Assembly: GCA_020852815.1 (NCBI GenBank)
Contig: JADZAN010000015.1
Span: 70,840 to 134,839, forward strand
DNA length: 64,000 nucleotides
Direction: 5' to 3'
Source: Gemmatimonadaceae bacterium
GTDB lineage: Bacteria > Gemmatimonadota > Gemmatimonadetes > Gemmatimonadales > Gemmatimonadaceae
Shown here: in pieces, positions 1-64,000 of the stretch
Layout of the letters: each line of letters begins with the position of its first letter
Numbering within the stretch: position 1 is the stretch's first letter
The notes under the pieces: model-generated
What the model was told of the DNA's origin: nothing
What the model saw: the letters and a program-made list of their open reading frames with translations, nothing else
Databases searched by the model: none
Made by a program: the position numbers and the translations under genes

Positions 1-113
1 ATGACTTGCGCCTGCGCCGGTGCGAGGGCGATGATCGTCGCGGCCAGCAGGAGCCACGCGCGCGGCGCGGGCGCGAGGCGGAGCCGCGGAGCTGATTTGG
101 CGATACGCATCAT
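1..113 (-). CDS. 5' end of a gene for a secreted protein (signal-peptide region only); the gene continues past the left edge
   Basis: The reverse complement of 1-113 reads MMRIAKSAPRLRLAPAPRAWLLLAATIIALAPAQAQV. This has a charged n-region, a hydrophobic core and an AQA cleavage-like site, and stays open to the window edge. Only 37 codons are visible. Confidence 0.3.
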   Translation of the reverse strand, partial: MMRIAKSAPRLRLAPAPRAWLLLAATIIALAPAQAQV

Positions 114-318
114 GTGCGGAATATGCGCGCTGCGGTCGCGCTCGGTGAGGCGTCGGCGCGCAGACGCGCTTGGCGGACACGCGTGTCAGGCGCGACTCTC
201 GGGCAACTGTCCCGTAACTGAACTGTTGCTTGGCGCGCGCGTCGTCTCCGCGTATCATCTGCGCCAGTGACGTTGGGTAGCCAAGCTCTTTCCTGCAACC
301 ACTCCTCTCCCCCCACTG

Positions 319-3300
319 ATGCGCCTTTCCATCCGCCGTGCAGCAGCGTCTGCTGTGCTGGCCACCGTCCTCGGCGCCTGCGCCGACAACGTCCCGCTTG
401 CCCCGTTGCTCGTCCAGCGCCCGTTCCTCGCGGGTGCCAGCGCGAACCCAGTCGTGCGGATCTCCGAGATCCACTACGACAACGGCGGGACCGATGCGGG
501 CGAGGCCATCGAGGTCTCGGCGCCGACCGGCACCGACCTCACCGGGTGGAGCGTGGTGCTCTACAACGGGAATGGCGGCGCCGCCTACGACACCAGGCCA
601 CTGAGTGGCGTGGTGGTGGACGCGTGCAGCGGGCGCGGGGTGGTGGTGCTGACCTACGCGGTGAACGGCATCCAGAACGGTGCCCCTGACGGGATGGCGC
701 TCGTGGACAACACGGGGGCGCTGGTCGAGTTCCTGAGCTACGAAGGCAGTTTCGCGGCGACCAGCGGCGCGGCGGCCGGCGCGACGTCGACCGATATCGG
801 CGTGAACGAGGCGGGGACCGAGCCGCTGGGACAGTCGCTGCAGCGCCAGCCGAACGGCACCTGGGGCGCACCGGCCGCCAGCACCTTCGGCAGCTGCAAC
901 GACAACGGCACCGCGCCGCCACCGGCGACGGTGACCGCCGTGACCATCTCGCCTAACGGCGCATCGCTCGCGGTCGCGGCCACACAGCAGTTCACCGCCA
1001 CGGCCACCGACTCCAGCGGCGCGACCGTCCCCACGGCCACCTTCACCTGGTCGAGCAGTGCGACCTCCGTGGCCACGGTGAGTGCGAGTGGGCTCGTGAC
1101 CGCCGTTGCGCCTGGCACCGCGCAGGTGATTGCGACCGAGGCCAGCGGCATGGCCGATACCGTCGCCGTGACCGTGCAGGGCGCGCCGCCGCCGACCAGT
1201 GTGCGCTTCTCCGAGATCCACTACGACAACGCCGGCACGGACGTCGGTGAGGCAATCGAGGTGGAGGGGCCGGCCGGGACCGATCTCACGGGGTGGAGCG
1301 TCGTGCTCTACAACGGGAATGGCGGCGGCGTGTACAACACGGCGTCGCTCTCCGGGACGATTCCCAACGTCTGTTCCGGGCGTGGCGTGGTCGTCGTCAA
1401 CTACCCGTCCAACGGCATCCAGAACGGCAACCCTGACGGCTTCGCCCTGGTCGACGCAGCCGGTTCGCTCGTCGAGTTCCTCTCCTACGGTGGGAGCTTT
1501 GTCGGCACGGCAGGTGCGGCCAACGGCATCGCCTCGCGCGACATCCTCGCCGCCGAAGTCGGCGTTCCCATCGGGCAATCGTTGCAGCTCCATCCGGCGT
1601 CCAACCTTTGGCAGCTGACGGCGGCAACTTTCGGCGCCTGCTACGGACAGACGCCCCCGCCACCCACCAACAGCATTACCTTCAGCGGACGCACCAGCTC
1701 CGATCCAGCGCTCCCGGTCGGCTTCGAGGACCAGCTCTTCGCCACCCTGCGTGACGGAGCGGGAACCGTACTCCCCACGACCTTCACCTGGAGCTCGGAA
1801 ACGCCCGCCATTGCCACGGTCGACGCCAACGGGGTCGTGCATGCCCTCTCCGTCGGCACCTTCATCGTGCGCGCCACGGCAGCTGACGGCACCACCGCCA
1901 CGTACTCACTCGACACGCAGGTCGCCACGGCCGGCGGGACCGCGCAGTACGGGAACAACACCGAGTTCGGCGTTCCGCTCGACGGCGACGCCAGCGACGA
2001 CCTGCTCGTGTCGCGCGCGGAGTTCACCTCATCCTTCAATCCGGCGCGCGGCATTCCCAACTGGGTGAGCTACGACCTCGACGCGTCGCACATCGGTGGC
2101 CAGGATCGCTGCGACTGCTTCACCTTCGACCCCGCGCTCCCCGCATCGCTGCCGCGCTACACCACGGCCGACTACACGGGTGCCGGCACCTTTGCCGGCT
2201 ACGGGATCGACCGCGGTCACCTGGCGCGCTCCTTCGATCGCTCGACGGGGCTGCTCGACAACGCCAGCACCTTCTACTTCTCGAACATCATTCCGCAGGC
2301 CGCCGACAACAACCAGGGGCCGTGGGCCGCGCTCGAGAACTTCCTCGGCGACGAGGCACGCGTGAACGACCGCGAGGTCTACATCATCGCCGGCGCCTCC
2401 GGGAACAAGGGAACGGTGAAGGGCGAGGGGAAGATCACGATTCCGGCCTACACATGGAAAGTTGCCGTCACCGTGCCGCGCAACACGGGACTGGCCGGGA
2501 TCGACGATCCATCCGACCTCACGGTGCTCGCCGTCGTGATGCCGAACGACCCGGGCATTCGCAGCATCCCATGGCAGACGTACGAGGTGACTGTGGACTC
2601 GGTGGAGGCGCTGAGCGGATACAACCTCCTCGCCCTCCTCCCCGACCAGGTCGAGATCGCCGTCGAGAGCAAGACCAAGGCGCCCATTGCGGCCGTCGAC
2701 GGCCCCTACACGTCAAAGGAAGGGAGCGGCATCGCGATGAGCGGCGCCGCCTCGACCGACCCGGATGGCGATGCGCTCACCTACGCGTGGAGCTTCGGCG
2801 ATGGCACCCTCGGCACCGGCGTCAGCGCCTCACACACGTACGCACAGGACGGCAGCTACACCGTGCAGCTCACGGTCACCGATGCGCGCGGGCTCAGCAC
2901 CACGACCGCGACAACGGCGACGATCGCCAACGTGGCGCCGAGCATCGCCGCGCTGGCGAGCGTGGCGCTGTATCCGGGCGAGCGCTACACCGCCAACGGG
3001 AGCTTCACCGATCCCGGCGTCGACCCGTGGAGCGCGACCGTCGATTACGGCCTTGGCGGCGGCCCAGTCGCACTCGCGCTCACCGGGAAGACGTTTGCCC
3101 TCTCGCAGGTCTACGCCACAGTGGGGACCTTCACCGTTCGCGTGAGCGTGGCCGATGATGACGCCAACGCCTCGCGCACCATGGTCGTCAACGTGCTCTC
3201 GGTGGCCGACGGGATCCTGGGGACGCAGGCGGCGTTGCAGCTGTACCTCGCCATGGGGCGCATCAGCCAGGGCGGCTACCAGCAACTCAACGCGATGCTG

Positions 3301-3474
3301 GGCGCCGCGCTCAACACGATCAACAACGGCCAGCGGCAGGCCGCCATTATCCAGCTCGACAACGTGCAGAGGGCCATCCGCCGCCTCGAGGCATCGGGAG
3401 AGCTGTCGAAGGGCGACGCCGCCACGCTGCGGACGCTCATGTCGCGCTTCATCCGGTCGTTGTCGCTCCCCTGA
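319..3474 (+). CDS. Secreted or lipoprotein multidomain DNA/RNA non-specific endonuclease: 2x(lamin-tail-like domain + Big_2) + Endonuclease_NS + 2x PKD-like + helical tail
   Basis: ATG at 319. Signal peptide with lipobox (LATVLGAC). Two copies of the module ISEIHYDN(G/A)GTD.GEAIEV..GTDLTGWSVVLYNGNGG, at about aa 48 and 298, each followed by a Big_2-like Ig domain (e.g. ISPNGASLAVAATQQFTATATD). Serratia-type nuclease motifs GIDRGHLARS and NIIPQAADNNQGPW. PKD motif DPDGDALTYAWSFGDG..HTYAQDGSYTVQLTVTD. Confidence 0.85.
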   Translation: MRLSIRRAAASAVLATVLGACADNVPLAPLLVQRPFLAGASANPVVRISEIHYDNGGTDAGEAIEVSAPTGTDLTGWSVVLYNGNGGAAYDTRPLSGVVVDACSGRGVVVLTYAVNGIQNGAPDGMALVDNTGALVEFLSYEGSFAATSGAAAGATSTDIGVNEAGTEPLGQSLQRQPNGTWGAPAASTFGSCNDNGTAPPPATVTAVTISPNGASLAVAATQQFTATATDSSGATVPTATFTWSSSATSVATVSASGLVTAVAPGTAQVIATEASGMADTVAVTVQGAPPPTSVRFSEIHYDNAGTDVGEAIEVEGPAGTDLTGWSVVLYNGNGGGVYNTASLSGTIPNVCSGRGVVVVNYPSNGIQNGNPDGFALVDAAGSLVEFLSYGGSFVGTAGAANGIASRDILAAEVGVPIGQSLQLHPASNLWQLTAATFGACYGQTPPPPTNSITFSGRTSSDPALPVGFEDQLFATLRDGAGTVLPTTFTWSSETPAIATVDANGVVHALSVGTFIVRATAADGTTATYSLDTQVATAGGTAQYGNNTEFGVPLDGDASDDLLVSRAEFTSSFNPARGIPNWVSYDLDASHIGGQDRCDCFTFDPALPASLPRYTTADYTGAGTFAGYGIDRGHLARSFDRSTGLLDNASTFYFSNIIPQAADNNQGPWAALENFLGDEARVNDREVYIIAGASGNKGTVKGEGKITIPAYTWKVAVTVPRNTGLAGIDDPSDLTVLAVVMPNDPGIRSIPWQTYEVTVDSVEALSGYNLLALLPDQVEIAVESKTKAPIAAVDGPYTSKEGSGIAMSGAASTDPDGDALTYAWSFGDGTLGTGVSASHTYAQDGSYTVQLTVTDARGLSTTTATTATIANVAPSIAALASVALYPGERYTANGSFTDPGVDPWSATVDYGLGGGPVALALTGKTFALSQVYATVGTFTVRVSVADDDANASRTMVVNVLSVADGILGTQAALQLYLAMGRISQGGYQQLNAMLGAALNTINNGQRQAAIIQLDNVQRAIRRLEASGELSKGDAATLRTLMSRFIRSLSLP

Positions 3475-3753
3475 CGGTGGGGCGCCGGGTTGTGCAGCCG
3501 GCGCTGAGTCTTAAGCACCGACCATCCCCTCGCGGCGCGCGCCGCGGGGGGATTGTCGTGTCGCAAGGTGGTGCGAAACACCGTCGCCGGTGGCGGCGAT
3601 TCGCTCTTGCGTTGCATCGCGTAGCTGCCGAGGATACGCCGACCGCCACGATGTGGCGGTTCGCCGGGGAGGACGGTCCTCGCTCCTCGCCATTCAAGGT
3701 TCACCTGCGCGCGTACCCGGCACGTCGCGCACCGGAATCCAGTCGACCAACCG

Positions 3754-6700
3754 ATGTCCGTCATCTCCCTGTTCTCGCGCCTAGTCGCCTGCGCGGCGAT
3801 GTGTGTCGCGCTCTCCCCGACCGTCGCGTTGGCCCAGCGCGCACCGCGCGCGACGCCGTCTGCATCCGCCAGCGCATCCGCCGCCCCGCCCTACAACCCC
3901 GCCATCTACTCCGACCCGTCGGCCACCAACAAGGCCTTCAAGTCGCTCCGCTGGCGGCTCATTGGCCCATTCCGCGGCGGGCGCGTGGACGCGGTCGCCG
4001 GCGACCCCACCAAGCCGCTGGTCTACTACATGGGCGCGGTGAACGGCGGCGTGTGGAAGACGGCCAACGCCGGGATGTCGTGGGACAACATCACCGACGG
4101 GAAGACCGACATTTCATCGGTAGGGGCGGTGACCGTCGCCCCGTCCGACCCGAACGTGATCTACGTGGGCACTGGCGAGTCGCAACTGCGCGAGGACCTC
4201 ACCTACGGCACCGGCGTCTATCGCTCCACCGACGCCGGCGAGACGTGGCAGCATCTGGGGCTCGTCGAGACGCACCAGGTGACGACGATTCGCGTGCATC
4301 CCAACAACCCCGACGTTGCCTATGTCGCGGCGATCGGGCACGCCTTTGGCCCCAACGCGGAACGCGGCGTCTTTCGCACGATGGACGGCGGAAAGTCGTG
4401 GAAGAAGATCCTCTTCCTCGACGACTCCACCGGCGCCACCGACCTGTCGATGGACCCGTCCAACCCGCGCATCATCTACGCGGCGATGTGGAAGTTCCAG
4501 CGCTCGCCCTGGGGCATGGAGGCCGGCGGCGGCAAGAGCGGGTTGTGGAAGACGACCGACGGCGGCGACACCTGGACCGACCTCTCCTCCAACCCCGGAA
4601 TGCCGAAGGCGCCGTTAGGCAAGATCGGGATTGCGGTGTCGCCGGCCAACCCGCGCCGACTCTTTGCCTCGGTGGAGGCCAAGGACACGCTGGGCGGGAT
4701 CTTCCGCTCCGACGACGCCGGCGCCACCTGGATGCGCACCAACGGCGAGCAGAAGTTCCAGGTGCGCCCCTGGTACTACTCGGCGGTCACCGCCGACCCC
4801 ACGAACGAGAACACGGTCTACGTGATGAACCTGCAGGTGTGGCGCTCGATCGACGGCGGCAAGTCGTTCACGCGCGTCCGCGTCCCGCATGGCGACACGC
4901 ACATCATGTGGGTCGATCCCAAGGACCCCAACCGACTCATCAACGGCAACGACGGCGGCGCCACCGTGTCGCAGGATGGCGGGAAGAGCTGGTCGTCGAT
5001 CATGAACCAGCCGACATCGCAGTTCTACCACGTCATCACCGACAACCAGTGGCCGTATCGCCTCTACGGCGCGCAGCAGGACAACAGCACCGTTTCCATC
5101 GCCTCGCGCTCGGACCATGGCGCCATCACGGAGCGCGACTGGTGGCCGGTGGCCGGGTGCGAGAACGCGCACATCGCCGTCGATCCGCGCAATCCCAACA
5201 TCACCTACGGCGGCTGCTACACGGGCATGCTGATGCGGCACGACAAGCGCACCGAGGAGTCGCGCGACATCGCGGTCTGGCTCAACAACTACGACGGCTG
5301 GGCGGTGAAGGATGTCCCCAACCGTTTCCAGTGGACCTTCCCCGTCCTCCTCTCGCCGCACGACCCCACCATCCTCTACGCCACCTCGCAGCACGTGTGG
5401 AAGTCGACCAACGAGGGGCGCAGCTGGGAACGCATCTCGCCCGACCTCACGTACGCCGACCCGGCCACGTTAGGCCCGTCGGGAGGGCCCGTCCACAAGG
5501 ACATGACGGGGACGGAGTGGTACGCGACGATCTACGCCTTCGCCGAGTCGCCGAAGGCGAAGGGAAACCTGTGGGCCGGCTCCGACGACGGGCGCGTGCA
5601 CCTGTCGCGTGACGGCGGTGCCTCGTGGAGCGAAGTCACGCCCAAGGCGATGGTGAAGCACACACGTATCACCGGGATCGAGCCCTCGCCGCATGACCCG
5701 GCGGTCGCCTACCTCTCGGCCACGCGCTACCAGCTCGACGATTTCCGTCCGTACTTCTACAAGACGAGCGACTACGGCAGGAGCTGGACGCGCATCGACG
5801 CCGGGATCCCGATGGGGGCCTACGCGCGCTCCATTCGCGAGGACCCCATGCGACGCGGCCTCCTGTTTGCCGCCACGGAGACCGGTGTCTACGTCTCGCT
5901 CAACGACGGCGCGGCGTGGGAGACGTTGCAGCTGAACCTGCCGCGCGTGAGCGTGCGTGACCTGCGCGTGCACGACAACGACGTGGTGGTCGCCACGCAT
6001 GGCCGTTCCTTCTGGTCGCTCGATGACATCGGCGCCATCCGCCAGCTGCACGACTCGGTGACCGCCAAGGCGTTGCACCTGTTCCAGCCGAGCGACGCCT
6101 GGCGATACGCCGGCGGCCGCGGGGGGCGCGGGGGGTCGTCCGGGGAGAATCCGTACGACGGCGTCCTGGTCGACTACTGGGTGGGAAAGGCTCCCACGGA
6201 AAAGCTCAGCATCGAGTTCGTCGACGCGCGCGGGGCGGTGATGCGCACATTCTCGAGCGCCACGAAGAAGGACAGTACCGCCAAGCCGGCCCCCGACTCG
6301 CTCGCCTACTTCGCCGCCGACTCGATCGTGAGCACGCGCGTGGGGAGCAACCGCTTCTTCTGGAACCTGCGCTATCCCAACGCCAAGGAGATCAAGACGG
6401 TGGTGAACGACATGGGGACGCTAACCGGCCCCAGTGTCGTTCCCGGGACATACACGGTGCGCCTCATTGCAGGGAAGGACACGCTGTCACGCCCGTTCAC
6501 CGTCAAGCTCGACCCGCGGATACAGGCCACCACCGCCGACCTGCAGCGCACCTTTGATCTCGGGATGAAGGTACGCGGCCGCATCGACGACATCGCCGAT
6601 GCCTTCGCGCGCATCGAGGACCTGCAGGGCCAGATCGACGTGCGCGTGAAGCAGTCGTCGGACCAGGCGTACGCGCAACGCGTGAAGGACGCGGCCAAGC

Positions 6701-7017
6701 CGGTGCGCGACCAGCTCGAGGTGGTACGCACCGAGCTGGTCGACTGGTACAACCACGACGACCAGGCGACGCTGCACTTCCCCATCAAGCTCTACAACAT
6801 GATGCTGTCGCTCAACTCGCAGGTGCTGGGGCAGGACGCCGCACCCACCAAGCAGCACGGCGAGATCCTCGACGAGCTGGGAGGGAAGGTTGACGTGCAG
6901 TTGCAACGCCTGCAGCAACTCGAGGCCAGCGAGATCAAGAAGCTCAACGCGCTGCTGCAGGAACTGGGGCTGCCGCCGGTCTTCGTGCCGCCCTCGAACG
7001 TGAAGACCGTGTCCTGA
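3754..7017 (+). CDS. Secreted BNR/Asp-box repeat protein (sortilin/VPS10-like, glycosyl-hydrolase-like beta-propellers)
   Basis: ATG at 3754 and a signal peptide (VALSPTVALAQ). At least 8 Asp-box motifs of the form SxDxGxTW: STDAGETW, TMDGGKSW, TTDGGDTW, SDDAGATW, SQDGGKSW, STNEGRSW, SRDGGASW, TSDYGRSW. Confidence 0.85.
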   Translation: MSVISLFSRLVACAAMCVALSPTVALAQRAPRATPSASASASAAPPYNPAIYSDPSATNKAFKSLRWRLIGPFRGGRVDAVAGDPTKPLVYYMGAVNGGVWKTANAGMSWDNITDGKTDISSVGAVTVAPSDPNVIYVGTGESQLREDLTYGTGVYRSTDAGETWQHLGLVETHQVTTIRVHPNNPDVAYVAAIGHAFGPNAERGVFRTMDGGKSWKKILFLDDSTGATDLSMDPSNPRIIYAAMWKFQRSPWGMEAGGGKSGLWKTTDGGDTWTDLSSNPGMPKAPLGKIGIAVSPANPRRLFASVEAKDTLGGIFRSDDAGATWMRTNGEQKFQVRPWYYSAVTADPTNENTVYVMNLQVWRSIDGGKSFTRVRVPHGDTHIMWVDPKDPNRLINGNDGGATVSQDGGKSWSSIMNQPTSQFYHVITDNQWPYRLYGAQQDNSTVSIASRSDHGAITERDWWPVAGCENAHIAVDPRNPNITYGGCYTGMLMRHDKRTEESRDIAVWLNNYDGWAVKDVPNRFQWTFPVLLSPHDPTILYATSQHVWKSTNEGRSWERISPDLTYADPATLGPSGGPVHKDMTGTEWYATIYAFAESPKAKGNLWAGSDDGRVHLSRDGGASWSEVTPKAMVKHTRITGIEPSPHDPAVAYLSATRYQLDDFRPYFYKTSDYGRSWTRIDAGIPMGAYARSIREDPMRRGLLFAATETGVYVSLNDGAAWETLQLNLPRVSVRDLRVHDNDVVVATHGRSFWSLDDIGAIRQLHDSVTAKALHLFQPSDAWRYAGGRGGRGGSSGENPYDGVLVDYWVGKAPTEKLSIEFVDARGAVMRTFSSATKKDSTAKPAPDSLAYFAADSIVSTRVGSNRFFWNLRYPNAKEIKTVVNDMGTLTGPSVVPGTYTVRLIAGKDTLSRPFTVKLDPRIQATTADLQRTFDLGMKVRGRIDDIADAFARIEDLQGQIDVRVKQSSDQAYAQRVKDAAKPVRDQLEVVRTELVDWYNHDDQATLHFPIKLYNMMLSLNSQVLGQDAAPTKQHGEILDELGGKVDVQLQRLQQLEASEIKKLNALLQELGLPPVFVPPSNVKTVS

Positions 7018-7070
7018 CGCGGCGCGCAATCGTCCCCGACGCGCCGCTCGGACACGACGCCGCCGACTCC

Positions 7071-7098
7071 GCGCCCCGGGCAACACGCCCCGGGGCGC
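7071..7098. terminator. GC-rich hairpin between convergent genes (candidate bidirectional terminator)
   Basis: GCGCCCCGGG (7071-7080) pairs with CCCGGGGCGC (7089-7098), with an 8-nt loop. It lies between the stop at 7017 (+) and the stop at 7102 (-). There is no clear U-tract. Confidence 0.4.
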
Positions 7099-7101
7099 GC
7101 C

Positions 7102-8778
7102 TCAGAGCGCTTCGTCCGGCTCTCGCTCGTTCGCGGCGCGCTCGTTCGCGGCACGCTCGGCCGACTCGCGCTCGTCCAGCACATGCTCGAACAGCGGCAC
7201 CAGCGCGGGATCGAAGTGCGAGCCCGCGTCGGCGCGGATGATCGCGATGGCCTGCGCGTGCGGCAGCCCGGGCTTGTAGCTGCGCGCCGTGGTAAGCGCA
7301 TCGTACACGTCGGCCAGGCCGAGGATGCGCGCCACTACCGGGATCCCCTCGCGCGCCAGCCCGTGGGGATATCCGGTGCCGTCCCACTTCTCGTGGTGCG
7401 ACAGGATGATGGGGATCACGTCTTCGGGGAAGTCGATCCCCTTGAGCAGCTCCACGCCGGCCTCGGGGTGCGAGCGCATCAGCGCCCATTCCTCCGCCGT
7501 CAGGCGCCCCGGCTTGTTGAGGATGTCGGGGGGGATGTCGATCTTCCCCACGTCGTGCAGGAGTGCCCCGACGCGGAACCAGAACATGCGCCGCTCGTCG
7601 AAGCCGGCGCGCCGGGCGAGTGCGCACGCCAGGTCGGCGACGCGCATGCAGTGTCCCTGCGTGTAGGCGTCCTTCGATTCGATCGACTCGCCCCATTCCC
7701 GCACGACATCGAGGAAGCCCACCTCGAGGCGCGTCTGCCGACGGTCGAGGTCGGCCAGGGCGCGGCGCGCGCGCAGCTGCCCGAACAGCTGGTGCGCCCG
7801 GTTGAGCGCCTGCACCGTCTCGCGGTAGCGCCCCAGGCGCGACAGGAGTTCCGCATGTTCGCGCGACAGCTCGGCCTGCAGCAGCACATCCTGTCGCAGC
7901 GATGCCAGCGCCGAGCCTAACGAGAACTCGCGCTCGGCGGACTCGGCATCGTCGCGCTCGCGGGCAATGACGCCCAGGTGCTTGCGCAGCTCGGCCTCGG
8001 CGCGGGCATCCCCCATCTCCCGCGCCATGGGGAGCGCGCGGCGGCAGACCTCCTCGGCGTCGGCAATGCGCCCTTGCGCCAGGGCCAGCTCCGCCTGGTT
8101 GCCCAGCACGACGAGGAGCGACGCGCGGTTCCCCTCGCGCTCGGCCAGGAGCGACGCCTGACGGTAGGCGGCGGCCGCCGAGTCCCACTCGCCAAGGTCG
8201 GTGTGCAGCATCCCGAGGTTGTTGAGCGCCCCGCTCACCTCGCGCCACATCCCCAAACGCTGGTATGCCGCAATGCACTCACGGTAGTGCGACATGGCAC
8301 GGGTGATGTCGCCCCGCACGTTGGCGATGATGCCGCGGTTCTGCGCCGTCATCGCCGTCAGCCGCATGTCGCCCGCCCGCGCCCCGCAGGCGTGCGCCTC
8401 GCGGTACAGGCGGTCGGCGGCATCGAGGTCGCCGCGCTGCCAGAAGATCACCGCGCGGATGTTGAGCGCGCGCCCCAGCGCGGCATCCGGCCCGCTGGCC
8501 GAGGCGACGAACTGCCCCACCTCGAGCACGTCGAGCGCGGCGTCCGATTCACCGTCCGTCTGCCAGGTGCGCGCAATCCCGCACAGCGCGTCGATCACCA
8601 CGGCAGGATCGAGCCCGGTCTCGCGACAGTGGATGGCCTGTTCGTAGAGCGAACGCGCCACTGCACGGTGCCCCGCACGCTCTTCCTTCTCGGCGCGCAC
8701 GACCATCTCCCGCGCTTCGGCGCACGCGGGAGCGTCGGCGCCAAGCGCGCCGGGAATGAGGTGCGAATCTGTCGACAT
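7102..8778 (-). CDS. HD-GYP domain protein (putative c-di-GMP phosphodiesterase) with N-terminal TPR-like repeats
   Basis: The C-terminal half contains HDVGKIDIP and HHEKWDGTGYP. About 330 aa of TPR-like helical repeats sit at the N-terminus. The ORF-track start at 8823 is GTG; I prefer the first ATG at 8778 (MSTDSH...), but the start is uncertain. Confidence 0.8.
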   Translation of the reverse strand: MSTDSHLIPGALGADAPACAEAREMVVRAEKEERAGHRAVARSLYEQAIHCRETGLDPAVVIDALCGIARTWQTDGESDAALDVLEVGQFVASASGPDAALGRALNIRAVIFWQRGDLDAADRLYREAHACGARAGDMRLTAMTAQNRGIIANVRGDITRAMSHYRECIAAYQRLGMWREVSGALNNLGMLHTDLGEWDSAAAAYRQASLLAEREGNRASLLVVLGNQAELALAQGRIADAEEVCRRALPMAREMGDARAEAELRKHLGVIARERDDAESAEREFSLGSALASLRQDVLLQAELSREHAELLSRLGRYRETVQALNRAHQLFGQLRARRALADLDRRQTRLEVGFLDVVREWGESIESKDAYTQGHCMRVADLACALARRAGFDERRMFWFRVGALLHDVGKIDIPPDILNKPGRLTAEEWALMRSHPEAGVELLKGIDFPEDVIPIILSHHEKWDGTGYPHGLAREGIPVVARILGLADVYDALTTARSYKPGLPHAQAIAIIRADAGSHFDPALVPLFEHVLDERESAERAANERAANEREPDEAL

Positions 8779-8832
8779 GCGGGTGCTTGTAGGACGAACG
8801 GGAGAACGCCCTCGTTTCCCCACAACGCGCGG

Positions 8833-11184
8833 CTAGCGCGCGATCCCGACCTGACGCGCCACCGACTCGAATCGCGGATCGGCGCGTATCTCCGCCGGCC
8901 ACGGCAGGGAGTAGAGACGCACGAGGTCGCTCACCCGATCGTCCACTGCGCGCGTGAGCCAGCGAAAGGCCTCCTCGTAGTCACCCACGCCAACGTGACA
9001 AATGGCGCGATCCAGCGGTGACACGTATTGCGTACGGGCACGCGCCTCCAGGCGTTGCAGCGCCTCACGCGCCACTTCGGGGTGCCCGCCGACGCCGGCG
9101 GTTATCCCGAGGTAGCCGAGCCCGGTGGCGCCATCGGTGAGGTCGACCAGTCGCTGGAAGTCGGCGACCGCCTCTTGGTGCCGCCCCTGCCAGATGTGCA
9201 CTGCACCCAGTGGCCAGTAGGTGAGGGCGAAGTTGGGGTCGAGTGCCTGCGTACGGGCCAGCTGTTCGAGCGCCTCGTCGAAGCGCCCGGCCCAGAAGAG
9301 GGCATACCCCATGTGCGCGTTGATGATGAGCGAGAGCGGGTCCAGCTGCAACGCGGTTCGCATTGCCTCGATCATCTCGTCCATCCGGCGCATCACCAGC
9401 AGGCACCACGCATACCACTGGTGTGCGCTGGCGTAGGTGGGGTCGAGCGCGATGGCGCGCGTGAACGACGCCTCGGCCCCCGCCCAGTCCCAGTCGTGGA
9501 ACAGGCGCGTGTACCCTAACGATGCGTGTGCCTGCGCCAGCGACTCGTCGATCTCCAGCGCGCGCATTGCCGCCGCCTTGGCCCTCGGATACGCCTCGCG
9601 CGGCGGGAGGTAGTTGTAGTACCCGAGCACGTTGTACGAATCGCCCAGCCCCGCGTAGGCAAGGGCGTACGCGGGGTCGCGGTCGATTGCCTCCTGGAAG
9701 TGGGCAATCGCCTTGAGGAAGCCATCGCGCGTGCGCTTGTTCCACTGGTACCGCCCGCGCAGGTAGGCGCGATACGCGACCGAATCCTCGGTGTAACGCC
9801 GCACCAGCTCCTGCCGCTCCTCTGCCGACAGCCGCAACCGGAGCGACTTCACGATCTCGCCGGCAATCTCCTCCTGCACGGCAAAGATGTCCTCGGCCGA
9901 GCGCGAGATGCGGTCCCCCCATAGCTGCGACTCGTTGACCGCGTCGGTGAGCTCGGCACTCACGTGCAGTGTTTGCCCGCGCTGGCGCACGCGCCCTGTC
10001 ACCAGCGCGCGAACGCGCAGCTCATTGGCGACAATCGGGATGTCGACGTCGCGCCGCTTGTAGCGAAAGACCACCGATCGCGGGACGACGCGCAGCCCCG
10101 AGACTCGCGTCAGCTTGTTGAGGATGGTCTCGGTGATCCCGTCGGCGAGGTACTCGTCGTCGCTCCCGCTGGCCGGCGAGTCGAACGGGAGCACCGCCAC
10201 CGAATCGATGGGCCCCGACGTCGGCGCGTTCGACGCGGGGTGCGCCACCATGGGAGACGACGTGGCGCTCGGCGTCGAGTGAGCGTCACGCGTGGTCTGC
10301 ACTGCGGGGGGCGACATGGGCAGGTGACGCGTGTCGAGGGAGCGCAGCGCGTTGCGCAGGAGCGCCGCCGAAGCGAAGCGCTCGTCAGGCTCCTTCGCCA
10401 TCGCCGTGCGAATGAGCTGTCGCAGTGCGTCGGGGATGTCGTCTCGCTCGAGCGGCGGCGGCTCCTTCACGAAGTGCGCCAGAATGATCTGCTGCGCCGT
10501 GCTCCCCTCGAACGGCGGACGCCCGGAGAGCATCTGGTACATCACGCACCCAAGAGCGTAGATGTCGGAGCGACCGTCGACCGCGTCCCCGCCTCCCTGC
10601 TCGGGGCTCATGTAGAGCGGCGTCCCCAGCACCAGCCCAGTGGCGGTGAGCGAACTCGCCGTGGGCTCGGCGGCCCTACTCACCGCCCGCGCGATGCCGA
10701 AGTCGGCGACGATCGCGTGTTCGTCTTCGAGGAGGATGTTGGCCGGCTTGATGTCGCGGTGAATCACTCCCTGCCGATGCGCATGGTCGAGCGCGTCGGC
10801 CACTTCCTCCGCCAGATGCACGACTTCGCCCACGGGAAGCGGCGCGGCAAGGGCAATGCGGTGCGCCAGCGACTCTCCGTTGATGAGCGGCATCGTGTAG
10901 TAAAGGATGCCCGACGCCTCGCCCGCGCTCAGCAGCGGGACGATGTGCGGATGGCGGAGCGTGGCCGCCACCTGGATTTCGCGACGAAAGCGCTCGGCGC
11001 TGATCCCGGAGGTGACCTCGGCCGTGACGACCTTGATGACCACCGTGCGGTCGAGCGCGATCTCGCGCGCGGCAAAGACGCGACTCATTCCGGCGCCGCC
11101 GAGTTCGCGTTCGATCTCGTATGTGCCGGCGAGCGCAGCGCTCAGCCGTTCACCAAGGAAGTCGGCGGGATGGGTCATGGACAT
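8833..11184 (-). CDS. Ser/Thr protein kinase (Hanks type) with C-terminal TPR domain
   Basis: Kinase motifs VVIKV, HRDIKPANILL, DFGIA and YMSPEQ, then a Ser/Pro-rich linker and C-terminal TPR repeats. Start is ATG 11184 (MSMTHP) or GTG 11202. Confidence 0.88.
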   Translation of the reverse strand: MSMTHPADFLGERLSAALAGTYEIERELGGAGMSRVFAAREIALDRTVVIKVVTAEVTSGISAERFRREIQVAATLRHPHIVPLLSAGEASGILYYTMPLINGESLAHRIALAAPLPVGEVVHLAEEVADALDHAHRQGVIHRDIKPANILLEDEHAIVADFGIARAVSRAAEPTASSLTATGLVLGTPLYMSPEQGGGDAVDGRSDIYALGCVMYQMLSGRPPFEGSTAQQIILAHFVKEPPPLERDDIPDALRQLIRTAMAKEPDERFASAALLRNALRSLDTRHLPMSPPAVQTTRDAHSTPSATSSPMVAHPASNAPTSGPIDSVAVLPFDSPASGSDDEYLADGITETILNKLTRVSGLRVVPRSVVFRYKRRDVDIPIVANELRVRALVTGRVRQRGQTLHVSAELTDAVNESQLWGDRISRSAEDIFAVQEEIAGEIVKSLRLRLSAEERQELVRRYTEDSVAYRAYLRGRYQWNKRTRDGFLKAIAHFQEAIDRDPAYALAYAGLGDSYNVLGYYNYLPPREAYPRAKAAAMRALEIDESLAQAHASLGYTRLFHDWDWAGAEASFTRAIALDPTYASAHQWYAWCLLVMRRMDEMIEAMRTALQLDPLSLIINAHMGYALFWAGRFDEALEQLARTQALDPNFALTYWPLGAVHIWQGRHQEAVADFQRLVDLTDGATGLGYLGITAGVGGHPEVAREALQRLEARARTQYVSPLDRAICHVGVGDYEEAFRWLTRAVDDRVSDLVRLYSLPWPAEIRADPRFESVARQVGIAR

Positions 11185-11379
11185 CGGAGGGGAACCTACC
11201 ACCGCGCACCGCTTTCGGCGCCCCCACGGTCGCGATCGCCACCGCGCCTAGAAGTTGACAGATGGCGGTTTCGCATTGCCACGTCTTGCGAGGTTGCGGG
11301 CACGGCCGTAGAACGGGTGCTCGCCGCGCTGTGTATCCCGCCGCGGCGGTCGGCGTCCCCCCCCTCCCCGAGGCTTCCC

Positions 11380-12282
11380 ATGGCGCGCGCGACCTCGAGC
11401 CCCCTCCCCCCCCTCCCGCCCACCATCAGCATCCCGACGTTCAAGGTCACGTCGAAGCCCACCGGCACCATCAACATCCCCGCCTCGGTCCCCTTCTACT
11501 ACGCCGGGATCAGCTCGATCTGGGTCTACTGGCAGGTCGAACTCCCGGTCCTGCTCAAGTACCTCAAGCCATTGGGGATGCTCCCAGCACAGTTCGAGGG
11601 GATGGGGGCCGTGGGGATCAACTTCTTCAACGCGGTCGCGCTCTACGGCCAGGGGGAGCCCGGGAATCCCGGCGCCTCGGGCTTCAACGAGACCGAACTC
11701 AACATCCTCGCCTTCGCCGCCAACCAGGCACCTAACGTCCCGGCGATGACGCTGCAGGAGTACCTGGCCAACGGCGACCAGACCAAGCGCATTGGCAACT
11801 ATCGCGTCTGGGTGGCATGCGACAGCGCCGTCGCGGTGGCCGCCGGGCAGCAGCTCTACTTCGAGAACAAGTTCCAGGTCGACTACAAGTACAACGTCCC
11901 CGCGCTCAACAACCCGGGGCAGGGCGCCTATGCCTGGACCTGTTACGACCACGACGACAACTCGAAGAGCATCTACAGCGCGAATGTGTCGCTCACCGGG
12001 CTCACACCAACGTCCGGCAACATGTCGGAGTGGGTCGACCTGAGCTACGTGGGGAGCGCCAAGCGCGTCGCGGGGTCGCGCCGGAACTACTTCGGGATGC
12101 ACGACACGTATCACATCCCCAAGGCGAACCGCAACGCGGTGACGATCTCGCTAGGCCAGAGCCCGCACCCGATGCGTCACGACATGGAGAAGCTCATCGG
12201 CGAACGCAAGGCGGTCGCGGTGCAGGTCTTCAACAGCGCGCCCTGCATCGCCGAGGCGCGCGCATACTGGGCCGACCTCTAG
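11380..12282 (+). CDS. Hypothetical protein (300 aa), first gene of the GMC operon
   Basis: ATG 11380 is in frame inside the long ORF 9964..12282, whose upstream part is antisense to the kinase gene. It ends 15 nt before the next gene. I could assign no motif, signal peptide or CXXCH. A vague resemblance to acetoacetate-decarboxylase-like folds is not supported well enough to call. Confidence 0.6.
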   Translation: MARATSSPLPPLPPTISIPTFKVTSKPTGTINIPASVPFYYAGISSIWVYWQVELPVLLKYLKPLGMLPAQFEGMGAVGINFFNAVALYGQGEPGNPGASGFNETELNILAFAANQAPNVPAMTLQEYLANGDQTKRIGNYRVWVACDSAVAVAAGQQLYFENKFQVDYKYNVPALNNPGQGAYAWTCYDHDDNSKSIYSANVSLTGLTPTSGNMSEWVDLSYVGSAKRVAGSRRNYFGMHDTYHIPKANRNAVTISLGQSPHPMRHDMEKLIGERKAVAVQVFNSAPCIAEARAYWADL

Positions 12283-12297
12283 ACAGGGAGCGCCGAC

Positions 12298-12780
12298 ATG
12301 CCGCGCACGGTGGCTCCACCCGATACGCGCCGACAGTTCGTGGCGCTCTCCGTGATCCTCACCGGCTTTGACGACGCCGAGCTGTGGGGGACGGGGATGG
12401 TCGACACCTACATCGACTGGATTCGCCGCATCATCGGCGACACGCGCCTGGGCGACCTGCTCTCGGTCTCGCAGGCGGCGATGGATGCGTCGAACGGCAA
12501 GCAGGCGACGCTTGATCGACTCATACGACTCAACGTGCTGGACGACGACATGCTCGGCCCGGTGGCGCGCAACCTCATCGTGCTCTGGTACCTGGGGCAG
12601 TGGAACCAGCTTCCGGGGGACTGGCGCGATGCGCATGGCGCGAGCGCGCTCGACGTCACGTGCATGGTGTCGCCAGACGCCTACGCCGAGGGGTTGGTGT
12701 GGAAGGCCATCCACACGCACCCGCAGGGCGCCAAGCAGCCGGGGTTCGGCTCGTGGTCGCTTCCGCCGGTGACGCGATGA
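12298..12780 (+). CDS. Small Tat-signal (hitch-hiker) subunit of an FAD sugar-dehydrogenase-type complex
   Basis: GGGAG (12286-12290) lies 7 nt before the ATG. Twin-arginine motif DTRRQFVALSVIL. The IVLWYLGQW region resembles the small subunits of gluconate 2-DH / sorbitol DH complexes (recalled family signature). Confidence 0.65.
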   Translation: MPRTVAPPDTRRQFVALSVILTGFDDAELWGTGMVDTYIDWIRRIIGDTRLGDLLSVSQAAMDASNGKQATLDRLIRLNVLDDDMLGPVARNLIVLWYLGQWNQLPGDWRDAHGASALDVTCMVSPDAYAEGLVWKAIHTHPQGAKQPGFGSWSLPPVTR

Positions 12781-14582
12781 CGATGCCACAGGGGAGTTAC
12801 GACGCGGTCATCATCGGGGCGGGGCCGGTAGGGCTCAACATCGCCAAGGTGCTCAGCGACCGCGGCAAGCGCGTCCTCCTCCTCGAGGCGGGGCGCGCCT
12901 CCGGGCTGTCGTATGACGGATGGCTGTCCTACGTCGACACCTTTCGCTCGGCGCTCATCAAGGAGCCCAACTCGCCGTATCCGCCTAACGCGAACGCGCC
13001 CAGCACGTACGCGCAGGACGTGTACAACATGCAGAAGCACGTCCCCATTCTCTCCGGTTACCAGGTGGAGAAGGGGCCGCTGGCCTTTGGCTCGACGTAC
13101 CTGCGCTCGCTCGGCGGGACGTCGCTGCACTGGCTGGGGACGTGTCCGCGCATGGTGCCCAACGACTTTCGCATGAAGACGGCGTACGGCGTCGGGGTCG
13201 ACTGGCCGCTGACGTACGACGAGCTGCAACCGTACTACTGTCGCGCCGAGTGGGCGTTAGGCGTGTCGGCGAACAAGGAGGACCAGGAGCACTTCGGGAT
13301 GTGGTTTCCCGAGGACTACGACTATCCGATGGAGCGCATTCCCCAGAGCTATTCGGACCAGTTGTATGCCCGGGGGGCGGCGAGGGCCAAGGTGCAGTGG
13401 GCGGGGCGCGAGTACGGGATGACGGTGACGTCGCTTCCGCAGGCGCGCAACTCCATTCCGCGCGCCGGCTATCGTCCGCGGGGGGCGGTGGGGGCGCCGC
13501 ACGTGGGACAGCGGTGCGAGGGTAACGCCAGCTGCATCCCCATCTGTCCCGTGCAGGCCAAGTACAGCGCGCTCCGCACGCTGGGTGAGCTCGATGCGAA
13601 CTTCTACACGCTGGTGACGCAGGCCGTGGCCACGCGCCTCCTCATCGACGAGAGCGGGCGCATTGGCGGTGTGGAGTTCAAGCGCTACGCCAGCGAGTCG
13701 TCCAACCAGTCGCAGACGTACACCGCATACGGGACGTTGTACGTGGTGGCCGCGCACGCGGTGGAGGGCGCCAAGCTCCTGCTTGCGTCGGGGGCTGCCA
13801 ACTCGAGCGACCAGGTGGGGCGCAACCTGATGGACCATCCGTTCTTCCTCACGTGGGCGCTCAATCCCACGCCGGTGGGAGCGTTCCGCGGCCCCGGGCA
13901 GACGTCGGAGATCCCGTCGTTTCGCGACGGCCCGTTCCGCAACGAGTTCGCCGCCTTCCGCATCGACCTGGGGAACTGGGGGTGGGACGTTGCCACCTTT
14001 CCCCCCGGGAGCAACGTGAACGACGCAGTGGGGAAGAACGTCTTCGGCAAGGCGCTGCGACAGTCGCTGGAGCACCAGATCACCCGCCAGCTGCGCGTGG
14101 GCTACGTGGTGGAGCAGCTGCCGGAGGCGGGCAATCGCGTCACGATCGATCGCGAGTTCCTGGATCCGCTGGGGTGCTATCGCCCGGTGATTCACTACAA
14201 CGTGTCGGACTACACGCGCGAGGCGATGGTGCGGGCCAACGAGGTATCGAATGCGCTCTTCCGTGCCATGGGGATCGCCCCGCACGACATCAGGACGTCG
14301 CACACGCCGGACAACACCCCGGGGTACATGACCTACAAGGGGCGCGACGGCAAGGAGTACTCGTTAGGGTTCTACGGTTCGGGGCACCACATGGGGACGC
14401 ATCGCATGGGGGTGAGCCGCACCGACTCGGTGACCGACGCCAATTGCCGCAGTTGGGACCACGAGAACCTGTACGTGGTGGGATGCGGGAGCATGCCGAC
14501 CGTTGGCGCCTCCAACCCCACCATCACCGCCGTGGCCATCGCGCTCAAGGCGGCTGACCACATGCTCACCCAGCTCGGTTGA
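12777..14582 (+). CDS. GMC-family FAD oxidoreductase, catalytic subunit, Fe-S-type Cys motif
   Basis: ATG 12777 overlaps the upstream stop (ATGA). FAD fold YDAVIIGAGPVG..VLLLEAG. Cys-rich CEGNASCIPICPVQAKY. C-terminal GMC signatures GSGHHMGTHRMG and NLYVVGCGSMPT. Confidence 0.88.
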   Translation: MTMPQGSYDAVIIGAGPVGLNIAKVLSDRGKRVLLLEAGRASGLSYDGWLSYVDTFRSALIKEPNSPYPPNANAPSTYAQDVYNMQKHVPILSGYQVEKGPLAFGSTYLRSLGGTSLHWLGTCPRMVPNDFRMKTAYGVGVDWPLTYDELQPYYCRAEWALGVSANKEDQEHFGMWFPEDYDYPMERIPQSYSDQLYARGAARAKVQWAGREYGMTVTSLPQARNSIPRAGYRPRGAVGAPHVGQRCEGNASCIPICPVQAKYSALRTLGELDANFYTLVTQAVATRLLIDESGRIGGVEFKRYASESSNQSQTYTAYGTLYVVAAHAVEGAKLLLASGAANSSDQVGRNLMDHPFFLTWALNPTPVGAFRGPGQTSEIPSFRDGPFRNEFAAFRIDLGNWGWDVATFPPGSNVNDAVGKNVFGKALRQSLEHQITRQLRVGYVVEQLPEAGNRVTIDREFLDPLGCYRPVIHYNVSDYTREAMVRANEVSNALFRAMGIAPHDIRTSHTPDNTPGYMTYKGRDGKEYSLGFYGSGHHMGTHRMGVSRTDSVTDANCRSWDHENLYVVGCGSMPTVGASNPTITAVAIALKAADHMLTQLG

Positions 14583-14590
14583 GGCGGGCG

Positions 14591-15604
14591 ATGCCAATCA
14601 CCGATTACGACAGCCTGGTCGACCACCTGAAGACCGCGATCGCGATCGAGCACGCCACGATCGCGCCGTATCTCTGTGCGCTCTATTCCATCCCCGAAGG
14701 GACCAACCACGAGGCGCAGGCCATCGTGCGCAGCGTGGTGATGGAGGAGATGCTGCACATGACGCTGGCGGCCAACGTCCTCGTTGCCGTGGGCGGCAAG
14801 CCCGTGATCGCGTCCGCCGCCGCCGTCCCGCGGTACCCAGCCTACCTTCCGCACTCGAACAAGCGCTTTCAGGTGCAACTTCTCCCGCTCGGGCGCGAGG
14901 CATTGCAGACCTTCCTCCTCATCGAGAGCCCGGCCCCCGCCTCGGCGCCGCCGGAGGGAGACCACTACAACACCCTCGGGCAGTTCTACGCCGCCGTCGA
15001 GGATGGGCTCAGGTTCTGCGCGAAGAAGTACGGCGAGCGGAAGCTCTTCTCCGGGAAGCGCGCGATGCAGGTGCCGCCGGAACGCTGGTACTACGGCGGC
15101 GGGGGCGACTGCATCGAGGTGCACAATCTCGAGACCGCGCTGCGTGCCCTGGACGAGATCACCGAGCAGGGCGAGGGTTACGACGGCGGGATCACCGACG
15201 GCGACGGCGCCTTCAACGACGTCGACGAGCTGGCGCACTTCCATCGCTTCAACGAGCTGCTGCAGGGGCGCCGCTACGTGGCCACCGACTCCGACGCCAG
15301 CGGCCCCACCGGCGATGAACTCCCCGTCGACTGGAGCGTGATTGCCCCCATGGCCCCCAACCCGCGCACATCGCAGTACCGGCGCCATCGCACCATCCAC
15401 CAGGCCATGGTGACGTTCAACCGCACGTACACGCGACTCCTCCAGCAGCTGCAACTCGCCTTCACGGGACGACCGGCGGCGCTGCAGGAGGCGGTGCCGA
15501 TCATGTACGAGATGCGCTACCAGGCGCAGGCGCTGATGCGCATCCCCTCGCCCATCGTCGAGGGGAAGACCGTCGGCCCTGCCTTCGAATACGATGCGTC
15601 GTAG
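14591..15604 (+). CDS. Ferritin-like domain protein (PF12902-like four-helix bundle)
   Basis: ATG 14591 lies 8 nt after the GMC stop and is preceded by GAGG. Helices LKTAIAIEHATIAPYLCALYS and VVMEEMLHMTLAANVLVAVGGKP match the ferritin-like family seen at the N-terminus of VioB (recalled signature). Confidence 0.7.
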   Translation: MPITDYDSLVDHLKTAIAIEHATIAPYLCALYSIPEGTNHEAQAIVRSVVMEEMLHMTLAANVLVAVGGKPVIASAAAVPRYPAYLPHSNKRFQVQLLPLGREALQTFLLIESPAPASAPPEGDHYNTLGQFYAAVEDGLRFCAKKYGERKLFSGKRAMQVPPERWYYGGGGDCIEVHNLETALRALDEITEQGEGYDGGITDGDGAFNDVDELAHFHRFNELLQGRRYVATDSDASGPTGDELPVDWSVIAPMAPNPRTSQYRRHRTIHQAMVTFNRTYTRLLQQLQLAFTGRPAALQEAVPIMYEMRYQAQALMRIPSPIVEGKTVGPAFEYDAS

Positions 15605-15612
15605 CGAGCGCC

Positions 15613-15628
15613 CGCGAGGCGCCTCGCG
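15613..15628. terminator. Perfect 16-nt palindrome between convergent stops
   Basis: CGCGAGGCGCCTCGCG fills the gap between the stop at 15604 (+) and the stop at 15629 (-). Confidence 0.3.
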
Positions 15629-15964
15629 TCAGGGCGCCTGCAGGTGCACGAAGCCGGCAATGCGCTCCAGGGAGACGAAGGAAACGTTGTGCGTCCCCTC
15701 GAAGCACTGCGACCAACCCTTCACCACCGCCTGCCACTCCTTGCTGGCCAGGTGACGCTGCAAGGCGGCATTGTCGAGATACGACTCGTAGAACATCAGC
15801 TTGCGCGTGGGGCGCCCAGTCTTTCGGCTGAGGACGCGATGCACGAGGTAGAATACCACGCCAGGCTGTTCGCGCTCCGCCTGCGCGCGAACCGCCGCCA
15901 GCCGCGCCAGGGCCAGTTCTTCCTTGCCGGCCTTCATGGTGAAGTGCGCGATGGATGTGATCAT
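15629..15964 (-). CDS. Antibiotic-biosynthesis-monooxygenase (ABM)-like small protein
   Basis: 111 aa from ATG 15964 (MITSIAHFTMKAGKEE..FYLVHRV..FYESYLDNAALQRH). Size and pattern are typical of an ABM dimeric alpha-beta barrel. Confidence 0.65.
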   Translation of the reverse strand: MITSIAHFTMKAGKEELALARLAAVRAQAEREQPGVVFYLVHRVLSRKTGRPTRKLMFYESYLDNAALQRHLASKEWQAVVKGWSQCFEGTHNVSFVSLERIAGFVHLQAP

Positions 15965-16082
15965 CGAGGGCGAGTGTAGGGAGAGAGAGGGGGCACGAGC
16001 TGGCGGCGGGCGTCGCACCTGCCGCGACGCCCGATACCCTACAAGCCAGAAGGCGACGCGTCAAACCGCGCCGCCTTCTCAA

Positions 16083-16177
16083 CCCCAGCCTTCGCTGGGG
16101 CAGGCCCCAGCCTTCGCTGGGACAGGCTTCTCGTCCCCAGCTTTCGCTGGGGCGGGCTTCTCGTCTTCTCGTCTTCC
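16083..16177 (+). repeat. Repeat family 1, locus A: three tandem CCCCAGC-N4-GCTGGGG hairpin units with (T)TCTCGTC flanks
   Basis: Hairpins at 16083-16100 (CCCCAGCCTTCGCTGGGG), 16105-16121 and 16135-16152, followed by CGGGCTTCTCGTCTTCTCGTCTTCC. Intergenic. Confidence 0.85.
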
Positions 16178-16180
16178 GCC

Positions 16181-16753
16181 CTACCAGGCGACGATATACC
16201 CCGAGAAGTGTCGAATCGGCCAGTTGAACGTCCGATTGTCCTCGCTCACCGAGCCCGGAATGAACTCCGCGACCAGCGCACTCGCGCCACTCGCATCCAC
16301 GAGCGACCGGTCTGGGAAGTAGCCGCCCTGCAGCGTGCTCCCCGACGGAACGTCGATGCCGGCGAGGTGCTGCGACGCAACGAGCGGACGCAGAAAGACG
16401 GTGCCGTGCGGCTTGAACTCGTAGGCCACCGCCTTCCCCTTGAGTGCCGTCACCGTGAAGCGTGTCGTGCGGGCCACCGCCCCACGGGGAACGGTGAGGG
16501 TGAAGCCTAGCTGCGGAATGCGGATCGAGCCGCCGCCGCTCCCGATGCGTCGCGCCACGGTGATGTCCCGCGCCAGCGCGGCATCGCGCACCAGCGGAGT
16601 CGTCGCCATGAGCACGCCGACTTCGGCGGTGTTGGGCGCATGCGACTGCAGCGACGACGCCGGCGTACCGGGAGCGGCCGGATCTCCAGCACAGGCGGCG
16701 AGCGCCCAGAGGGCCAGCAGTTGCGTGGCCCCAACGAGGTGTTTCCGGATCAT
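16181..16753 (-). CDS. Hypothetical lipoprotein
   Basis: ATG 16753 is preceded by GGAGA (alternative ATG at 16768). Signal peptide plus lipobox: MIRKHLVGATQLLALWALAAC. I recognised no catalytic motif. Confidence 0.6.
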   Translation of the reverse strand: MIRKHLVGATQLLALWALAACAGDPAAPGTPASSLQSHAPNTAEVGVLMATTPLVRDAALARDITVARRIGSGGGSIRIPQLGFTLTVPRGAVARTTRFTVTALKGKAVAYEFKPHGTVFLRPLVASQHLAGIDVPSGSTLQGGYFPDRSLVDASGASALVAEFIPGSVSEDNRTFNWPIRHFSGYIVAW

Positions 16754-17159
16754 GCTTCTCTCCAACATGCGAGGGTTTGGCCTGGATCACCCCAATTGGG
16801 TGTCCCGTTGTGCTTGCCTCCCCGCCCCTCCCATCAGCGGTCTAGGGCATCACGCGCGCCTGACTGGGAACGGTCACCGAGTTCAGGGGGAACAGCGTAG
16901 TTGGTCAGGCGTGCGCGGCCGGTGGCCTGCGTCACGTTCTTGCTCGCGCCGTGTGATTCGGCGGCTGACTCTTGTGATCTACGCCTCGTATGCGACGCCT
17001 CGACATCGCATCAACGCGTATCGAGACGACCATCGCATTCCGAGGTCACGAACGCTTTTCGGGAAGGCTCGCGCTTCATCGGCACGCATCGCGTGCGGGG
17101 TTGCGATCCGCTTGGCGCTGACGCATTACAGTCGTTCACTCTCGGCTCGGAAGGAGCGC

Positions 17160-18215
17160 ATGGCGGCGAAGGCCCGACGGCAGCACGAGCGCGGCGCACG
17201 ACAGGGAGCGGCCCCATCGGCAACGCGGCAGGCCAGACGCAGGGGGGCGCTCGCGGGGCGCGTGGCAATCGTGGCTGGGGCCACGCGCGGCGCCGGGCGC
17301 GGCATCGCGGTCGCGTTAGGCGAGGCTGGCGCCACGGTCTATTGCAGCGGGCGCTCGACGCGCGGCAATCCGTCGCCACTGCACCGCCCCGAGACGATCG
17401 ACGAGACGGCGGCGCTGGTCACCGCGGCCGGCGGGATGGGGATCGCCGTTCGCACCGACCACACGGTACGCGCCGACGTCGACGCGCTCATGGCGCGCGT
17501 CCGCGACGAGCACGGCGCCCTCGACCTCCTCGTGAACGACGTGTGGGGGGGCGACAGCGCCGCCGACGTGATCTGGAAGCCACTCGCCGAGACCGACCTC
17601 GACGCGGGATGGGCGCTCGCGCGCCAGGCGATCTACTCGCACCTCATCACCGCGCAGGCGGCGATCCCTCTCCTGCGCGCGCGACGGCGAACACGCACGC
17701 GCTCCGCGATTGTCGAGGTCACTGACGGCGACACGCTCAGCTATCGCGGCGCCTTCTGGTATGACTTCATCAAGGTCAGCATCATGCGCCTCGCCTTCTC
17801 CATGAGCATGGAGCTGCGCAAGGACCGCATTGCCTGCGTGGCGATCACGCCTGGCTTCCTGCGCTCCGAGGCGATGCTGGAGCTCTTTGGCGTGACCGAG
17901 GCCACCTGGCGTGACGGCGTCAAGACGGACGAGCACTTCATCGCCTCCGAAACGCCGGCGCTCGTGGGACGCTCGGTCGCGGCGCTCGCTGCCGAAGCGT
18001 CGTTGATCGATCGCAGCGGTGAGACCTTGAGCTCGTGGGAGGTAGCGCGCGACTACATGCTTACCGATCGCGACGGGAGCCGCCCCGATTGGCTGGCGCA
18101 CTTCCGCCGACACATCTCCGGGTCGCACCCTGCCATCGATTGGATGCAGCGCGGTCTCGCATGGCAGGAGTCCATCAAGCGTCGCACGACGAAGTTCCTC
18201 GCGCCGCGTCGCTAG
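17160..18215 (+). CDS. SDR-family oxidoreductase (atypical, Arg-rich N-terminal extension)
   Basis: GGAAGGAG lies before ATG 17160. Rossmann motif VAIVAGATRGAGRGIAVAL. LLVNDVWGG. The upstream part of ORF 16440..18215 is antisense to the lipoprotein gene. Confidence 0.75.
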   Translation: MAAKARRQHERGARQGAAPSATRQARRRGALAGRVAIVAGATRGAGRGIAVALGEAGATVYCSGRSTRGNPSPLHRPETIDETAALVTAAGGMGIAVRTDHTVRADVDALMARVRDEHGALDLLVNDVWGGDSAADVIWKPLAETDLDAGWALARQAIYSHLITAQAAIPLLRARRRTRTRSAIVEVTDGDTLSYRGAFWYDFIKVSIMRLAFSMSMELRKDRIACVAITPGFLRSEAMLELFGVTEATWRDGVKTDEHFIASETPALVGRSVAALAAEASLIDRSGETLSSWEVARDYMLTDRDGSRPDWLAHFRRHISGSHPAIDWMQRGLAWQESIKRRTTKFLAPRR

Positions 18216-18312
18216 GCGCTGCAAGTTGGGGGGAGCATCCATTTTCGTTGCCTTCTCCCCCCAAGCCTCGCCAATGCGACCCATTCCGACGGTCAACGTG
18301 CGCCGCGCCGCA

Positions 18313-19296
18313 ATGACGCGAGCACCCCGCGCCGCCCGACAAGCACTCGCGGCGATCGCGTCGCTCCTCGTCGGTGCGTGTGGCGCGCGCACACCGGGCG
18401 CCTCCCCCGCCGCACCGTCGGTGACGGCGACACTCCCCGCGGGCGCGGAAGCCGTCTCACTTCTCGGCCAGGTCCTGCGTGCCCCCGCGATGCCCACGGC
18501 GAGCGTCGACGCTGCCGACGCGGCGCTTGCCGCCAACACAAACGATCCAGAGCTCCTCCTCGCCGCCGCCACTGCGCGCGCCACCGCCTGGCGCTTTCGT
18601 GAAGCGATTGCCCTCTACAGTCGCGGCGTCGAGCGTTGGCCTAACGACGCGCGCTTCCTGCGATTCCGCGGGCATCGCTACATCACGGTGCGCCAGTTCG
18701 AGGATGGCGCGCGCGACCTGGACCGCGCCGCCACCCTCGACTCGACCAACTTCGACATCGTCTACCACCAGGGGCTCGCGCACTTCCTGCTGGGGCACTT
18801 CGATCGCGCCGCGGCGATCTACCTCAGGTGCATCGCTTTTGCCGACAACGCCGCGCTCAGGGCGCGCGAGGCATCCGGCGCTTTCCGCCCCGGCTATCGC
18901 AGTTGCATGCGCATGGCCACCAACGACGACGACCGCGCCTCCATGACCGACTGGGCGTGGCGTTCGCTGGTGCGCGCCGGCCGGCGCGCCGAAGCCGACC
19001 GTCTCCTGGCGCCGGTGCGCGAGGCGATGACGATCAACACCAACCGCTCGTACTACGAGAACCTCCTGATGTACAAGGGGGTGCGGCCCCCCGAGGCCGT
19101 GCTGCAGGCGGCAAGCAGCGACTCGGTGCGCTTCTCCACCAGCGGCTACGCCGTGGCGCACTACTATCTGGTGCGCGGCGACTCCGCCAGGGCGTGGGCA
19201 CTGTTCGAGCGCGTAGCGCACGGCCCGCACTGGAACGGCTTCGGCGTCATTGGCGCCGAGGTGGAGCTGGCGCGGCGACGGGCGGTGGGGCGTTAG
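18313..19296 (+). CDS. TPR-like repeat lipoprotein
   Basis: MTRAPRAARQALAAIASLLVGAC gives a signal peptide plus lipobox. TPR-like helices follow (ALYSRGVERWPNDARFLRFRGHRYI..). Start is ATG 18313, or upstream at 18226. Confidence 0.6.
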   Translation: MTRAPRAARQALAAIASLLVGACGARTPGASPAAPSVTATLPAGAEAVSLLGQVLRAPAMPTASVDAADAALAANTNDPELLLAAATARATAWRFREAIALYSRGVERWPNDARFLRFRGHRYITVRQFEDGARDLDRAATLDSTNFDIVYHQGLAHFLLGHFDRAAAIYLRCIAFADNAALRAREASGAFRPGYRSCMRMATNDDDRASMTDWAWRSLVRAGRRAEADRLLAPVREAMTINTNRSYYENLLMYKGVRPPEAVLQAASSDSVRFSTSGYAVAHYYLVRGDSARAWALFERVAHGPHWNGFGVIGAEVELARRRAVGR

Positions 19297-19346
19297 GCGG
19301 TGGAGCGTTTGGCGCCGGTGCGTCAGGTGTCAGGGCGTTAGGCGCA
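19287..19346. repeat. Tandem array of four 15-nt units, consensus GGnGCGTTAGGCGnn
   Basis: The units are GGGGCGTTAGGCGGT, GGAGCGTTTGGCGCC, GGTGCGTCAGGTGTC and AGGGCGTTAGGCGCA. The first overlaps the TAG stop at 19294-19296. The array lies between convergent genes. Confidence 0.8.
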
Positions 19347-19389
19347 GGTTCATGCACGGCGCGCCAGGTGCACCGCGTGCCTAGCGGGC

Positions 19390-21222
19390 TCAGTACGCGC
19401 GCGCCTCGCCGTCGTGGCGTGGGTCTGCCGCGGCGACCCACACCCCGCCGCGGCGGGCAATCATGTAGACGCGCGCATATCCAAATGCCGGGTTCACCGG
19501 CTCGTAGCCCATGGCGCGCGCCGCGGCCAGCACGCTGGCGTCAAAGCCCGCCTCCACCTCCACGCGCCGCCCAGCCGCGGGGTACATCCGCGGCATGCGG
19601 ATCGCCTCCATGGGGTCGAGCCCGAAGTCGATCGCATAGGCCACGCTCTGCGCGAGTGCGAAGGGGATGCGCCCGCCCCCCGGCGACCCCACCACGAGGT
19701 CGACCTTGCCATCCTTCACCAGCACCGTGGGCGCGATGGTGGTGATGCGCGTGCGCCAGGCGGCCGGCAACTCGGCGGGGATCGCGTTGGCGTCGCGCGG
19801 CCACCACCCCGAATCGTTGAGCCAGAAGCCGCTCGCCATCACCCCCGCGCCAAAGCCTGACGAGTTGGTGACGGTCACCGCGACTGCGTTCCCTTCCCCG
19901 TCGACGACGGAGATGTGCGTCGTCTCGCCACCGGACAGGGTGTCGCGCACCGCGAAGTCGCGCGCGGCCAGCTCGCGCATCACCGCGTCGCGCCGTTCGA
20001 CACCTACCGCATCGCCGTTAGGCATCGCACCCGCCGGCGCGCTCCCCTGCGCCTCGCCGGGAAACGGAGAGAACGCGCCGCACGCCGCCGGCACCACACC
20101 GTCGCTCCCGCGGGCATCGCGCGCGCGCAGCGAGTCGGTGGCGCGTCCCACTCCCACGACATCGCCCCACTGTCGCGCGAACGGCTCGGAGATGATCCCG
20201 CGCACCGGGATCGCCTTCCATCGCGGGTCGTCGTTGGCAGCGTTGGCCACCACGCCGACGCGCATCGCCGACGCCATCACGTCGAACGACGTCCCGTTGC
20301 GCGTGGGGAGCCCGGTGGCGGTCAGTCCGCGCGTCTCCAACAGCTCGAGCGTGTGGAGGAACTGCAACCCTCCCATGGGCGGCGGCGCCGAGAGCACGAC
20401 GCGCCCGCGGTAGGTGGTGCAGAGGGGGCGCTTCCACTGCGGCTCGTAGTTGGCCACGTCGTCCATCGTTACGGAGTGACCGCCCGCATTCATGCGCGCG
20501 ACCAGCGCCTGCGCCGTCGCCCCGCGGTAGAATCCATCGCGCCCCTCGCGTGCAATGCGTCGCAACACCTCGGCTAACTGCGCATTGCGCAAGGTGTCGC
20601 CAATGCCGAGCACTCGCCCGTTGGACCAGTACAGCGCGCGCGCAATGGTGTCGCGCTTGAGGCGCACGGTGTCGCGCGCGATGAACTCGGCGAGGACGGG
20701 ATAGAGCGGGAAGCCCTCGGCGGCCAGGCGAATGGCCGGCCCCATGACCTGCTCGCGCGTCAGCTTGCCGAAGCGCGCATGCGCGGCGAGCAGCCCCGCC
20801 ACGTTTCCCGGGACCGCCACGACGCGCAGCGGCACGCCGGAGTCGGCGCGCACGCCGCGCCAGCGCGCGACCGGCTGCGAGGGATAGAAGTCGATGTACT
20901 CGGCGCGCCGAACGCCCTGCTGCCAGAAGAGCAGCGCCCCGCCACCACCAACGCCCGACATCTCCGGCTCAACGACGCCGATCGCGAAGGCCGTCGCCAC
21001 GGCCGCATCGACCGCATTGCCCCCCGCGCGGAGCATCGCCAGTCCCGCGTCGCTGGCCAGCGGATGCGCAGAGGTGACGGCGCCGTGCGTCCCGGCCGCG
21101 CGCTTCCCAAGGTCGGGGGGACGCGTCTCGTCCATCGGTGCATAACGAGCGCAGGCGGCAAGGGCGAGTCCCGCGAGCACGATGCTGACGCGAGGAGCGG
21201 ACGGTGCGACGTGACAGCGCAT
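19390..21222 (-). CDS. ggt: Gamma-glutamyltransferase
   Basis: Signal peptide MRCHVAPSAPRVSIVLAGLALAAC. Autoprocessing and catalytic region SGGETTHISVVDGEGNAVAVTVTNSSGFG. Start is ATG 21222 (ORF-track alternative 21321). Confidence 0.88.
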   Translation of the reverse strand: MRCHVAPSAPRVSIVLAGLALAACARYAPMDETRPPDLGKRAAGTHGAVTSAHPLASDAGLAMLRAGGNAVDAAVATAFAIGVVEPEMSGVGGGGALLFWQQGVRRAEYIDFYPSQPVARWRGVRADSGVPLRVVAVPGNVAGLLAAHARFGKLTREQVMGPAIRLAAEGFPLYPVLAEFIARDTVRLKRDTIARALYWSNGRVLGIGDTLRNAQLAEVLRRIAREGRDGFYRGATAQALVARMNAGGHSVTMDDVANYEPQWKRPLCTTYRGRVVLSAPPPMGGLQFLHTLELLETRGLTATGLPTRNGTSFDVMASAMRVGVVANAANDDPRWKAIPVRGIISEPFARQWGDVVGVGRATDSLRARDARGSDGVVPAACGAFSPFPGEAQGSAPAGAMPNGDAVGVERRDAVMRELAARDFAVRDTLSGGETTHISVVDGEGNAVAVTVTNSSGFGAGVMASGFWLNDSGWWPRDANAIPAELPAAWRTRITTIAPTVLVKDGKVDLVVGSPGGGRIPFALAQSVAYAIDFGLDPMEAIRMPRMYPAAGRRVEVEAGFDASVLAAARAMGYEPVNPAFGYARVYMIARRGGVWVAAADPRHDGEARAY

Positions 21223-21368
21223 GCGACGAGGCGGTGCGGGGGCTGATGCGGACCCGGTGAAGCTCGGCGCGATCAGCGCCGGCGTCCACCCCCGACCACG
21301 CGAAAGGGCGGCGAGTCGCATGGACTCGCCGCCCTTCGGGGGTCACCCACCGAACGAGGCAGCCAGCG

Positions 21369-21650
21369 TCAGTCGCCGACCCCCGCCTCGGCCCCCATCG
21401 GGAGCGGGACATTCATCTCCTTCTTTCCCAGGATCTTCATCGTCAGGTCGTCACCAGCCCCACGAGCATGATGATCCCGATCATCGACATCACGTTGAGC
21501 GAGCCGCCGGTGACCAGGAGCCCCAGCGCGACGCCGAGGAACGACAGCGGGAGTGCCAGCATGATCGACAGCGGCTGGATGAAGGAGCCGAAGATCGACG
21601 CGATGATGAGGTAGATGAACACCACCGCCAGGAGCAACGCCTCGAGCACG
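21369..21650 (-). pseudogene. Degraded 3' remnant of an RND (AcrB-like) transporter gene
   Basis: 21453-21650 is about 95% identical (9 mismatches in about 199 nt by eye) to 23351-23548 of the intact pump gene. 21369-21452 matches its last about 87 nt ([10 protein letters not shown]..). The equivalent of about 271 nt (23080-23350) is missing at a GTC microhomology, which shifts the frame. Homology stops abruptly at 21650. Confidence 0.85.
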
Positions 21651-21921
21651 CCACCGCCCCGGTGTGTACAGGCATGCCGCTGCCACCCGCAGAAGGTTCC
21701 GGCGCGGCCCCGCGTGGCATTCCCGGTTGTTTCGACTTGCCCCCCGTTCCCGGAGCCGTCGCAGATGCGCCTGCCACGCTCTCCATTGCTGCCATGACTG
21801 ACCCAACTTGAGATAGCATCCTGCCGCGAGCCCACCTCCGCAATGCTGCGCACGCTTTGATGACTACAGGCTGATGGCGCATCGCTTCCCCTCGGCCCGC
21901 GCAACACATGGAAGGACTTGC

Positions 21922-21950
21922 TTGACAGAGAAACATCATCGTACTAGGGT
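21922..21950 (+). promoter_or_regulatory. Candidate sigma70-like promoter
   Basis: TTGACA (21922-21927), a 17-nt spacer, then TAGGGT (21945-21950), about 50 nt upstream of ATG 22001. This is a pattern match only. Confidence 0.25.
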
Positions 21951-22000
21951 GTGCCTTCGGTTGACGGCACTTTCAGTCTCCCACGCAGCGCTGATCTACG

Positions 22001-22876
22001 ATGTGCCTGTTGGGCGCCTTGCACGTGGTCTTACGATCGTCACTCTTGGCCGCCCTGCTTCTGTGCCGAGTACACGGCGTCGGAGCTCAGGCGTCCGGCG
22101 AGCTTGATGGCAGAGTTGTGAGAGCCGACAATCCGTCGAGTCCTATCGCCGGTGCGACTGTGGTGCTCCTGGTGAGCGGACAGCGCGTTCAGAGCGACAG
22201 CGCCGGACGCTTTCGGTTGCGTGGCGTTGCGCGTGGCGTCGCGCGCATCGTGGTGCGCGCCGATGGATTCACGCCCGACACCGCGGATATCGAGATGGAA
22301 TCAGATCTCATCGTCACCCGGGACTTCCCCCTTCTCCGCGCGACCACCGTACTCGCAGAGAGAAGGGTCGTGGGCACTGCCTTCGAATCTCGGGCCCCGG
22401 ATTTGAGTGGCTTCAGTGAACGACGTCGCCGCGGAATCGGCCACTTTCTAGATGAGTCAGAAATCGCACGCTGGGAAAATCACCGCACCGGCGACCTTCT
22501 GCGGACGGTAGCTGGCGTCGACGTAAAGGTCGGCGGCTCGAAAGCGTGGGTGAGCGGGGGGCGAGCGCTCGGGAGCGGGCGAGGGGCATTCTCGCAGATA
22601 CGCAAGCAGGACGTTCTCGACAGGCAGGACATCGCAGCGGGTGCGCCCTTGGCGTGCTACATGGACGTGTACGTAGACGGCGCACTCGTCTACAACTCTT
22701 CGGTGCTTGCGAACCGCAACTCGCGCGAAGTCGTGCCGTTGTACGACGTCAATTCAATTCCCCCTTCGCAGATTCGCTCGATCGAAGTGTACACTGGGCC
22801 ATCTCAGGTTCCGCCAGAGTACAACCGAAGCGGGGGGGGGTGTGGCGTTCTTCTCATCTGGACTCGCGCACGCTAG
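22001..22876 (+). CDS. CarboxypepD_reg-like + TonB-Plug-like domain protein (no barrel)
   Basis: Signal peptide. GELDGRVV..AGATVVLLVSGQRVQSDSAGRFRLRGV is a carboxypeptidase-regulatory-like fold. The plug-like C-terminus has GDLLRTVAGVDV..IRSIEVYTGPSQVPPEY. GC is visibly lower and AT-rich codons appear (AGA, AGT, AAT, TCA). Confidence 0.7.
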   Translation: MCLLGALHVVLRSSLLAALLLCRVHGVGAQASGELDGRVVRADNPSSPIAGATVVLLVSGQRVQSDSAGRFRLRGVARGVARIVVRADGFTPDTADIEMESDLIVTRDFPLLRATTVLAERRVVGTAFESRAPDLSGFSERRRRGIGHFLDESEIARWENHRTGDLLRTVAGVDVKVGGSKAWVSGGRALGSGRGAFSQIRKQDVLDRQDIAAGAPLACYMDVYVDGALVYNSSVLANRNSREVVPLYDVNSIPPSQIRSIEVYTGPSQVPPEYNRSGGGCGVLLIWTRAR

Positions 22877-22992
22877 TTCTTTCCCCGTCGAGCAGTTGAG
22901 CGCGCGTCGTGAAGGCCACTCACCGATGCAACACGTACTGGCAATTCGAGTCTCGACAGATGGAGCAGCTTCCATAGCCTGTACGTTCGGTT

Positions 22993-25900
22993 TCAGTCCC
23001 CAGCAGCATCCGCCTCCGCGCCGATCGGTAGCGGCACCTTCATGTCCCGCTTTCCGAGGATCTTCATCGTCAGGTCGTCGAGCAACGTGTACACGACCGG
23101 GACGATGAACAGCGTGAGCAACGTCGAGGTGATGAGTCCCCCGATGACCGCGTGCGCCATCGGTGCCCGCTGCTCGGCTCCTTCACCGAGCGCCAGCGCC
23201 AGCGGGAGCATGCCGAAGATCATCGCCGCCGTCGTCATGATGATCGGGCGCACGCGGATGCGCGCCGAGTTGAGGATCGCCGTGCGGCGGTCCTTCCCGG
23301 CCTCGCGCTCCTTGTTGACGAAGTCGATGAGCAGGATCCCGTTCTTGGTCACCAGTCCCATGAGCATGATGATCCCGATCATCGACATCACGTTGAGTGA
23401 GCCGCCGGTGACGAGCAGCCCCAGCGCCACGCCGAGGAACGACAGCGGGAGCGCCAGCATGATCGACAGCGGCTGGATGAAGGAGCCGAAGATCGAGGCG
23501 ATGATGAGGTAGATGAACACCACCGCCAGGAGCAACGCCTCGAGGACGTAGCCCTTGGTCTCGGTGAGGTTCTGGACGTCGCCGCCAAAGATGGTGCGAT
23601 AGCCGGTGGGGAGCCCGATTCCATCCAGCGCCTTGCGCGCATCGTCGGCCACATTCCCCATGCTGAAGCCGGGAAGGACGCCCGCCGAGATGGAGACGCG
23701 GCGCTCGAGGTAGCCGCGCTCGATCTGCTGCGGCCCCACGCCGGGGCGGATCTCGGCCACCTGCGACAGCGGGATCGTGGCCGGCATCCCCGTGCGCGGG
23801 TCGATGTTGTTGCTCAGCACCGGGATGCGCGCGACGTCTTCCACCGAGACGCGCGACGAGTCGGGATACACCACCATCACGTCGTGCGAGTAGCCGTTGG
23901 GGTCCTCCCACCGCGTGGCGCGCTGCCCCTGGAAGAGCGGCTGCAACGTCCCGCCGATCGTCTGCATCGCGAGCCCTGCCGCCCACGCCTGCTGCCGATC
24001 CACGCGCACGTCGAGCTGCGGGATCTCTCCTTCATCCGACGAGTTCGGCTCGGCCACGCCGGGAACGGAACGCACCGTCTGCAGCACTTGCTCGGCCGCC
24101 AGCTTCAGGCGTGTAGGCTCCGGCCCCTGCACGTAGATCTGGATCGGCTGGCGGAAGCCGCCGAAGATCGACGACGAGCCGGTGATCTGCGGGCGCACGC
24201 CGGGAACCTGCGCCAGCTTGGCGCGCAGCTCGTTCTGGATGGCGAACATGTCGCGCGTCCGCGTCTCCTTGGGCTCCAGCCGCACGAAGATCTGTCCGCC
24301 GTTGGAGCCGCGCGACATCCCGCCGCCGCCCCCCGCCGAGAGCGAAACAAAGCTCACCTCTTTCTGCTGGCGGAGGAGCTGCACGATCTCGCTCCCCTTC
24401 TTCACCGTGTAGTCGAGGCGAGAGCCCGGGGGCAGGCGATACGACACGTTGAACTCGCCGGCGTCGTAGTCGGGGAGCCAGGTGAAGCCGAGGAGCGGGA
24501 AGAGGGCAAAGGCCGCGGCGATCGAGCCAACGGCGAGCCCCACCATCAGGCCGCGATGGTTGAGCGCCCACCCCAGGCCGTTCTTGTACCGCTCCGCCAT
24601 CCGCTCGAACCAGTCGTCGAAGGCAAAGGCGACCTTGCGCAGCGGGTTGCGCGTCTTCTTGCGAGTTTCCGCATGCCCGCCGTGCTCGACCTCGGGGTCG
24701 GGCCAAACGCTCGACAGCATCGGGTCGAGCGTGAACGAGACGAAGAGCGAGACGAGCACCGCGAACGCCACCGTCACGCCAAACTGGAAGAAAATCATCC
24801 CGATCTGCCCACCCATGAACGCCACGGGGACGAAGACCGCGACGACCGCCAGCGTGGTGGAGAGCACCGCCAGCCCGATCTCGTCGGTCCCTTCCTTGGC
24901 GGCGCGGAAGTGATCTTTCCCCATCTCCAGGTGGCGCACGATGTTCTCGCGCACCACGATCGCGTCGTCGATGAGGAGCCCGATCGCCAGCGAGAGCGCC
25001 AGCAGCGTCATCGTGTTCAGCGTGAAGTTGAAGATCCACATCACGAAGAACGCCGAGATGATCGACACCGGGAGGGTGAGCCCGGTGATGACGGTGGAGC
25101 GCCAGGAGTTGAGGAAGAGGTAGATGATCGCGATGGTGAGGACGGCGCCGAGAATGATCGAGATCTCGACGTCGGCCAGCGACTCGCGAATCTTGATCGA
25201 GTCGTCGCGGACGAGCGTGAGCTGGATGTCCGACGGCAGCGTCTTGCGGATGTCGTCGACGACCTTGTTCACGCCGTCGGAGACTTCGACGGTGTTGGAG
25301 CCCGTGACCTTGAGGACCTCGAGCGAGACCGAGGGGACGAGCTGGTCGCCGTCGGAGATGAAGCTGGCGGATCGGCGGTCGGCAAAGCCGTCGACGACAT
25401 TCGCCACGTCGCGCACGCGGATCGGCGTCCCGTTGCGCACCGCCACCACGACGTCCATGAAGGCCATCGGGTCGCGGATCTTGCCCGTCACGCGCACCAT
25501 GCGCTCGGTTTCGCCGCGGAAGACGCGCCCCGCCGGCGTTTCGGAGTTCTCGCGCGCCAGCGCCGCCGACACCTGCGCCGGTGAGATGCCGTAGGCCACC
25601 AGCGCCTCGGCGTTGAGCTGCACGCGAATCTGGCGCGTGGCGCCGCCATTCACGTTCACGCCACCGACGCCGGGGACGCTCTCGAAGCGCGGCTTGATTG
25701 TCTGCTCCGCCAGGTCCGTCAGCTCGCGCAGCGGTCGCTCGTCCGACCGCATCGACACCGACATGATCGGGCGATCGTTCGGGTCGAAGCGCATGATGAC
25801 CGGGTCATCCACGTCTGGCGGGAGCTGGCGGCGGATGCGGGCGATCTTGGCGATGACCTCCTGCTGCGCCTCCAGCGGGTCGAACCCCAGCTGCAACATC

Positions 25901-26178
25901 AGGCGCACGCTGGAGTTCCCTTCCGACGAGGTCGAGGTGATCTCGCGAATGCCGCTGACCGTGTTGAGCGCCTCCTCGATGGGGCGCGACACGTCGCGCT
26001 CCATGACCTCGGGGCTGGCCCCCGGATACGAGGTGTTGGCGATCACCACAGGGTACGTGATGTCGGGATACTCGTCGACCGCCAGGCGCTGGAGCGCCAC
26101 GATGCCGAAGACCATGAGCGCCACCATCATCATGGTGGCGAACACGGGGCGCTTGATGGATACGTCGGAGAGGAACAT
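22993..26178 (-). CDS. RND efflux transporter, inner-membrane permease (AcrB/HAE1-like)
   Basis: 1061 aa. MFLSDVSIKRPVFATMMM... N-terminus. Twelve-TM architecture with two large periplasmic loops. Conserved LAIGLLIDDAIVV. Confidence 0.92.
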   Translation of the reverse strand: MFLSDVSIKRPVFATMMMVALMVFGIVALQRLAVDEYPDITYPVVIANTSYPGASPEVMERDVSRPIEEALNTVSGIREITSTSSEGNSSVRLMLQLGFDPLEAQQEVIAKIARIRRQLPPDVDDPVIMRFDPNDRPIMSVSMRSDERPLRELTDLAEQTIKPRFESVPGVGGVNVNGGATRQIRVQLNAEALVAYGISPAQVSAALARENSETPAGRVFRGETERMVRVTGKIRDPMAFMDVVVAVRNGTPIRVRDVANVVDGFADRRSASFISDGDQLVPSVSLEVLKVTGSNTVEVSDGVNKVVDDIRKTLPSDIQLTLVRDDSIKIRESLADVEISIILGAVLTIAIIYLFLNSWRSTVITGLTLPVSIISAFFVMWIFNFTLNTMTLLALSLAIGLLIDDAIVVRENIVRHLEMGKDHFRAAKEGTDEIGLAVLSTTLAVVAVFVPVAFMGGQIGMIFFQFGVTVAFAVLVSLFVSFTLDPMLSSVWPDPEVEHGGHAETRKKTRNPLRKVAFAFDDWFERMAERYKNGLGWALNHRGLMVGLAVGSIAAAFALFPLLGFTWLPDYDAGEFNVSYRLPPGSRLDYTVKKGSEIVQLLRQQKEVSFVSLSAGGGGGMSRGSNGGQIFVRLEPKETRTRDMFAIQNELRAKLAQVPGVRPQITGSSSIFGGFRQPIQIYVQGPEPTRLKLAAEQVLQTVRSVPGVAEPNSSDEGEIPQLDVRVDRQQAWAAGLAMQTIGGTLQPLFQGQRATRWEDPNGYSHDVMVVYPDSSRVSVEDVARIPVLSNNIDPRTGMPATIPLSQVAEIRPGVGPQQIERGYLERRVSISAGVLPGFSMGNVADDARKALDGIGLPTGYRTIFGGDVQNLTETKGYVLEALLLAVVFIYLIIASIFGSFIQPLSIMLALPLSFLGVALGLLVTGGSLNVMSMIGIIMLMGLVTKNGILLIDFVNKEREAGKDRRTAILNSARIRVRPIIMTTAAMIFGMLPLALALGEGAEQRAPMAHAVIGGLITSTLLTLFIVPVVYTLLDDLTMKILGKRDMKVPLPIGAEADAAGD

Positions 26179-26211
26179 GAGGGGCTCCCGAGACTCTGGT
26201 GCGGAGAATGC

Positions 26212-27504
26212 CTAACGTCCCTTGCCCGAATCGCCGCGCGCGGCGGCACGCCCGGCGGGCGCCTTCCCTTCACTTCCCGCAGCGGCCGGCGCACCCGCGC
26301 CGCCCTGGCCATTGCGCCCTTCGTTGGGCCCCATCACGCGCACCTGCATCCCGCGGCCCAGCGCACCCACGTTGCCGACGATGATCTGGTCGCCGGCGGC
26401 GAGCCCGCTCAGGACCTGCGTCATGTTCTGCGTCTCGTCCACCACCCCGAGTTCGACCTCGACGTGCTCCACCTTTCCCCCCTCGATGCGGTACACGAAG
26501 GGCTTGTTGTCGCGCGCCGACTGCCGCACGGCGGGCGTGGGAATGGCGAGGGCGTTGGGGATGGACTGCCCGATGATGCGCCCCGTCGCAAACGAGTTCC
26601 CCTTGATCGCCCCGTCGCGATTGGGGACCTGGATGTAGACGGTGATGGAACGGTTCTGCGGATTGATGGTGGGCGCGATGCGCGCCACCTTTCCTTGCAG
26701 CTGTCGGCCAGCGGCGGCGAACCGCACCGGCTGCGACACCTTCAACTCGTTGGCCTGCCGCGCCGGCACCGACGCCTCGAGCTCCAGCACGTCGTTGCGC
26801 ACCACCGTGAAAATCGTGGCGCCGCGCGTCACGTGCTCCCCCGCCTCCACGGTGCGCGTGGACACCACACCAGTCGTGGGCGAGAGGATGCGCGTGTCGT
26901 TCGCGTTCTGCAGCGACGCCTTGAGCCTCGCCTCGGCCGCCGCCAGCCGCGCCTTGCTCGCCGCCAGCGCCTGCTGCGCCGTGCGCAAGTCACGCTCGGG
27001 GATCGCCCCCGCCTTGTACAACTCGTCCGACTGGTCGGCGTTCCACTGCGCGTTGGCCACGTCGGCCTTGGCCGATTCCACGTCGGCCGCTGCCGACGCG
27101 CGATCGCCCTCCTGCACCGCATTCTCGAAACGCGCCAGCAGCTGTCCCGCACCCACCCGATCCCCTTCGCGCACGTATACCTGCTGCACGTTCCCCTCCA
27201 CGCGCGAGCGGACCGCGATCTCCTCGATCGGCTTGAGGTCGCCGTTGATGAGGATGCTCGCCTCGATCGTCACCGTCCTGGCATCGGTCACGTCGGACGG
27301 GCCGAGGACCATGGCCGACGGGCCGCGACCGCCGGGACCGCCGGGACCACCACCGCCGGGACCGCCCTGCCCCGTGCCGGAGGTAGTGCCACCACCGTTC
27401 TTGGCCGCGCCACCGGGCGTCCCGGCCTGGCCGTCCTTGCCACACGCGGTGAGGGTCAACAGGGCGAGCGCGCCTAACGCGCCCGCGAAGGTCGAGTATC
27501 GCAC
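26212..27504 (-). CDS. RND efflux periplasmic adaptor (membrane fusion protein), lipoprotein
   Basis: GTG start at 27504. Lipobox LLTLTAC. Gly-rich linker, a coiled-coil hairpin (AQQALAASKARLAAAEARL) and beta-barrel domains. Lies 33 nt upstream of the pump gene. Confidence 0.88.
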   Translation of the reverse strand: MRYSTFAGALGALALLTLTACGKDGQAGTPGGAAKNGGGTTSGTGQGGPGGGGPGGPGGRGPSAMVLGPSDVTDARTVTIEASILINGDLKPIEEIAVRSRVEGNVQQVYVREGDRVGAGQLLARFENAVQEGDRASAAADVESAKADVANAQWNADQSDELYKAGAIPERDLRTAQQALAASKARLAAAEARLKASLQNANDTRILSPTTGVVSTRTVEAGEHVTRGATIFTVVRNDVLELEASVPARQANELKVSQPVRFAAAGRQLQGKVARIAPTINPQNRSITVYIQVPNRDGAIKGNSFATGRIIGQSIPNALAIPTPAVRQSARDNKPFVYRIEGGKVEHVEVELGVVDETQNMTQVLSGLAAGDQIIVGNVGALGRGMQVRVMGPNEGRNGQGGAGAPAAAGSEGKAPAGRAAARGDSGKGR

Positions 27505-27514
27505 AGGAAGTCCG

Positions 27515-28960
27515 TTATCGAGTCGTCGGTCGGGTCGGCGGGAGTGGAATGTCCACGCCGCGGGCGCGCGCCAGTTCGGCCGCTGCCAGGTAGTAGTCGA
27601 TCGTGGCGCGCGCGGCGTTGGTGCGCGCGGTGAGCAGCAGGAACTGCGCGTCCGACACCTCGAGCTGTGTGGCCAGCCCGCGCTCGAAGCGGAGGTTGGC
27701 GATGCGGAATGCCTCGTCGGCCTGGCTCACGTTCTCGCGCTGCGCGTCGAACGCCGCCTCGGCGCGCTGGTACTCGGCACGCGCGCGCGCTCTCTCCACG
27801 CCCACCATTTCGCGCTGCTGCGCCAGCTGCAACCGGGCAATCTTCTCCTGTGCCTGCGCCAGGTCCACGGCCCCCTTGGCACGCAGTCCGTCAAAGAGCG
27901 GCCACGACACGTTGAAGCCGAAGTTGCGGTCGGCAAACCAGCCGTTGTTCTGGCACGACTGTGACGCCGGTGCACCAGGGGCGCAGAACGCATGCGACGA
28001 GCGCCCCCAGATGGTCGGGAAACCATTCCCCGCCGGAAAAGCGAGATACCCCGTCTGAAAGAAGGCGCTGACGGTCGGCAGCAGGTCGGCGCGCGCCACG
28101 CGCACCCCCTCGCTGCGCGCGTTTACCGTCAGCTGCGCCGCTCGCTCCGACGGACGCGTGGGATCGGGAGAGCTGTCGCGCGCAATGCCCTGCACCACGG
28201 CACGCAGCGCCGCCGTGTCGATCTCCGACGTGAGCGAGAGCGGCCGAGCCGCCGGGATGTTCAGGATGCGGCGCAGCTCGATGTCGGCCAGCTCGCGCGC
28301 ATTGCGCGACTGCAACAGCGCCGGCTCCAGGTTCGTGCGCTCCACACGCGCCCGCAGCGCGTCGTAGCGCGACGCCCGCCCCGCGGCCAGCAGCTTCTCC
28401 ACCAACGCGATGCGCTCGTTGGCCAGGTCGAGATTGCGCTGCTGGATCGCCTCCAGTTCGCGCTGCAGCAGCCCGTTGAGGTACGCGCGCTGCACGTCGA
28501 CCGAGAGTTGCGCCTGTGTCTCCGCCACCGTGAGGCGCGAGGCGCCGCGCACATCGCTCGCGGCGCGCGCACCAGCAAAGATGCGTCCCCCCTGAAAGAG
28601 CACCTGGGAGACGTTGATGTTGGAGTTGTAGTTGAAGTTCTGCCGGAAGAGCGAGTTCACCGCGTCGGCGCGCGCATTCCTCAGCACCTGCGAGTAGCTC
28701 GCCGCCAGCCGCGCCTGCGGAAGTCCGGCCGCACGCGCCGTGGTGACCTGTGCATCGGCCACTTCTACCTGTGCACCGGCAATGCGCGCTTCATCAGACT
28801 CGCGCAACGCACGCGTGACGGCGTCGACGATGCTCAACCGCACCGTGTCGCGTTCGGCCGCAGCGTCCGCGCGCAACTGTTGCGCCCGAAGTGGTTCGCG
28901 CGGTATCGCGGCGCCCACAACGGTCGCCAGCAAGAAGGGATAGAAAAGTCGGTGATTCAT
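27515..28960 (-). CDS. TolC-family outer-membrane efflux protein
   Basis: ATG 28960 (MNHRLFYPFLLATVVGAAI...). Duplicated alpha-helical/beta repeat typical of OMF proteins. Lies 10 nt upstream of the adaptor gene. The ORF-track N-terminal extension to 29242 is not credible. Confidence 0.85.
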   Translation of the reverse strand: MNHRLFYPFLLATVVGAAIPREPLRAQQLRADAAAERDTVRLSIVDAVTRALRESDEARIAGAQVEVADAQVTTARAAGLPQARLAASYSQVLRNARADAVNSLFRQNFNYNSNINVSQVLFQGGRIFAGARAASDVRGASRLTVAETQAQLSVDVQRAYLNGLLQRELEAIQQRNLDLANERIALVEKLLAAGRASRYDALRARVERTNLEPALLQSRNARELADIELRRILNIPAARPLSLTSEIDTAALRAVVQGIARDSSPDPTRPSERAAQLTVNARSEGVRVARADLLPTVSAFFQTGYLAFPAGNGFPTIWGRSSHAFCAPGAPASQSCQNNGWFADRNFGFNVSWPLFDGLRAKGAVDLAQAQEKIARLQLAQQREMVGVERARARAEYQRAEAAFDAQRENVSQADEAFRIANLRFERGLATQLEVSDAQFLLLTARTNAARATIDYYLAAAELARARGVDIPLPPTRPTTR

Positions 28961-29285
28961 CTGACAACGTACGCGCGGAGTCGCTTCGCCGTTCATGAAA
29001 GTTTGGGGGGTGCGCCCAGAGCCTTCCAAGATCGCACATTGCCCCTCTCGACACGTAGTCGCCGTGCAATCGCACAGCGCAAACGCGTTGGGACAACCGC
29101 ACATCGCGCGCGGATGGACGGCCGACGTTGGACGTGCACACCACCCCCTCATTAAGAAACTGCGACGACGTTCCGGTCGCCCCAAAGCCGCCGCCCCCGC
29201 CCCCGTCCTGACCTCACCCAATCGCGGTTCATCCCCCGCCATTGCCGGAATCGGCTCCGAACAACAAGCTTCCCCTTCCCAAGTA

Positions 29286-29633
29286 ATGGGAGAACCGGTG
29301 AACGATAACTCGCTCGAGCTCCTGCAGGGGACGCTGGACGTCCTCGTGCTCAGGACGCTGGCCTGGGGGGCGATGCACGGCTACGCCATCACCCGGTGGA
29401 TCCGCGAGCGGACCGAGGGGACGATTGCGATCGAGGATGCCCCGCTCTACAAGGCGCTGCACCGCCTGGAGCGACTCGGCTTCGTCGAGGCCGACTGGGG
29501 GGTGTCGGAGAACAATCGGCGGGCGCGCTACTACCGGCTGACGCCGGCGGGGCGCGCGGCGCTCTCCCAGAAGGAGTCGTCGTGGCGGCGCTATGCCGCC
29601 GCCGTCTTCCGGGTCCTGGAGCCGACCTCATGA
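29286..29633 (+). CDS. PadR-family transcriptional regulator
   Basis: [63 protein letters not shown] is a winged helix of PadR type. Confidence 0.9.
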
Positions 29634-32281
29634 AACGCTTCATTCGACTGCCGAGCCGTTCCCGCGGGCGCATCGAACGGGACGTGGCGGACGAACTCGA
29701 CTTCCACCTGCGTGAGCGCGCCGAGGCGCTCGTCGCCAGCGGTTTCGCCCCCGACGAGGCGCTGCGCCAGGCCGAGCAGGAGTTCGGCGACATCAGGGGG
29801 ACGCGCCGCTTCCTGACCCGGTTCGACAACCAGACGGAGCACATGACCGGACGGCGCGACTACTTCGGCGACTTGCGCCAGGACATCTGGTACGCCCTGC
29901 GCGCCTTGCGTCGCGCCCCCGGCTTCACGGCGACCGCGGTCCTGACCCTCGCGCTGGGGATCGGCGCCAATATCGCGATCTTCTCCGTCGTGAACGGGGT
30001 GCTCCTGCGCCCGCTCCCCTTCCCGCGTCCCGAGGCGCTCTACCGGGTGTGGTCGGCGGGCCCGAACGACGGCGTGACGAGGGCTGCCGTCTCCGCGGTC
30101 GACCTCGACGACTGGCGCGCACAGCGACGCGCGATCCTCGACATGGGGGGCTTCTGGTATGCGGCCGGCGGGAGCGGGATCGACATGCTGGGTCGTGGCG
30201 AGCCGCGACGGCTGTCGGCCGTCTTCACGACCGCCGGCTTCTACGGAACGCTGGCGATGACGCCAGCGGTTGGACGCGTCCCTCGCGAGGATGAACTAGT
30301 CCGCGGCGGGCGAGACCGGGTGGTCATGTTGTCGCACGCCTTCTGGGAGAAGGAGTTCGGGGGCGACTCGGCCGTGGTGGGGACGTCGCTCACGCTGGGG
30401 AGCGAAGCGTACGAAGTATTGGGAGTCATGCCTGCGGGGCTGAGCTATCCGGCCCCAGACGTCGACGTCTTTGTCCCGTACTCCACCATCCCCGACGCAG
30501 CCATTCCGCGAATTCGCCCCACGCGGATTCTCGACGTGGTGGCCCGCGCGCGCGATGGCGTCACGCGCGCCGCGGTGGAGCAGGAGCTGCAGGCGATCAC
30601 CGCGCGGCTGGCGCGCGAGTATCCGGAGAACGCGGCGTTGGGGTCGGCGACCGTCGTCCCGCTGCACGAAGCGCTGACCGGGAACGTGCGCACGGGACTG
30701 TTCCTCCTGTCGGCCGCGGTCATGCTCGTGCTCCTCATCGCCTGCGTGAACGTGGCGTCGCTGCAACTGGCGCGTGGGAGCGTGCGGGGGCGCGAGCTTG
30801 CCGTGCGCCGCGCGCTGGGCGCGTCGGGAGGGCGCATCGTGCGGCAGCTCCTCACGGAGAGCATGGTGCTGTCGCTGGTTGGAGGGGTGGCGGGCGTGGC
30901 GCTGGCCGCGCTAAGCGTGCGTGCGCTGCAGGCGCTTGGGACGCGTGAGCTTCCGCGCGGCAGCGAGTCGTCGCTGGACGGGACCGTGCTCGCCTTTGCA
31001 CTGGCACTGTCTGTGTTGTCCGGGATTCTGTTTGGCCTCGTTCCCGCGTGGCGATCGGCTGCCAGCGCGCCGCAGCGCGCGCTGCGCGACGCCGCTCGCG
31101 GCATTGCCGGCGATGGTGCCACGCGCCTGCGCAGCGGCCTCGTGGTGGCCGAAGTGGCGCTGGCGCTCATGCTTGTAGCTGGCGGGGCGGTGATGACGCG
31201 CTCCTTCATGGCGCTCCTCCACGTGGACCCTGGCTTCCGGCCGGACCACACCGTCGTGCTCAACTACACGCTCAGCGACGAGCGCCACCAGGACTACACC
31301 ATCACCTACCAACAGGTGCTGGAGCGGGTGCGCGCCGTTCCGGGCGTGGTCGGCGCCGCATCCATGAAGGATGCGCCGCTGCGAGGCGTGGGCGAGCGCA
31401 TCGGCTTTCGGCTTCCCGGCATGACGATCCCCGCCGGTGAGGAGGGACCGTCGGCGGCGAGCCTTCACGTGAGCGACGACATCTTCCGAACGTTAGGGAC
31501 GCGCCTCGTCTCGGGGCGGGAGTTCGCCCCGACCGATCGGCGCGGCGCGCCCTTCGTCATGGTGGTCAACGAGGCCTTCGCGCGTCGCTGGTTCCCGGGG
31601 CAGGAGGCGCTGGGCAAGTCGCTCCTGTTTGGCGAGTCGACATCGGCCGAGATCGTGGGCGTGGTGGGCGACATCCGCCAGCGCTCGATGGCCGAGGCGG
31701 CGGAGCCCACGGTGTACATACACGTGCCGCAGAACGGGCGCGTGCGCATGAACCTCGTGGTGCGCACGCGTGGCGAACCGCTGGCGCTCGGCCCCGCCAT
31801 CCGCAACGCGATCTGGTCGGTCGACCGCTTGCAGACGATCACTTCCATCTTCACGCTGGACCAGGCGCTGGGCGAGGCGGTGGCGAGGCCGCGGCTCCTG
31901 ATGGTGCTGATGGCGGCGTTCGGCGTGCTGGGGTTGGCGTTAGGCGCGCTGGGGCTCTACGGCGTCCTGTCCTACCTGGTCAACCAGCGCCGGCGCGAGA
32001 TCGGCGTGCGACTGGCCCTGGGGGCCGACGTGGGGCGCGTGCGCCAGATGGTGGTGGGCTACGGATTGCGCCTGACGGCCATCGGCGTGGTGCTGGGGCT
32101 CGCCGGCGCGGTGGCCGCGGGACGGCTGCTGGGCACCCTCGTCTACGGCGTGAACCCGGTGGACCCGGCGCTGCTCGCGCTGGTGTCGCTCACCTTGCTG
32201 GGCGTCGCGGCGGCATCGAGCTGGGCCCCCGCGCGGCGCGCCTCGCTGGTGGATCCGGCGGTCACGCTGCGCGAGGAGTGA
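29630..32281 (+). CDS. ADOP-family duplicated permease (MacB-like periplasmic domain + FtsX, twice)
   Basis: ATG 29630 overlaps the PadR stop (ATGA). The N-terminal [21 protein letters not shown] leader is typical of PadR-linked ADOP permeases. Two FtsX-type 4-TM modules. Confidence 0.88.
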
Positions 32282-32316
32282 TGCTGCGCGAGGAGTGACG
32301 CGGCGCGAGCAGTGAC
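32266..32316. repeat. 17-nt tandem repeat x3 spanning the permease stop codon
   Basis: GCTGCGCGAGGAGTGAT, GCTGCGCGAGGAGTGAC, GCGGCGCGAGCAGTGAC. Unit 1 contains the TGA at 32279-32281. Confidence 0.8.
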
Positions 32317-32330
32317 GGTGCAACTGGCGA

Positions 32331-34442
32331 TCAGGGCGCCGGTGCCGCGATCGCCAGCAGCTTGCGCACGTCGCCCACGATGGCCACGCGCAACGCCTCC
32401 ACCGGCGCGTCGTAGCGCTTGAGTTCCTCCGCCGACCGACTAGCCCAGTCGGCAGGGGCGCGGCGGCCGGCCGCGATGAAGCCCAGCGCCTCGGCCCCGA
32501 TGGCCGCCGTGCGCGCGAGCGCGCGCGCCGCCGGGACCGCCTGCGCCAGCGTGGGCGATTGCGCGCCGAGCGCCTCGATGCGCGGCAGAAGTTGCGACCA
32601 GCGCTGGAAGGCGATGAGGAGCGAGTCGCGCGCCGCAACATCACCCGCGTCGAGCACCACGCGCCTGACGAGCCGCTCGGTCATCCAGCGACCAGCGGGA
32701 TCGGGGCGCGAGGCATCGACGAGGCGCGTGAGCGGGTGGCGCTGGTTGAGCATTGCCCCGTTGGTGGTCTGCCCGAACGCCGGTGGCTGCACCGCCGTGA
32801 AGAGCGACTCGACGGGCGTGGTGTCCAAGCCCGGGGCGATGGTGGCGAGCATGCGCGCCGGGTGCGAGCGCACGCGGAAGCCGGCCCCCTCGAGCCGATC
32901 GGTGAGGAGTTCGAGCCGGCGATACATGTCGCCGACGTCGGTGACGGTGCGCGGCGACCAGAGTCGCTCGGCGATGGCCCCCAGGCGCGGCCAGATGCGC
33001 GAGTCGGCGCTCTCGGCCGTGATGTACTCCGCCCAGATGCACGCCTCGCCGCCAAGGATGAGCCTCTGCTGCGCGGGGGTGAGTTCGTCGAACTGCGGCA
33101 CCGGGTCGGCGGCGTAGTACTCGCTGGCCGGCTTGATGTGGTCCAGGTACCACGGCGCCGACAGGATGCCGGAGAAGCCCTGCTTCGCGGAGTTTGCCAG
33201 GTACTGCGTCCCGCGCCAGGACTGGACCACCGTGCGCGGCGGCAGGTCGGGGTGGAGGATCTCGTCCCACCCCATCATGCGCTTCCCGTGCCTGGTGAGG
33301 ATCGCCGTGAGGCGCTTGTTGAAGTGCGCCTGCAGCGCGTCGTTGTCCTTGAAGCCGTGCCGCTTGCGCCAGGCGACGATGTCGGCGTTCGAGTCCCAGT
33401 GCTTGGCCTCGACCTCGTCGCCACCGATGTGCCAGTACGCGTCGGGGAAGAGCGGCGCCATCTCGTCGATGAAGCGCGCAATGAAGGTGTAGGTCTCCTC
33501 CCTGGTGGGATCGAAGATCGCGTCGGCGCCACCCCACTCGCGGCGGATGGCGATGGGGGGACGCTGGGCGCTGTACTGCGGGTAGCCGACGAACCACGCC
33601 GTGGTGTGCCCCGGCATGTCGAACTCCGGGACGACGCGAATGCCGCGATCGCGCGCGTAAGCCACCACCTCGCGCACCTCTTCCTGCGTGAAGTACAGCC
33701 CGTCGCTCCCCAGCTCGTGCAACCTGGGAAAGCGCTTGCTCTCCACGCGGAACCCCTGGTCGTCGCTCAGGTGCCAGTGCAGGACGTTGAGCTTGACCAT
33801 CGCCATTCCGTCGATCGTCTTCTTCACCTGCTCGATGGGCATGAAGTGGCGCGAGACGTCGAGGTTGAGGCCGCGCCACGGGAAGCGCGGCTCATCGGCG
33901 ATGGAGACGGCGCGGATGCCGAAGCCCGCCGCGTCCGATTCCACCAGCTGCAACAGCGTCTCCAACCCGCGCAAGGCGCCCACCGTCGTCGCCGCCTGCA
34001 GCGTGGCGCCGTCGCGCGCCACGCTCAGCGTGTAGCGCTCGTCCTCGTCCACCCCCTGCACCGGAAGCCCGGCTCCGCGCACGTCGATGGCGATGGTGCG
34101 CGGCGTCGCGGTGCGGGAAATGGAGCGCGACACCGGCTGCGAGATGCGGCGCGCCAGGCGCGCCTGGAAGCGGGCGATGGCCCGTTCGAGCCGCGCGTCG
34201 CTGTGCCCGGTGACGGCGATCGCCGTGGTGCTGTCGATTGCGAAGCGCCCCTCGCCGAGTCGCAGCGTCGAGGGGACGGGGAGGAGCGGCGTTCCCTGAG
34301 ATGGCGCGCCCTGCTCCGCTGCGCCCCGCCCCGCACCGCCCGCCGCGCGCGCCCCCTGTGCCGCGAGCTCTCCCGTGGTGAACGGGCACAACGAGGCGAA
34401 GGCGCCCAGCGTGAGCGACGAAACCAGCGACCGAGTCAGCAT
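32331..34442 (-). CDS. GH20 beta-N-acetylhexosaminidase, secreted
   Basis: ATG 34442 with a signal peptide (MLTRSLVSSLTLGAFASL..). Motifs LNVLHWHLSDDQGFRVES and YWHIGGDEV. Confidence 0.88.
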   Translation of the reverse strand: MLTRSLVSSLTLGAFASLCPFTTGELAAQGARAAGGAGRGAAEQGAPSQGTPLLPVPSTLRLGEGRFAIDSTTAIAVTGHSDARLERAIARFQARLARRISQPVSRSISRTATPRTIAIDVRGAGLPVQGVDEDERYTLSVARDGATLQAATTVGALRGLETLLQLVESDAAGFGIRAVSIADEPRFPWRGLNLDVSRHFMPIEQVKKTIDGMAMVKLNVLHWHLSDDQGFRVESKRFPRLHELGSDGLYFTQEEVREVVAYARDRGIRVVPEFDMPGHTTAWFVGYPQYSAQRPPIAIRREWGGADAIFDPTREETYTFIARFIDEMAPLFPDAYWHIGGDEVEAKHWDSNADIVAWRKRHGFKDNDALQAHFNKRLTAILTRHGKRMMGWDEILHPDLPPRTVVQSWRGTQYLANSAKQGFSGILSAPWYLDHIKPASEYYAADPVPQFDELTPAQQRLILGGEACIWAEYITAESADSRIWPRLGAIAERLWSPRTVTDVGDMYRRLELLTDRLEGAGFRVRSHPARMLATIAPGLDTTPVESLFTAVQPPAFGQTTNGAMLNQRHPLTRLVDASRPDPAGRWMTERLVRRVVLDAGDVAARDSLLIAFQRWSQLLPRIEALGAQSPTLAQAVPAARALARTAAIGAEALGFIAAGRRAPADWASRSAEELKRYDAPVEALRVAIVGDVRKLLAIAAPAP

Positions 34443-34542
34443 CGGCAGAATGTGACAGTGCAACCCCACCCCAACCAGTGCCCCCCGCCCACACCGCCGC
34501 CGCAACATCGAGGTATCCTCCCCTCCCCTACTCAGGTATTAT

Positions 34543-34614
34543 CTCGTCTTCTCGTCCTCTCGTCCTCTCGTCCTCTCGTCCCCAGCCTTCGCTGGGGCGG
34601 GCTTCTCGTCCTCT
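34543..34614 (+). repeat. Repeat family 1, locus B
   Basis: (TCGTCCTC)x4 run, then hairpin CCCCAGCCTTCGCTGGGG (34580-34597), then CGGGCTTCTCGTCCTCT. Lies in the divergent intergenic region. Confidence 0.85.
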
Positions 34615-34625
34615 GCCCCACCCAG

Positions 34626-36398
34626 ATGCGCCTCGTCACTCTCGACTGGATCATCGTCGCCATCTCGGTGGTGATCTCCTTCCTCCCGGCGGTCTTCTTC
34701 TACAAGCGCGCCGGTTCGAGCACCGAGGAGTTCTTCACCTCCGGGCGCGCCGCTCCGTGGTGGCTGGTCGGGATCTCGATGGTCGCGACGACCTTCAGCA
34801 CCGACACCCCCAACCTCGTGACCAACATGGTCCGCGAAAACGGGGTGGCCGACAACTGGCTGTGGTGGTCGTTTCTCCTGACGGGGATGATGACGGTCTT
34901 CTTCTTCGCGAAGCTGTGGCGCCGCTCGCGCGTGATGACCGACCTCGAGTTCTACGAGCTGCGCTACTCGGGCAAGGCCGCGACCTTCGTGCGCGGCTTC
35001 CGCGCCCTCTACCTCGGCCTCTTCTTCAACTGCGTCATCATGGCAACGGTGAACCTGGCCGCCGCCAAGATCGGCAACATCGTGTTGGGGCTCCCGATGT
35101 GGCAGACGCTGCTCTATGCCTCGATCATCACGATCTTCTTTGCCTCGGTGTCGGGGCTGTGGGGGGTACTGGTCACCGACTCCATCCAGTTCCTCATCAC
35201 GATGTCGTCCACCTTCGCGGTGGCGTACTTCGCGTTGCAGCAGCCCGAAGTTGGGGGGTTGGCCGGGCTCATGGCCAAGATCCCGCCGTCGCGCCTCAAC
35301 CTCCTCCCCGACTTCAGCAACAACTGGAACGTCGCGCTCTCGGTCATGATCATCCCCATCACCATCCAGTGGTGGTCGGTCTGGTATCCCGGCGCCGAGC
35401 CGGGGGGCGGGAGCTACATCGCCCAGCGCATGCTCGCCTCCAAGACAGAGAAGGACGCCGTCATCGGGACGATGTTCTTCAACGTGATGCACTACGCGCT
35501 GCGTCCGTGGCCGTGGATCATCGTGGCACTCGCCTCCACGCTCATCTTCCCGCAGCTCAGCGACATCGCCGCGTCGTACCCGTACGTGGACCCCACGCTC
35601 ATCGGGCACGACATGGCGTACCCGGCGATGCTCAAGTTCCTCCCCGCCGGCTTTCTTGGCGCGATGGTGGCCGGGATGCTCGCCGCCTATCGCTCCACCA
35701 TCGAGACGCACCTCAACTGGGGGACGTCGTACCTCGTCCACGACTTCTATCGCCGCTTCCTGCGCCCAGGCGAGACGGAGAAGCACTACGTCCTCGTGGG
35801 TCGCCTCGTCACCGCGGGGCTCATGATCTGCGCGGCGCTTCTGACCTTTGGGCTCAGCTCGGCCAAGGAGAGCTTCGACCTGATCCTGTCGATCGGCGCG
35901 GGCACCGGGCTGCTCTACATCCTGCGCTGGTTCTGGTGGCGCATCAATGCGTGGAGCGAGGTGGCGGCGATGGTGAGTTCGTTCGTCATCTCGGTCGGCT
36001 TCTTCATCGCCCGCAAGAACGGTGTGGCGCTGGGCAGCGAGGTCTCGCTGGTGATCACCATCGTCGCATCGACGGCGGTGTGGATGACGGTGACCTTCCT
36101 TGCGCCGCAGACCGACCGCGCGCGCCTCATCTCGTTCTACAAGCTGGTGCGCCCCGCGGGGCCGGGGTGGACGGATATCCGTCACGCCAGCGGCGACACG
36201 CGCTCGCCCGACTCGCTTACGCTGTCGCTCGTTGGGTGGATGCTCGGCATCACCTTTGTCTACTCGGCGCTCTTTGGCACCGGGAGCTTCCTGTACGGAC
36301 GCACCGCGACGGGGATGATGTGGCTGGGCGCCTTCCTCGTGTCGGGTTACTTCCTGCTCCGCCTGATGCCGCGCCTCTGGGCCGGATCGGAAGATTGA
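34626..36398 (+). CDS. Sodium:solute symporter (SSS) family transporter
   Basis: ATG 34626. Polytopic, with FFTSGRAAPWWLVGISMVATTFSTDTP typical of the SSF N-terminus. The upstream part of ORF 32559..36398 is antisense to GH20. Confidence 0.85.
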   Translation: MRLVTLDWIIVAISVVISFLPAVFFYKRAGSSTEEFFTSGRAAPWWLVGISMVATTFSTDTPNLVTNMVRENGVADNWLWWSFLLTGMMTVFFFAKLWRRSRVMTDLEFYELRYSGKAATFVRGFRALYLGLFFNCVIMATVNLAAAKIGNIVLGLPMWQTLLYASIITIFFASVSGLWGVLVTDSIQFLITMSSTFAVAYFALQQPEVGGLAGLMAKIPPSRLNLLPDFSNNWNVALSVMIIPITIQWWSVWYPGAEPGGGSYIAQRMLASKTEKDAVIGTMFFNVMHYALRPWPWIIVALASTLIFPQLSDIAASYPYVDPTLIGHDMAYPAMLKFLPAGFLGAMVAGMLAAYRSTIETHLNWGTSYLVHDFYRRFLRPGETEKHYVLVGRLVTAGLMICAALLTFGLSSAKESFDLILSIGAGTGLLYILRWFWWRINAWSEVAAMVSSFVISVGFFIARKNGVALGSEVSLVITIVASTAVWMTVTFLAPQTDRARLISFYKLVRPAGPGWTDIRHASGDTRSPDSLTLSLVGWMLGITFVYSALFGTGSFLYGRTATGMMWLGAFLVSGYFLLRLMPRLWAGSED

Positions 36399-36414
36399 GC
36401 GGCGCCGACGTCGC

Positions 36415-37272
36415 ATGACGCCTCCGCCCCGCGCCACCACACCGCTCGCCATCACGCCGCTTGCCACCACGCGCGCCGTGATCCTCGCGCGCGGCCTGGG
36501 CACGCGCATGCGACAGGCCGACCCGGGCGCCACGCTCGACGCCCAACAGGCCGCAGTGGCCGACGCCGGCGTGAAGGGGATGATCCCGATCGCTCGCCCC
36601 TTCCTCGACTACGTCATCAGCGCGCTCGCCGACGCCGGCATCACCGACGTCTGCCTCATCATCGGCCCCGAGCACCAGGCGGTGCGCGACTACTACGGCG
36701 CGCTCGCCATGTCGCGCGTGCGCGTGCACTTCGCCATACAGCACGAGCCGCGCGGCACCGCAGACGCCGTCGCCGCGGCGCGAGAGTTTGCCGCAGACGC
36801 GACGTTCCTCGTCCTCAACTCCGACAACTACTACCCGGTGGAGGCGTATCGCGCCCTAGCCGCCATCGCTGGCTCAGGGCTCGTCGGATTCGAACGCGAG
36901 GCGCTGGTCGCCGAGAGCAACATTCCCGAGGAGCGCATTCGCCGGTTTGCCTTGGTCGCCACCGATGCCACCGGCGCCCTCACCGAGATCGTGGAGAAGC
37001 CGGACGAGGCGACGTATGCGCGCATGTCGCAGCACGCGCTCGTCAGCATGAACCTGTGGTCCTTCTCGCCGGCGATCTTCGAGGCGTGCGCGCAGGTGCA
37101 ACCGTCGCCGCGCGGAGAGCTCGAGCTGCAGGATGCGGTGCGCATTGCGATGCATGAGCTGGGGGAGCGATTCACCGTCGTCCCGATGGCGGCCGGCGTC
37201 CTCGACCTCTCCAGCCGCCGCGATATTCCCGCGGTCGCGGCGCGACTCGACGGCGTGACGGTCGCGCTGTAG
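36415..37272 (+). CDS. Sugar-phosphate nucleotidyltransferase (NTP_transferase fold)
   Basis: AVILARGLGTRMR is a G-x-G-T-R-type signature. ..IIGPEHQAVRDYYG..HEPRGTADAV..VLNSDNYY. Lies 16 nt after the symporter stop. Confidence 0.8.
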   Translation: MTPPPRATTPLAITPLATTRAVILARGLGTRMRQADPGATLDAQQAAVADAGVKGMIPIARPFLDYVISALADAGITDVCLIIGPEHQAVRDYYGALAMSRVRVHFAIQHEPRGTADAVAAAREFAADATFLVLNSDNYYPVEAYRALAAIAGSGLVGFEREALVAESNIPEERIRRFALVATDATGALTEIVEKPDEATYARMSQHALVSMNLWSFSPAIFEACAQVQPSPRGELELQDAVRIAMHELGERFTVVPMAAGVLDLSSRRDIPAVAARLDGVTVAL

Positions 37273-37289
37273 CGGTGTAGCTTACGGCC

Positions 37290-38627
37290 ATGTCTCACGA
37301 TCGCGACCAGCTGCTGCGCGTGGGGATGTCGCCGCACCAGGCATCGGCCAAGGCGGCGATGCTCACGCAGTGCGACGCCGCGCTCGACGCCATCGGCGCC
37401 ACCAACCAGCGCCACTCCGTCTGGGTGCCCGGGCGCATCGAGATGCTTGGCAAGCACACGGACTATGCGGGCGGCCGTTCGCTCCTGTGCACGGTCGAAC
37501 GTGGCTTTGCCGTGCGCGTTGCGCTGCGCCACGATGCCACCATTCGCGCGGTGGACGTTGCCACGGGGAGCAGCTGCCAGACCGCGCTCGACCCCGAAAC
37601 GCGCGCTGAGCCGGGCGATTGGTCCAACTACGTTGCCACCGTGGCGCGCCGCCTGGCCCGCAACTTTCCGTCGGCACGGCTGGGCGTGGACCTCGCGTTC
37701 GCCTCGGACCTGCCCATCGCGGCGGGAATGAGTTCGTCGAGCGCGTTGATGATCGCCGTCTTCGTGGCCCTGGCCAAGAGCAACGACCTGCGCTCGAGCG
37801 AGGAGTTCCGCAACGCGATCTTCTCGCGTGAGGAGCTGGCGTCGTACCTGGGGACGGTGGAGAACGGGGAGTCGTTCCGCACGCTCGAGGGGGACGCGGG
37901 GGTGGGGACATTTGGCGGAAGCCAGGATCACACGGCGATCATGTGCGCCGAGGCGGGACATATCGTCCAGTACTCGTTCGCCCCCGTTAGGCGCGAGGCG
38001 GCCTACACGCTCCCGCCCACGCACACCTTTGTGGTGGGGGCGAGCGGCGTCCTGGCCGAGAAGACCGCCGGGGCGCGCGAGTCGTACAACCGCGCCGCGC
38101 GGCTGGTGCGGCACCTGCTCGCGCAGTGGAACGCGACCACTGGGCGCAGCGACGCCACGCTCGCCGACGCCGCGCGCAGCGGCGCCGACGCGCCCAATCG
38201 GCTGCGCGCGGTCGCGCAGGCGTCGGGAACGGCGGAGCTTCCCGCGTCGGCGTTAGGCAACCGACTGGAGCAGTTCCTCCTCGAGAGCTTCGAACTCATC
38301 CCGCAGGCCGCGGCGATCCTCGCACGCGGGAGCGTCCACGAACTCGGCTCCGTGGTGGACCGCTCGCAGGAGGCGGCGGAGCGCTGGCTGGGGAACCAGA
38401 TCCCCGAGACGGTGGCGTTGGCGCGTCTGGCGCGCCAGCTCGGCGCGACCGCGGCCTCGGCATTCGGCGCCGGCTTTGGCGGGAGTGTGTGGGCATTGGT
38501 TCCCGTGGGCGACGCGCGCGACTTCATGGTATCGTGGAGCGAGCACTACGCCGCGGAGTTCCCGTCAGCTGCCGAGCGTGCCGTTTTCTTCGCGTCACCG
38601 GCCGGGCCCGGGGCGCAGCAGTTCTGA
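37290..38627 (+). CDS. GHMP-family sugar-1-kinase (galactokinase-like, long form)
   Basis: Galactokinase signature VWVPGRIEMLGKHTDYAGG. GHMP ATP motif LPIAAGMSSSSALM. 445 aa. Lies 17 nt after the nucleotidyltransferase stop. Confidence 0.82.
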   Translation: MSHDRDQLLRVGMSPHQASAKAAMLTQCDAALDAIGATNQRHSVWVPGRIEMLGKHTDYAGGRSLLCTVERGFAVRVALRHDATIRAVDVATGSSCQTALDPETRAEPGDWSNYVATVARRLARNFPSARLGVDLAFASDLPIAAGMSSSSALMIAVFVALAKSNDLRSSEEFRNAIFSREELASYLGTVENGESFRTLEGDAGVGTFGGSQDHTAIMCAEAGHIVQYSFAPVRREAAYTLPPTHTFVVGASGVLAEKTAGARESYNRAARLVRHLLAQWNATTGRSDATLADAARSGADAPNRLRAVAQASGTAELPASALGNRLEQFLLESFELIPQAAAILARGSVHELGSVVDRSQEAAERWLGNQIPETVALARLARQLGATAASAFGAGFGGSVWALVPVGDARDFMVSWSEHYAAEFPSAAERAVFFASPAGPGAQQF

Positions 38628-38705
38628 GGAGTGCGCCGGGGGGGCGGGGGCACGATGTTAGGCGTGCGGGGGCTGGCTTTGGTGCGCCGTTCGTGACTCA
38701 CAAAT

Positions 38706-38802
38706 GCTTTTCACCACGGAGGCACGGAGGGGGAAGAGGTGAACGCGACAGTCGGCGCGCCAGACGTCCTCCTCCGTGCCTCCGTGGTAAAGCAGTTGAT
38801 CT
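38706..38802 (+). repeat. Repeat family 2, copy 1 (long inverted-repeat element)
   Basis: TTTCACCACGGAGGCACGGAGGGGGAAG, a variable core of about 35 nt, then CTCCTCCGTGCCTCCGTGGTAAAGCAGTTGATCT. The arms can form a stem of about 18 bp. Confidence 0.85.
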
Positions 38803-38821
38803 TTTTCTCGTAGCCGCGCGA

Positions 38822-38880
38822 CCTCGTCTTCCCGTCCCCAGCTTTCGCTGGGGCAGGCTTCTCGTCTTCTCGTCTTCTCC
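38822..38880 (+). repeat. Repeat family 1, locus C
   Basis: CCTCGTCTTCCCGT, hairpin CCCCAGCTTTCGCTGGGG (38836-38853), then CAGGCTTCTCGTCTTCTCGTCTTCTCC. Ends 3 nt before ATG 38884. Confidence 0.85.
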
Positions 38881-38883
38881 CAT

Positions 38884-40266
38884 ATGTCTGATCATCCGAC
38901 CCGCCGCGACCTCCTCAAGGGCGCGGCCCTCGCCTCCGCCGGCCTCGTGCTTGGCAGCAACGCCACCTTCGCACAGGGGGCGAGTGCTGCAGCTGACGGA
39001 ACCGTCGACCTCGTCACCGGGAGCACAACGGGCGCCTCGAGCATGGTGGGCGTTCCGTTCGAGAAGCGCGAGACGGTGCGCATCGCCATTGTCGGGACGG
39101 GGCTGCGGGGGCGGTCGGTGCTGCACGAGTTGCTCGGCGTTCCCAACGTGCGCATCACCGCGCTGTGCGACACCGTCCCCGCGAAGATCGACATGGCGGT
39201 GCAGCAGATGCGAAAGGGGGGGCACGACTACGAGCCGGCGCGCTTCAGCAATGGACCCGATGCCTTCCGCGACCTCGTGAAGCGCGACGACATCGACATC
39301 GTCTACACGGCCACCCCGTGGGAATTCCACGTCCCCGTGGTGCTGACGGCGATGGAAGCCGGGAAGCACGCCGCCACCGAGGTCCCCGCCGCCTATTCGC
39401 TCGAGGATTGCTGGAAGCTCGTCGACACGTCGGAGCGCACGCGGCGGCACTGCCTCATGATGGAGAACTGCAACTACGGCTACAACGAGTTGCTCGTGCT
39501 CCAGATGGTGAAGAGCGGCGCCTTTGGCGAGTTGAAGCACGCCGGCGCCGCGTACAACCACGACCTGCGCGCGATACTCTTCGAGAACCGCGACGAGGGA
39601 CTCTGGCGCCGGCGCCATCACACGCTGCGCAACAGCAACCTGTATCCCACGCACGGACTCGGCCCCGTCGCCTTCATGCTCGGCATCAACCGTGGCGACG
39701 CGTTCGACTACCTCGTGTCGATGAGCACGCCGGAGTTAGGGCTCTCCAAGTGGCGCAAGGACCACGTGCCCGCCAGCTCGCCAACATGGCAGGAGCAGTA
39801 CAAGACGGGCGACCTCAATACCTCGCTGGTCAAGACGGCCAAGGGGCGCACGATCCGCCTCGAGCACGACGTCGCCTCGCCGCGCCCCTACTCGCGCATC
39901 AACTCGATCCAGGGGACCAACGGCATCTTCGAGGACTACCCGCCGCGCATCTACATCGAGGGAACGGGCGAGGAAGATCGCTGGACGACGATCGACGCCT
40001 ACAAGGCAAGGTACGAGCACCCGCTGTGGCGCGAGCTGGGCGAGCAGGCGCGCAGCGGCGGGCACGGCGGCATGGACTACGTGATGGCCTATCGCCTGGT
40101 GCAATGCATGCGCGAGGGGCTTACGCCCGACTTCGACGTCTACGACGCGGCCGCGTGGTCCGCACCGGGCCCATTGAGCGAGATGTCAGTCGCCAAGGGA
40201 AGCGCGCCGATGAAGTTCCCCGACTTCACGCGCGGAAAGTGGCGCGAGGCGCGCGCATCGCTGTGA
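38884..40266 (+). CDS. Tat-exported Gfo/Idh/MocA-family NAD(P) oxidoreductase (GH109-like)
   Basis: Tat signal MSDHPTRRDLLKGAALASAGLVLG. Rossmann motif VRIAIVGTGLRGRS. ..AATEVPAA..CLMMENCNYGYNE. The length (460 aa) and Tat leader resemble GH109-type enzymes (recalled, unverified). Confidence 0.8.
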   Translation: MSDHPTRRDLLKGAALASAGLVLGSNATFAQGASAAADGTVDLVTGSTTGASSMVGVPFEKRETVRIAIVGTGLRGRSVLHELLGVPNVRITALCDTVPAKIDMAVQQMRKGGHDYEPARFSNGPDAFRDLVKRDDIDIVYTATPWEFHVPVVLTAMEAGKHAATEVPAAYSLEDCWKLVDTSERTRRHCLMMENCNYGYNELLVLQMVKSGAFGELKHAGAAYNHDLRAILFENRDEGLWRRRHHTLRNSNLYPTHGLGPVAFMLGINRGDAFDYLVSMSTPELGLSKWRKDHVPASSPTWQEQYKTGDLNTSLVKTAKGRTIRLEHDVASPRPYSRINSIQGTNGIFEDYPPRIYIEGTGEEDRWTTIDAYKARYEHPLWRELGEQARSGGHGGMDYVMAYRLVQCMREGLTPDFDVYDAAAWSAPGPLSEMSVAKGSAPMKFPDFTRGKWREARASL

Positions 40267-40275
40267 TTTGAACTG

Positions 40276-40379
40276 CCTTTCACCACGGAGGCACGGAGGG
40301 GGAAGTGCCGAGCGCGACCTTCAGCGCACCAAACGCACTCCTCCGTTCCTCCGTGCCTCCGTGGTAAAGCAGTTGATCT
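40276..40379 (+). repeat. Repeat family 2, copy 2
   Basis: Same arms as copy 1, with one extra TCCTCCGT unit in the right arm. Starts 10 nt after the stop at 40266. Same orientation as copy 1. Confidence 0.85.
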
Positions 40380-40427
40380 AGTTCTCTTCCGCAGCCTCCG
40401 CTCTCCCAAGTGCTTGGTACGCTCGAG

Positions 40428-41327
40428 TCAGACGTCACACGTCCGCACGCCCTCGGCGAGCGACGTCATTGGGTCGCGCTTCGGGATGAACTCCTGGCCA
40501 ATGAAGCCCGTGTACCCAAGGTCGGCGATGGCTTGCATGATGGCCGGGTAGTAGAGCTCCTGGCTCGCATCGATCTCGTTGCGCCCGGGGACCCCCGCCG
40601 TGTGGAAGTGGCCGATGGCGCCAAAGTTGTCACGGATGGTGCGGATGACATCGCCCTCCATGATCTGCATGTGGTAGATGTCGTACAGGAGCTTGAAGCG
40701 CGGGCTCCCCACCTGCCTGACGAGTTCGGCGCCCCACGGCGTGCGGTCGCACATGTAATCCTTGTGGTCGACCTTGGAGTTGAGCAGCTCCATGCACACC
40801 GTCACCCCCAGCCGCTCGGCCATCGGCGTGATGCGCTTGAGTCCGGCCACGCAGTTGGCCAACCCTTCACCGTCCGACATCCCGCCGCGGTTCCCCGAGA
40901 AGACGATCATGCTGGGGAGGCCGGCAGCTGCAACCAGCGGGAGGAGCCGCTCGCTCTCTGCCACCAGCCGATCGTGTTCGCCGGGACGGTTGAAGCCCAC
41001 GGGAATCGTGCTGGGGCCGTTGGCCATGGCGCACGTCAGGCCGTGCTGCTTTACCACTGGCCAGTCCTTCTCGCTCAACAGCTCCACCGAGCGCAACCCG
41101 ATGCGCTTGGCCGCCGCACACAGGTCGTCCAGCGGCATGCTGCTGTAGCACCACTGGCAAACGCTCTGCTTGAGGCGTCCGCCGCCGGCCAGCGGCTGCA
41201 ACGCGTGAAATGGATCGGTGGTCATGGCGACCAGCGGCGTTGCGGCAAGCGGGCCTGCCGCGAGCGCGCTCCCGGCGATCGCCGCGCCGCCGAGTGTCCT
41301 GAGGGCATCGCGTCGACTCTGCGACAT
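40428..41327 (-). CDS. Tat-exported xylose-isomerase-like TIM-barrel protein (hydroxypyruvate-isomerase-like)
   Basis: Tat signal MSQSRRDALRTLGGAAIAGSALA. ..VCMELLN..YDIYHMQIMEGD..HFHTAGVPGRNE is typical of the AP_endonuc_2 / Hyi-like fold. Confidence 0.78.
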   Translation of the reverse strand: MSQSRRDALRTLGGAAIAGSALAAGPLAATPLVAMTTDPFHALQPLAGGGRLKQSVCQWCYSSMPLDDLCAAAKRIGLRSVELLSEKDWPVVKQHGLTCAMANGPSTIPVGFNRPGEHDRLVAESERLLPLVAAAGLPSMIVFSGNRGGMSDGEGLANCVAGLKRITPMAERLGVTVCMELLNSKVDHKDYMCDRTPWGAELVRQVGSPRFKLLYDIYHMQIMEGDVIRTIRDNFGAIGHFHTAGVPGRNEIDASQELYYPAIMQAIADLGYTGFIGQEFIPKRDPMTSLAEGVRTCDV

Positions 41328-41330
41328 GGG

Positions 41331-42218
41331 CTAGAGCGCCGCCAGCGCCTTGTACGACGTCGTGATCGACGCCCACGGATCGGCCGGGTTGTCGTGCTCC
41401 ACGAAGTAGTGCTTGATCCCCGCCTCGCTGGCCTTCGCGAAGTACGAGGCAAACGGGATCTTGCCGCTCCCCACCTCGGTCATCGACCCATCGGCCTTCA
41501 TGTCTTTCACGTGCACGCAGGCGAAGCGCCCGGGGTACTTCGCGAAGTAGGCGAGCGGGTCCTTCCCTGCCTTGTTGGTCCAGAACAGGTCCATCTCGAA
41601 CTGCACGAGCTGCTTGTCGCAGCGCGCCAGCAACTCGTCGTACGGGACCTTGCCGTCGGTGAGCTGGAACTCGAAGTCGTGGTTGTGATACGCCATCTGG
41701 ATTCCGCGTTTGCGGGTCAGCGCGCCAGCCTCGTTGAGCTGGTCGGCCAGCTTGTGGTACTTGGCGATGGTGTCACGCTCGCGCACGTCCAGGTACGGCA
41801 TGATCGCGTACGTGTGCCCAATGGTCTGCAGCGCATCGAGCGCCGCGTTGGGATCCTTGAGGATGTCGCTCACCGGCATGTGAACCGCGGGCGAGGTGAG
41901 GCCGTTGGTCTTGAGCAGTTGGGCGATCTGCCTGGGGGTGCGCCCGAAGTAGCCGGCGAACTCGACCTCCTTGTAGCCGATTCCCGCGACCTTGGCCAGC
42001 GCTGCCTCGACCCCCTTCTCCATCTCGCCGCGAATGGTGTAGAGCTGCACGCCGCAGCGCTTCACCGCGACCGATGGGAGGAGGCCATCGACCAGCGCAC
42101 GCCGACCGTCAGCCGCAAGCGACGCCTGGGCCACGAGGTCGTTGAGCATGGGAGACGCGGCGAGGCCAAGGGCAGAGGCCGCGGTGATGCGCTTGAGGAC
42201 TTCTCGACGGGACGTCAC
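41331..42218 (-). CDS. Tat-exported sugar-phosphate isomerase/epimerase-like TIM-barrel protein
   Basis: I prefer GTG 42218 (V/MTSRREVLKRITAASALGLAA, a Tat motif) over the ORF-track TTG 42296. YKEVEFAGYF..MAYHNHDFEF..HVKD. The stop lies 3 nt before the next gene start. Confidence 0.75.
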   Translation of the reverse strand: MTSRREVLKRITAASALGLAASPMLNDLVAQASLAADGRRALVDGLLPSVAVKRCGVQLYTIRGEMEKGVEAALAKVAGIGYKEVEFAGYFGRTPRQIAQLLKTNGLTSPAVHMPVSDILKDPNAALDALQTIGHTYAIMPYLDVRERDTIAKYHKLADQLNEAGALTRKRGIQMAYHNHDFEFQLTDGKVPYDELLARCDKQLVQFEMDLFWTNKAGKDPLAYFAKYPGRFACVHVKDMKADGSMTEVGSGKIPFASYFAKASEAGIKHYFVEHDNPADPWASITTSYKALAAL

Positions 42219-42266
42219 GAAAGGGGCACGGAAAGGGGCACGGAAAGAGGCATGGAACGTGGCACG
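42219..42266. repeat. 12-nt tandem repeat x4 (GAAAGGGGCACG)
   Basis: GAAAGGGGCACG, GAAAGGGGCACG, GAAAGAGGCATG, GAACGTGGCACG, immediately upstream of the preferred start 42218. If TTG 42296 is used, this region would instead encode FRAPFRAPF. Confidence 0.8.
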
Positions 42267-42377
42267 GGAAGGGTGGAGTCGGGCGCCAGATGACAAAGGC
42301 GACGCCCCGGGTCAATCGTACCCCGGGACGTCGCCAAGGTCCAGCGAAATGGCTGCTGCTGCGGGCGCCGCCCGCCG

Positions 42378-43145
42378 CTACTGCGGGCGCTGCCCCTTGA
42401 GCATTGCCTGCGTCCGCTTGAGCTGCGGGTTGTCCGGCGACGCCTGCAGTCCCTTGTCGATTGCCGCCAGCGCGGCCACCGTGTCCCCCTTCTGCGCCAA
42501 CCCGATCGCGAGCTGCGACCAGGTCACCACCGACTTGGGGAAGTACTCGAGGTTCAGGTTGAGGAGCTTGATTGCGTCGTCGACGCGGCGGGCACGCGAC
42601 ATCTCCTCGGCCAGGCGCGGGAGCCCATCTTCCGAGAAGTCAAACTGCGCCTTTCCGTACGTCTTCTCGCGCAGCTCCTTGTAGCGCACGATGGCGCTGT
42701 CCGCGTCCTTCGCTTCCAGCGCGCCCAGCACCTCGGCGGCCAGCGTGCGCGGCCTTGAGGCGCCGCGATGGCACGTCTCGCACCCCACGCGCGTGCGCGC
42801 CGTGAAGGTGCGCCCGGACTGCGACAGGTACTTCTGGTTGATGTCCATCGTCATCTGGAGCATCTGTCGCGTGATCTTCTTCAGCTCCTTGTCGTCCGAG
42901 GCCGCGTCGAGCTGCTCCGGCATCTGTCCGGGGTTCTTCACCACGTGACAGTCATTGCAGCGCAACCCTAACGACGAGGTGAATCGCCGCATGACGTTGA
43001 GCAGCTCGGGGCGCGGAATGTCCTTGGGAAGGACCTGCAGGTTCTTGAACCCTTCCTGCGGTTGCGCCCCGGCAGCCGCCGGTACGGCCACCACCGGAAC
43101 GGCGACGCACAGCACGGCGAACGAACGACGAACGAATCGCAACAT
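42378..43145 (-). CDS. Dihaem c-type cytochrome (reaction-centre-cytochrome-like fold) with C-terminal TPR
   Basis: Signal peptide. Two CXXCH sites (CNDCH, CETCH). FKNLQVLPKDIP..MRRFTSSLGLRCNDCH is typical of PF02276-like cytochromes. The tail is TPR-like. Confidence 0.8.
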   Translation of the reverse strand: MLRFVRRSFAVLCVAVPVVAVPAAAGAQPQEGFKNLQVLPKDIPRPELLNVMRRFTSSLGLRCNDCHVVKNPGQMPEQLDAASDDKELKKITRQMLQMTMDINQKYLSQSGRTFTARTRVGCETCHRGASRPRTLAAEVLGALEAKDADSAIVRYKELREKTYGKAQFDFSEDGLPRLAEEMSRARRVDDAIKLLNLNLEYFPKSVVTWSQLAIGLAQKGDTVAALAAIDKGLQASPDNPQLKRTQAMLKGQRPQ

Positions 43146-43309
43146 GGCCGAACTCCTCGACTGATGGCCGCTTGAAATGAACGGCGGGCCGTACGCCGTG
43201 GGGGGAGGGGCGTCATTCTACCACCAGCGCGCCGCTGCGGCCAGTGAGGGCGCGGCGAGTGACACTACGCCCCGTGAGGGTGCGGCCGTCGACGCGGCGG
43301 CCACCCCTT

Positions 43310-45148
43310 CTAGCGAATCACCGGGCGCGTGTCTCCCGGGAGCAGCAGCTGGCGGTGCGCCCACCAGGGCGCGATCCCGTCCTTCATCACGCGCTCGTGA
43401 AAGTCGCGCAGGTTGAAGTCACGTCCCTCGCTCTCCCGCACGTCCTCGCGCAACGTCAGCAGCGCCCGCTTTCCCAGGAAGTAGCCCCCGTTGGTGGGGT
43501 CGTAGGCCACGCGCGACGCCTCCTGCATGGCCGCCGGACCGGGAACGTGCGCATTCTCCTCGAAGAACCGCGCCCCCCGTTCGATGCTCCACCCGTTGGC
43601 GTGCACATTGACGCTCACGATCAGGCGGCAGATGCGCGTCATCGACTCCGACAGCTGCGCCATTGCATAACGAGGATCGTCGGCGCGGAACCCCTGCTCC
43701 ACCACCAGGTGCTCGGCGTAGTGCGCCCATCCGTCCTGACCACTCGATGGCTGCGGGAACGGGTTCAACCCGATCCAGATGCGACGGATCTTGCCCGGCG
43801 TCTGCCGCATGAACATCGCATGGACGAAGTGTCCCGGCATCGCCTCGTGCGCCGACGTGATGGTGAGCGACGGATAGTTGAAGCGCTCGAGCCATTTGTC
43901 CTGCCGCTCGGCCGGCCACGATGGGTTGGCATCGGTGACGTAATAGATCGACCTGACCGGCGTCGTCTCCAGCGGCGGCGAGGCGTGCATCGACGCCAGC
44001 CCGATGTCGAACGGCTTGGAGGGCTCGACCATCACGCGGTCGGCGGTCGGGAGGCGCACCAGATCACGCGTCGTCACGAACTGCTGCAACTCGTCGACGA
44101 CGCGCCGCGCTGCGTCGACCAGCTCGCCGCGCCGGGGATGGTCGCGCAGCACGTCACCCCACACCGCCATGGCCTCCCGCGTCGAATCGACGGCGCGCGC
44201 TTTCTCCACGAAGAGCGCCTGCTCGGCCATGAGTTCGCGCTGGGCGATGGCGAGCATCGTGTCGGCCGGGACGTCGATCAGCTCCTCGGCGCGGTAGCGC
44301 GCCTCCACGTAGTCTCGCCCTAACGCCACGGTGCCGGTGGCGCGCGGGAGGATGGTCCGTTGATACTCGGCGATGAAGGCATCGATCGCCTCGCGCGCCT
44401 GGCGCGACTCCACCATCATCGCGTTCCACGTCTCGCCGCGCGGGGCATCGAGTGCCATCCCCAGGTCCTTCTCCAACATCCCGCTCGCCCCGCGGAACAT
44501 CGCCAGCCCACGCTCGGCGAGGATGTGCGGCGGGTTGCGAAGGTTGGCGCGTGCCGCGGCAAGGAGCGCGGGCACTTGCCGCAGCTTGGCCGTCACGCGC
44601 CGCATGCGCGCCTCGCTCGGGGCGCTCTCCATCGTCATCAGGTTGTGCACACCGTCGGCCAGCGCCGAGGCATAGACCATCGGGTTGCGCTGCCAGCTGC
44701 GCGCCACGTCGAGGTCCAGCACCCATCCGTCGATGACCCCACCCAGGATGCGGTGGTCCACGCGCTCGTCAGGCGTGAGCGAATCGACGGAGATGCGCGC
44801 CAGGCGCGCCTTCATCTCCCGGAACCAGGAGAGCTGGCGCGCGATGTTCGCTGCGGTGAAATCCTCCAGCCGGTCGTCGTGCTGGTGAATCCCGTTCCCC
44901 GCCGCGATGGAGGGATAGAAGGCCGACCATCCGTCGAGATACTCGTCGACGAGCGCCACGAAGTCGCGCGACGCCTTGGTCGAGGTGCCGTAGCCCGCGC
45001 TGCCATTCGCGCCGGAGCCGCCGTTGGCATCGCTGGCGCCGGTCGTTTCACGCCCGCTCCTCGTCCCCTCCCCGCGTCCACATCCCCCACAGGCCAGTGC
45101 GGCCGCCATTGTCACGGCCAGCACTCCCGCCCGTAGCGTTGTTCGCAT
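43310..45148 (-). CDS. DUF885-family protein (putative metallopeptidase-like), lipoprotein
   Basis: Signal peptide plus lipobox (AAALACGGC). Conserved ITSAHEAMPGHFVH motif of DUF885. The ATG directly abuts the stop of the upstream gene (45149-45151). Confidence 0.75.
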   Translation of the reverse strand: MRTTLRAGVLAVTMAAALACGGCGRGEGTRSGRETTGASDANGGSGANGSAGYGTSTKASRDFVALVDEYLDGWSAFYPSIAAGNGIHQHDDRLEDFTAANIARQLSWFREMKARLARISVDSLTPDERVDHRILGGVIDGWVLDLDVARSWQRNPMVYASALADGVHNLMTMESAPSEARMRRVTAKLRQVPALLAAARANLRNPPHILAERGLAMFRGASGMLEKDLGMALDAPRGETWNAMMVESRQAREAIDAFIAEYQRTILPRATGTVALGRDYVEARYRAEELIDVPADTMLAIAQRELMAEQALFVEKARAVDSTREAMAVWGDVLRDHPRRGELVDAARRVVDELQQFVTTRDLVRLPTADRVMVEPSKPFDIGLASMHASPPLETTPVRSIYYVTDANPSWPAERQDKWLERFNYPSLTITSAHEAMPGHFVHAMFMRQTPGKIRRIWIGLNPFPQPSSGQDGWAHYAEHLVVEQGFRADDPRYAMAQLSESMTRICRLIVSVNVHANGWSIERGARFFEENAHVPGPAAMQEASRVAYDPTNGGYFLGKRALLTLREDVRESEGRDFNLRDFHERVMKDGIAPWWAHRQLLLPGDTRPVIR

Positions 45149-46417
45149 CTAGAGTCCCTTCGTGGCCACGAGTTCGATGGCCTTCGCGAATGCGTCGATC
45201 TCGGCCACCGTCGTGTAGACGTTTGGCGTTACGCGAATGCACGAGAACTCGTTGGGGACGATCCGCGCCCGCACGTGGATGCGATGTCTGGTCATGAGGT
45301 GGTCCACGAGCTGGGGGCCGCTGACGCCGTCGATGCTCATCGCGCCTAACGCGCACGACTGCGCGTCGTCGTCGGGCGTGAGGAGCCGGACCTTGGGAAA
45401 CTGCGCCACGTGACGCGTCCACCGGCGCCGCAGGAAGCGGAGGCGCGCCGCCTTCCGCTCCGCGCCGATCGCCTCGTGGAAGTCGAGCGCCTCGGTGATC
45501 GGGTTGCGGATGTGCACGGGGAACGTCCCGATCGCCTCGAACTTGCGGATGTTGTCCTCCATCTCGGCGCTCGCGGCGAAGAGCGGCCAGATCGACTTGA
45601 TCTTCGACCGGCGCACATAGAGGAAACCGGTTCCCACCGGCGCCGAGAGCCACTTGTGCAGCGAGGTGCCGAAGTAGTCGCAGTCCAGGTCATCGCGCGT
45701 GAAGGGGAACTGCGCGAAGGCGTGCCCGCCATCCACCACGACCTCGATTCCCCGCGCGCGCGCCATGCGACAGATACGCTGCACGGGGGCGATCTGCCCA
45801 GTCGTGAAGTAGACGTGCGAGACGTGGAGGACCTTCGTGCGCGGCGTGATGGCTCCCTCGAAGCGCCGCACCAAGTCGTCCGGATCGGTGGCCGGCACGG
45901 GGAACGAGAAGAGCTTGAGGACGATCCCGTCGCGCCGCTCGCGCTGGCGCCACGCCGTGTGCATCGACGGGTAGTCCTGCGTGGTGGTGATCACCTCGTC
46001 GCCGCGCGACAGCGGCATCCCGAGCTGCACCGCCTCCAGCGCCTCGGTCGTGTTGCGGGTGACGGCCAACTCCTCGGCGTCACAGCCGAAGCGCGCCGCG
46101 AGCCGGCGCCGCACCACCTCGAACTCCGGATAGAGCATCTCGTCCACGTAGTGCGACGGGCTCATGTTCGTGAGCGTGAGGTAGTCGAGCTGTGCGCGCT
46201 GCACCGAACGCGGCGACGGGGCCACCGAGCCGTTGTTCAGGTTGATGTTGTTGCGGTCGACGGTGAACGCCTGTTGCACCTGGAACCAGAAATCCTCGTC
46301 ATCGGCAAGGTCGGCCGCGGGGCGCGACGGCTGGTAGGCGGCGAGGCGCTCGAGCCGCGCGGGGTCGAGCGTCGCGAGTGCGGCGCCGACGGAGGCGAGG
46401 AAGGTTCGGCGAAGCAT
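45149..46417 (-). CDS. Class-V aminotransferase-fold PLP enzyme with Tat-like leader (isopenicillin-N-epimerase/cysteine-desulfurase-like)
   Basis: MLRRTFLASVGAALATL has a twin-arginine motif. PLP-lysine region FGTSLHKWLSAPVGTGFLYV. Confidence 0.78.
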   Translation of the reverse strand: MLRRTFLASVGAALATLDPARLERLAAYQPSRPAADLADDEDFWFQVQQAFTVDRNNINLNNGSVAPSPRSVQRAQLDYLTLTNMSPSHYVDEMLYPEFEVVRRRLAARFGCDAEELAVTRNTTEALEAVQLGMPLSRGDEVITTTQDYPSMHTAWRQRERRDGIVLKLFSFPVPATDPDDLVRRFEGAITPRTKVLHVSHVYFTTGQIAPVQRICRMARARGIEVVVDGGHAFAQFPFTRDDLDCDYFGTSLHKWLSAPVGTGFLYVRRSKIKSIWPLFAASAEMEDNIRKFEAIGTFPVHIRNPITEALDFHEAIGAERKAARLRFLRRRWTRHVAQFPKVRLLTPDDDAQSCALGAMSIDGVSGPQLVDHLMTRHRIHVRARIVPNEFSCIRVTPNVYTTVAEIDAFAKAIELVATKGL

Positions 46418-46426
46418 ACCCTACCG

Positions 46427-46551
46427 GAGAAGACGAGAGGCCTGCCCCAGCGAAGGCTGGGGACGAGAGGACGAGAGGACGAGAAGATGGAGCGAAGCGA
46501 ACACCCCAGCGAATGCTGGGACCGAGAGGTGTTCCCCAGCGAAAGCTGGGG
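46427..46551 (-). repeat. Repeat family 1, locus D (opposite orientation, three hairpin units)
   Basis: GAGAAGACGAGAGGCCTG, hairpin CCCCAGCGAAGGCTGGGG (46445-46462), then (ACGAGAGG)n. Further hairpins at 46504-46520 and 46534-46551. Intergenic. Confidence 0.85.
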
Positions 46552-46589
46552 TCCACGTCATTTGCCCTTCGCGACCGAGCGCGTGACCA

Positions 46590-48224
46590 TCATGCCGTCG
46601 CCACGTTTGCTGCGGCGTCCAGCCCCAGCTCCGCCACCGCCACCTCGCGCATCTTGTACTTCTGCACCTTGCCCGACACGGTCATCGGGTAGGCGTCGAC
46701 AAACTTGATGTAGCGGGGAACCTTGTACGACGAAATCTGTCCCTTGCAGAAGTTCGTGATGTCGTCTGCCGTTGGCGTCGCCCCGGCCTTGGCGATGATC
46801 CACGCCATCACCTCCTCGCCGTAGCGCTCGCTGGGGACGCCGATCACCTGCGCGTCCTGCACCAGCGGATGCGTGTACAGGAATTCCTCGATCTCGCGCG
46901 GATAGATGTTCTCGCCGCCGCGAATGATCATGTCCTTGATGCGCCCCACGATGTTCACGTAGCCATCGTCGTCCATCGTCGCCAGGTCGCCGGTGTGCAT
47001 CCAGCCGCCCGTGTCGATCGCCGCGTGCGTGGCATGCGCGTCGTTCCAGTAGCCGATCATCACCGAGTAGCCGCGCGTGCACAGCTCACCCTTGGTCCCG
47101 CGCGGCACCGCGCGCCCGGTCTCCGGATCGACGACTTTCACCTCCACGTGCGGATGCACGCGCCCCACGGTGCTCACGCGCTTCTCCAGCGGATCGTCGG
47201 TCGCGCTCTGCGTCGACACGGGTGAGGTCTCCGTCATCCCGTAGCAGATCGTCACCTCCGTCATGTGCATCTCGGACTCCACGCGCTTCATCACCTCCAC
47301 CGGGCACGGCGACCCCGCCATGATCCCCGTGCGCAACGACGAGAGGTCGAACGTGACGAAGTCGGGAAGCGCCAGCTCGGCGATGAACATGCTGGGCACG
47401 CCATAGAGCGACGTGCAGCGCTCCTCCTGCACCGTCTCCAGCGCCAGCGTCGGGTCGAACGCTTCACCCGGCACCACCATGCACGCCCCGTGCGTGATGG
47501 CCGCCAGGTTGGCCATCACCATCCCGAAGCAGTGATAGAACGGGACGGGGATGCAGATGCGATCCTCGTGCGTGTAGTGCAGCGCCTGCCCGACGAAGTA
47601 GCCGTTGTTGAGGATGTTGTGGTGCGAGAGCGTGGCCCCCTTGGGAAAGCCCGTCGTCCCCGAGGTGTACTGGATGTTGATGGGATCGTCGAACTGGAGC
47701 GAATCCTCGCGCTCGGCCAGCGCCGCCTCGCTCACGTCGACGCCGTGCTCGAGGAAGGCGTCCCACTCCCCATCCAGGATCACGCGCTGCTGCATCTGCG
47801 GACAGTTGGGCTGCACCGCATCGACCATCTCGGCGTAGTGCGAGGTGCGAAAGTGACGCGCCAGGAAGAGGAGCTTGGTCCCCGACTGCGTGAGCGCGTA
47901 CTCCAGCTCCGCCGTCTTGTACGCCGGATTGATGTTCACGAGGATCGCGCCCACGCGCGCCGTGGCGAACTGGACCACGATCCACTCCCAGCGGTTCGGC
48001 GACCAGATCCCCACGCGGTCGCCCTGCTGGATCCCCGCCGCCATCAGCGAGCGCGCCAGCGCCGTCGTTGCATCCCAGAGCTGGCGATACGTGGCGCGAT
48101 ACCATTGCCCGCGCACCACCAGCGCCTCGCGATCGCCGAACCGCTCCACCGCACGCCTGAGCGCGGCGCCGATCGTCTCGCCGAGGAGCGGTGTGGTTGA
48201 TGTCCCGTGGACGTACGACAGCAC
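46590..48224 (-). CDS. AMP-dependent acyl-CoA synthetase/ligase
   Basis: GTG start at 48224. AMP-binding motif [20 protein letters not shown]. ..[38 protein letters not shown]. Confidence 0.9.
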
Positions 48225-48343
48225 GTGCGCGCTCCAGGTCGGCTGGTGGCTACCTCAGGTACGCTACACTCGATCCGGGGGGCGTCCAGTGCGTCACGGC
48301 ACCGGTCGATGCACGTGATACACCCCGTTCGCCATCCCTTCCA

Positions 48344-50095
48344 TTACAAGTCGCTCCCTGCCGAGCGATACACCACTCGCCCGTTGAACATCGTCAGCAG
48401 GCAGCGCATCTCCTTGAGGTCGGCGACGGGCACGGCGTAGGGGTTGCGATCCCACACGGCGAGGTCGGCGTACTTCCCCACCTCCACCGAACCGATCTTT
48501 TGCTCGAGGAACATCTGCCGAGCGGCCCAGATGGTGACCGAACGCAGCGCCGTGCGCACATCCACCGACTCGGCGCGCCCGAACGGGTCGCCCCAGCTGC
48601 CTAACAACGTCTGGCGCGCCACCGAGCTCCAGATGCCGTACCGCGCGGCGTACGGCGTCACACCGAAGTCCGAGCCGTTGGCCCAGCGAATCCCCCGGGC
48701 GTTGAACGTGGCGAACGGGTTGAGTCGCCGCGATCTCGCGGTGCCGAAGTTGGCCGCGTAGGTGTCGCCCAGCCACCAGGCAAAGGTCGCCGACGGTTCC
48801 GGAAAGCCGGCGTCGTAGTCGCGTTGCAGCTGTGCCATCAGCGCGATGGCATGATCGCTCGGGATGTTCGCATGGATGATCCCGTGCCGCAGCCCCGTGG
48901 TCGGCTTCGCCTTGAGCGCCTCGACGAACGAGTCCATCGTCCAATCGATGCCGCGATCGCCGATGGAGTGGACGCTCACGTGGAAGCCGGCGTCGTGATA
49001 CATCCTGATCAGGAGGCGCACGGTGTCGGGATTGCTCGCCGGGTAGCCGCGGTTCCCCGTGTCGGTGTCGGTGTACCCCTTGTTCCAGTCGTCGTACAGC
49101 CACGCCGTCCGCGCCCCGCCACTCCCGTCGATGTAGAGCTTTACCCCGCCGGCGATGACCTGGTCGTCGCCGGTCGTTTCGTAGGGGCGTGTCATGGCCG
49201 CGCGCTCGGCGATCAGTCGCCGCGCCCCCTCCACCGAGCGCCCCCCCTGCCAGAGGGCGAAGATGCGGACCGGGAGGTCGCCTGCGCGTTGCACCCGGCG
49301 GTAAGCCTCCCACGTTGCCGCGGAGATCCCGGGGTCCTTCGCCCCGGTCATCCCCTCGGCGTTGAATCCCTTGGCCAGGTCGCGCAGGCTCTGGTCGAGC
49401 TGGGCCGCCGTGCGCGGCGGGATGAGGCGCCGCACCAGTCCCTGCGCCGACTCCTTGAGGACCCCCGTCGGCGTCCCGTCCGGGAAGCGGTCGATAGTCC
49501 CGTTAGGCGGGTCGGCGGTGGCCTTCGTGATTCCCGCCAGCCGCAACGCGACGCTGTTGGCCACGCCGTAGTGACCGGTCGTCTGCGTGAGGTAGACCGG
49601 GTTGTCCGGCGAGACCGCATCCAGGTCGCGCGCCGTCACGTAGCGATGCTCGACGAGCTTCCCCTCGTCCCACCCATGCCCTTCCACCCAGCCGTTGCGC
49701 CCCGCCTTCGCCACCTGGGCCCCCACCCTGGCCACGACCTCGGCGATGGACTTCGCACCGGGATAGGAGAGATCGAGCCGCTCGGCGTAGCCGCCGCTGA
49801 AGTGCGCATGCGCGTCCAGGAGCCCCGGCGTCACGGTGCGCCCGCGCAGGTCGATGCGCTCGGTCGCGGGCCCCGCCAGGATCTCCACCTCCGCGTTGCT
49901 CCCCACCGCCACGATCCGGCTGCCGCGAATGGCGACCGCCTGCGCCACGCGATCGTTGGCGTCGACGGTGAGCACCGTCCCGTTCACGAGGATGATGTCG
50001 GCGCGCGCTGGCTGCTGCGCGTGCATGGGGCGGTGAGCCAGGACCAGGCCGCCGATCGCCGCGACGGCGCGGATCCTCGAGGTCAGGCGATGCAT
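48344..50095 (-). CDS. Amidohydrolase-family metallohydrolase (Amidohydro_3-like), secreted
   Basis: Signal peptide. VTPGLLDAHAHF metal-binding start. ..VSVHSIGD..HGIIHAN..ANGSDFGV. Confidence 0.82.
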   Translation of the reverse strand: MHRLTSRIRAVAAIGGLVLAHRPMHAQQPARADIILVNGTVLTVDANDRVAQAVAIRGSRIVAVGSNAEVEILAGPATERIDLRGRTVTPGLLDAHAHFSGGYAERLDLSYPGAKSIAEVVARVGAQVAKAGRNGWVEGHGWDEGKLVEHRYVTARDLDAVSPDNPVYLTQTTGHYGVANSVALRLAGITKATADPPNGTIDRFPDGTPTGVLKESAQGLVRRLIPPRTAAQLDQSLRDLAKGFNAEGMTGAKDPGISAATWEAYRRVQRAGDLPVRIFALWQGGRSVEGARRLIAERAAMTRPYETTGDDQVIAGGVKLYIDGSGGARTAWLYDDWNKGYTDTDTGNRGYPASNPDTVRLLIRMYHDAGFHVSVHSIGDRGIDWTMDSFVEALKAKPTTGLRHGIIHANIPSDHAIALMAQLQRDYDAGFPEPSATFAWWLGDTYAANFGTARSRRLNPFATFNARGIRWANGSDFGVTPYAARYGIWSSVARQTLLGSWGDPFGRAESVDVRTALRSVTIWAARQMFLEQKIGSVEVGKYADLAVWDRNPYAVPVADLKEMRCLLTMFNGRVVYRSAGSDL

Positions 50096-50206
50096 GATGA
50101 CGGAGGAGGCAAGAGGCAGGAGGGGCGCGACCTGGTGGCCGCGCCCCTCGCCAAACTCCGCCGCCGCCCTGGTGTTGTCGAGGGGGCGGGCGGGGTGTGC
50201 CGCGCG

Positions 50207-51043
50207 CTAGAAGACGAGCGAGAACGAGACCGGGATTGCCGACACGCTCTTGAAGAACGTCTTGCTGCCATCGACCGGGATCTGGCGCAGCCGGGCCTCG
50301 AGCCCGCCGCCTAACGGGCCGAGCTTGAAGCGAATCCCCGCGCCCGCGTTGTACGCCCACTCCACGCCGTCCAGCGCCTCGCCCACGGTGGTCACGTCGG
50401 TGCGGAACGAGACGGCGCCAATCCCGCCAATGAGATACGGCTGGAACCCGCGCGGGCCGAGGGGGAGTTCGAGGTTGGCAAAGGTCCCCAGCAATGAGGA
50501 GATCGCCCCGTCGCCCAGCTTGTTGAGGTCGGGGAGCTTGGGGGCGGCCAGCGCCTGCGCCTGCAGCTGGCGGGTAGCGCCGCGCGCTGCTCCCGGCTGC
50601 ACCGACGCATACGCCACCGGCTGCCGCGCCAGCGATGCCGCCAGTGCGCGCACCTTCTCCTCGATCACGCTAAAGCGCATGTAGGCCAGCTCCGGGCGCA
50701 AGCGGAGCTTCTGGTGAAGGACGGCGACGATGACCGAGCCGCTCGCCTGTACCCCCAGGTCGTGATAGGTGGAGAAACCGCCCGTCGGGACCGAGGCGCC
50801 GCCCGAGAGGACCAATCGCACGCGACGCGGCCCGTTAGGCTGCGCCGACGGCGACGGTGGCGACACGGCCTGTGCTGCCAGCGAACTGGCGAGCGTGGTT
50901 ACGGCAACCGTGATCGCGGCGACGGCTGCAACGAAGCGCCCCGCCGCCGTCCATCCCCTCCACGCCGCCCGGACCGCCGTACGTGCCGCTTCCATCCGCG
51001 CCGTTGTCTCTCCGCTCGCCGTTGCGACACCTGATGTCCGCAT
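50207..51043 (-). CDS. Outer-membrane beta-barrel protein (OmpW/porin-like, small)
   Basis: Signal peptide ending SLAAQA. Alternating beta-strand pattern. C-terminal ..IPVSFSLVF with a terminal Phe. Start is ATG 51043 or 50995; the rest of ORF 50207..51691 is not credible. Confidence 0.6.
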   Translation of the reverse strand: MRTSGVATASGETTARMEAARTAVRAAWRGWTAAGRFVAAVAAITVAVTTLASSLAAQAVSPPSPSAQPNGPRRVRLVLSGGASVPTGGFSTYHDLGVQASGSVIVAVLHQKLRLRPELAYMRFSVIEEKVRALAASLARQPVAYASVQPGAARGATRQLQAQALAAPKLPDLNKLGDGAISSLLGTFANLELPLGPRGFQPYLIGGIGAVSFRTDVTTVGEALDGVEWAYNAGAGIRFKLGPLGGGLEARLRQIPVDGSKTFFKSVSAIPVSFSLVF

Positions 51044-51383
51044 ACGCCTCACCTCGCACCGTTGCACGCGACGGCTGTCCGGGGGGCGCCTCCCAAGGCG
51101 AGGGCGCGGTCGCACAGGCAGGCCGGCGTGGAGCGCCAATATGCACGCCAGCTGGCGGCGTGCGCGAGCCTCTCGTACTGGCCAACGACCGCTCGTCGCG
51201 CCCCGGGATGCCCGTGCGCCGGCGTCTCGCTGCGGCCAGTTGCAGCGCGACAATGTGCCAACGCGAAGCTGAGGTCGCCTGAGGGGGCACAGGGGCGGCG
51301 GCGCATGCGCACCGATTTGCTGGCGCGGATTTTTCAGAGTGGGGAGCGACTCGCGGCTCCCCCCACTCCCACCGCCTCGCCAC

Positions 51384-53921
51384 ATGTCCGGCCACACCCT
51401 CCCAGCGCGTCGAGCGCTCGCGCGCCTTCGTTGTGCGATCGCCCCGCTCTGCCTCGCGATCGTCGCTGCCTGCGGCGGCGACGGTGGCTCGACCTCACCG
51501 CCACCCACCCCCCAGGGCTTCGCCGTCGCGCTCTCGGCCAACTCGCTCTCCATCGAACAGGGGGCATCGGGGAGCATCACGGCAACGGTCACGCGTACCG
51601 GCGGCTTCACCGGCGCTGTCGACGTGAGCGCCGAGGGGCTCCCCAGCGGCGTCACGGCTACGCTGACACCATCGAGCATTGGCAGCGGCACGACGACCGG
51701 CTCGCTCGCCGTGAGCGTTGCGACGTCGGTCGCCCCCGGCAGCTACAACTTCACCATCCGCGCCAAGGCGACCGGGCTGAGCGACCAGACCTTCACCGCA
51801 TCGCTCAGCGTGACCGCCAAGCCGGTCATCACCGTGGCGCTTGCTCCGGCCACGGCTTCCATTGCACAGGGCGGGAGCGGCTCGTTCAAGGCGACCATCG
51901 CGCGCACCAACTTCACGGGTAGTGTTGCCGTCGCCGTCACCGGCGCCCCAACCGGCGTCACGACGACCGTCACGCAGTCGGCCGACACCTTCGCCGTTGC
52001 CGTCGCCGTCAGCCTCAACACGCCTCAGGGGAACTACCCGCTCACCGTCACCGCCTCGGGGAGTGGCGTCTCCAACGCAACGGCCACCTACACGCTCGCT
52101 GTCGTCGCGCGCCCGGCGAGCATCGCCCTCGCAGTGTCGGGTTCGACCACCCTCACCACCTCGGCGGGAGGGGCCAACGTCTCGGCGACCATCATCATCA
52201 ATCGCACCGAGTACCTGGGTGACGTCACGCTCGCCGTTGCGGGGACGCTCCCCAACGGCGTGTCGGCGACCTTTGCTCCGTCGCCCACCTCCGGCAACTC
52301 CATCACGGCGACCTTCTCCACCACGGCACAGACGGTGGCCGCGACCTATCCCATCACGCTCAAGGGGTCGGGGACAGGGATCACCGATGCCACCGTGGCA
52401 ATCACGCTCGTCGTGAACCCGGTGGCGTCCATCTCGTCCATCACGCTGAGCCGCACCACGCTCTCCATCGCGCAGGGTGGAACCGACGCCACGAGCGTGA
52501 GCATCGTGCGCAGCAACTTCGCGGGGGCGGTCACCTTCGCCGTGAGCGGGCTCCCGAACGGCGTCACCGCCGATTTCGGCGTCAATCCCACTGGGGGAAA
52601 CGGCGCCACGCTCACGTTCAGTGTGCCGGCAGGCGCAACGCCGGGAAGTTCGGTCGTGACCGTCACCGCCTCGGGGGCGGGGATCGCCACGGTCTCGGCG
52701 CAGCTCACGCTCACCATCACGCCGGGCGGCCAGACCGGGAACGCCACGTTCCAGTTCTGCGGCAGCGCGAGCAACACGCCGCTCTGGTTCGCGGCGCAGA
52801 CGGGTTCCACATGGCAGCAGATCCTCCCGTCGTCACCCAACGCGTACTCGATCACCGTCGGGAACAGCGCTGGTGTGGCGTGGGTGACGCAGGACGACGC
52901 GACCACGACGACCCTGCACATCTTCTATGGCACGCAGTCCGAGCTTGCGGAGCGCGCAGCGACTCAGTGCGTGTCGCCCAGCGGGAAGACGGTGACCGGA
53001 TCGGTGGCGGGGCTCGCGATCACGGACGCCGCCACGGTCAGCTTCGGGGGGCAGAGCGCGGCATCGCTCACCTCGTTCGCCCCGAATTTCACGCTGTCCA
53101 ACATTCCCGACGGAGTGCACGACCTGGTCGCCGCCCGCTTGCAACTGCCGGGGATGCAGGCCGACCGTATCATCATCCAGCGCGGACTCAACCCGGCCAA
53201 CAACTCATCGTTGGGAACGCTGAACTTTGCCGGCGCTTCGGCTATCACCACCGTGCCGCGCACCGTGAACGTGCAGGGGGTGGCCGGTGGCGAGTCGGTC
53301 ACCGCCTTCGCCGCCCTCAGGACCGCGAACGGGACGAGCGCGACAGTCGGCATGGCGCTTCCCGGCGCCTCGACCACGCCGCAGGTGAACGTCGTCCCCG
53401 CCGCGTCACTCGTGACCGGTGACCTGCACACCTTCACCGCCATGGCGGGGATCGTGGCCAGCAGCGTCATGACCATGGGGCGTGTCGTGACGCACCTGAC
53501 GTCGAGCGCGGCGAACCCCACGCTGGCGTTAGGCCCGGACCTCAACGCGCCGACCGTCTCCACCTTCGGCTTGCAGGGAGGCGTGATCCGCGTGCGGACC
53601 GCGTTCCCCATCCAGGCGCAGTACAACTCCCTTTGGGTCCTGGGCTACGCACAGAGTTCGGGCGGTGCCAATCGCAACGTCGAAGTGGTGGTGAGTGGTG
53701 CCTACCAGAACCTCGTGAACGGGGCGTCGTTCGGGAACAACATGCCCGACTTCTCCATCGTCCCGGGGTGGCAGTCTGCGTGGGGGCTGCAGAACAACGT
53801 CCTGATCTCGTGGTCGGTGTACGGCTTCGGCTGGTCGCTGGGGAGTGGCCTGTCGCAACCCATCCTCGACGGCACCACCATCCTCGGTGCGTTCAAGACG
53901 GGGAGTTACACCCCGCCCTGA
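51384..53921 (+). CDS. Large lipoprotein with four tandem ~100-aa Ig-like repeats and a ~400-aa C-terminal domain
   Basis: ATG 51384. Lipobox LAIVAAC. Repeats spanning nt 51519-52730 share LSIxQGGSGSxxATIxRTNFTGAVxxAVSGLPxGVTAxF..TVTASG. The C-terminal domain has no motif I recognise. Confidence 0.75.
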   Translation: MSGHTLPARRALARLRCAIAPLCLAIVAACGGDGGSTSPPPTPQGFAVALSANSLSIEQGASGSITATVTRTGGFTGAVDVSAEGLPSGVTATLTPSSIGSGTTTGSLAVSVATSVAPGSYNFTIRAKATGLSDQTFTASLSVTAKPVITVALAPATASIAQGGSGSFKATIARTNFTGSVAVAVTGAPTGVTTTVTQSADTFAVAVAVSLNTPQGNYPLTVTASGSGVSNATATYTLAVVARPASIALAVSGSTTLTTSAGGANVSATIIINRTEYLGDVTLAVAGTLPNGVSATFAPSPTSGNSITATFSTTAQTVAATYPITLKGSGTGITDATVAITLVVNPVASISSITLSRTTLSIAQGGTDATSVSIVRSNFAGAVTFAVSGLPNGVTADFGVNPTGGNGATLTFSVPAGATPGSSVVTVTASGAGIATVSAQLTLTITPGGQTGNATFQFCGSASNTPLWFAAQTGSTWQQILPSSPNAYSITVGNSAGVAWVTQDDATTTTLHIFYGTQSELAERAATQCVSPSGKTVTGSVAGLAITDAATVSFGGQSAASLTSFAPNFTLSNIPDGVHDLVAARLQLPGMQADRIIIQRGLNPANNSSLGTLNFAGASAITTVPRTVNVQGVAGGESVTAFAALRTANGTSATVGMALPGASTTPQVNVVPAASLVTGDLHTFTAMAGIVASSVMTMGRVVTHLTSSAANPTLALGPDLNAPTVSTFGLQGGVIRVRTAFPIQAQYNSLWVLGYAQSSGGANRNVEVVVSGAYQNLVNGASFGNNMPDFSIVPGWQSAWGLQNNVLISWSVYGFGWSLGSGLSQPILDGTTILGAFKTGSYTPP

Positions 53922-53962
53922 TCCGCCCCAGGCCCCTCCTCGTTCCAGGCGACCAGCGCCCA

Positions 53963-53995
53963 GGGCGCGCGGTGCGCGTTAGGCACCGCGCGCCC
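53963..53995. terminator. 13-bp GC-rich hairpin downstream of the repeat lipoprotein gene
   Basis: GGGCGCGCGGTGC (53963-53975) pairs with GCACCGCGCGCCC (53983-53995). The loop is GCGTTAG, so the CGTTAGG motif (53977-53983) spans the loop and the first base of the 3' arm. A near-copy of the 3' half occurs at 54005-54025. Confidence 0.4.
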
Positions 53996-54051
53996 CTGGT
54001 GGCTGGCGCGTCAGGCACCGCGCGGCGGCGACAGACGCTAACATTCGTCGC

Positions 54052-54447
54052 ATGACGACACCGCCGGTTTTCCCGTACGAGCAACTGGGGGGGGAGGAAG
54101 GGATCCGTCGCCTGGTCGATCGCTTCTACGACCTCATGGATTCGTCGCCCGAGGCGGCGAACGTGCGCGCGCTCCACGCGGCGAGCCTCAAGCGCTCGCG
54201 CGAGAAGCTCTTCATGTACCTCACGGGATGGACCGGCGGGCCGCCGCTATACGAGGAACAGTTCGGCCATCCGCGCCTGCGCATTCGGCACATGCCGTTC
54301 GCGATTGGCGAGCGCGAGCGTGACGAATGGCTCTGGTGCATGGAGACGGCGCTCGACGAGCACCCCATGCCCGACGAGCTGCGTGAGTTCCTGCGCGGCA
54401 AGATCCGCCACCTGGCCGACTTCATGCGCAACCAGGGCGACGCCTAA
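54052..54447 (+). CDS. Group II truncated haemoglobin (trHbO-like)
   Basis: 131 aa. YEQLGGEEGIRRLVDRFYDLM..LFMYLTGWTGGPPLYEEQFGHPRLRIRHMPFAIGERERDEWL is typical of the 2-on-2 globin YjbI/GlbO family. Confidence 0.85.
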   Translation: MTTPPVFPYEQLGGEEGIRRLVDRFYDLMDSSPEAANVRALHAASLKRSREKLFMYLTGWTGGPPLYEEQFGHPRLRIRHMPFAIGERERDEWLWCMETALDEHPMPDELREFLRGKIRHLADFMRNQGDA

Positions 54448-55316
54448 CGAAACAGCGGAACGCGCTCCAGGAAGCGCTCGTCGCCAATGGCGGCGCAGAA
54501 GGCGGTGAGCGCCGCGCGGTCGGCGCCGCGCCACCGCAGGTCGTCGAGCGACTCAGCGAGCGGGACGTCGGTGCGAAGCGTGGCCAGCGTGCGATAGAGC
54601 CTCGCCTCCGTGCGATGCGTGCGAAGCTGCTCGGCGAGCGCGGCCGCTCCCCTAACCGTCACTCCCCACGCCCCCTCGGCGTCCGGGATGTCGTCCAGGG
54701 TTCGGTAGTGCGCGAGCACGACCGCCGCCGATTTCGCCCCCCACCGCGGAATACCGGGGATGCCGTCGGCGCTGTCGCCCACCAGGGCGAGGAAGTCAGG
54801 GATCGACGATGGCGGGATGCCGAACTTCTCCACGACCCCGGCCTCATCCGTGACCTTGCGCCGGATGCGGTCGAGCGCCACCACGCGCGCACCGTGCACG
54901 CACTGCATGAGGTCCTTGTCGGGGGAGCAGATCACGACCTGCTCCACGCCCGGCGCTTCGCTCCAGCGGGCCGCCGCGGTGGCAATCGCATCATCGGCCT
55001 CGAATTCCACCATGGGCCAGGTGACGAGCCCAAGGGCGCGCGTGGCCGACTCGGCGAGCGGGAACTGCGCCAGCAGCTCGGGTGGGAGCCCCTCTCCCGT
55101 CTTGTAGTCCGGGAAGAGTCGGTTGCGGAACGACTCGATGACGTGGTCGAAGGCCACGCCCACGTGCGTGACCCCGGGCTCCCGGAGGAGGACGAGGAGG
55201 GAGCGCAGGAGGGCGCGCGTGGCGCCGACTTCGCGACCGTCAGGTGCAAGTACCGACGGGGCGCCAAAATGGGCGCGGAACAGTTCGAAGGTGCCGTCGA
55301 CGAGGTGCAGGCGCAT
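54444..55316 (-). CDS. Stand-alone 5'-3' exonuclease / flap endonuclease (Pol I N-terminal-domain-like)
   Basis: ATG 55316 (MRLHLVDGTFELFRAHF). Acidic motifs EADDAIAT and SPDKDLMQ. H3TH region LVGDSADGIPGIPRWGAKSA. The stop overlaps the globin stop (CTAA, 54444-54447). Confidence 0.85.
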   Translation of the reverse strand: MRLHLVDGTFELFRAHFGAPSVLAPDGREVGATRALLRSLLVLLREPGVTHVGVAFDHVIESFRNRLFPDYKTGEGLPPELLAQFPLAESATRALGLVTWPMVEFEADDAIATAAARWSEAPGVEQVVICSPDKDLMQCVHGARVVALDRIRRKVTDEAGVVEKFGIPPSSIPDFLALVGDSADGIPGIPRWGAKSAAVVLAHYRTLDDIPDAEGAWGVTVRGAAALAEQLRTHRTEARLYRTLATLRTDVPLAESLDDLRWRGADRAALTAFCAAIGDERFLERVPLFR

Positions 55317-55588
55317 GCGTGGGCGGGAAACGGAGCGGCTTCCGTCGGTCCCCCCAAGGTAAGCGCAGCCGGAGGGACATTGGCGCCGGGCGTCGGCGCA
55401 CACAAGCGGTCGCAGCAAGACGGTACAAAGATGACGCGCATCCACGCGCGCCGATACCCAACGGTCAGACCAGAGACCGGACGCGGAGTGCACCTGTTGC
55501 GAATGCCCGGACGTCTGCAAGTTCTGGCCGTGCCCGGATGTGTCGCGCTGTGTCCTGTTTCGAATCACCAGACACCGTGGGGGACGTA

Positions 55589-58366
55589 ATGCGAGGAACG
55601 CTCATTCGCGTAGCGGGGACCGTGGGAGCAATGCTGTTGGTCGCCGCCGCGTCATCGACGCCGGTTGCCGCACAGACAGGAACGATCCAGGGCAGGGTCA
55701 CCGATAGCACCGGTGCGGTGATCGTCGGCGCGATGTTCACGGTCGATGGCAGCGGGGCCCGCGGCACATCAACGGCCCGCGGCCGCTACGCGTTAGGCGG
55801 CGTCCCCGCCGGTCGGCGCACCATGCGCGTGCGCGCGCTCGGCTTCTCTCCCGAGTCCATCGCCGTCAACGTCGCCGCCTCGCAGGTCACCGAGATCGAC
55901 GTCATCCTCACCCGCTCGGCGTACCAGCTTGCGCCGGTCCAGACACTCGTCGGCTCGCGCGCCAAGCACACCGCCGCCGAGGAGCTGGCCGTGCCGGTCG
56001 ACGTCTACACGGTGGAGGAACTCAAGCGCACCGGCTCCACCGAGACGACGCAGATCCTCGCCAACCTGTCGCCCTCGGTGAACTTCCCCACGCAACCGGT
56101 GACAGATGCCACCGAAGTGGTGCGCCCCTTCACGCTGCGTGGCCTCTCGCCCGACCATTCGCTGGTGATGATCAACGGGATGCGCCGCCACCAGACGGCG
56201 CTCCTCAACGTCTTCTCCAACGGTTCCGCGCCGGGCTCGAGCGGCGTCGACCTCAATGCCTTCCCGTCCAGCGCCATCGAGCGTATCGAGGTGCTGCGCG
56301 ACGGCGCCTCGACGCAGTACGGTTCCGACGCCATCGCCGGCGTCGTCAACCTCGTCCTCAGGGAAGGGCAGTTCTCCCCCTTCATCAACACGTCGTTCGG
56401 GCAGAACCGCCCCGGCGATCCCTATCCCAACGACGGTTTCACCTCCGACGTGAACGGCGGTGTGGGTTTCAAGCTGGGACGTGGTTCGCTGTCGCTCTTT
56501 GGGCAGTACATGAAGCGCGACAAGGCCAACCGCGCCTGCCCCGATGGGTCGTTCCCCGACCTCAACGGGAACAGCGACCTGGTGCAGGACTGTCGCGTGG
56601 TGCAGAAGCGCGCCGCCGTGGCCCAGCCTAACGTGAACTGGGGGCTCGGCCTCGAGCGCGACATCCACACCTTCGCCAACCTGCGCCTCCCGCTCAACGC
56701 CAGCGGCACCACCGAGTTCTACGCCTTTGGCGGCATCTCCGATCGCGACGGCACGGGCAACGGCTTCTTCCGAAAACCGCAAAACGGGCGCAACTGGCCC
56801 GAGATCTATCCCATGGGCTTCCTCCCCGAGTTCCGCCCCGCCGTGACCGACTACTCGGCGGCCGCCGGCGTTCGCGGCGCACTCGGTGGTTGGGCCACCG
56901 ACCTCGGGATGAACTACGGCTACAACGGCTTCGACTTCAACCTGCGCAACACGCTCAACTCCTCGCTCGGCCCATCGCTCTCCACTGCGACGGCGCCTGG
57001 CAAGGATGGACGACTCGGCACCGCCGACGATCCGGGGATCCCGAACCAGACGTCGTTCTACGCCGGCGCGTTGCGACGCGGCGAGTTCAACACCAACCTC
57101 AGCCTCTCCAAGTCGATCGAGATGGGGTTCCCCAACCCGGTCAACGTCGCGATCGGAGGGGCGTTCCGCTCGGAGAGCTATGAAGTCGTGGCCGGTGAGA
57201 CAGCCTCGTGGATCAACGGCTATCACCTCACGAGCGACTCATCGGACATCGCCCAGGCCGGCTCGTCGGTCTTTCAGGGCTTCGGGCCGAGCGATGCGAG
57301 CAAGAACAGCCGCAACAACGTGGGGCTGTACGCCGACCTCGAAACGAACCTGACGCGGAACGTCCTCGTCAACGCCGCCGGCCGTTACGAGAACTACAGC
57401 GACTTCGGATCCAAGGCGACGGGGAAGTTTGCGCTGCGCTACCAGCCGCGAAAGGAATTCGTCTGGCGCGCCGCCGCCAGCACCGGCTTCCGCGCGCCGG
57501 GGCTCGCGCAGAGCTGGTACTCGCACACCACGACCGCCATCCAGAACGGCGTCCTCATCGAGATCGGCAACTTCCCGGTGACAAACAAGGCGTCGCGTGT
57601 CTTCGGCGCCAAGCCGCTCACACCCGAGACGTCGATCAACCTCAGTACCGGCATCGCGTGGTCGCCGACCAACGCCTTCAACGTCACCGTCGACCTGTAC
57701 CACATCAGCATTGCCGACCGCATCCTCCTGGGCGCCACGTACGACGGCACCTCGGATCCCGTCGTGGCCAGGATCCTTGCCGACTCCGGCCTGACGACGA
57801 TTGCCGGCGTGCAGTTCCCGACCAACGCACTCGACACCAAGACCGACGGCGTGGACGTGGCGGCGAACTATCGCACGGTGGTCGGGAGCGGGACGCTCGA
57901 CTTCGCGCTCTCCTTCAACTTCACGAAGAACAAGGTCACGCGCATCGATCCGCTCCCGAAGATCCTGCAGGGGACCAACACGATCTACACCGACGCACTC
58001 GACCCGGTCACCGTCAACTCGATCGAGAAGGCGCGCCCTGATCGTCGTTCGTCGTTCACCACGAACTACAACCTCGGGCGCTTCCATGCGATGGGGCGCG
58101 TGCAGGACTACGGCAAGTTCGTGGACGGGAGCCTGGATGGCCTCGAGACCTTCGGCGCCAAGCAGCTCTTCGACGCGGAGATCGGCTACCGCTACGACGC
58201 CATCAACGTCTCTGTCGGGTCGCGCAACATCTTCAACACCTTCCCCGACCAGGTGAAGGTGGAGGCGAACACGAACAACGGGACGTTCATCTATCCCGCT
58301 GCGTCTCCCTTCGGCTTCAACGGGCGCTTCATCTACGTGCGCACCGAGATCCTGCTCACGCGGTAG
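55589..58366 (+). CDS. TonB-dependent receptor with N-terminal CarboxypepD_reg domain
   Basis: ATG 55589 and a signal peptide. GTIQGRVTDSTGAVIVGA..GRYALGGVPAG is the carboxypeptidase-regulatory-like part. The plug has VDVYTVEELKRTGSTETTQILANLSPSV..RGLSPDHSLVMINGMRR. A long beta-barrel follows. Confidence 0.9.
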   Translation: MRGTLIRVAGTVGAMLLVAAASSTPVAAQTGTIQGRVTDSTGAVIVGAMFTVDGSGARGTSTARGRYALGGVPAGRRTMRVRALGFSPESIAVNVAASQVTEIDVILTRSAYQLAPVQTLVGSRAKHTAAEELAVPVDVYTVEELKRTGSTETTQILANLSPSVNFPTQPVTDATEVVRPFTLRGLSPDHSLVMINGMRRHQTALLNVFSNGSAPGSSGVDLNAFPSSAIERIEVLRDGASTQYGSDAIAGVVNLVLREGQFSPFINTSFGQNRPGDPYPNDGFTSDVNGGVGFKLGRGSLSLFGQYMKRDKANRACPDGSFPDLNGNSDLVQDCRVVQKRAAVAQPNVNWGLGLERDIHTFANLRLPLNASGTTEFYAFGGISDRDGTGNGFFRKPQNGRNWPEIYPMGFLPEFRPAVTDYSAAAGVRGALGGWATDLGMNYGYNGFDFNLRNTLNSSLGPSLSTATAPGKDGRLGTADDPGIPNQTSFYAGALRRGEFNTNLSLSKSIEMGFPNPVNVAIGGAFRSESYEVVAGETASWINGYHLTSDSSDIAQAGSSVFQGFGPSDASKNSRNNVGLYADLETNLTRNVLVNAAGRYENYSDFGSKATGKFALRYQPRKEFVWRAAASTGFRAPGLAQSWYSHTTTAIQNGVLIEIGNFPVTNKASRVFGAKPLTPETSINLSTGIAWSPTNAFNVTVDLYHISIADRILLGATYDGTSDPVVARILADSGLTTIAGVQFPTNALDTKTDGVDVAANYRTVVGSGTLDFALSFNFTKNKVTRIDPLPKILQGTNTIYTDALDPVTVNSIEKARPDRRSSFTTNYNLGRFHAMGRVQDYGKFVDGSLDGLETFGAKQLFDAEIGYRYDAINVSVGSRNIFNTFPDQVKVEANTNNGTFIYPAASPFGFNGRFIYVRTEILLTR

Positions 58367-58384
58367 CTTTTTTCGCTGCTGTTC

Positions 58385-58417
58385 ACGCGGGGTCCGGGAT
58401 CGTTCCGGACCCCGCGT
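58385..58417. terminator. 13-bp hairpin downstream of the TonB receptor gene
   Basis: ACGCGGGGTCCGG (58385-58397) pairs with CCGGACCCCGCGT (58405-58417), with a 7-nt loop. A T6 run (58368-58373) precedes the stem rather than following it. Confidence 0.4.
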
Positions 58418-58446
58418 CGTATCGCCCCTCGCGCCCGCCCGGCCCC

Positions 58447-59808
58447 GTGGTTCCTTCCTCGCCAGCCGCAACCTCCGCACCGGCCGCCACGCCCGACGAC
58501 TCGCTGCGCCACTTCGGCGTAGGGGCCGCCACCGCCGTGATGGTGGGGAACATGATCGGGACCGGCGTCTTCACCGCGCTTGGCTTCCAGGCGCAGGCCC
58601 TGCACACCGGGGCAGCGCTGCTCGCGCTGTGGGCCGTGGGCGGGATCATCGCGCTGTGCGGAGCGCTCGCCTACGCCGAGTTGGGGACCATGTACCCGCA
58701 CTGCGGCGGGGAGTACGTCTACCTCGCGCGCGCGTGGCACCCCATGGCCGGCTTCCTGGGCGGGTGGACGTCGATGACGGTTGGCTTTGCCGCTCCCATC
58801 GCGCTGGCCGGGATCGCCTTCGGGCGCTACCTGTCGGCGATCGTCGCCGTCCCGCCGCTCGTGGCCTCGCTGGTAGTGCTGGGCGTCGTGGCGTTCGTGC
58901 ACCTGGCGGGGTTGCACGCCGCCAAGCGCTTCCAGGTCCTGATCACCGTGGTGCAGCTCGTCCTCATCGGCGCATTCATCACCGCGGGATTGCGGCACCA
59001 ACCGGCGGCGCCGCTCGCCATGGGGCACGAGGGGGCGGCAGTGCGCGAGATGCTCTCGGCGCCCTTCGCCGTCTCGCTCGTGTACGTCTCGTATGCTTTC
59101 ACCGGATGGAACGCCGCCGGCTATATCGCCGGGGAGATCTACACGCCGCAGCGCTCCATTCCGCGTGCCGTCGTCCTCGCGACGGCGATCGTCACCGTGC
59201 TGTATCTCCTCCTCAACTGGTCGTTCCTCCGCACCGTCCCCCTCGCCGACGTCGCAGGCAAGGTCGAGGTCGGGGCGCTCTCGGCGCACGCGATGTTCGG
59301 GCGCACGGGGACCGTCGTGATGAGCGCCATCATCGCCACGGTGCTCATCGCGACCATCAGTGCCCTGGTGCTTGGCGGGTCGCGCGTGACGTACGCCGTC
59401 ATGGCCGACCTCCCCCGCTGGCGATGGTTGGGGAAACGCGCGGCCAACGGCGTTCCGCGCAACGCCATCCTCCTGCAGGTCGTGCTGATCCTCGTCCTGC
59501 TCCTCACCAACTCGTTCGAGCAAGTGATGCTGTACGCGGGGTTCACGCTCAACCTCTCCACGTTGCTCACCATCCTGGGCATGCTGCGGCTCCGCGTCAC
59601 GCAGCCGCAGGCGCCGCGCCCATATCGGGCGTGGGGTTTCCCCGTCACGACCTTTGTCTACATCGCGCTCTCGCTGTGGACGCTCGGGACGCTGTTGCGC
59701 GAGCGCCCGCTGGAGTCGATCAGCGGGTTGGGGACGCTGGTGATCGGGATCGGGGTGTGGTGGGTGGCGCATCGGCCGGTGGCGACAACCGGTGTCGGCG
59801 CACGTTAG
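58447..59808 (+). CDS. APC-superfamily amino-acid permease
   Basis: GTG start at 58447. About 12 TM segments. GVGAATAVMVGNMIGTGVFTALGFQ is typical of the APC N-terminus. Confidence 0.85.
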   Translation: MVPSSPAATSAPAATPDDSLRHFGVGAATAVMVGNMIGTGVFTALGFQAQALHTGAALLALWAVGGIIALCGALAYAELGTMYPHCGGEYVYLARAWHPMAGFLGGWTSMTVGFAAPIALAGIAFGRYLSAIVAVPPLVASLVVLGVVAFVHLAGLHAAKRFQVLITVVQLVLIGAFITAGLRHQPAAPLAMGHEGAAVREMLSAPFAVSLVYVSYAFTGWNAAGYIAGEIYTPQRSIPRAVVLATAIVTVLYLLLNWSFLRTVPLADVAGKVEVGALSAHAMFGRTGTVVMSAIIATVLIATISALVLGGSRVTYAVMADLPRWRWLGKRAANGVPRNAILLQVVLILVLLLTNSFEQVMLYAGFTLNLSTLLTILGMLRLRVTQPQAPRPYRAWGFPVTTFVYIALSLWTLGTLLRERPLESISGLGTLVIGIGVWWVAHRPVATTGVGAR

Positions 59809-60078
59809 GCGCCTCCCATGCACTGGGCGCCGTCGGGGCTCGCCCCTCGCTCGACGACACGCCCCAGTCGAGTCGTCACTACCAGGAAAGGTGCGCTGCG
59901 CGTGCAGCCTTTCGCGCGGTCACGCAGCGATGAAAGCGGAGAACATCGCGCAAACTGAAGGGATATCGCCGATGCGTATACGAGCCGCACGGCGCAGTGT
60001 ATGATGTCCCGCGCGTGACGACCGTGTGGTTCGTCCCGGGACCTTCAAGGCCGAGTGTTTCTCGGCAGGGAGGGCGAC

Positions 60079-61239
60079 ATGCGCCCATTACGATTCTTGT
60101 TCCTGACGATGGCGGTCGCGACCGCCTGTAGCGACCCGGTCACCAGTACGTCGAGCGCGATACTCACCGAATCGGGAGTCGCCTCCGCGACGTCGGCCGC
60201 CGATCGCGACGCGCCACACTACACCCCCCAACTACTTCCGCAGCTCCGGGGCGCACGATGGTCTGCGGCGTTCGCCATCAACGCGGCGGGCGTGGCGGCG
60301 GGGGTGTCATCCATTCCAGTCGAGGTACGCTTTCCCGGGCAGGGCGGAGCATTCGCCTGCCAGGTCACGGTCGCGACGATCTTTCGCGCCTACGACGCCC
60401 AATCGCTGCACACCGATTTGCAGCAGGCGATGGGCGTCTGGTCTCCGTGCGAGCTCTCGAGCATCGCCATGGACATCAACGACCGCGATGAAGTCGTCGG
60501 TGTTGCGTGGCAGCCCGGTGTTTGGGGGAGCGACCGCGGCTTCCTGTGGAAGAAGGCGTCTGGCGTGAAGCTCCATCACGCCGTTGGCCCGACGATCATT
60601 TCCGCGCTCAACAATGGTGGCGTGACCGTCGGCTACTTTGACCGCGACGGCTCCAACGTTCCCGACCTGACCTACTGGTGGCCCAACGGCGGCGGCACGC
60701 CTCCCACGCTCCCCTTCCGGCGCGTGATGTGGGGATGGGACATCAACAACGACGGCGTGACCTCGGGGTGCTGGAACTATTTCGCGTTCAAGCTCGACCT
60801 CACTGGACGCTTCACGACGAATGAGGAGCATTGCACCGCCGCGCGCGGGCTGCTGACGCTGTACGATGGTCGCGTCCCGAAGTCCGGCGGCATCAATGGA
60901 GCGGGCGTGGCGGTGTACACCAATGCCACGCCGGCGCCCGTGATGTGGGGCGCCGGGACCGGCAAGGGAGTGCCCGTGGGGTGGAGCCCCGGAGCAGCAA
61001 CGGGCATCAGTGACCGGAATCGCGTCGTCGGGTGGCGCATCGCGCAGGCGGCGCCGTTGCATCTGGCGATGACGCGCTCGGCCGGCGGTCGCATCCTCAC
61101 GCTCCCCGGCATCCCCGCAACCGCATCCACCGAGGCGTATGCCGTCAATCGGTGCGGCCACGTGGTGGGCGCGACGTTCGACGACAGCAACCTCGCACAC
61201 GCAATCCTCTGGAAGCAGTCGCGCTGCGACGTGCCGTAA
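60079..61239 (+). CDS. Lipoprotein with HAF-like xINxxGxVVG repeats (probable beta-propeller)
   Basis: GGGAGGG lies before ATG 60079. Lipobox MAVATAC. Seven repeats: AINAAGVAAGV, DINDRDEVVGV, ALNNGGVTVGY, DINNDGVTSG, GINGAGVAVY, ISDRNRVVGW, AVNRCGHVVGA. Confidence 0.65.
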   Translation: MRPLRFLFLTMAVATACSDPVTSTSSAILTESGVASATSAADRDAPHYTPQLLPQLRGARWSAAFAINAAGVAAGVSSIPVEVRFPGQGGAFACQVTVATIFRAYDAQSLHTDLQQAMGVWSPCELSSIAMDINDRDEVVGVAWQPGVWGSDRGFLWKKASGVKLHHAVGPTIISALNNGGVTVGYFDRDGSNVPDLTYWWPNGGGTPPTLPFRRVMWGWDINNDGVTSGCWNYFAFKLDLTGRFTTNEEHCTAARGLLTLYDGRVPKSGGINGAGVAVYTNATPAPVMWGAGTGKGVPVGWSPGAATGISDRNRVVGWRIAQAAPLHLAMTRSAGGRILTLPGIPATASTEAYAVNRCGHVVGATFDDSNLAHAILWKQSRCDVP

Positions 61240-61362
61240 GTTCCGCGCCGCCTCGCGGCGGTCTCCCGTCAGGGTACACTGCGCGTGCCGTGTCCTCCTC
61301 GGTGACGCATCACCTGATCACCGAACGACCAGCACGCGCACGTCGTGCGCGGGAGACAAACC

Positions 61363-63183
61363 GTGAATTGCACCGTGCTGCACACCTTGAAGTACTCGGC
61401 CGTCCTGGCGGCCGTGGCGCTGGCCGCCGCCTGCGGCGGCTCCGACGCCGTTACCGGGTCCGATGACGACTCCAGCGGTACCAACAACTCCTCGTCGTCG
61501 GTCGCCGTGTCGGCGCTCTCCTGCAGCGAGAGCGGCGTCAATGCCAACCCGTTCACCGTCGCCAGGGCGCTCGCCTCGTATGCGGGGCATCACGAGCTTG
61601 CGTCTGACTACACATGGAATAGCGCCGACGAAGCCACCATCACGCTGAATGGCACCAGCGCCACCACGAACAGCACCGCCGTCACCATCAGTGGCACCAC
61701 CGTGACGGTGAAGGCGCAAGGGACATATCGCGTGAGCGGGACGCTCGCCGACGGACAACTCCTCGTCACCTCGAAGGACACCGGCGTCGTGCGCCTCATC
61801 CTCGACGGCGCCGCGATCAGCAACAGTGGCGATGCCCCGCTCTTCGTCACCAAGGCCGCCAAGGCCGTCATCATCCTCGCCGACAACAGCGTGAACACGC
61901 TCACCGACGGCACCACCTACCCGGCCAATGCGGACCAGAACGCCGCGCTCTTCAGCAAGGCCAACCTCTCCATTGGCGGGAATGGCGCCCTCGTCGTGAA
62001 TGCGCGCTTCAACGACGGGATCACCGGCAAGGACGGCCTCGTCATCAACAGCGGGAAGATCACCGTCACGTCGGTCGACGATGCCGTTCGCGGCAAGGAC
62101 TATCTCATCGTGCGCAATGGAACGTTCACCCTCACCGCCGGCGGCGATGGCCTCAAGTCGGATCAAGAGGACGACGCCACGCTCGGCTACGTTCTCGTCA
62201 ACAACGGCACCTTCGGCGTTACCTCGACGGGCGACGGCATCCAGGCGCAGACGGCCGCGCTCGTGACCGGCGGCACCTTCACCTTCAAGAACGGCGGCGG
62301 CAGCAACGTCGTCATCGCCGACTCGCTCTCCGCCAAGGGCGTGAAGGGCGACTCGCTCGTCGTGATCGATGGCGGAACGATCACGATTGATGCAGCTGAC
62401 GATGGCTTGCACACCAACAGGTCGATGGTGGTGAACGGTGGGTCGGTCACCATTGCCACGGGCGACGATGGCGTGCACGCCGACCTCGACCTCACCATCA
62501 ACGGCGGCAACATCAACGTCACCAGGAGCTACGAAGGCGTGGAGAACTCGCTCGCCGACATGGTGATCAACGGCGGGACCATTCGTGTGGTGTCGAGTGA
62601 CGATGGCGTGAACCTAGCCGGCGCCGGCGACACGCAGCCCGGCGGTGTGGGCGGCGGAGCGAGCGCTTACACGCTGCGCATCAACGGCGGCCGCATCACC
62701 GTCTTTGCCAGCGGCGACGGGATCGACGCCAACGGTTCGATTGTCATGAGCGGCGGCTGCGCCATCGTGCACGGCCCAACGAGCAACAACAACGCCCCCG
62801 TGGATTACGACGGCTCCTTCCAGATGACCGGTGGCTTCCTGGTCGCCGCCGGCAGCTCGGGAATGGCGCAGGCCCCGGGCACGTCGTCGACGCAGGCCGC
62901 AGTGCTCCTCACCCTCGGCACCACACGCGCCGCCGGAACGGTGGTGCACATCCAGTCGTCGACGGGTGAGTCGGTGCTCGACTTCGCGCCGAGCAAGGCA
63001 TTCCAGTCGATCGCACTCTCCACCCCCAAGCTCGCGACGGGGAAGAGCTACTCGCTCTACTTCGGCGGCACCGAGTCGGGGACGGCAACCGACGGCAGCT
63101 ATGAGAGCGGGACCTACACGCCGCCCAGCTCGACGGCCAGCACCTTCACCCTTTCATCGATCGTGAGCCGGCTCACCTTCTGA
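61363..63183 (+). CDS. Secreted lipoprotein, right-handed beta-helix, Cthe_2159-like carbohydrate-binding family
   Basis: GTG 61363 is preceded by GGGAGA (ORF-track start 61345). Lipobox LAAAC. Periodic DG(I/L/V)xx repeats: DGITGKDG, DDAVRGKD, GDGLKS, GDGIQA, DDGLHT, DDGVHAD, GDGIDANGSIVMSGG. Confidence 0.65.
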   Translation: MNCTVLHTLKYSAVLAAVALAAACGGSDAVTGSDDDSSGTNNSSSSVAVSALSCSESGVNANPFTVARALASYAGHHELASDYTWNSADEATITLNGTSATTNSTAVTISGTTVTVKAQGTYRVSGTLADGQLLVTSKDTGVVRLILDGAAISNSGDAPLFVTKAAKAVIILADNSVNTLTDGTTYPANADQNAALFSKANLSIGGNGALVVNARFNDGITGKDGLVINSGKITVTSVDDAVRGKDYLIVRNGTFTLTAGGDGLKSDQEDDATLGYVLVNNGTFGVTSTGDGIQAQTAALVTGGTFTFKNGGGSNVVIADSLSAKGVKGDSLVVIDGGTITIDAADDGLHTNRSMVVNGGSVTIATGDDGVHADLDLTINGGNINVTRSYEGVENSLADMVINGGTIRVVSSDDGVNLAGAGDTQPGGVGGGASAYTLRINGGRITVFASGDGIDANGSIVMSGGCAIVHGPTSNNNAPVDYDGSFQMTGGFLVAAGSSGMAQAPGTSSTQAAVLLTLGTTRAAGTVVHIQSSTGESVLDFAPSKAFQSIALSTPKLATGKSYSLYFGGTESGTATDGSYESGTYTPPSSTASTFTLSSIVSRLTF

Positions 63184-63226
63184 TGCCCGCGCGCTGAGCT
63201 GTCGGGCAATCGCGAGTGGCGCACCG

Positions 63227-63265
63227 CGCCAGCACGCCGCACATTCGAAGCGGCGATTGCTGGCG
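63227..63265. terminator. Imperfect 14-bp hairpin in the intergenic region
   Basis: CGCCAGCACGCCGC (63227-63240) pairs with GCGGCG-AT-TGCTGGCG (63250-63265), with a 9-nt loop. There is no U-tract. Confidence 0.3.
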
Positions 63266-63317
63266 CAGTGTCGTTCGTGGCCCAGCGATCCAACTCGCAA
63301 CCAACAGGAGAGTCCCG

Positions 63318-64000
63318 GTGGACCAGAATCGCACTGCACCCGATCAGCTTCCCATCGGCGACGTGAGCCGCCGCGACTTTCTGCAGGGGACCGTGGCCAG
63401 CGCCGCGCTCTTCGCCATTGGCGACACGCATCGCTTCGCTTTCCTCGAAACGCAGCAGGACGCCGTCCTCGCGCAGATCACCGCGCAGCACGACGCCACG
63501 GTGAAGATGATGCGCGACTGGATCGCGCTCCCGTCGATCGCCGCCGAGAACCTCAACTATCCGCAGGGGCCGGAGTACATGGCCAAGCTCGCGCGTGAGT
63601 CCGGCTTCGATCACGTCGAGGTGATTCCCACCGCCGGCAAGGGGGGCGTCTTTGCCACGCTCGACAGCGGCGCCAAGACCACGCTCGCCGTCTACATGAT
63701 GTACGACGTGAAGCAGTTCGATCCCAAGGAGTGGACGTCGCCGCCGCTCGAGGGGCGCCTTGTCGACCGCCCGGGGCTCGGCAAGGTGATGGTTGGGCGT
63801 GGCGCGACCAACACCAAAGGTCCGCAGACCGCCTTCCTCGCCGCAATGAAGGCATTCAAGGGAGCCGGGAAGAAGCTCCCGGTGAACATCGTCCTCGTCG
63901 CCGAGGGTGAAGAGGAGATCGGTTCGCCCAACTTCCGCGAGATCGTCTTCAAGCCGCATGTGGAGGCAGCGCTGCGCAAGTGCGTGGGGATCATCATCCC
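63318..64000 (+). CDS. M20-family metallopeptidase with Tat signal (5' part; continues past the right edge)
   Basis: AGGAGAG (63306-63312) precedes GTG 63318. The translation reads VDQNRTAPDQLPIGDVSRRDFLQGTVASAALFAIG (Tat) ..WIALPSIAAEN..GRGATNTKGPQTAFLAAMKAF..VAEGEEEIGSP. It is open to the window end and is not in the ORF track because it has no stop. Confidence 0.75.
   Translation, partial: MDQNRTAPDQLPIGDVSRRDFLQGTVASAALFAIGDTHRFAFLETQQDAVLAQITAQHDATVKMMRDWIALPSIAAENLNYPQGPEYMAKLARESGFDHVEVIPTAGKGGVFATLDSGAKTTLAVYMMYDVKQFDPKEWTSPPLEGRLVDRPGLGKVMVGRGATNTKGPQTAFLAAMKAFKGAGKKLPVNIVLVAEGEEEIGSPNFREIVFKPHVEAALRKCVGIII

Follow-up and report, generated by a model that had tools for sequence, protein, structure and literature searches.

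The heptamer CGTTAGG/CCTAACG forms the core of a double-stranded DNA word of 8 bp, CGTTAGGC/GCCTAACG, which is present in 1,966 copies in the 5.38-Mb genome of an uncultured soil Gemmatimonadaceae bacterium. These roughly 2,000 copies were written by many independent point substitutions, which were mostly synonymous and in some cases changed an amino acid. The copies occupy every reading frame as well as stop codons and intergenic DNA, where a directional force maintains them. Their pattern is reminiscent of the DNA-uptake "self tags" of Neisseria and Haemophilus, and the best reading, which we put forward tentatively, is that sequence-biased DNA acquisition has spread the word in the manner of a USS/DUS.

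Copy number and extent of the word

We analyzed a 64-kb stretch of DNA (the window) together with the genome it comes from, a 47-contig MAG. An exact search of the window found 32 copies of the heptamer, 18 on the plus strand and 14 on the minus strand, in full agreement with the starts and strands that the original prediction had counted by eye (Table 1). Dinucleotide-preserving shuffles of the window gave 2.6 ± 1.9 copies with a maximum of 8, corresponding to an excess of about 12-fold. The excess of about 5-fold claimed earlier is thus real but understated, and the mononucleotide expectation of 6-7 copies, although correct as arithmetic, was too generous a null. Genome-wide, 2,451 copies were counted, and the enrichment persists at Markov orders 1, 2 and 3 (11-, 18- and 8-fold, respectively). 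It is gone at orders 4-5 only because the word dominates its own sub-words; CCTAA is followed by CG in 2,451 of its 3,059 occurrences.

The heptamer that had been taken as the unit is confirmed as the core, but the true unit is the 8-mer, which had been missed. It is 38-fold above the order-2 Markov expectation and tops all 8-mers for over-representation, while its one-mismatch neighbours show no enrichment genome-wide. The full 8-mer is found at 26 of the 32 heptamer copies in the window. The word is asymmetric, occurs about once per 2.7 kb and has a weak flank preference, K-CGTTAGGC-R. We also considered the core of a longer repeat or MITE and rejected it: beyond the ±1 flanks the surrounding positions are informative only for codon periodicity, and orthologue alignments show substitutions and no insertions.

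Table 1. Copies of the word in the 64-kb window, with their state in the related genomes G031, G033 and G035.
Position	Strand	Form	Context	Related genomes
951..958	-	8-mer (GCCTAACG on +)	CCT-AAC-G in + gene	
4613..4620	+	8-mer (CGTTAGGC)	xCG-TTA-GGC	kept in G035
5468..5475	+	8-mer	xCG-TTA-GGC	G035: CGTTAGGT
7915..7922	-	8-mer	xCG-TTA-GGC, - gene	
9515..9521	-	heptamer only (CCCTAACG)	TTA frame, - gene	
11731..11737	-	heptamer only (ACCTAACG)	outside called genes	
12983..12990	-	8-mer	CCT-AAC-G frame	G031: GCCCAACG
13255..13262	+	8-mer	TTA frame	kept in G031
14362..14368	+	heptamer only (CGTTAGGG)	TTA frame	
17314..17321	+	8-mer	TTA frame	kept in G031, G035
18639..18646	-	8-mer	CCT-AAC-G frame	kept in G031
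19291..19298	+	8-mer	short tandem array 19287-19346, convergent spacer	kept in G031
19336..19343	+	8-mer	tandem array 19287-19346, second exact copy	
20016..20023	+	8-mer	antisense CCT-AAC-G frame of - strand ggt gene	kept in G031
26210..26217	-	8-mer	stop of membrane-fusion gene just upstream of AcrB-like pump, CGT-TAG-GC on -	kept in G031 and at many orthologous loci
27472..27479	-	8-mer	TTA frame	kept in G031, G035
31491..31497	+	heptamer only (CGTTAGGG)		G031: full 8-mer
31938..31945	+	8-mer	TTA frame	kept in G031, G033
37985..37992	+	8-mer	xxC-GTT-AGG-C (Val-Arg)	G031: CGTGCGGC; G035: word
38251..38258	+	8-mer	TTA frame	kept in G031, G033
42967..42973	-	heptamer only (CCCTAACG)	TTA frame	
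44319..44325	-	heptamer only (CCCTAACG)	TTA frame	G033: 8-mer
45344..45351	-	8-mer	TTA frame	kept in G031
49501..49508	+	8-mer	antisense CCT-AAC-G frame	G031: CGTTGGGC
50309..50316	-	8-mer	gene boundary	kept in G031
50833..50840	+	8-mer	outside called genes	G031: CGGAGGGC
53527..53534	+	8-mer	TTA frame	kept in G031
53977..53984	+	8-mer	spacer or gene end	
54442..54449	-	8-mer	gene end	G031 keeps at least heptamer
55791..55798	+	8-mer	TTA frame	kept in G031; G033: CGCTAGGC
56626..56633	-	8-mer	CCT-AAC-G frame	kept in G031; G033: GCCCAACG
59803..59810	+	8-mer	gene end or spacer	

When we counted orientations, the ratio was 1,001:965 for the 8-mer genome-wide and 146:155 among non-coding copies, the latter showing no relation to gene-strand bias or GC skew. 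The coding frame accounts for all local orientation bias. Orientation follows coding opportunity only. No replichore polarity of the Chi/KOPS kind was found in this 47-contig MAG, in which GC skew is weak and replichores are not rigorously mappable. The words are scattered over all contigs in a Poisson-like manner, with a variance/mean of 1.02 in 20-kb windows; low-density islands were considered as foreign DNA and rejected, only two such windows holding one copy or none. At short range, 66 neighbour distances of 200 bp or less were observed against 140 expected, indicating short-range repulsion, and within 60 nt there are only 2 inverted pairs, compared with 24 direct pairs, terminator-type pairs being almost absent.

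Reading frames and codon usage

According to crude gene calls made in this analysis, 16 copies in the window are read as xCG-TTA-GGx, 6 as CCT-AAC-G and 1 as GTT-AGG, and the other 9 of the 32 are found at the ends of genes, in spacers or in ORFs that were not called. The single GTT-AGG had been counted correctly before, whereas the two larger classes had been put at 17 and 8. TTA codons lie inside CGTTAGG in 16 of 22 cases in the window and in 1,218 of 1,679 (73%) genome-wide. A majority of TTA codons is therefore tied to the motif, and the claim in the original prediction that it accounts for nearly all of them is too strong; the near-motifs AG-TTA-GG and TG-TTA-GG are present as described there.

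Compared with synonymous-codon shuffles, the word exceeded expectation in all four stop-free frames (998 vs 17.7, 268 vs 27, 74 vs 2.4 and 49 vs 4.2), which corresponds to an enrichment of 10- to 56-fold, the highest value being that of the main frame. The word also overlaps 184 stop codons, with 129 genes ending in CGT-TAG-GC and 55 in GCC-TAA-CG, and it occurs at 0.32/kb in coding DNA and at 0.37/kb in the remainder. Among compatible peptides, the word is the spelling used at 23% of [SPTA]-L-G sites (sense) and 30% of x-P-N-[VADEG] sites (antisense), and an imprint on the proteome is visible in the excess of ALG over GLA (1,938 vs 1,214, 1.6-fold) and of SLG over GLS (925 vs 608). As a by-product, the word brings with it the surplus of TTA codons, of CTA, AGG and CCT codons, and of TAG stops. 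Translation-level selection on TTA-GGC was rejected as an explanation, since the antisense, stop-codon and non-coding classes are enriched equally.

Origin, conservation and distribution

All genomes compared here are MAGs, for which crude gene calls were made in this analysis. In orthologue codon alignments, sites were made by 2-3 changes including transversions, and multi-step origins at conserved residues include GTG-CGG to GTT-AGG, CTC to TTA and ATC to TTA. Sites thus arose by several synonymous changes. When we compared the sites with all 8-mers, G031 (88% nt identity) had 14 of 18 sites in common compared with 42% of all 8-mers (p=0.002), and G035 had 4 of 6 compared with 15% (p=0.006). 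In general terms, the proposal that the DNA word is selected is supported: enrichment is seen in every frame, at stops and outside genes, the orientations are equal given coding opportunity, and the word is conserved beyond neutral expectation.

In the Gemmatimonadota the word is amplified patchily, in about 9 of 106 genera at 84-1,280 copies per Mb, and other genera hold 2-40 copies per genome. It is hyper-abundant in Chthoniobacterales (soil Verrucomicrobiota) as well, at 1.49/kb with an orientation of 202:194. The clade-wide spread had been missed in the original prediction. In the literature searched, we found nothing relevant on the word or on uptake sequences of this phylum, nor any paper on competence or preferential uptake there, and the hyper-iterated word is unreported in that literature.

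Identity with the integron R box

The consensus of the attC R box is RYYYAAC for the inverse core and GTTRRRY for the core. Judged by sequence, the 8-mer exactly matches the R'' (inverse-core) box of this order's attC sites together with the base that follows it; in the sister genomes G019 and G021, GCCTAACG forms the R'' box plus one base in 40 of 51 sites. This identity, too, had gone unnoticed before. Of 31 genomes of the order, 26 have an integron integrase above the curated cut-off, among them the present genome (G000), which carries its own intI with attC-like hairpins adjoining it. More than 99% of the copies stand alone and do not form attC sites. The whole genome contains 16 R''..R' pair matches over both strands (about 10 loci), which lie near intI only on contig C18; the solitary words lack the R''-L''...L'-R' hairpin palindrome, and they are spread over all contigs rather than arrayed beside an integron integrase. 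The periodic same-strand arrays of word-poor genomes were considered as repeats in one long gene and turned out to be integron cassette arrays.

Interpretation of the word

In the reading that we favour, DNA acquisition would be biased to the word, either in binding and uptake via the type IV pilus, ComEA and ComEC or in the survival or recombination of incoming DNA. Word-bearing alleles would then replace resident alleles by homologous recombination more often than the reverse, and this molecular drive would saturate the sites where coding permits the word. The receptor specificity may, tentatively, have been recruited from, or tuned to, cassette-carrying DNA, which would produce the coincidence with the R box and would also explain the amplification in an unrelated soil phylum. 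Natural transformation supplies ssDNA, and chromosomal integrons recruit cassettes from it (PMC12614218). An uptake toolkit of ComEC, a ComEA-like protein and type IV pilins is present, ComEA and the pilins having been checked in G000 only. This toolkit is permissive only, because ComEC is universal in the order, word-poor genera included, and ComEC was rejected as a discriminator of word-rich genomes for the same reason. Two PilA-like pilins scored 18-19 bits against the ComP_DUS profile, below its cut-off of 27.3.

Several points stand against uptake. It is strange for a "self" tag that serves kin recognition to be common to two phyla. The uptake model does not foresee the R-box identity, behind which another protein may lie. 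The distribution at the 20-kb scale is simply Poisson, and the terminator-type inverted pairs typical of Neisseria DUS are almost absent. It is unlikely, in our view, that at least two unrelated soil phyla, the Gemmatimonadota and the Verrucomicrobiota, co-opted the integron R box as a tag for uptake or recombination; if they did, transformation would be biased to cassette-carrying DNA and other word-bearing lineages and would be coupled mechanistically to cassette capture, with a gene pool shared across phyla.

The R-box identity could also mean that the solitary words are duplex R boxes bound by IntI or by an IntI-derived or -associated protein, acting as attG-like landing pads outside the integron or as integrase-titrating decoys or regulators and maintained by weak per-site selection. 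The match to the R'' box plus next base of the local attC sites is 8/8, integrases occur across the order, and attC-like hairpins lie beside intI in G000; moreover, both word-amplified phyla have been named as integron-bearing (PMC8618304), and IntI can use genomic sites in duplex DNA for cassette insertion (bioRxiv 10.1101/2022.09.11.507474). Nevertheless, we consider this function improbable. attG requires only GWT and no full R box (bioRxiv 10.1101/2022.09.11.507474), the solitary copies have no L box or hairpin partner, landing pads in essential genes should be selected against, and cleavage there would sooner eliminate the word than preserve it. As a determinant of word abundance, IntI is neither sufficient, because most word-poor genomes have it, nor demonstrably necessary, as it was not found at E<=1e-60 in the word-rich G040, G046, G147 (99% complete), G016 and G189; its presence is uncoupled from word density.

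A role in genome maintenance similar to that of Chi, in which a RecBCD/AddAB-type enzyme or a nucleoid protein would recognize the word and selection would maintain it as a mark of resident DNA, a shield from degradation or an organizer of the chromosome, seems quite unlikely. An asymmetric, clade-specific and conserved 8-bp word at about one per 2.7 kb would suit it, and protection of incoming word-bearing fragments would also create drive. However, this option, which had been raised in the original prediction, is unsupported because the non-coding copies of the 47-contig MAG show no replichore polarity, having no orientation bias with respect to gene strand or GC skew. In addition, the 38- to 56-fold excess is far above that of known Chi sites, and the R-box identity is left without explanation.

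The other known hyper-iterated 8-mer is HIP1 (GCGATCGC). It is conserved and quasi-periodic and has recently been tied to methylases and transformation (PMC4390886, PMC5861425, bioRxiv 10.1101/2024.09.10.611283), with an over-representation of 15- to 300-fold (PMC5861425). By analogy, the present word might be recognized, in whole or in part, by an orphan methyltransferase and be favoured by repair or transformation that depends on methylation. We regard this as very unlikely, since the word is not palindromic and the C5 (PF00145) and N6/N4 (PF01555) methyltransferases and Vsr are sporadic across genomes. All three are absent from the word-rich G009 and G010, and Vsr from G001. Their phyletic patterns do not fit those of a determinant, and the search for a cognate methyltransferase in the families PF00145 and PF01555 found none that co-varies with the word.

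The C->T hotspot offered as the second original explanation, in which m5C deamination or another context effect would turn CGTTGGG/CCCAACG into the word without selection, is scarcely credible and is rejected because C5-methyltransferase and Vsr do not track the word, both genes being missing from several word-rich genomes, the closest relative included, and C5-methyltransferase from many. The single transition predicted by a hotspot does account for a few of the differences between close genomes (49501 CGTTGGGC and 12983 GCCCAACG in G031), but most documented origins take 2-3 changes including transversions, the enrichment is 12- to 31-fold in frames where the one-step precursor is non-synonymous, the precursor CCCAACG stands at 0.78 of expectation and is not notably depleted, and the sites are conserved and not in flux.

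Implications

To our knowledge, no more than three bacterial groups, the Neisseriaceae, the Pasteurellaceae and the cyanobacteria, are known to have hyper-iterated "self" words, and it is mainly through these words that the influence of sequence-biased DNA acquisition on genomes can be approached in nature. The present word would define a fourth such group, in host phyla that are abundant in soil and poorly studied, and its effect is sufficient to have respelled a quarter of all Ala/Ser/Thr/Pro-Leu-Gly codons and to govern the usage of TTA. If the uptake reading is true, natural competence is predicted in Gemmatimonadaceae and Chthoniobacterales, adding the word to donor DNA would be a simple route to genetic tractability, and transformation would be linked to cassette capture. 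In practice, the word can serve as a clean marker for binning these MAGs and for detecting contamination in them, and it is a caveat for codon-usage and TTA-based regulatory inferences.

Comparison with known systems

Like Chi (e.g. GCTGGTGG of E. coli), the word is an asymmetric, over-represented and taxon-specific 8-mer, but it has no replication-linked polarity and its excess is much larger. With HIP1 of cyanobacteria, whose function is still debated and has recently been linked to transformation and horizontal transfer, it has in common that a hyper-iterated 8-mer is kept at orthologous positions; however, HIP1 is palindromic and lies within the recognition sites of two orphan methylases, while the present word is asymmetric and the methylase families PF00145 and PF01555 do not co-vary with it. 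In relation to integrons, GCCTAAC followed by G is the dominant R'' box of the order and GTTAGGC is a canonical instance of GTTRRRY. In contrast to attC sites, the genome-wide words are solitary duplexes in ordinary genes without an L box, hairpin partner or neighbouring intI, and their abundance is uncoupled from intI.

The uptake sequences of Neisseriaceae (DUS, GCCGTCTGAA and dialects) and Pasteurellaceae (USS, AAGTGCGGT core) resemble the present word in being short and asymmetric, in their thousands of copies with equal orientations, in their placement in frames that code for common peptides with a visible proteome imprint, in being common to related species with flank "dialects" alongside sister lineages without the word, in the scarcity of close pairs relative to chance and in the presence of competence genes. 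The present word differs from them in being only 8 bp, in having no terminator-forming inverted pairs (a trait of Neisseria that is not universal) and in belonging to another phylum; it is also amplified in a second, unrelated phylum and coincides with the integron R box.

The over-represented unit

An exact search of the window (C15:70840-134839 in an assembly of 5.38 Mb, 47 contigs and 68.6% G+C) returned CGTTAGG/CCTAACG 32 times (+ strand, 18; - strand, 14), and all 32 lay exactly at the coordinates listed in the original prediction. When the window was shuffled 100 times with dinucleotides preserved, the heptamer averaged 2.6 ± 1.9 copies and never exceeded 8. The claimed over-representation also held genome-wide, where 2,451 copies exceeded Markov expectations of orders 1, 2 and 3 by 11-, 18- and 8-fold, respectively; at orders 4-5 the excess was gone, but only because the counts of the sub-words are dominated by the word itself. 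CCTAA was the most deviant 5-mer of the genome, and its next bases were CG in 2,451 of 3,059 copies.

Extension of the heptamer identified the 8-mer CGTTAGGC/GCCTAACG as the actual unit; it ranks top among 8-mers with 1,966 copies in the genome (38-fold over order 2) and is complete in 26 of the 32 heptamer copies in the window. None of the 21 one-mismatch heptamers showed comparable enrichment genome-wide. Flank preferences were weak, with G/T before and G/A after the word, and were the same in coding and unannotated DNA. Two other words were also strongly over-represented genome-wide: TTGCAGCTG/CAGCTGCAA, with 652 mostly coding copies (27-fold over order 2), and TCGTCTTCT/AGAAGACGA, with 576 copies (21-fold over order 2), 361 of them outside genes, which probably belongs to an intergenic hairpin-repeat family.

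Reading frames and proteome

Our own, crude gene calls gave 3,298 ORFs, which make up 79.5% of the genome. Word density was 0.32/kb in genes and 0.37/kb outside these calls; it is equal in both, and the word exists at the level of DNA and is not a product of codon choice. When synonymous codons were shuffled within genes and the 8-mer was counted in its four stop-free frames, NCG-TTA-GGC occurred 998 times versus 17.7 after shuffling, nnG-CCT-AAC-G 268 versus 27, nnC-GTT-AGG-C 74 versus 2.4, and NGC-CTA-ACG 49 versus 4.2. The two stop-containing frames are used at gene ends, where CGT|TAG|GC closes 129 genes and GCC|TAA|CG closes 55. Since the word spells 23% of all [SPTA]-Leu-Gly tripeptides in sense and 30% of compatible x-Pro-Asn-[VADEG] sites in antisense, the 3:1 sense bias reflects coding opportunity and not strand preference.

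Ala-Leu-Gly is most often spelled GCG-TTA-GGC. It had been claimed that nearly all TTA codons lie in the motif; a majority do, with 1,218 of 1,679 (73%) genome-wide and 16 of 22 in the window inside the heptamer, and the rest lie outside it, genome-wide mostly in one-off variants of the word. The TTA codons are a by-product of the word, and tRNA-Leu(UAA) has a single gene. The amino-acid sequences also carry an imprint (ALG 1,938 versus GLA 1,214; SLG 925 versus GLS 608). Arg is the C-terminal residue of 21% of called genes, compared with 8.8% Arg overall, and stop codon usage (TGA 1,677, TAG 1,267, TAA 341) is unusual at 69% G+C; the word, with its 129 CGT-TAG-GC ends, accounts for only part of this stop-codon and terminal-Arg usage.

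Origin and persistence of word sites

When the AcrB-like pump encoded in the window was codon-aligned with 80 orthologues, the word was seen to arise at conserved residues via several changes. Asn-Ile-Val-Arg-His is spelled with ATC-GTG-CGC/CGG in most genomes and with ATC-GTT-AGG in five, and GTC-AGG intermediates were seen; at Ala-Leu-Gly, CTC/CTG changes to TTA. Some origins alter the amino acid (Ile to Leu, Leu/Ile to Gly). Three syntenic relatives served for a further comparison with the window. In one with 88% nucleotide identity (G031), the aligned word sites matched at 14 of 18, versus 42% for all 8-mers (p=0.002), and in another with 77% identity (G035), at 4 of 6 versus 15% (p=0.006). 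Based on these multi-step origins and this excess identity, the word is both created stepwise and preserved.

Orientation and spacing

The word occurs 1,001 times in forward and 965 times in reverse orientation genome-wide, and local imbalance tracks gene-strand bias (r=0.60). Its density is 0.3-0.45/kb on nearly all contigs, and counts at the 20-kb scale are Poisson-distributed (variance/mean 1.02). Close neighbours are scarce, with 66 distances versus 140 expected at up to 200 bp and 230 versus 330 at up to 500 bp, and just 2 inverted pairs with a spacing of up to 60 nt occur genome-wide. Direct pairs or arrays similar to that in the window number 24 in the genome; the direct array on C2 in the table is an example.

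Coordinates of features in the window, the assembly and related genomes
Feature	Location	Strand	Remarks
Nuclease ORF	window 319-3474	+	1,051 aa; DNA/RNA non-specific endonuclease domain, lamin-tail, Big_2, PKD, FIMAH
Tandem array	window 19287-19346		convergent spacer; short, degenerate; 2 exact words and 2 one-off variants (CGTTTGG, CGTCAGG)
AcrB-like pump	window 22993-26178		
Direct array	C2:436187-436247		four copies, 20 bp spacing
C5-methyltransferase and Vsr genes	C22:10193-11462		adjoining, Dcm-Vsr type
intI ORF	C18 ~186988-188383	-	outside window
attC-like hairpins	C18:183349-183442, C18:177358-177435		separate small - strand ORFs downstream of intI
Cassette array L104	G021:C80:1-7400		word-poor sister genome
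Cassette array L105	G021:C95:1-20000		word-poor sister genome

Distribution across lineages

Within the genus, copy numbers are 1,100-7,800 in every one of the 13 genomes; in most sister genera they are 6-40. Among 251 Gemmatimonadota genomes from 106 genera, amplification was found in only about nine genera, three families and one order; the genomes behind the AcrB loci add more distant word-rich lineages, with a maximum of 6,360 copies. When species-representative genomes were scanned for closely spaced TCGTTAGGC pairs, matches came mainly from Verrucomicrobiota, and the Chthoniobacterales loci contained 1.49 words/kb across 266 kb with orientations of 202:194. Outside the two word-rich phyla, the scan also returned a 58-bp-period array with four matches in Kribbella steppae (L184) and same-strand clusters (orientation 1:12) in Cyclobacteriaceae MAGs (L121, L186, L197), which look like cassette arrays and not genome-wide amplification.

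Identity with the integron R box

In word-poor sister genomes the few words form same-strand arrays with a period of ~550 bp, one of which adjoins an integron-integrase gene (G021:C80). These arrays are canonical attC sites of the form GCCTAAC-G...L''...L'...T-GTTAGGC. When attC sites were anchored by their L'' arm instead of the word itself, R'' together with the base after it read GCCTAACG at 40 of the 51 sites and GTCTAACG at 7. The iterated word and the integron R box (R'' plus one base) are identical. The large cassette arrays of word-poor sister genomes (L104-L108) have highly homogeneous attC sites of ~90-100 nt, GCCTAACGGATCGCGCTTAAGCTGCGGCGCGC...GCTTCAAGCGCTTGTTAGGC.

The genome under study encodes an integron integrase near C18:187-188 kb (393 bits; cut-off 265), and integrase and cassettes appear co-oriented (C18:177358-188383). 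The entire genome has only 16 R''..R' pair matches, both strands counted, at about 10 loci; therefore more than 99% of words are solitary. Among 31 genomes from the order, IntI exceeded the cut-off in 26, word-poor ones included, and it was not detected in word-rich G040, G046, G147, G016 and G189, although MAGs easily lose integrons. IntI does not explain the amplification. An IntI-linked function of the word, to which its identity with the local R box may point, is unlikely given this distribution, and published genomic insertion sites of IntI (attG) require only GWT.

Possible mechanisms

The double-stranded 8-mer is under a directional force that operates regardless of frame and orientation. 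A Chi-like or nucleoid site seems to us distinctly improbable; words outside genes are divided 146:155 by orientation, independently of gene-strand bias and GC skew, which argues against a Chi-like site. A methylation link as for HIP1, the iterated 8-mer of cyanobacteria, is still harder to credit since N6/N4 methyltransferases (PF01555) are sporadic among the genomes. The Dcm-Vsr-type pair on C22 occurs in some genomes of the genus and not in others, and is probably what remains of a mobile restriction-modification system. The context-specific C->T hotspot (m5C deamination) raised in the original prediction has next to no chance of producing the word: multi-step origins including transversions are incompatible with a single change, enrichment extends to frames whose one-step precursor is non-synonymous, Vsr is absent from the densest genome (G001), and C5-methyltransferases are absent from G009 and G010 (closest relative of G000, the genome under study). 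The remaining probability belongs to something not yet imagined.

We tentatively read the word as similar to a DNA uptake sequence, on the basis of a matching profile. DNA acquisition biased toward the word, followed by homologous recombination, would spread it by molecular drive. Genes for ComEC, a ComEA-like protein and type IV pilins are present in the genome, a toolkit that would permit uptake and no more. In view of the R-box identity, the biased step may be one that recognises cassette-type DNA; natural transformation supplies ssDNA cassettes to chromosomal integrons (PMC12614218). The nuclease ORF of the window seems to encode a secreted or surface nuclease and could be relevant to how extracellular DNA is processed.

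Full-text literature searches returned no report of the word or of uptake sequences in Gemmatimonadota. The mechanism is putative; the integron identity and the cross-phylum sharing of the word were unexpected. The closest known systems are HIP1 and the uptake sequences of Pasteurellaceae and Neisseriaceae (USS/DUS); the word resembles the latter in being an exact word with thousands of copies in balanced orientation, accommodated in common peptides with an imprint on the proteome, and in its conservation between species, short-range repulsion and lineage-specific dialects.

Follow-up and report, generated by a model that had tools for sequence, protein, structure and literature searches.

A ferritin-like protein gene in the cytochrome c position of a predicted cytoplasmic FAD/iron-sulfur dehydrogenase operon from a Gemmatimonadaceae bacterium

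Introduction

As enzymes for biosensors based on direct electron transfer, the FAD-dependent glucose dehydrogenase (FAD-GDH) and fructose dehydrogenase complexes have been studied intensively; to our knowledge, they have been described only from the periplasm, each containing a small Tat subunit together with a cytochrome c. In the canonical operons, such as those of Pantoea and Gluconobacter, the gene order is small subunit, GMC flavoprotein and cytochrome c. The GMC clade bearing a 3Fe-4S cluster comprises dehydrogenases that pass electrons to a protein partner, and in BcGDH this cluster is the exit point of the electrons toward the partner subunit (PMC6719666).

A gene cluster of a Gemmatimonadaceae bacterium was analysed within a stretch of 64,000 nucleotides, here called the window, to which all positions refer. 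An initial annotation, made from the sequence alone, had proposed a variant FAD-dependent dehydrogenase complex without cytochrome c; this proposal was upheld, a ferritin-like gene being found in the cytochrome position instead. No published description of a module of small subunit, GMC enzyme and ferritin-like protein was found in a literature search.

Gene organization and distribution

The genes of the cluster and its convergent neighbour are the following:

ORF1: 11380-12282, forward strand, 300 aa, protein with a modelled acetoacetate-decarboxylase-like beta-cone fold
ORF2: 12298-12780, forward strand, 160 aa, putative distant PF12318-type small subunit, without signal
ORF3: 12777-14582, forward strand, 601 aa, GMC FAD catalytic subunit with a predicted 3Fe-4S Cys motif
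ORF4: 14591-15604, forward strand, 337 aa, PF12902 ferritin-like protein
ABM-domain gene: 15629-15964, reverse strand, about 111 aa from an internal ATG, PF03992 match at 6.5e-9 (longest open reading frame extending to 16018)

Read from the sequence, the ORF1/ORF2 junction consists of TAG, 15 nt with GGGAG inside and ATG; ORF2 and ORF3 share an ATGA overlap (12777-12780), and ORF3 and ORF4 are joined by TGA, 8 nt and ATG. Coordinates and sequence therefore agree with the four co-directional, closely packed reading frames first described, and ORF1 to ORF4 form a real operon of four genes. A consensus scan for promoters and terminators returned no sites and is uninformative at 67% GC.

The triad of small subunit, GMC enzyme and ferritin-like gene was found together in 75 of 80 representative genomes; in the remaining five, a contig end cuts the locus before the triad is complete. 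Because the same three-gene core recurs in these 75 genomes, the arrangement is well beyond what chance would give. The triad is conserved in at least eight bacterial phyla, and its clade, a sister to the FAD-GDH and fructose dehydrogenase complexes, comprises 877 clusters at 50% identity. Co-conservation of the four genes in relatives, which had been posed as a check on the initial reading, was seen in the neighbourhood comparison, where all four are kept. The ferritin-like gene is also carried by 172 plasmids, many of them rhizobial (e.g., R. etli CFN42 p42f). In R. etli CFN42 the triad is RHE_RS28735-28745, and further copies are present in Chitinophaga and Chromobacterium. Plasmids of rhizobia, Pseudoalteromonas and Gloeothece show a permuted order, GMC, ferritin-like gene and small subunit, and the GMC gene adjoins the ferritin-like gene in nine of ten plasmids that were cross-checked.

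Flavoprotein subunit

ORF3 matched the Pfam families GMC_oxred_N (2.5e-12) and GMC_oxred_C (1.4e-23), and was aligned over its full length with the alpha subunit of Burkholderia FAD-GDH (6a2u_B, 1e-66) and the large subunit of fructose dehydrogenase (7w2j_A, 2e-59). Its motif RCEGNASCIPICP was aligned with the 3Fe-4S motif of BcGDH, CCGNNNCMPICP, the cysteines being arranged as C247-x5-C253-x3-C257. Of 84 GMC sequences, at least 93% have each of these three cysteines and H537, and the cysteines are also kept in the plasmid copies. ORF3 is thus a GMC flavoprotein, of the type found in FAD-glucose and fructose dehydrogenases, with a predicted 3Fe-4S cluster, and both the Pfam and PDB alignments and the aligned Cys motif bear out its first description as a GMC FAD enzyme with an Fe-S-type Cys motif.

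The GMC proteins of the module form a separate clade, with 39-49% identity inside it versus at most 34% to the canonical enzymes; a clade HMM scored 550-650 bits for the GMC proteins of the module and 270-306 bits for the canonical enzymes. The FAD-binding GxGxxG motif of ORF3 lies about eight residues from the N-terminus; therefore, ORF3 has no signal peptide.

Small subunit and predicted location

An ORF2-type gene was found in all 80 loci. ORF2 of the window had no PF12318 match in Pfam, and its single sequence, as well as a shallow alignment, gave nothing useful against the PDB. Among diverse members of the family, 20 of 31 were matched by PF12318, with a best E value of 1.2e-4 that stays below the gathering score. 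With a more diverse ORF2 alignment, and only with it, the small subunit of fructose dehydrogenase (7w2j_B) was reached as the top PDB match (E 0.0068), profile positions 4-107 aligning to its residues 47-141. Comparison of the family with the Pantoea and Gluconobacter small subunits by hhalign gave probabilities of 1-18%. These matches suggest that ORF2 is distantly homologous to the PF12318 small subunit of sugar dehydrogenase complexes but has no signal.

According to the initial annotation, the complex would be periplasmic and exported by Tat hitch-hiking on ORF2. The letters TRRQFV on which this reading was based are indeed present in ORF2 of the window, but family alignments ruled out a Tat signal. 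The RR pair is limited to close relatives of the window and is not conserved in the family, its position being occupied elsewhere by LEQF, RAQF, LDQF or LELF. The hydrophobic stretch FVALSVILTGF after RR corresponds to the mature domain's first conserved helix, which in most phyla has 5-15 residues ahead of it; among the 150 representatives listed, most have a small-subunit domain that begins at residue 3-10. Neither a separate h-region nor an AxA cleavage site was detected in ORF2, and the portion of 7w2j_B ahead of residue 47, where the match begins, has no ORF2 counterpart. Periplasmic export was accordingly abandoned as an exceedingly improbable reading, no family member having a signal peptide. 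Since none was found on any of the four proteins, the module is predicted to be cytoplasmic, not periplasmic.

ORF1 and other accessory genes

The 300-aa ORF1 product had been described as a protein without recognisable motif that might stand in for the cytochrome subunit. The former holds at the sequence level: no significant match was obtained in Pfam, NCBIfam or the PDB, and an ORF1 profile retrieved nothing from the PDB. Weak Pfam matches within the family were to ADC (8 of 56 members, best 0.011, sub-threshold) and DUF2071 (6 of 56). The AF2 model of ORF1 (pLDDT 88, pTM 0.88) was compared with the PDB by Foldseek, and the top 24 matches all belonged to the acetoacetate decarboxylase (ADC)-like superfamily with probability 1.00 (E 1e-11 to 2e-9, TM 0.5-0.66), including Swit_4259 (5upb), MppR (4jme), Sbi00515 (6eej) and ADC (3bh2). 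On this model, ORF1 has an ADC-like beta-cone fold. It shares this fold with ADC, MppR, Sbi00515 and Swit_4259, but sequence identity to them is only 9-14%, no Pfam threshold is passed, and ORF1 differs from them in an N-terminal extension of about 35 residues. Invariant residues of the family are K136, K164, E104, E106, E162 and R142. K164 stands in the context G-x-x-x-x-x-E-N-K, which resembles the ADC motif G-R-E-x-W-G-x-P-K, and both K164 and K136 are candidates for a Schiff-base lysine.

ORF1 occurs in 36 of the 80 loci, each time immediately upstream of the small subunit. A role as redox protein or cytochrome substitute was ruled out by this restricted presence and by the fold, that of a non-redox Schiff-base lyase family; ORF1 is a lineage-specific accessory of the module. 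The initial annotation had raised the question whether ORF1 and ORF4 belong to non-redox families, and such an assignment was reached for ORF1 through its ADC-like fold, not for ORF4.

The ABM gene is a recurrent accessory that adjoins the cluster in 26 of the 80 loci; in Gemmatimonadota it is convergent, and in several Bacteroidota it follows the ferritin-like gene in the same direction. Neighbour sets vary by lineage (ADC-like/ABM; nitrobindin-like/Dabb/BBE; GH15/IolE/TPP), and sugar-related neighbours in other lineages include GH15, GH63-like and GDE hydrolases, IolE-like and TIM-barrel enzymes and an MFS sugar transporter. A 312-aa neighbour in other phyla gave a weak match to nitrobindin/THAP4-like haem-binding beta-barrels; it was discarded as a displaced ORF1 homologue (hhalign probability 0.2%).

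The cytochrome c position and fusion proteins

The ferritin-like gene lies directly after the GMC gene in all 75 GTDB loci that reach that far, that is, in the exact operon slot of the canonical multihaem cytochrome c gene. Distances between these two genes across phyla are rough estimates, start codons being uncertain beyond Gemmatimonadota. None of ORF1-ORF4 contains a CXXCH site, as had been noted at the outset. A conserved cytochrome c partner encoded elsewhere, an outcome that would have spoken against the initial reading, was not found across 87 loci: reading frames with at least two CXXCH sites were detected at ten of them and belong to no single recurring family.

In two metagenomic proteins, P0367 and P0410, an entire ferritin-like domain is joined in frame, through a linker, to an entire small subunit, and the gene of P0410 lies directly after a GMC gene. 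These are the two clean fusions, and both are singletons. P0472 and P0476 were set aside as shortened or apparently frameshifted, and P0380, P0387 and P0461, considered as fusions of ORF1 and ORF2, contain repeated partial small-subunit domains instead. The ferritin-like protein, proposed from the beginning as the partner, is therefore conserved, placed in the cytochrome c slot and twice found in one polypeptide with the small subunit. Solved structures show small subunits of the homologous type in contact with the catalytic subunit (PMC6719666), and so these fusions count in favour of a complex between the ferritin-like protein and the dehydrogenase.

Ferritin-like protein

ORF4 matched PF12902 at 8e-60 (202.9 bits, cut-off 22.3) over profile positions 1-220 of 221, in agreement with its first assignment as ferritin-like. 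In the PDB it matched 3hl1 (9e-9), CC_0557 of Caulobacter, a member of the PF12902 ferritin-like family. The AF2 model (pLDDT 91, pTM 0.90) is a helical bundle with an extra conserved C-terminal helical domain. In Foldseek, 3hl1 was the only strong match and DPSL, Bfr, Dps and nigerythrin were weak; no functionally characterised close relative was retrieved, and we know of no member of this PF12902 subfamily with known function.

These weak fold neighbours would suit a protective, Dps- or rubrerythrin-like partner that clears H2O2 from an oxidase-type GMC enzyme or sequesters iron. Such a role is very improbable: 337 residues with the additional C-terminal domain are unlike cage-forming ferritins, strict 1:1 synteny and fusion to the small subunit are unexpected for a general stress protein, and GMC enzymes of the 3Fe-4S clade are dehydrogenases with a protein electron partner (PMC6719666).

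The candidate metal-ligand set of ORF4 comprises E20, E52, E53, M54, H56, E112, E195, E213 and H216. Among unique ferritin-like sequences, E20, E52, E53 and M54 are present in 87 of 87, H56 and E112 in 86, and E195 and H216 in 85; E213 is nearly invariant and is not conserved in 3hl1, with which ORF4 has E20, E53, H56, E112, E195 and H216 in common. In the half of the set formed by E112, E195 and E213/H216, the spacing is off the textbook E...ExxH.

The invariance of M54 is also relevant to a different reading, in which the subunit would bind an inter-subunit haem b through this Met and act, with or without di-iron, as a b-type cytochrome substitute. In the E-M-x-H motif of bacterioferritin the Met ligates haem; E53-M54-L55-H56, in helix B, has the same spacing, and VioB-type relatives are haem proteins. 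The bacterioferritin chain 9viw_A was aligned on this motif, but the match is non-significant (E 0.72), and the Foldseek similarity to Bfr is weak as well (query-normalised TM about 0.3). Haem binding of this kind is regarded as improbable.

The other PF12902-related proteins described, such as VioB, are haem enzymes that carry out follow-up chemistry and are not known as electron acceptors, and VioB and RebD act downstream of the flavoproteins VioA and RebO. By this parallel, ORF4 could be a separate pathway oxygenase or metalloenzyme acting on the GMC product, the 3Fe-4S electrons going to some general acceptor in the cytoplasm. A relationship links PF12902 with the VioB family TIGR04492, although ORF4 scored only 22 bits against an equivalog cut-off of 1250 and falls outside that family; strict co-occurrence would fit equally well two enzymes of one pathway and two subunits of one complex, and the ADC-like, ABM, BBE, Dabb and IolE-like accessories show multi-step pathways. 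However, the 80 loci have no further conserved gene in common that could supply an acceptor, the ferritin-like gene occupies precisely the place of the cytochrome c gene, and its fusion to the small subunit points to physical association with the dehydrogenase. A separate enzyme is therefore considered an unlikely explanation.

Proposed mechanism

The best explanation treats the module as sister to the periplasmic dehydrogenase complexes of the FAD-glucose, fructose, sorbitol and gluconate types. The chances are judged about even that the product of the locus is a flavo-iron-sulfur dehydrogenase of three subunits, located in the cytoplasm, with the ferritin-like subunit as an O2-reacting electron acceptor. 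In such an enzyme, the FAD would oxidise an alcohol group on a sugar, a glycoside or a cyclitol, with a sugar or glycoside as the probable substrate, and the surface 3Fe-4S cluster would hand on the two electrons singly to a di-metal centre, probably of iron, within the ferritin-like subunit. This centre may reduce O2 to water, as a terminal acceptor similar to alternative oxidase, or alternatively spend O2 on oxygenation or cleavage of the keto product. In the lineage of the window, ORF1 and the ABM-fold protein would probably act on the carbonyl product, ORF1 likely by Schiff-base chemistry through the invariant K164 or K136 as candidate residues. Counting against the acceptor role are the VioB-type PF12902 match, the non-canonical second half-site, the neighbours that vary by lineage and the finding of fusions as singletons only.

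More tentatively, and with somewhat less than an even chance, a ferritin-fold di-iron (or haem/di-iron) protein may represent an unrecognised type of terminal acceptor, by which sugar or glycoside oxidation would be coupled directly to O2 reduction or product oxygenation in a soluble cytoplasmic machine, without quinone, cytochrome or NAD(P), that would be widespread, from soil Gemmatimonadota to plasmids carried by Rhizobium, Sinorhizobium and other genera.

Comparison with known systems

A large sister clade of the FAD-dependent dehydrogenases keeps the FAD/3Fe-4S catalytic unit, in a location predicted as cytoplasmic, and always has an uncharacterised protein of ferritin-like type as its companion. 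Should that protein be the electron acceptor, it would be a new type of redox partner and provide the first function for this PF12902 subfamily, including the orphan structure 3hl1; the design of a 'membrane respiratory' dehydrogenase would then have been adapted to cytoplasmic O2-dependent catabolism.

Within PF12902, CC_0557 is the sole strong likeness of ORF4 in both sequence and fold. Within this family, which also takes in the VioB/RebD/StaD-related domain, ORF4 stands apart in being single-domain, 337 aa long and always paired with a GMC enzyme. Alternative oxidase, aldehyde-deformylating oxygenase and the soluble di-iron monooxygenases react with O2 by means of electrons supplied by a partner. 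With such di-iron carboxylate proteins, ORF4 shares a predicted four-helix-bundle fold with a conserved E/ExxH half-site and, with them and with bacterioferritin-Bfd, a proposed Fe-S electron donor; sequence homology to any of these proteins is not detectable, however, and the second half-site is non-canonical. The proposed donor in the module is the flavoprotein's own 3Fe-4S cluster, whereas in di-iron carboxylate systems it is a ferredoxin or quinol.

The FAD-GDH and fructose dehydrogenase complexes and the module have in common the 3Fe-4S Cys motif and catalytic His of the GMC subunit, and the gene order of small subunit, GMC enzyme and third subunit. The small subunit of the module is a putative remote homologue of theirs and lacks the Tat signal, in keeping with the predicted cytoplasmic location, and a PF12902 ferritin-like protein replaces their multihaem cytochrome c.

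Gene organization

The cluster and the genes that flank it in the window comprise:
8833-11202, reverse strand, Ser/Thr protein kinase with C-terminal TPR repeats (789 aa), divergent from ORF1
11380-12282, forward strand, ORF1 (300 aa), acetoacetate-decarboxylase-like (ADC-like) protein
12298-12780, forward strand, ORF2 (160 aa), small subunit
12777-14582, forward strand, ORF3 (601 aa), GMC subunit
14591-15604, forward strand, ORF4 (337 aa), ferritin-like protein
15629-15964, reverse strand, ABM gene (probable extent)

The close packing of the four co-directional ORFs, reported in the initial annotation, was confirmed directly on the DNA: TAG of ORF1 is followed by 15 nt, with GGGAG inside, and ATG of ORF2; ORF2 and ORF3 overlap in ATGA at 12777; and TGA of ORF3 is followed by 8 nt and ATG of ORF4. 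The stop codon of the ABM gene is just 24 nt from that of ORF4. Its longest ORF (15629-16018, reverse strand, GTG start) encodes 129 aa, and the shorter extent is probable because an internal ATG (MITSIAHFTMK...) marks the start of both the ABM domain and its homologues, which are 111-119 aa long. CXXCH was absent from all four proteins, as had been claimed. The sole ORF of the window with CXXCH (42378-43145, reverse strand, 255 aa, two sites) lies 27 kb from the cluster and is a candidate dihaem cytochrome c gene.

Catalytic and small subunits

ORF3 matched both GMC Pfam domains and aligned over its full length with the alpha subunit of Burkholderia cepacia FAD-GDH (6a2u_B, 1e-66) and the large subunit of Gluconobacter fructose dehydrogenase (7w2j_A, 2e-59). 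Its motif R-C247-EGNAS-C253-IPI-C257-P is in register with the BcGDH motif CCGNNNCMPICP, and the catalytic His also lines up. Of 84 family sequences, at least 93% keep the three Cys and H537. These Pfam and PDB alignments, together with the aligned Cys, support the predicted GMC FAD enzyme with an Fe-S-type Cys motif. The BcGDH motif is the binding site of a 3Fe-4S cluster at the protein surface, through which electrons pass from FAD to the cytochrome c subunit (PMC6719666).

The window ORF2 alone had no match in Pfam, NCBIfam or PDB, and an alignment of 31 diverse relatives was used for the remote-homology search. PF12318 (FAD-SLDH small subunit) matched 20 of the 31 (best E 1.2e-4), and the top PDB match of the family profile was the fructose dehydrogenase small subunit (7w2j_B, E 0.0068). 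Comparison by hhalign with annotated Pantoea and Gluconobacter small subunits was weak (probability 1-18%) and still placed the motifs F-x-x-[LI]S-x-x-LTG and LWY-x-G in register. Judged by these matches and this register, ORF2 appears to be a remote homologue of the PF12318-type small subunit, in agreement, at this distance, with its initial description. In two relatives (P0421, P0501) a Lipocalin_5 domain (PF13924) is joined N-terminally to the small-subunit domain; three others (P0380, P0387, P0461; 408-491 aa) carry 2-3 partial repeats of its N-terminal half before a complete copy.

Predicted cellular location

ORF2 had been read as a Tat hitch-hiker of a periplasmic dehydrogenase, with the ferritin-like protein as part of the exported module. 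The reading drew on the RR of TRRQFV, which is confined to close relatives of the window; elsewhere LEQF, RAQF, LDQF or LELF is found. Position 4 of the ORF2 profile aligns to residue 47 of the fructose dehydrogenase small subunit, the N-terminal part of which, the expected place of a Tat signal, has no counterpart in ORF2. Among 877 clusters retrieved at E ≤ 1e-3 from 1.84 billion representatives, most of the 150 matches listed had the domain start at residues 3-10, and in Bacteroidota, Proteobacteria, Planctomycetota and other phyla just 5-15 residues precede the first conserved helix. The hitch-hiker role was ruled out by the N-terminal alignment, the non-conserved RR and the short N-termini. 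Signal peptides are absent from ORF1, ORF3 and ORF4 too; for the GMC subunit this follows from the FAD-binding GxGxxG, which, wherever a genome sets tight ORF limits, starts about 8 residues into the protein. The module is therefore, as predicted from these N-termini, cytoplasmic, and a periplasmic Tat module is hardly credible.

Conservation and distribution

A scan for the ORF2 family, with one genome per GTDB species, returned 80 loci from Gemmatimonadota, Acidobacteriota, Actinomycetota, Bacteroidota, Pseudomonadota, Verrucomicrobiota and Planctomycetota, including cultured Chitinophaga, Flavobacterium, Chromobacterium and Undibacterium. Scored with HMMs of five window proteins, the small subunit and GMC were present in 80/80 loci, the ferritin-like gene in 75/80, ORF1 in 36/80 and ABM in 26/80. 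The five loci without the ferritin-like gene all stop at a contig edge within or right after GMC, and the other 75 retain the window gene order; the ORF2-GMC junction is an overlap of at most 4 nt in 24 of 33 loci scored. The triad of small subunit, GMC and ferritin-like protein is thus widely conserved, with conserved 3Fe-4S ligands. The four genes, with the convergent ABM gene, recur in three divergent Gemmatimonadota contigs, which sustains their proposed co-conservation in relatives.

The ferritin-like gene was found in 172 plasmid records and adjoined GMC in 9 of 10 cross-checked, in the order GMC, ferritin-like, small subunit, permuted relative to the window; the "hypothetical protein" 3' of it matched the ORF2 HMM (1e-46 to 1e-56). 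Plasmid GMC proteins of the triad type (Rhizobium etli CFN42 p42f, Sinorhizobium, Agrobacterium, Pseudoalteromonas, Gloeothece, Streptomyces) showed 39-49% identity, whereas canonical ones (Pantoea, Gluconobacter, Ketogulonicigenium) reached at most 34%, a clear gap. A Rhizobium MAG (L048) and an Agrobacterium larrymoorei plasmid (L090) have the order small, GMC, GMC, ferritin-like, small, with two GMC paralogues, two small-subunit genes and one ferritin-like gene, which hints that one such subunit may serve two dehydrogenases. One broken triad was seen, on the Streptomyces sp. NBC_01562 plasmid (L089), where the small subunit and GMC adjoin an NRPS, a TauD-type dioxygenase and then an integrase gene; the ferritin-like gene is absent at the cluster and the plasmid's sole homologue lies 94 kb off.

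Ferritin-like protein and proposed electron path

The assignment of ORF4 as a ferritin-like protein held, with 203 bits against PF12902 and the orphan 3hl1 (CC_0557) as the only relative of solved structure (9e-9 by sequence). The VioB equivalog model gave 22 bits, far from its cut-off of 1250, and the database record 100% identical to ORF4 is a Gemmatimonadaceae MAG protein. Over 87 unique sequences from more than eight phyla, E20, E52, E53 and M54 are conserved in 87/87, H56 and E112 in 86/87, E195 and H216 in 85/87, and E213 in 82/87, the exceptions being mostly gaps. This conserved Glu/His/Met set would bind metal: E20 and E53-x-x-H56 may form the classical first half of a candidate di-iron carboxylate site, the second half being non-canonical.

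The spacing of E52-E53-M54-L55-H56 (residues 52-57) is that of the bacterioferritin E-M-x-H motif, in which Glu and His bind the ferroxidase iron and Met ligates an inter-subunit haem. A haem-binding, bacterioferritin-like substitute for the cytochrome, acting through the invariant M54, is improbable. The ORF4 model (pLDDT 91) had 3hl1 as its sole strong Foldseek match; DPSL, bacterioferritin, Dps and nigerythrin trailed weakly. A protector handling peroxide or iron is more improbable still.

P0367 (534 aa) and P0410 (543 aa) are each made up of a complete PF12902 protein, a linker of 25-40 residues and a complete ORF2-type small subunit; both are metagenomic singletons, and the P0410 gene lies directly 3' of a GMC gene on a 64-kb contig. 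In solved structures, homologous small subunits bind the catalytic subunit (PMC6719666), so these singleton fusions argue that the ferritin-like protein is part of the same physical complex as the dehydrogenase. A stand-alone follow-up enzyme is unlikely beside such fusions, though less so than the haem-binding or protective roles. Within the proposed complex, electrons would pass from substrate to FAD, 3Fe-4S, the ferritin-like metal centre and O2, which would be reduced to water or used for oxygenation or cleavage of the product; one substrate oxidation would yield the two electrons that a di-iron centre needs for O2 activation.

Gene neighbourhood and putative substrates

The ORF1 model (pLDDT 88, pTM 0.88) matched exclusively the acetoacetate-decarboxylase-like superfamily in its top 24 Foldseek matches (E 1e-11 to 2e-9), including Swit_4259, MppR, Sbi00515 aldolase-dehydratase and ADC; weak Pfam matches (ADC, DUF2071) agreed, and K136 and K164 are invariant. 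Most simply, ORF1 would act on the dehydrogenase's keto product, given that enzymes of this superfamily handle keto acids or carbonyl compounds through a lysine Schiff base. Carriers of ORF1 are Gemmatimonadota and Acidimicrobiales, together with part of the Verrucomicrobiota, Gammaproteobacteria and Bacteroidota.

Elsewhere, in many loci of Bacteroidota, Planctomycetota, Acidobacteriota and some Proteobacteria, the accessories are drawn, in part or in full, from a set of four: ABM, a putative 312-aa beta-barrel, Dabb and a BBE-type FAD oxidase. The ~312-aa protein, often 3' of the triad outside Gemmatimonadota (L031, L052-L057, L059-L062, L065, L069, L075, L076, L080-L085; L090:15498-16403), matches PF08768 (THAP4/nitrobindin haem-binding beta-barrel) weakly, has a W-P-H motif that is invariant near its C-terminus, and usually occurs with Dabb and the BBE-type oxidase; its A. 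larrymoorei copy is named "heme-binding protein" in RefSeq.

The plasmid-borne clusters of rhizobia, Pseudoalteromonas and cyanobacteria are accompanied by GH15, IolE-like, TIM-barrel, MBL-fold and TPP-dependent enzymes. The permuted order is GH15 hydrolase, GMC, ferritin-like, small subunit, IolE-like and sugar-phosphate isomerase/epimerase TIM barrel, usually with genes for an MBL-fold hydrolase and for a TPP-dependent enzyme next in line, in plasmids of S. meliloti (L087), A. larrymoorei (L090), R. etli 8C-3 (L091), Pseudoalteromonas xiamenensis (L092) and R. etli CFN42 (p42f, L095); Gloeothece PCC 7822 (L088) keeps the GMC, ferritin-like, small core alone, with different neighbours. This cluster has the look of a pathway for the catabolism of a sugar or cyclitol and sits in genetically tractable strains. 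Genes at the P0410 locus encode a sugar transporter of the MFS family, hydrolases of the GDE and GH63-like types and a TIM-barrel enzyme. Together with the GMC clade, these contexts suggest that the substrates are sugars, alpha-glucosides or cyclitols, with no single one picked out.

A homologue of the kinase-TPR gene adjoins the cluster in 13 loci (the window and two duplicates included), almost all of them from Gemmatimonadota. An adenylate-cyclase and AAA_16 regulator does so in seven loci of other phyla (L029, L030, L032-L034, L038, L043), six with ORF1 and L029 without it. These neighbours suggest dedicated signal-transduction control of ORF1-type clusters. A group 5' of ORF1 in eight loci (L013, L017, L021, L024, L028, L035, L077, L078), in which Pfam recognised a protein with a CoxG domain and another of the 2Fe-2S type (Fer2 and Fer2_2), accompanied by large ORFs of ~800 aa, may resemble a CoxSML-type molybdoenzyme cluster and is probably an unrelated neighbour.

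Comparison with known sugar dehydrogenase complexes

Full-text literature searches returned nothing on a small subunit, GMC and ferritin-like module, and database names for its proteins are limited to "ferritin-like protein", "GMC family oxidoreductase" and "hypothetical protein". Canonical operons are annotated as "sugar dehydrogenase complex small subunit", GMC and "cytochrome c"; in the triad, the ferritin-like gene replaces the cytochrome c gene at exactly this third position, and in the fusions its product is joined to the small subunit. The family of the catalytic core is already known; what is new is the location, the identity of the third subunit and the fact that the small subunit has no role in export.

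Follow-up and report, generated by a model that had tools for sequence, protein, structure and literature searches.

Glycosidases of family GH109 rely on a bound NAD cofactor which is recycled during catalysis, the hydride being given back in the same turnover, so that no external electron acceptor is needed. To our knowledge, only two members of this family have been characterised. A route by which glycosides are oxidised, eliminated, hydrated and reduced has also been described recently, with its environmental spread and electron bookkeeping still being mapped. The glycoside operon of Agrobacterium tumefaciens encodes an FAD-dependent GMC dehydrogenase (GlycDH) with a Tat small subunit, AtOGE, AtHYD and a Gfo reductase, and the roles of the catalytic and metal (Mn2+) residues of AtOGE have been reported (PMC10628242). 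In Bacteroides and Alistipes, BT2156-2159 (AL1-4) constitute a broad-specificity pathway in which 3-keto-beta-glucoside 1,2-lyase activity belongs to the TIM-barrel "sugar phosphate isomerase" (PMC8121099; preprint 10.1101/2024.03.25.586180). Cytochrome c is used as acceptor by FAD glucoside 3-dehydrogenases (PMC9915066; for LacABC and ThuAB, PMC8121099).

The window, meaning the whole stretch of 64,000 nucleotides analysed here, originates from a Gemmatimonadaceae genome with 68% GC and carries the features listed in Table 1. In the initial annotation, a Tat-exported oxidoreductase, two Tat-exported TIM-barrel proteins (TIM1 and TIM2) and a cytochrome were read as a single module. The analysis favours, with a probability of about 0.6, two functionally separate units that abut one another: a GH109 salvage operon (unit A) and a dehydrogenase-less 3-keto-glycoside cassette (unit B).

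Table 1. Features of the locus, in coordinates of the window.
Feature	Position	Strand	Length	Remarks
Tat-exported GH109-family oxidoreductase	38884..40266	+	460 aa	last gene of symporter/nucleotidyltransferase/GHMP-kinase unit
TIM1, Tat-exported xylose-isomerase-like TIM barrel	40428..41327	-	299 aa	
TIM2, Tat-exported TIM barrel, 3-keto-glycoside 1,2-lyase candidate	41331..42218	-		ORF possibly to TTG 42296
Dihaem c-type cytochrome + TPR, Sec-exported	42378..43145	-	255 aa	
SSS symporter, upstream partner of GH109	34626-36398	+		Pfam match
NTP_transferase, upstream partner of GH109	36415-37272	+		Pfam match; RmlA-type nucleotidyltransferase PDB matches
GHMP kinase, galactokinase/GalNAc-kinase-like	37290-38627	+		Pfam match; galactokinase PDB matches
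REP-like inverted-repeat element, copy 1	38702..38809	.		GHMP-GH109 spacer; repeat families D1, D2, inverted pair I2
REP-like inverted-repeat element, copy 2	40271..40386	.		convergent GH109/TIM1 spacer; D1, D2, inverted pair I5

All four open reading frames occur as first annotated, as do the Tat leaders on three of the proteins, the pair of CXXCH motifs and the TPR tail; only 3 nt separate the start of TIM1 from the stop of TIM2, again as described. GC3 values of 0.87-0.90 have been found in all four frames, a strong bias of the kind seen in real genes. Tat motifs can be read from the translations of the oxidoreductase (TRRDLLK), TIM1 (SRRDAL) and TIM2 (TSRREVLK), with the oxidoreductase leader scoring over the cut-off of TIGR01409 (E 7e-4) and under the gathering score of the Pfam TAT_signal model (E 0.0014). 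TIM2 was first called as a frame of 321 aa (41331-42296, minus strand) with a TTG start; since the start residue in relatives is the equivalent of the GTG at 42218 (VTSRRE...), a length of 295 aa is more likely, which widens the gap between the cytochrome and TIM2 genes from 81 to 159 nt. GH109 and TIM1 are convergent across a gap of 161 nt, an orientation which leaves no transcript shared by GH109 and the minus-strand unit. Arm-like sites of the REP-like element number about 35 across the whole genome.

Homology over the full length places the oxidoreductase in GH109, the N-acetylgalactosaminidase family, as a predicted NAD-dependent glycosidase, which is one of the two options named in the initial annotation. 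It matches the Akkermansia GH109 enzyme (PDB 6t2b; 347 bits, 1.1e-102, residues 49-455) and a second solved member (PDB 2ixa; 279 bits, 7.9e-82), and contains the GH109 C-terminal domain (PF21252, 2.8e-56, cut-off 27 bits) as well as a Rossmann match (PF01408, 1.2e-11) with the motif GTGLRG at residues 71-76. The protein also has a GGHGG loop (residue 392), to which the title of a 2020 paper by Teze et al. (cited in PMC11535203) assigns the catalytic acid-base. The match to GFOR amounts to 48 bits. An assignment as a BT2158-type glycoside 3-dehydrogenase was rejected, as the protein reaches 31.3 of the 750 bits required by the model for that family (NF058561, BT_2158_fam), matching it in the N-terminal Rossmann part only, compared with the 347 bits to a solved GH109 enzyme. 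For scale, Tat-Gfo proteins encoded next to TIM2 homologues have BT_2158_fam as their best match, at 423 and 165 bits.

Neighbourhood counts at 54 GH109-centred loci across Gemmatimonadota have revealed a GHMP sugar-1-kinase beside GH109 in 36 and a nucleotidyltransferase (NTP_transferase) in 28, always on the same strand, with the linkage of the three occurring in both gene orders and with a GHMP-GH109 spacer of 33 nt in one genome (G012). Among PDB entries, the kinase matches galactokinases as well as the human GalNAc kinase 2a2c (1e-12). TIM genes lie near GH109 in six of the 54 loci, always convergent and never on its strand, and a cytochrome in two, again never on the same strand. GH109 is self-contained and goes together with a predicted operon for amino-sugar salvage. 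The exported enzyme would oxidise C3 with its bound NAD+, eliminate the aglycone, hydrate the product and return the hydride in one active site, a complete cycle for which neither the TIM enzymes nor the cytochrome would be required. A sugar of probable hexosamine type would be freed in the periplasm; the SSS symporter would bring it into the cell, where the GHMP kinase would phosphorylate C1 and the nucleotidyltransferase would activate the sugar. The adjacency of GH109 and TIM1 is kept in about 11 related genomes, two of them without kinase genes nearby, and given this adjacency there may be some coupling between the two genes.

On the minus strand, TIM2 shares similarity with 8tct (6e-25), 8tcd (7e-23) and AtOGE (8bvk; 9.4e-21, residues 82-314). 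The AtOGE residues H132, H134, E161, D163, H189 and E233 are all identical in the alignment (H204, H206, E234, D236, H262 and E300 in ORF numbering), and these positions are invariant in 92 TIM2 homologues, except for a Q at E161 in nine. Among 53 TIM2-centred loci, neighbours include a GMC dehydrogenase (30), the small subunit (21), a Tat-Gfo protein (12), DUF1080 (PF06439; seven) and GH109 (four), with a gene order elsewhere in which the Tat small subunit and the FAD GMC dehydrogenase precede the TIM2 homologue. TIM2 is a candidate metal-dependent 3-keto-glycoside 1,2-lyase (beta-eliminase) of the AtOGE/BT2156 type, and the earlier assignment of this barrel to the lyase family of oxidation/elimination/hydration routes is borne out by the AtOGE homology and the retained residues. 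TIM1 matches PF01261 (3e-25) and falls under the cut-offs for hydroxypyruvate isomerase and 2-oxo-tetronate isomerase (TIGR03234, 95.6 vs 353; NF043033, 97.1 vs 325); judged by these scores, it is a relative and not a member of those families. Its AF2 model (pLDDT 82.7) has top Foldseek matches to 3ngf, 1k77, ketose 3-epimerases and YcjR (6wn6). TIM1 is the same-strand downstream neighbour of TIM2 in 16 of 53 loci, and a 55% orthologue lies directly 3' of a c-type cytochrome gene in a Hymenobacter cluster. Placed in the hydroxypyruvate-isomerase/ketose-epimerase/YcjR branch, it probably acts as a 3-keto-sugar isomerase or epimerase, or as a hydratase.

The cytochrome carries haem motifs at residues 63 (CNDCH) and 122 (CETCH), and both CXXCH motifs, together with Met52 and Met95, are invariant in 40 homologues. 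Residues 34-132 place it among non-photosynthetic PufC-like proteins (NF033196, 99.6 bits, cut-off 70; PF02276, 6e-11), and the C-terminal portion of about 118 residues is modelled as a three-repeat TPR. Photosynthetic PufC itself was rejected as an identification, there being two haem sites instead of four and 46.8 bits against a cut-off of 150 for NF040706. Of 80 loci, 16 (12 of the 55 with full flanks) have the gene immediately preceding a same-strand TIM2, and this pairing is limited to one Gemmatimonadaceae clade. The TIM2 proteins linked to the cytochrome likewise form one clade (support 94), with sister clades showing the order small subunit-GMC-TIM2-TIM1. In annotated clusters of Sphingomonas and Hymenobacter, from two other phyla, genes resembling TIM1 and TIM2 also have a c-type cytochrome gene as neighbour. 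The earlier suggestion of an electron sink for C3 oxidation is a reasonable one, and the protein may take up the electrons released by a glycoside 3-dehydrogenase in the periplasm; the accompanying claim that such a partner falls outside known versions of the pathway is wrong, as shown by these clusters and by published systems (PMC9915066; PMC8121099).

Between 40428 and 43145, neither a GMC catalytic subunit nor a Gluconate_2-dh3 Tat small subunit, as in a LacABC-like arrangement, has been found, and the sole oxidoreductase near TIM2 in the window is the convergent GH109. In two relatives (G001 and G035), the GMC and small subunit genes lie between the cytochrome and TIM2, while two others (G008 and G011) show the order Tat-Gfo-cytochrome-TIM2-TIM1. 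The GMC type of about 60% identity which sister genomes keep elsewhere is absent from this genome, where the best match is 51%, and the dehydrogenase genes appear to have been lost from its locus. At least nine other genomes also retain a cytochrome-TIM2 cassette without a dehydrogenase. The minus-strand unit looks like a dehydrogenase-less form of a known pathway, for which cytochrome c acceptors of glycoside 3-dehydrogenases were already known. Unit B would represent the post-oxidation half of the periplasmic 3-keto-glycoside route: a glycoside 3-dehydrogenase supplied from elsewhere in the genome, possibly from a GMC-GMC-small subunit arrangement on contig C24, would make the 3-keto-glycoside, with the dihaem cytochrome removing its electrons; TIM2 would cleave the product as a metal-dependent 1,2-lyase, into aglycone and 2-hydroxy-3-keto-glycal, and the resulting 3-keto sugar would be isomerised, epimerised or hydrated by TIM1.

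The single module originally proposed, in which C3 oxidation by the Tat Gfo/Idh/MocA protein is followed by cleavage and hydration by the TIM enzymes, with the cytochrome re-oxidising tightly bound NAD(P)H, draws on the adjacency of all four genes in about 11 related genomes, on the homology of TIM2 to a 3-keto-glycoside lyase and on the different Tat-Gfo gene directly upstream of the cytochrome in G008 and G011. Cytochrome recycling of bound NAD in periplasmic Gfo-type 3-dehydrogenases has also been left open (preprint 10.1101/2024.03.25.586180). Against this stand the placement of the oxidoreductase in GH109 instead of the 3-dehydrogenase family, the hydride that GH109 keeps and returns, its convergent orientation and its same-strand partnership with the kinase and nucleotidyltransferase. 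We know of no precedent for direct hydride-to-haem transfer without a flavin. Synteny in related genomes, the check named in the initial annotation, fails beyond the closest clade, with TIM genes at six of 54 GH109 loci and GH109 at four of 53 TIM2 loci, and the single module is very improbable. Slightly less credible still is a decaying remnant, its function lost along with the dehydrogenase genes; the empty locus and the missing GMC type would fit such a state, but all three minus-strand frames are uninterrupted and strongly codon-biased, the catalytic residues of TIM2 and the haem motifs are preserved, and the same cassette is retained in other genomes.

The cytochrome could also be a general periplasmic carrier, placed upstream of TIM2 by descent and with no specific link to glycoside oxidation. 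The other 64 of its 80 homologues are solitary in unrelated neighbourhoods (TonB receptor, Rieske, helicase, TPP enzyme) in Gemmatimonadota, Acidobacteriota and other phyla, and sugar metabolism is not the dedicated role of the family overall; a gap of 159 nt separates the gene from TIM2 in the window, and close relatives (L054, L055 and L057) have DUF885-TIM2 without a cytochrome. This reading is nonetheless unlikely, given that the pairing spans several genera and 41-88% cytochrome identity, that the two genes invariably share a strand and often overlap at their stop and start codons, that dehydrogenase genes of two cofactor types occur right beside the cytochrome, and that non-homologous c-type cytochromes occupy the corresponding position in clusters from other phyla. 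A bolder and more doubtful proposal is that the TPR-docked dihaem cytochrome is the dedicated partner of both FAD GMC/small-subunit (as in G001 and G035) and bound-NAD Tat-Gfo 3-dehydrogenases (as in G008 and G011). If so, it would provide, for the NAD type, the cofactor recycling left open by the BT2158/AL3 work, and a redox-neutral glycoside cleavage would become an energy-yielding oxidation.

The reading as two abutting units offers a cautionary case, with chemically similar systems lying side by side without forming one system. It shows a candidate Gemmatimonadaceae eliminase travelling with a TPR-fused PufC-like dihaem cytochrome while dehydrogenases of two cofactor types come and go, and the tie between Gemmatimonadota GH109 and a sugar-1-kinase/nucleotidyltransferase salvage operon gives this family a testable substrate context.

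When compared to the A. tumefaciens operon, the locus shares the AtOGE homologue, and the small subunit and GMC genes precede TIM2 homologues elsewhere; the window locus itself is without GMC, small subunit and Gfo reductase, its TIM1 is a mature protein of about 28 kDa from the Hyi/epimerase branch, unlike the 41-kDa AtHYD, and all three minus-strand proteins carry export signals. BT2156-2159 follow the same chemical logic, and some TIM2 homologues adjoin BT2158-like Tat-Gfo and DUF1080 genes, whereas in the window the Gfo/Idh/MocA protein is GH109 and not BT2158-like, and the locus includes a cytochrome and lacks DUF1080. A c-type cytochrome encoded with 3-keto-glycoside genes is shared with Caulobacter LacABC and Rhizobium radiobacter G3DH (PMC8121099; PMC9915066), and G001 and G035 hold cytochrome, small subunit and GMC in a single operon; the dehydrogenase subunits of these systems are absent from the window locus, and the small monohaem class I cytochrome of R. 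radiobacter contrasts with a protein in which three TPR repeats are fused to a dihaem PufC-like domain. Homology to tetrahaem PufC and its non-photosynthetic kin (NF033196) is seen in the haem-binding segments; from PufC proper the window protein differs in its two haems, its TPR tail, a score below the PufC cut-off and surroundings free of photosynthesis genes. The oxidoreductase, a predicted glycosidase, resembles Elizabethkingia NagA (2ixa) and the Akkermansia muciniphila enzyme (6t2b) in full-length homology, PF21252, Rossmann motif, GGHGG loop and Tat leader, and is distinguished from them by its position within a Gemmatimonadota-specific operon of symporter, sugar-1-kinase and nucleotidyltransferase.

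All four open reading frames of the initial annotation have been confirmed at their coordinates, and their GC3 of 0.87-0.90, in a genome with a GC content of ~68%, is a bias typical of real genes. The oxidoreductase, the two Tat TIM-barrel proteins (TIM1 and TIM2) and the dihaem cytochrome c-TPR had been read as a single oxidative glycoside-processing module, with the cytochrome re-oxidising a bound cofactor. The ideas concerning the TIM barrels and the cytochrome have stood, as they describe a real and known pathway, while the oxidoreductase could not be retained as a member of it. The oxidoreductase gene and TIM1 are convergent, with 161 nt between them, and 3 nt separate the TIM2 stop from the TIM1 start. 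For TIM2, a length of 295 aa from a GTG at 42218 is more likely, since the starts in relatives match the equivalent of this codon; immediately upstream of it lies a 12-nt tandem repeat with TTCCGTGCCCCT-like units on the coding strand. A scan of 38400-43500, uninformative at such high GC, detected nothing promoter-like and a single terminator-like site, within TIM2 and below the count in shuffles, and an Rfam scan of the entire window gave no matches.

Features of the locus, related gene clusters in the same genome (contigs C18 to C28) and compared loci in related genomes (L numbers)
Feature	Location	Strand	Remarks
GMC operon	12795-14576
Nucleotidyltransferase, GHMP kinase, Tat-GH109 unit	34626-40266
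Inverted-repeat element, two copies	38702-38809; 40271-40386		same orientation
Oxidoreductase (GH109)	38884-40266	+	460 aa; N-terminus MSDHPTRRDLLK; GTGLRG Rossmann motif
TIM1	40428-41327	-	299 aa; N-terminus MSQSRRDAL
TIM2	41331-42296	-	VTSRREVLK present
Tandem repeat	42219-42266
Cytochrome	42378-43145	-	255 aa; Sec-type leader; CNDCH at residue 63, CETCH at 122
Class V aminotransferase-fold and DUF885 genes	43310-46417	-
GMC-GMC-Tat small subunit	C24 176856-181161		tandem GMCs; 51% identity to operon-type GMC
PRK06148-matching protein, copy	C24 182687-185767
Further GMC	C18
DUF1080, BT2158-like Tat-Gfo, cytoplasmic Gfo	C28 110518-121683
Gfo and TIM barrel	C23 20475-22794
Tat-Gfo-cytochrome-TIM2-TIM1	L056 122-4214 (G008); L215 2418-5119 (G011)		one strand
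~1030-aa protein	L217 9672-12785		equivalents in L218, L225, L231, L238

By its sequence, the oxidoreductase is placed in the GH109 family. It matches the Pfam GH109 C-terminal domain at 2.8e-56 and aligns over the full length with two solved GH109 enzymes (6t2b, 347 bits; 2ixa, 279 bits), the next structures being far weaker (glucose-fructose oxidoreductase, 48 bits; the C-glycoside enzyme DgpA, 40 bits), and it reaches 31 bits under the NCBI curated glycoside 3-dehydrogenase model BT_2158_fam, for which the cut-off is 750. In GH109 enzymes the hydride removed from C3 goes back at the end of each turnover, and an external acceptor is therefore unnecessary. The protein also contains a GGHGG loop, which the title of a study cited in PMC11535203 gives as the seat of the GH109 catalytic acid/base (Teze et al. 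2020). Characterised members of the family are N-acetylgalactosaminidases that use NAD+ and act via elimination and reduction (PMC11535203).

Neighbourhoods were compared in three sets of ~80 loci, one genome per species, centred on TIM2, GH109 and the cytochrome, with neighbours counted within 4 kb and only at loci with at least 2.5 kb on each side. The cytochrome set was seeded by a 5-sequence alignment, as a single sequence gave only 3 loci and a 13-sequence alignment was too divergent. Around GH109, a GHMP kinase (36/54) and a nucleotidyltransferase (28/54) were frequent, always on the same strand and in either gene order, a partnership that persists to ~60% identity across Gemmatimonadota; TIM1 (6/54), TIM2 (5/54) and the cytochrome (2/54) were rare and never on its strand. 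The TIM2 set gave the same picture for GH109 (4/53, never same strand), and a whole-genome search of relatives found the full four-gene arrangement only in the window's own genus. Taken together, the neighbour counts and this genus-limited arrangement indicate that the four genes are not syntenic in relatives outside it, which by the initial annotation's own criterion speaks against their reading as one module.

The genes ahead of GH109 in the window encode an SSS symporter, an RmlA-like nucleotidyltransferase and a GHMP kinase; the kinase is structurally related to galactokinases and to human N-acetylgalactosamine kinase, and a divergent GH20 hexosaminidase gene lies upstream. We infer a coherent route in which a hexosamine-type sugar would be released in the periplasm, imported, phosphorylated at the anomeric position and finally activated to an NDP-sugar. 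The nucleotidyltransferase, GHMP kinase and Tat-GH109 genes, kept in many Gemmatimonadota genomes in either order and preceded in the window by the symporter, resemble a pathway of release and salvage leading to an NDP-(amino)sugar, and this conserved unit places a GH family of which little has been characterised in a substrate context. The 256-nt spacer 5' of GH109 (in the related genome G012 just 33 nt separate the kinase gene from GH109) and the 161-nt spacer 3' of it each hold one ~100-nt inverted-repeat element, the two copies flanking the gene with 84% identity over 85 nt. The arms are CACCACGGAGGCACGGAGG, with exact-type arms at only ~9 genomic sites and looser variants (CACGGAGGCACGGAGG) at ~35, contig ends among them; a GGCACGGA core is common to this element and the tandem repeat upstream of TIM2.

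On the opposite strand, TIM2 is homologous to AtOGE, the O-glycoside beta-eliminase of Agrobacterium, matching its structure (PDB 8bvk) at 9e-21 and three more "sugar phosphate isomerase" structures at 6e-25 to 1e-22. PDB 8TCD and 8TCT, which are probably the AL1/BT1 lyases, are among these. The alignment shows identity at 6/6 of the catalytic and metal positions of AtOGE, which comprise the catalytic His134, the ligands His132, Asp163, His189 and Glu233, and Glu161 of an alternative site (PMC10628242); all six are invariant across 92 TIM2 homologues, except for Gln at the Glu161 position in 9. TIM1 shows no detectable pairwise similarity to TIM2, and recent duplication has thus been ruled out. 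Its sequence and a confident AlphaFold model (pLDDT 82.7) group it with hydroxypyruvate-isomerase-like proteins, ketose 3-epimerases and the 3-keto-D-glucoside 4-epimerase YcjR, a branch that performs enolisation chemistry adjacent to a carbonyl, and it scores well under all equivalog cut-offs. TIM1 is a plausible candidate for a 3-keto-sugar isomerase or epimerase, or for a hydratase of the glycal product. The cytochrome passes the NCBI model for non-photosynthetic relatives of reaction-centre cytochromes (99.6 bits, cut-off 70) and falls below the PufC model cut-off (46.8 against 150). Both of its haem motifs, each with an upstream Met, are invariant in 40 homologues, and its last ~118 residues are modelled as three TPR repeats. 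With Foldseek the TPR half alone was matched, the haem half, modelled without haem, having no structural matches.

The neighbours of TIM2 are those of the 3-keto-glycoside pathway: a FAD GMC oxidoreductase (30/53, 29 on the same strand), the Gluconate_2-dh3 Tat small subunit (21/53), TIM1 (16/53), a Tat-Gfo enzyme (12/53; best NCBIfam match the BT2158 family, 423 and 165 bits), a larger TIM barrel (11/53) and a PF06439 3-keto-disaccharide hydrolase (7/53), the cytochrome being rare (2/53). TIM2 was the frequent neighbour of the cytochrome (12/55, all same strand), while GMC (3/55), small subunit (2/55) and GH109 (2/55) were rare; other homologues of the cytochrome occur in unrelated settings, for example with a TonB receptor, a Rieske protein, a helicase or a TPP enzyme. 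In the TIM2 tree, the cytochrome-linked proteins form a single Gemmatimonadaceae clade (support 94), whose sister clades carry small subunit-GMC-TIM2-TIM1 operons. Four layouts occur within the clade: cytochrome-TIM2 only (nine genomes, with a stop/start overlap in several), cytochrome-TIM2-TIM1 (the window and its nearest relatives), cytochrome-small subunit-GMC-TIM2(-TIM1) (G001, G035) and Tat-Gfo-cytochrome-TIM2-TIM1 (G008, G011). In the last, a candidate NAD-type glycoside 3-dehydrogenase, with BT_2158_fam as best NCBIfam match (165 bits), directly adjoins the cytochrome. Three close relatives have DUF885-TIM2-TIM1 without the cytochrome. The aminotransferase-fold and DUF885 genes lie 164 nt upstream of the cytochrome on its strand; several relatives (L216-L218) preserve this gene order, and the minus-strand transcript may therefore extend beyond three genes. 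A ~1030-aa protein convergent on the cytochrome-TIM2 cassette has also been observed in several genomes (NCBIfam PRK06148, 1282 bits; C-terminal part matching class III aminotransferase models), with a copy near the C24 GMC cluster of the window's own genome.

The simplest reading of these layouts is that the cytochrome and the eliminase both serve a glycoside 3-dehydrogenase whose genes are gained and lost at this position. The dehydrogenase genes could have been inserted independently; parsimony favours their loss in the window's lineage, because the sister clades have small subunit and GMC. Other 3-keto-glycoside pathway gene families are scattered over the window's own genome, where the C24 GMC pair is a candidate dehydrogenase supplier and the GMC operon of the window has only 25% identity. 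The C24 pair was rejected as the relocated operon dehydrogenase: it is not an orthologue, since sister genomes have it together with a separate ~60% type. That type lies in an extra cluster (L292-L295, in G010, G005, G001 and G003) whose GMC has 60% identity to the operon type and which also encodes a small subunit and a Tat TIM barrel with 25% identity to TIM2, a cluster kept by sister genomes and absent from the window's genome.

In Agrobacterium, AtOGE and a second TIM enzyme, AtHYD, share an operon with a Gfo reductase and with a FAD GMC glycoside dehydrogenase plus its Tat small subunit (PMC10628242). Bacteroides and Alistipes carry out the same reactions with a Tat-Gfo enzyme that binds NAD tightly, a TIM 3-keto-beta-glucoside 1,2-lyase and, as lyase/hydratase, a DUF1080 protein (preprint 10.1101/2024.03.25.586180; PMC8121099). 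The initial annotation had placed a dedicated cytochrome c-TPR partner outside the textbook versions of these pathways, a view now refuted: for FAD enzymes a cytochrome c acceptor is already established, LacABC and ThuAB having been termed cytochrome c-dependent (PMC8121099) and a monohaem cytochrome of Rhizobium radiobacter having been described as the acceptor of glucoside 3-dehydrogenase (PMC9915066). GMC, small subunit and DUF1080 genes likewise occur together with several TIM barrels, Gfo enzymes and a c-type cytochrome in two annotated plasmid clusters, from Sphingomonas parapaucimobilis and Hymenobacter volaticus; in Hymenobacter the cytochrome gene directly precedes a 55% TIM1 orthologue, after which comes a TIM2 paralogue. 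A cytochrome as such is therefore no novelty. That the present cytochrome works with Tat-Gfo glycoside 3-dehydrogenases in addition to the FAD enzymes is improbable, at roughly one chance in ten, given a single gene order shared by two sister genomes (G008, G011); the recycling of bound NAD by cytochromes has been raised only as a possibility (preprint 10.1101/2024.03.25.586180). Compared with the known cytochrome-linked systems, the window differs in that its cytochrome is dihaem, PufC-like and TPR-fused, and in that its locus is without a dehydrogenase.
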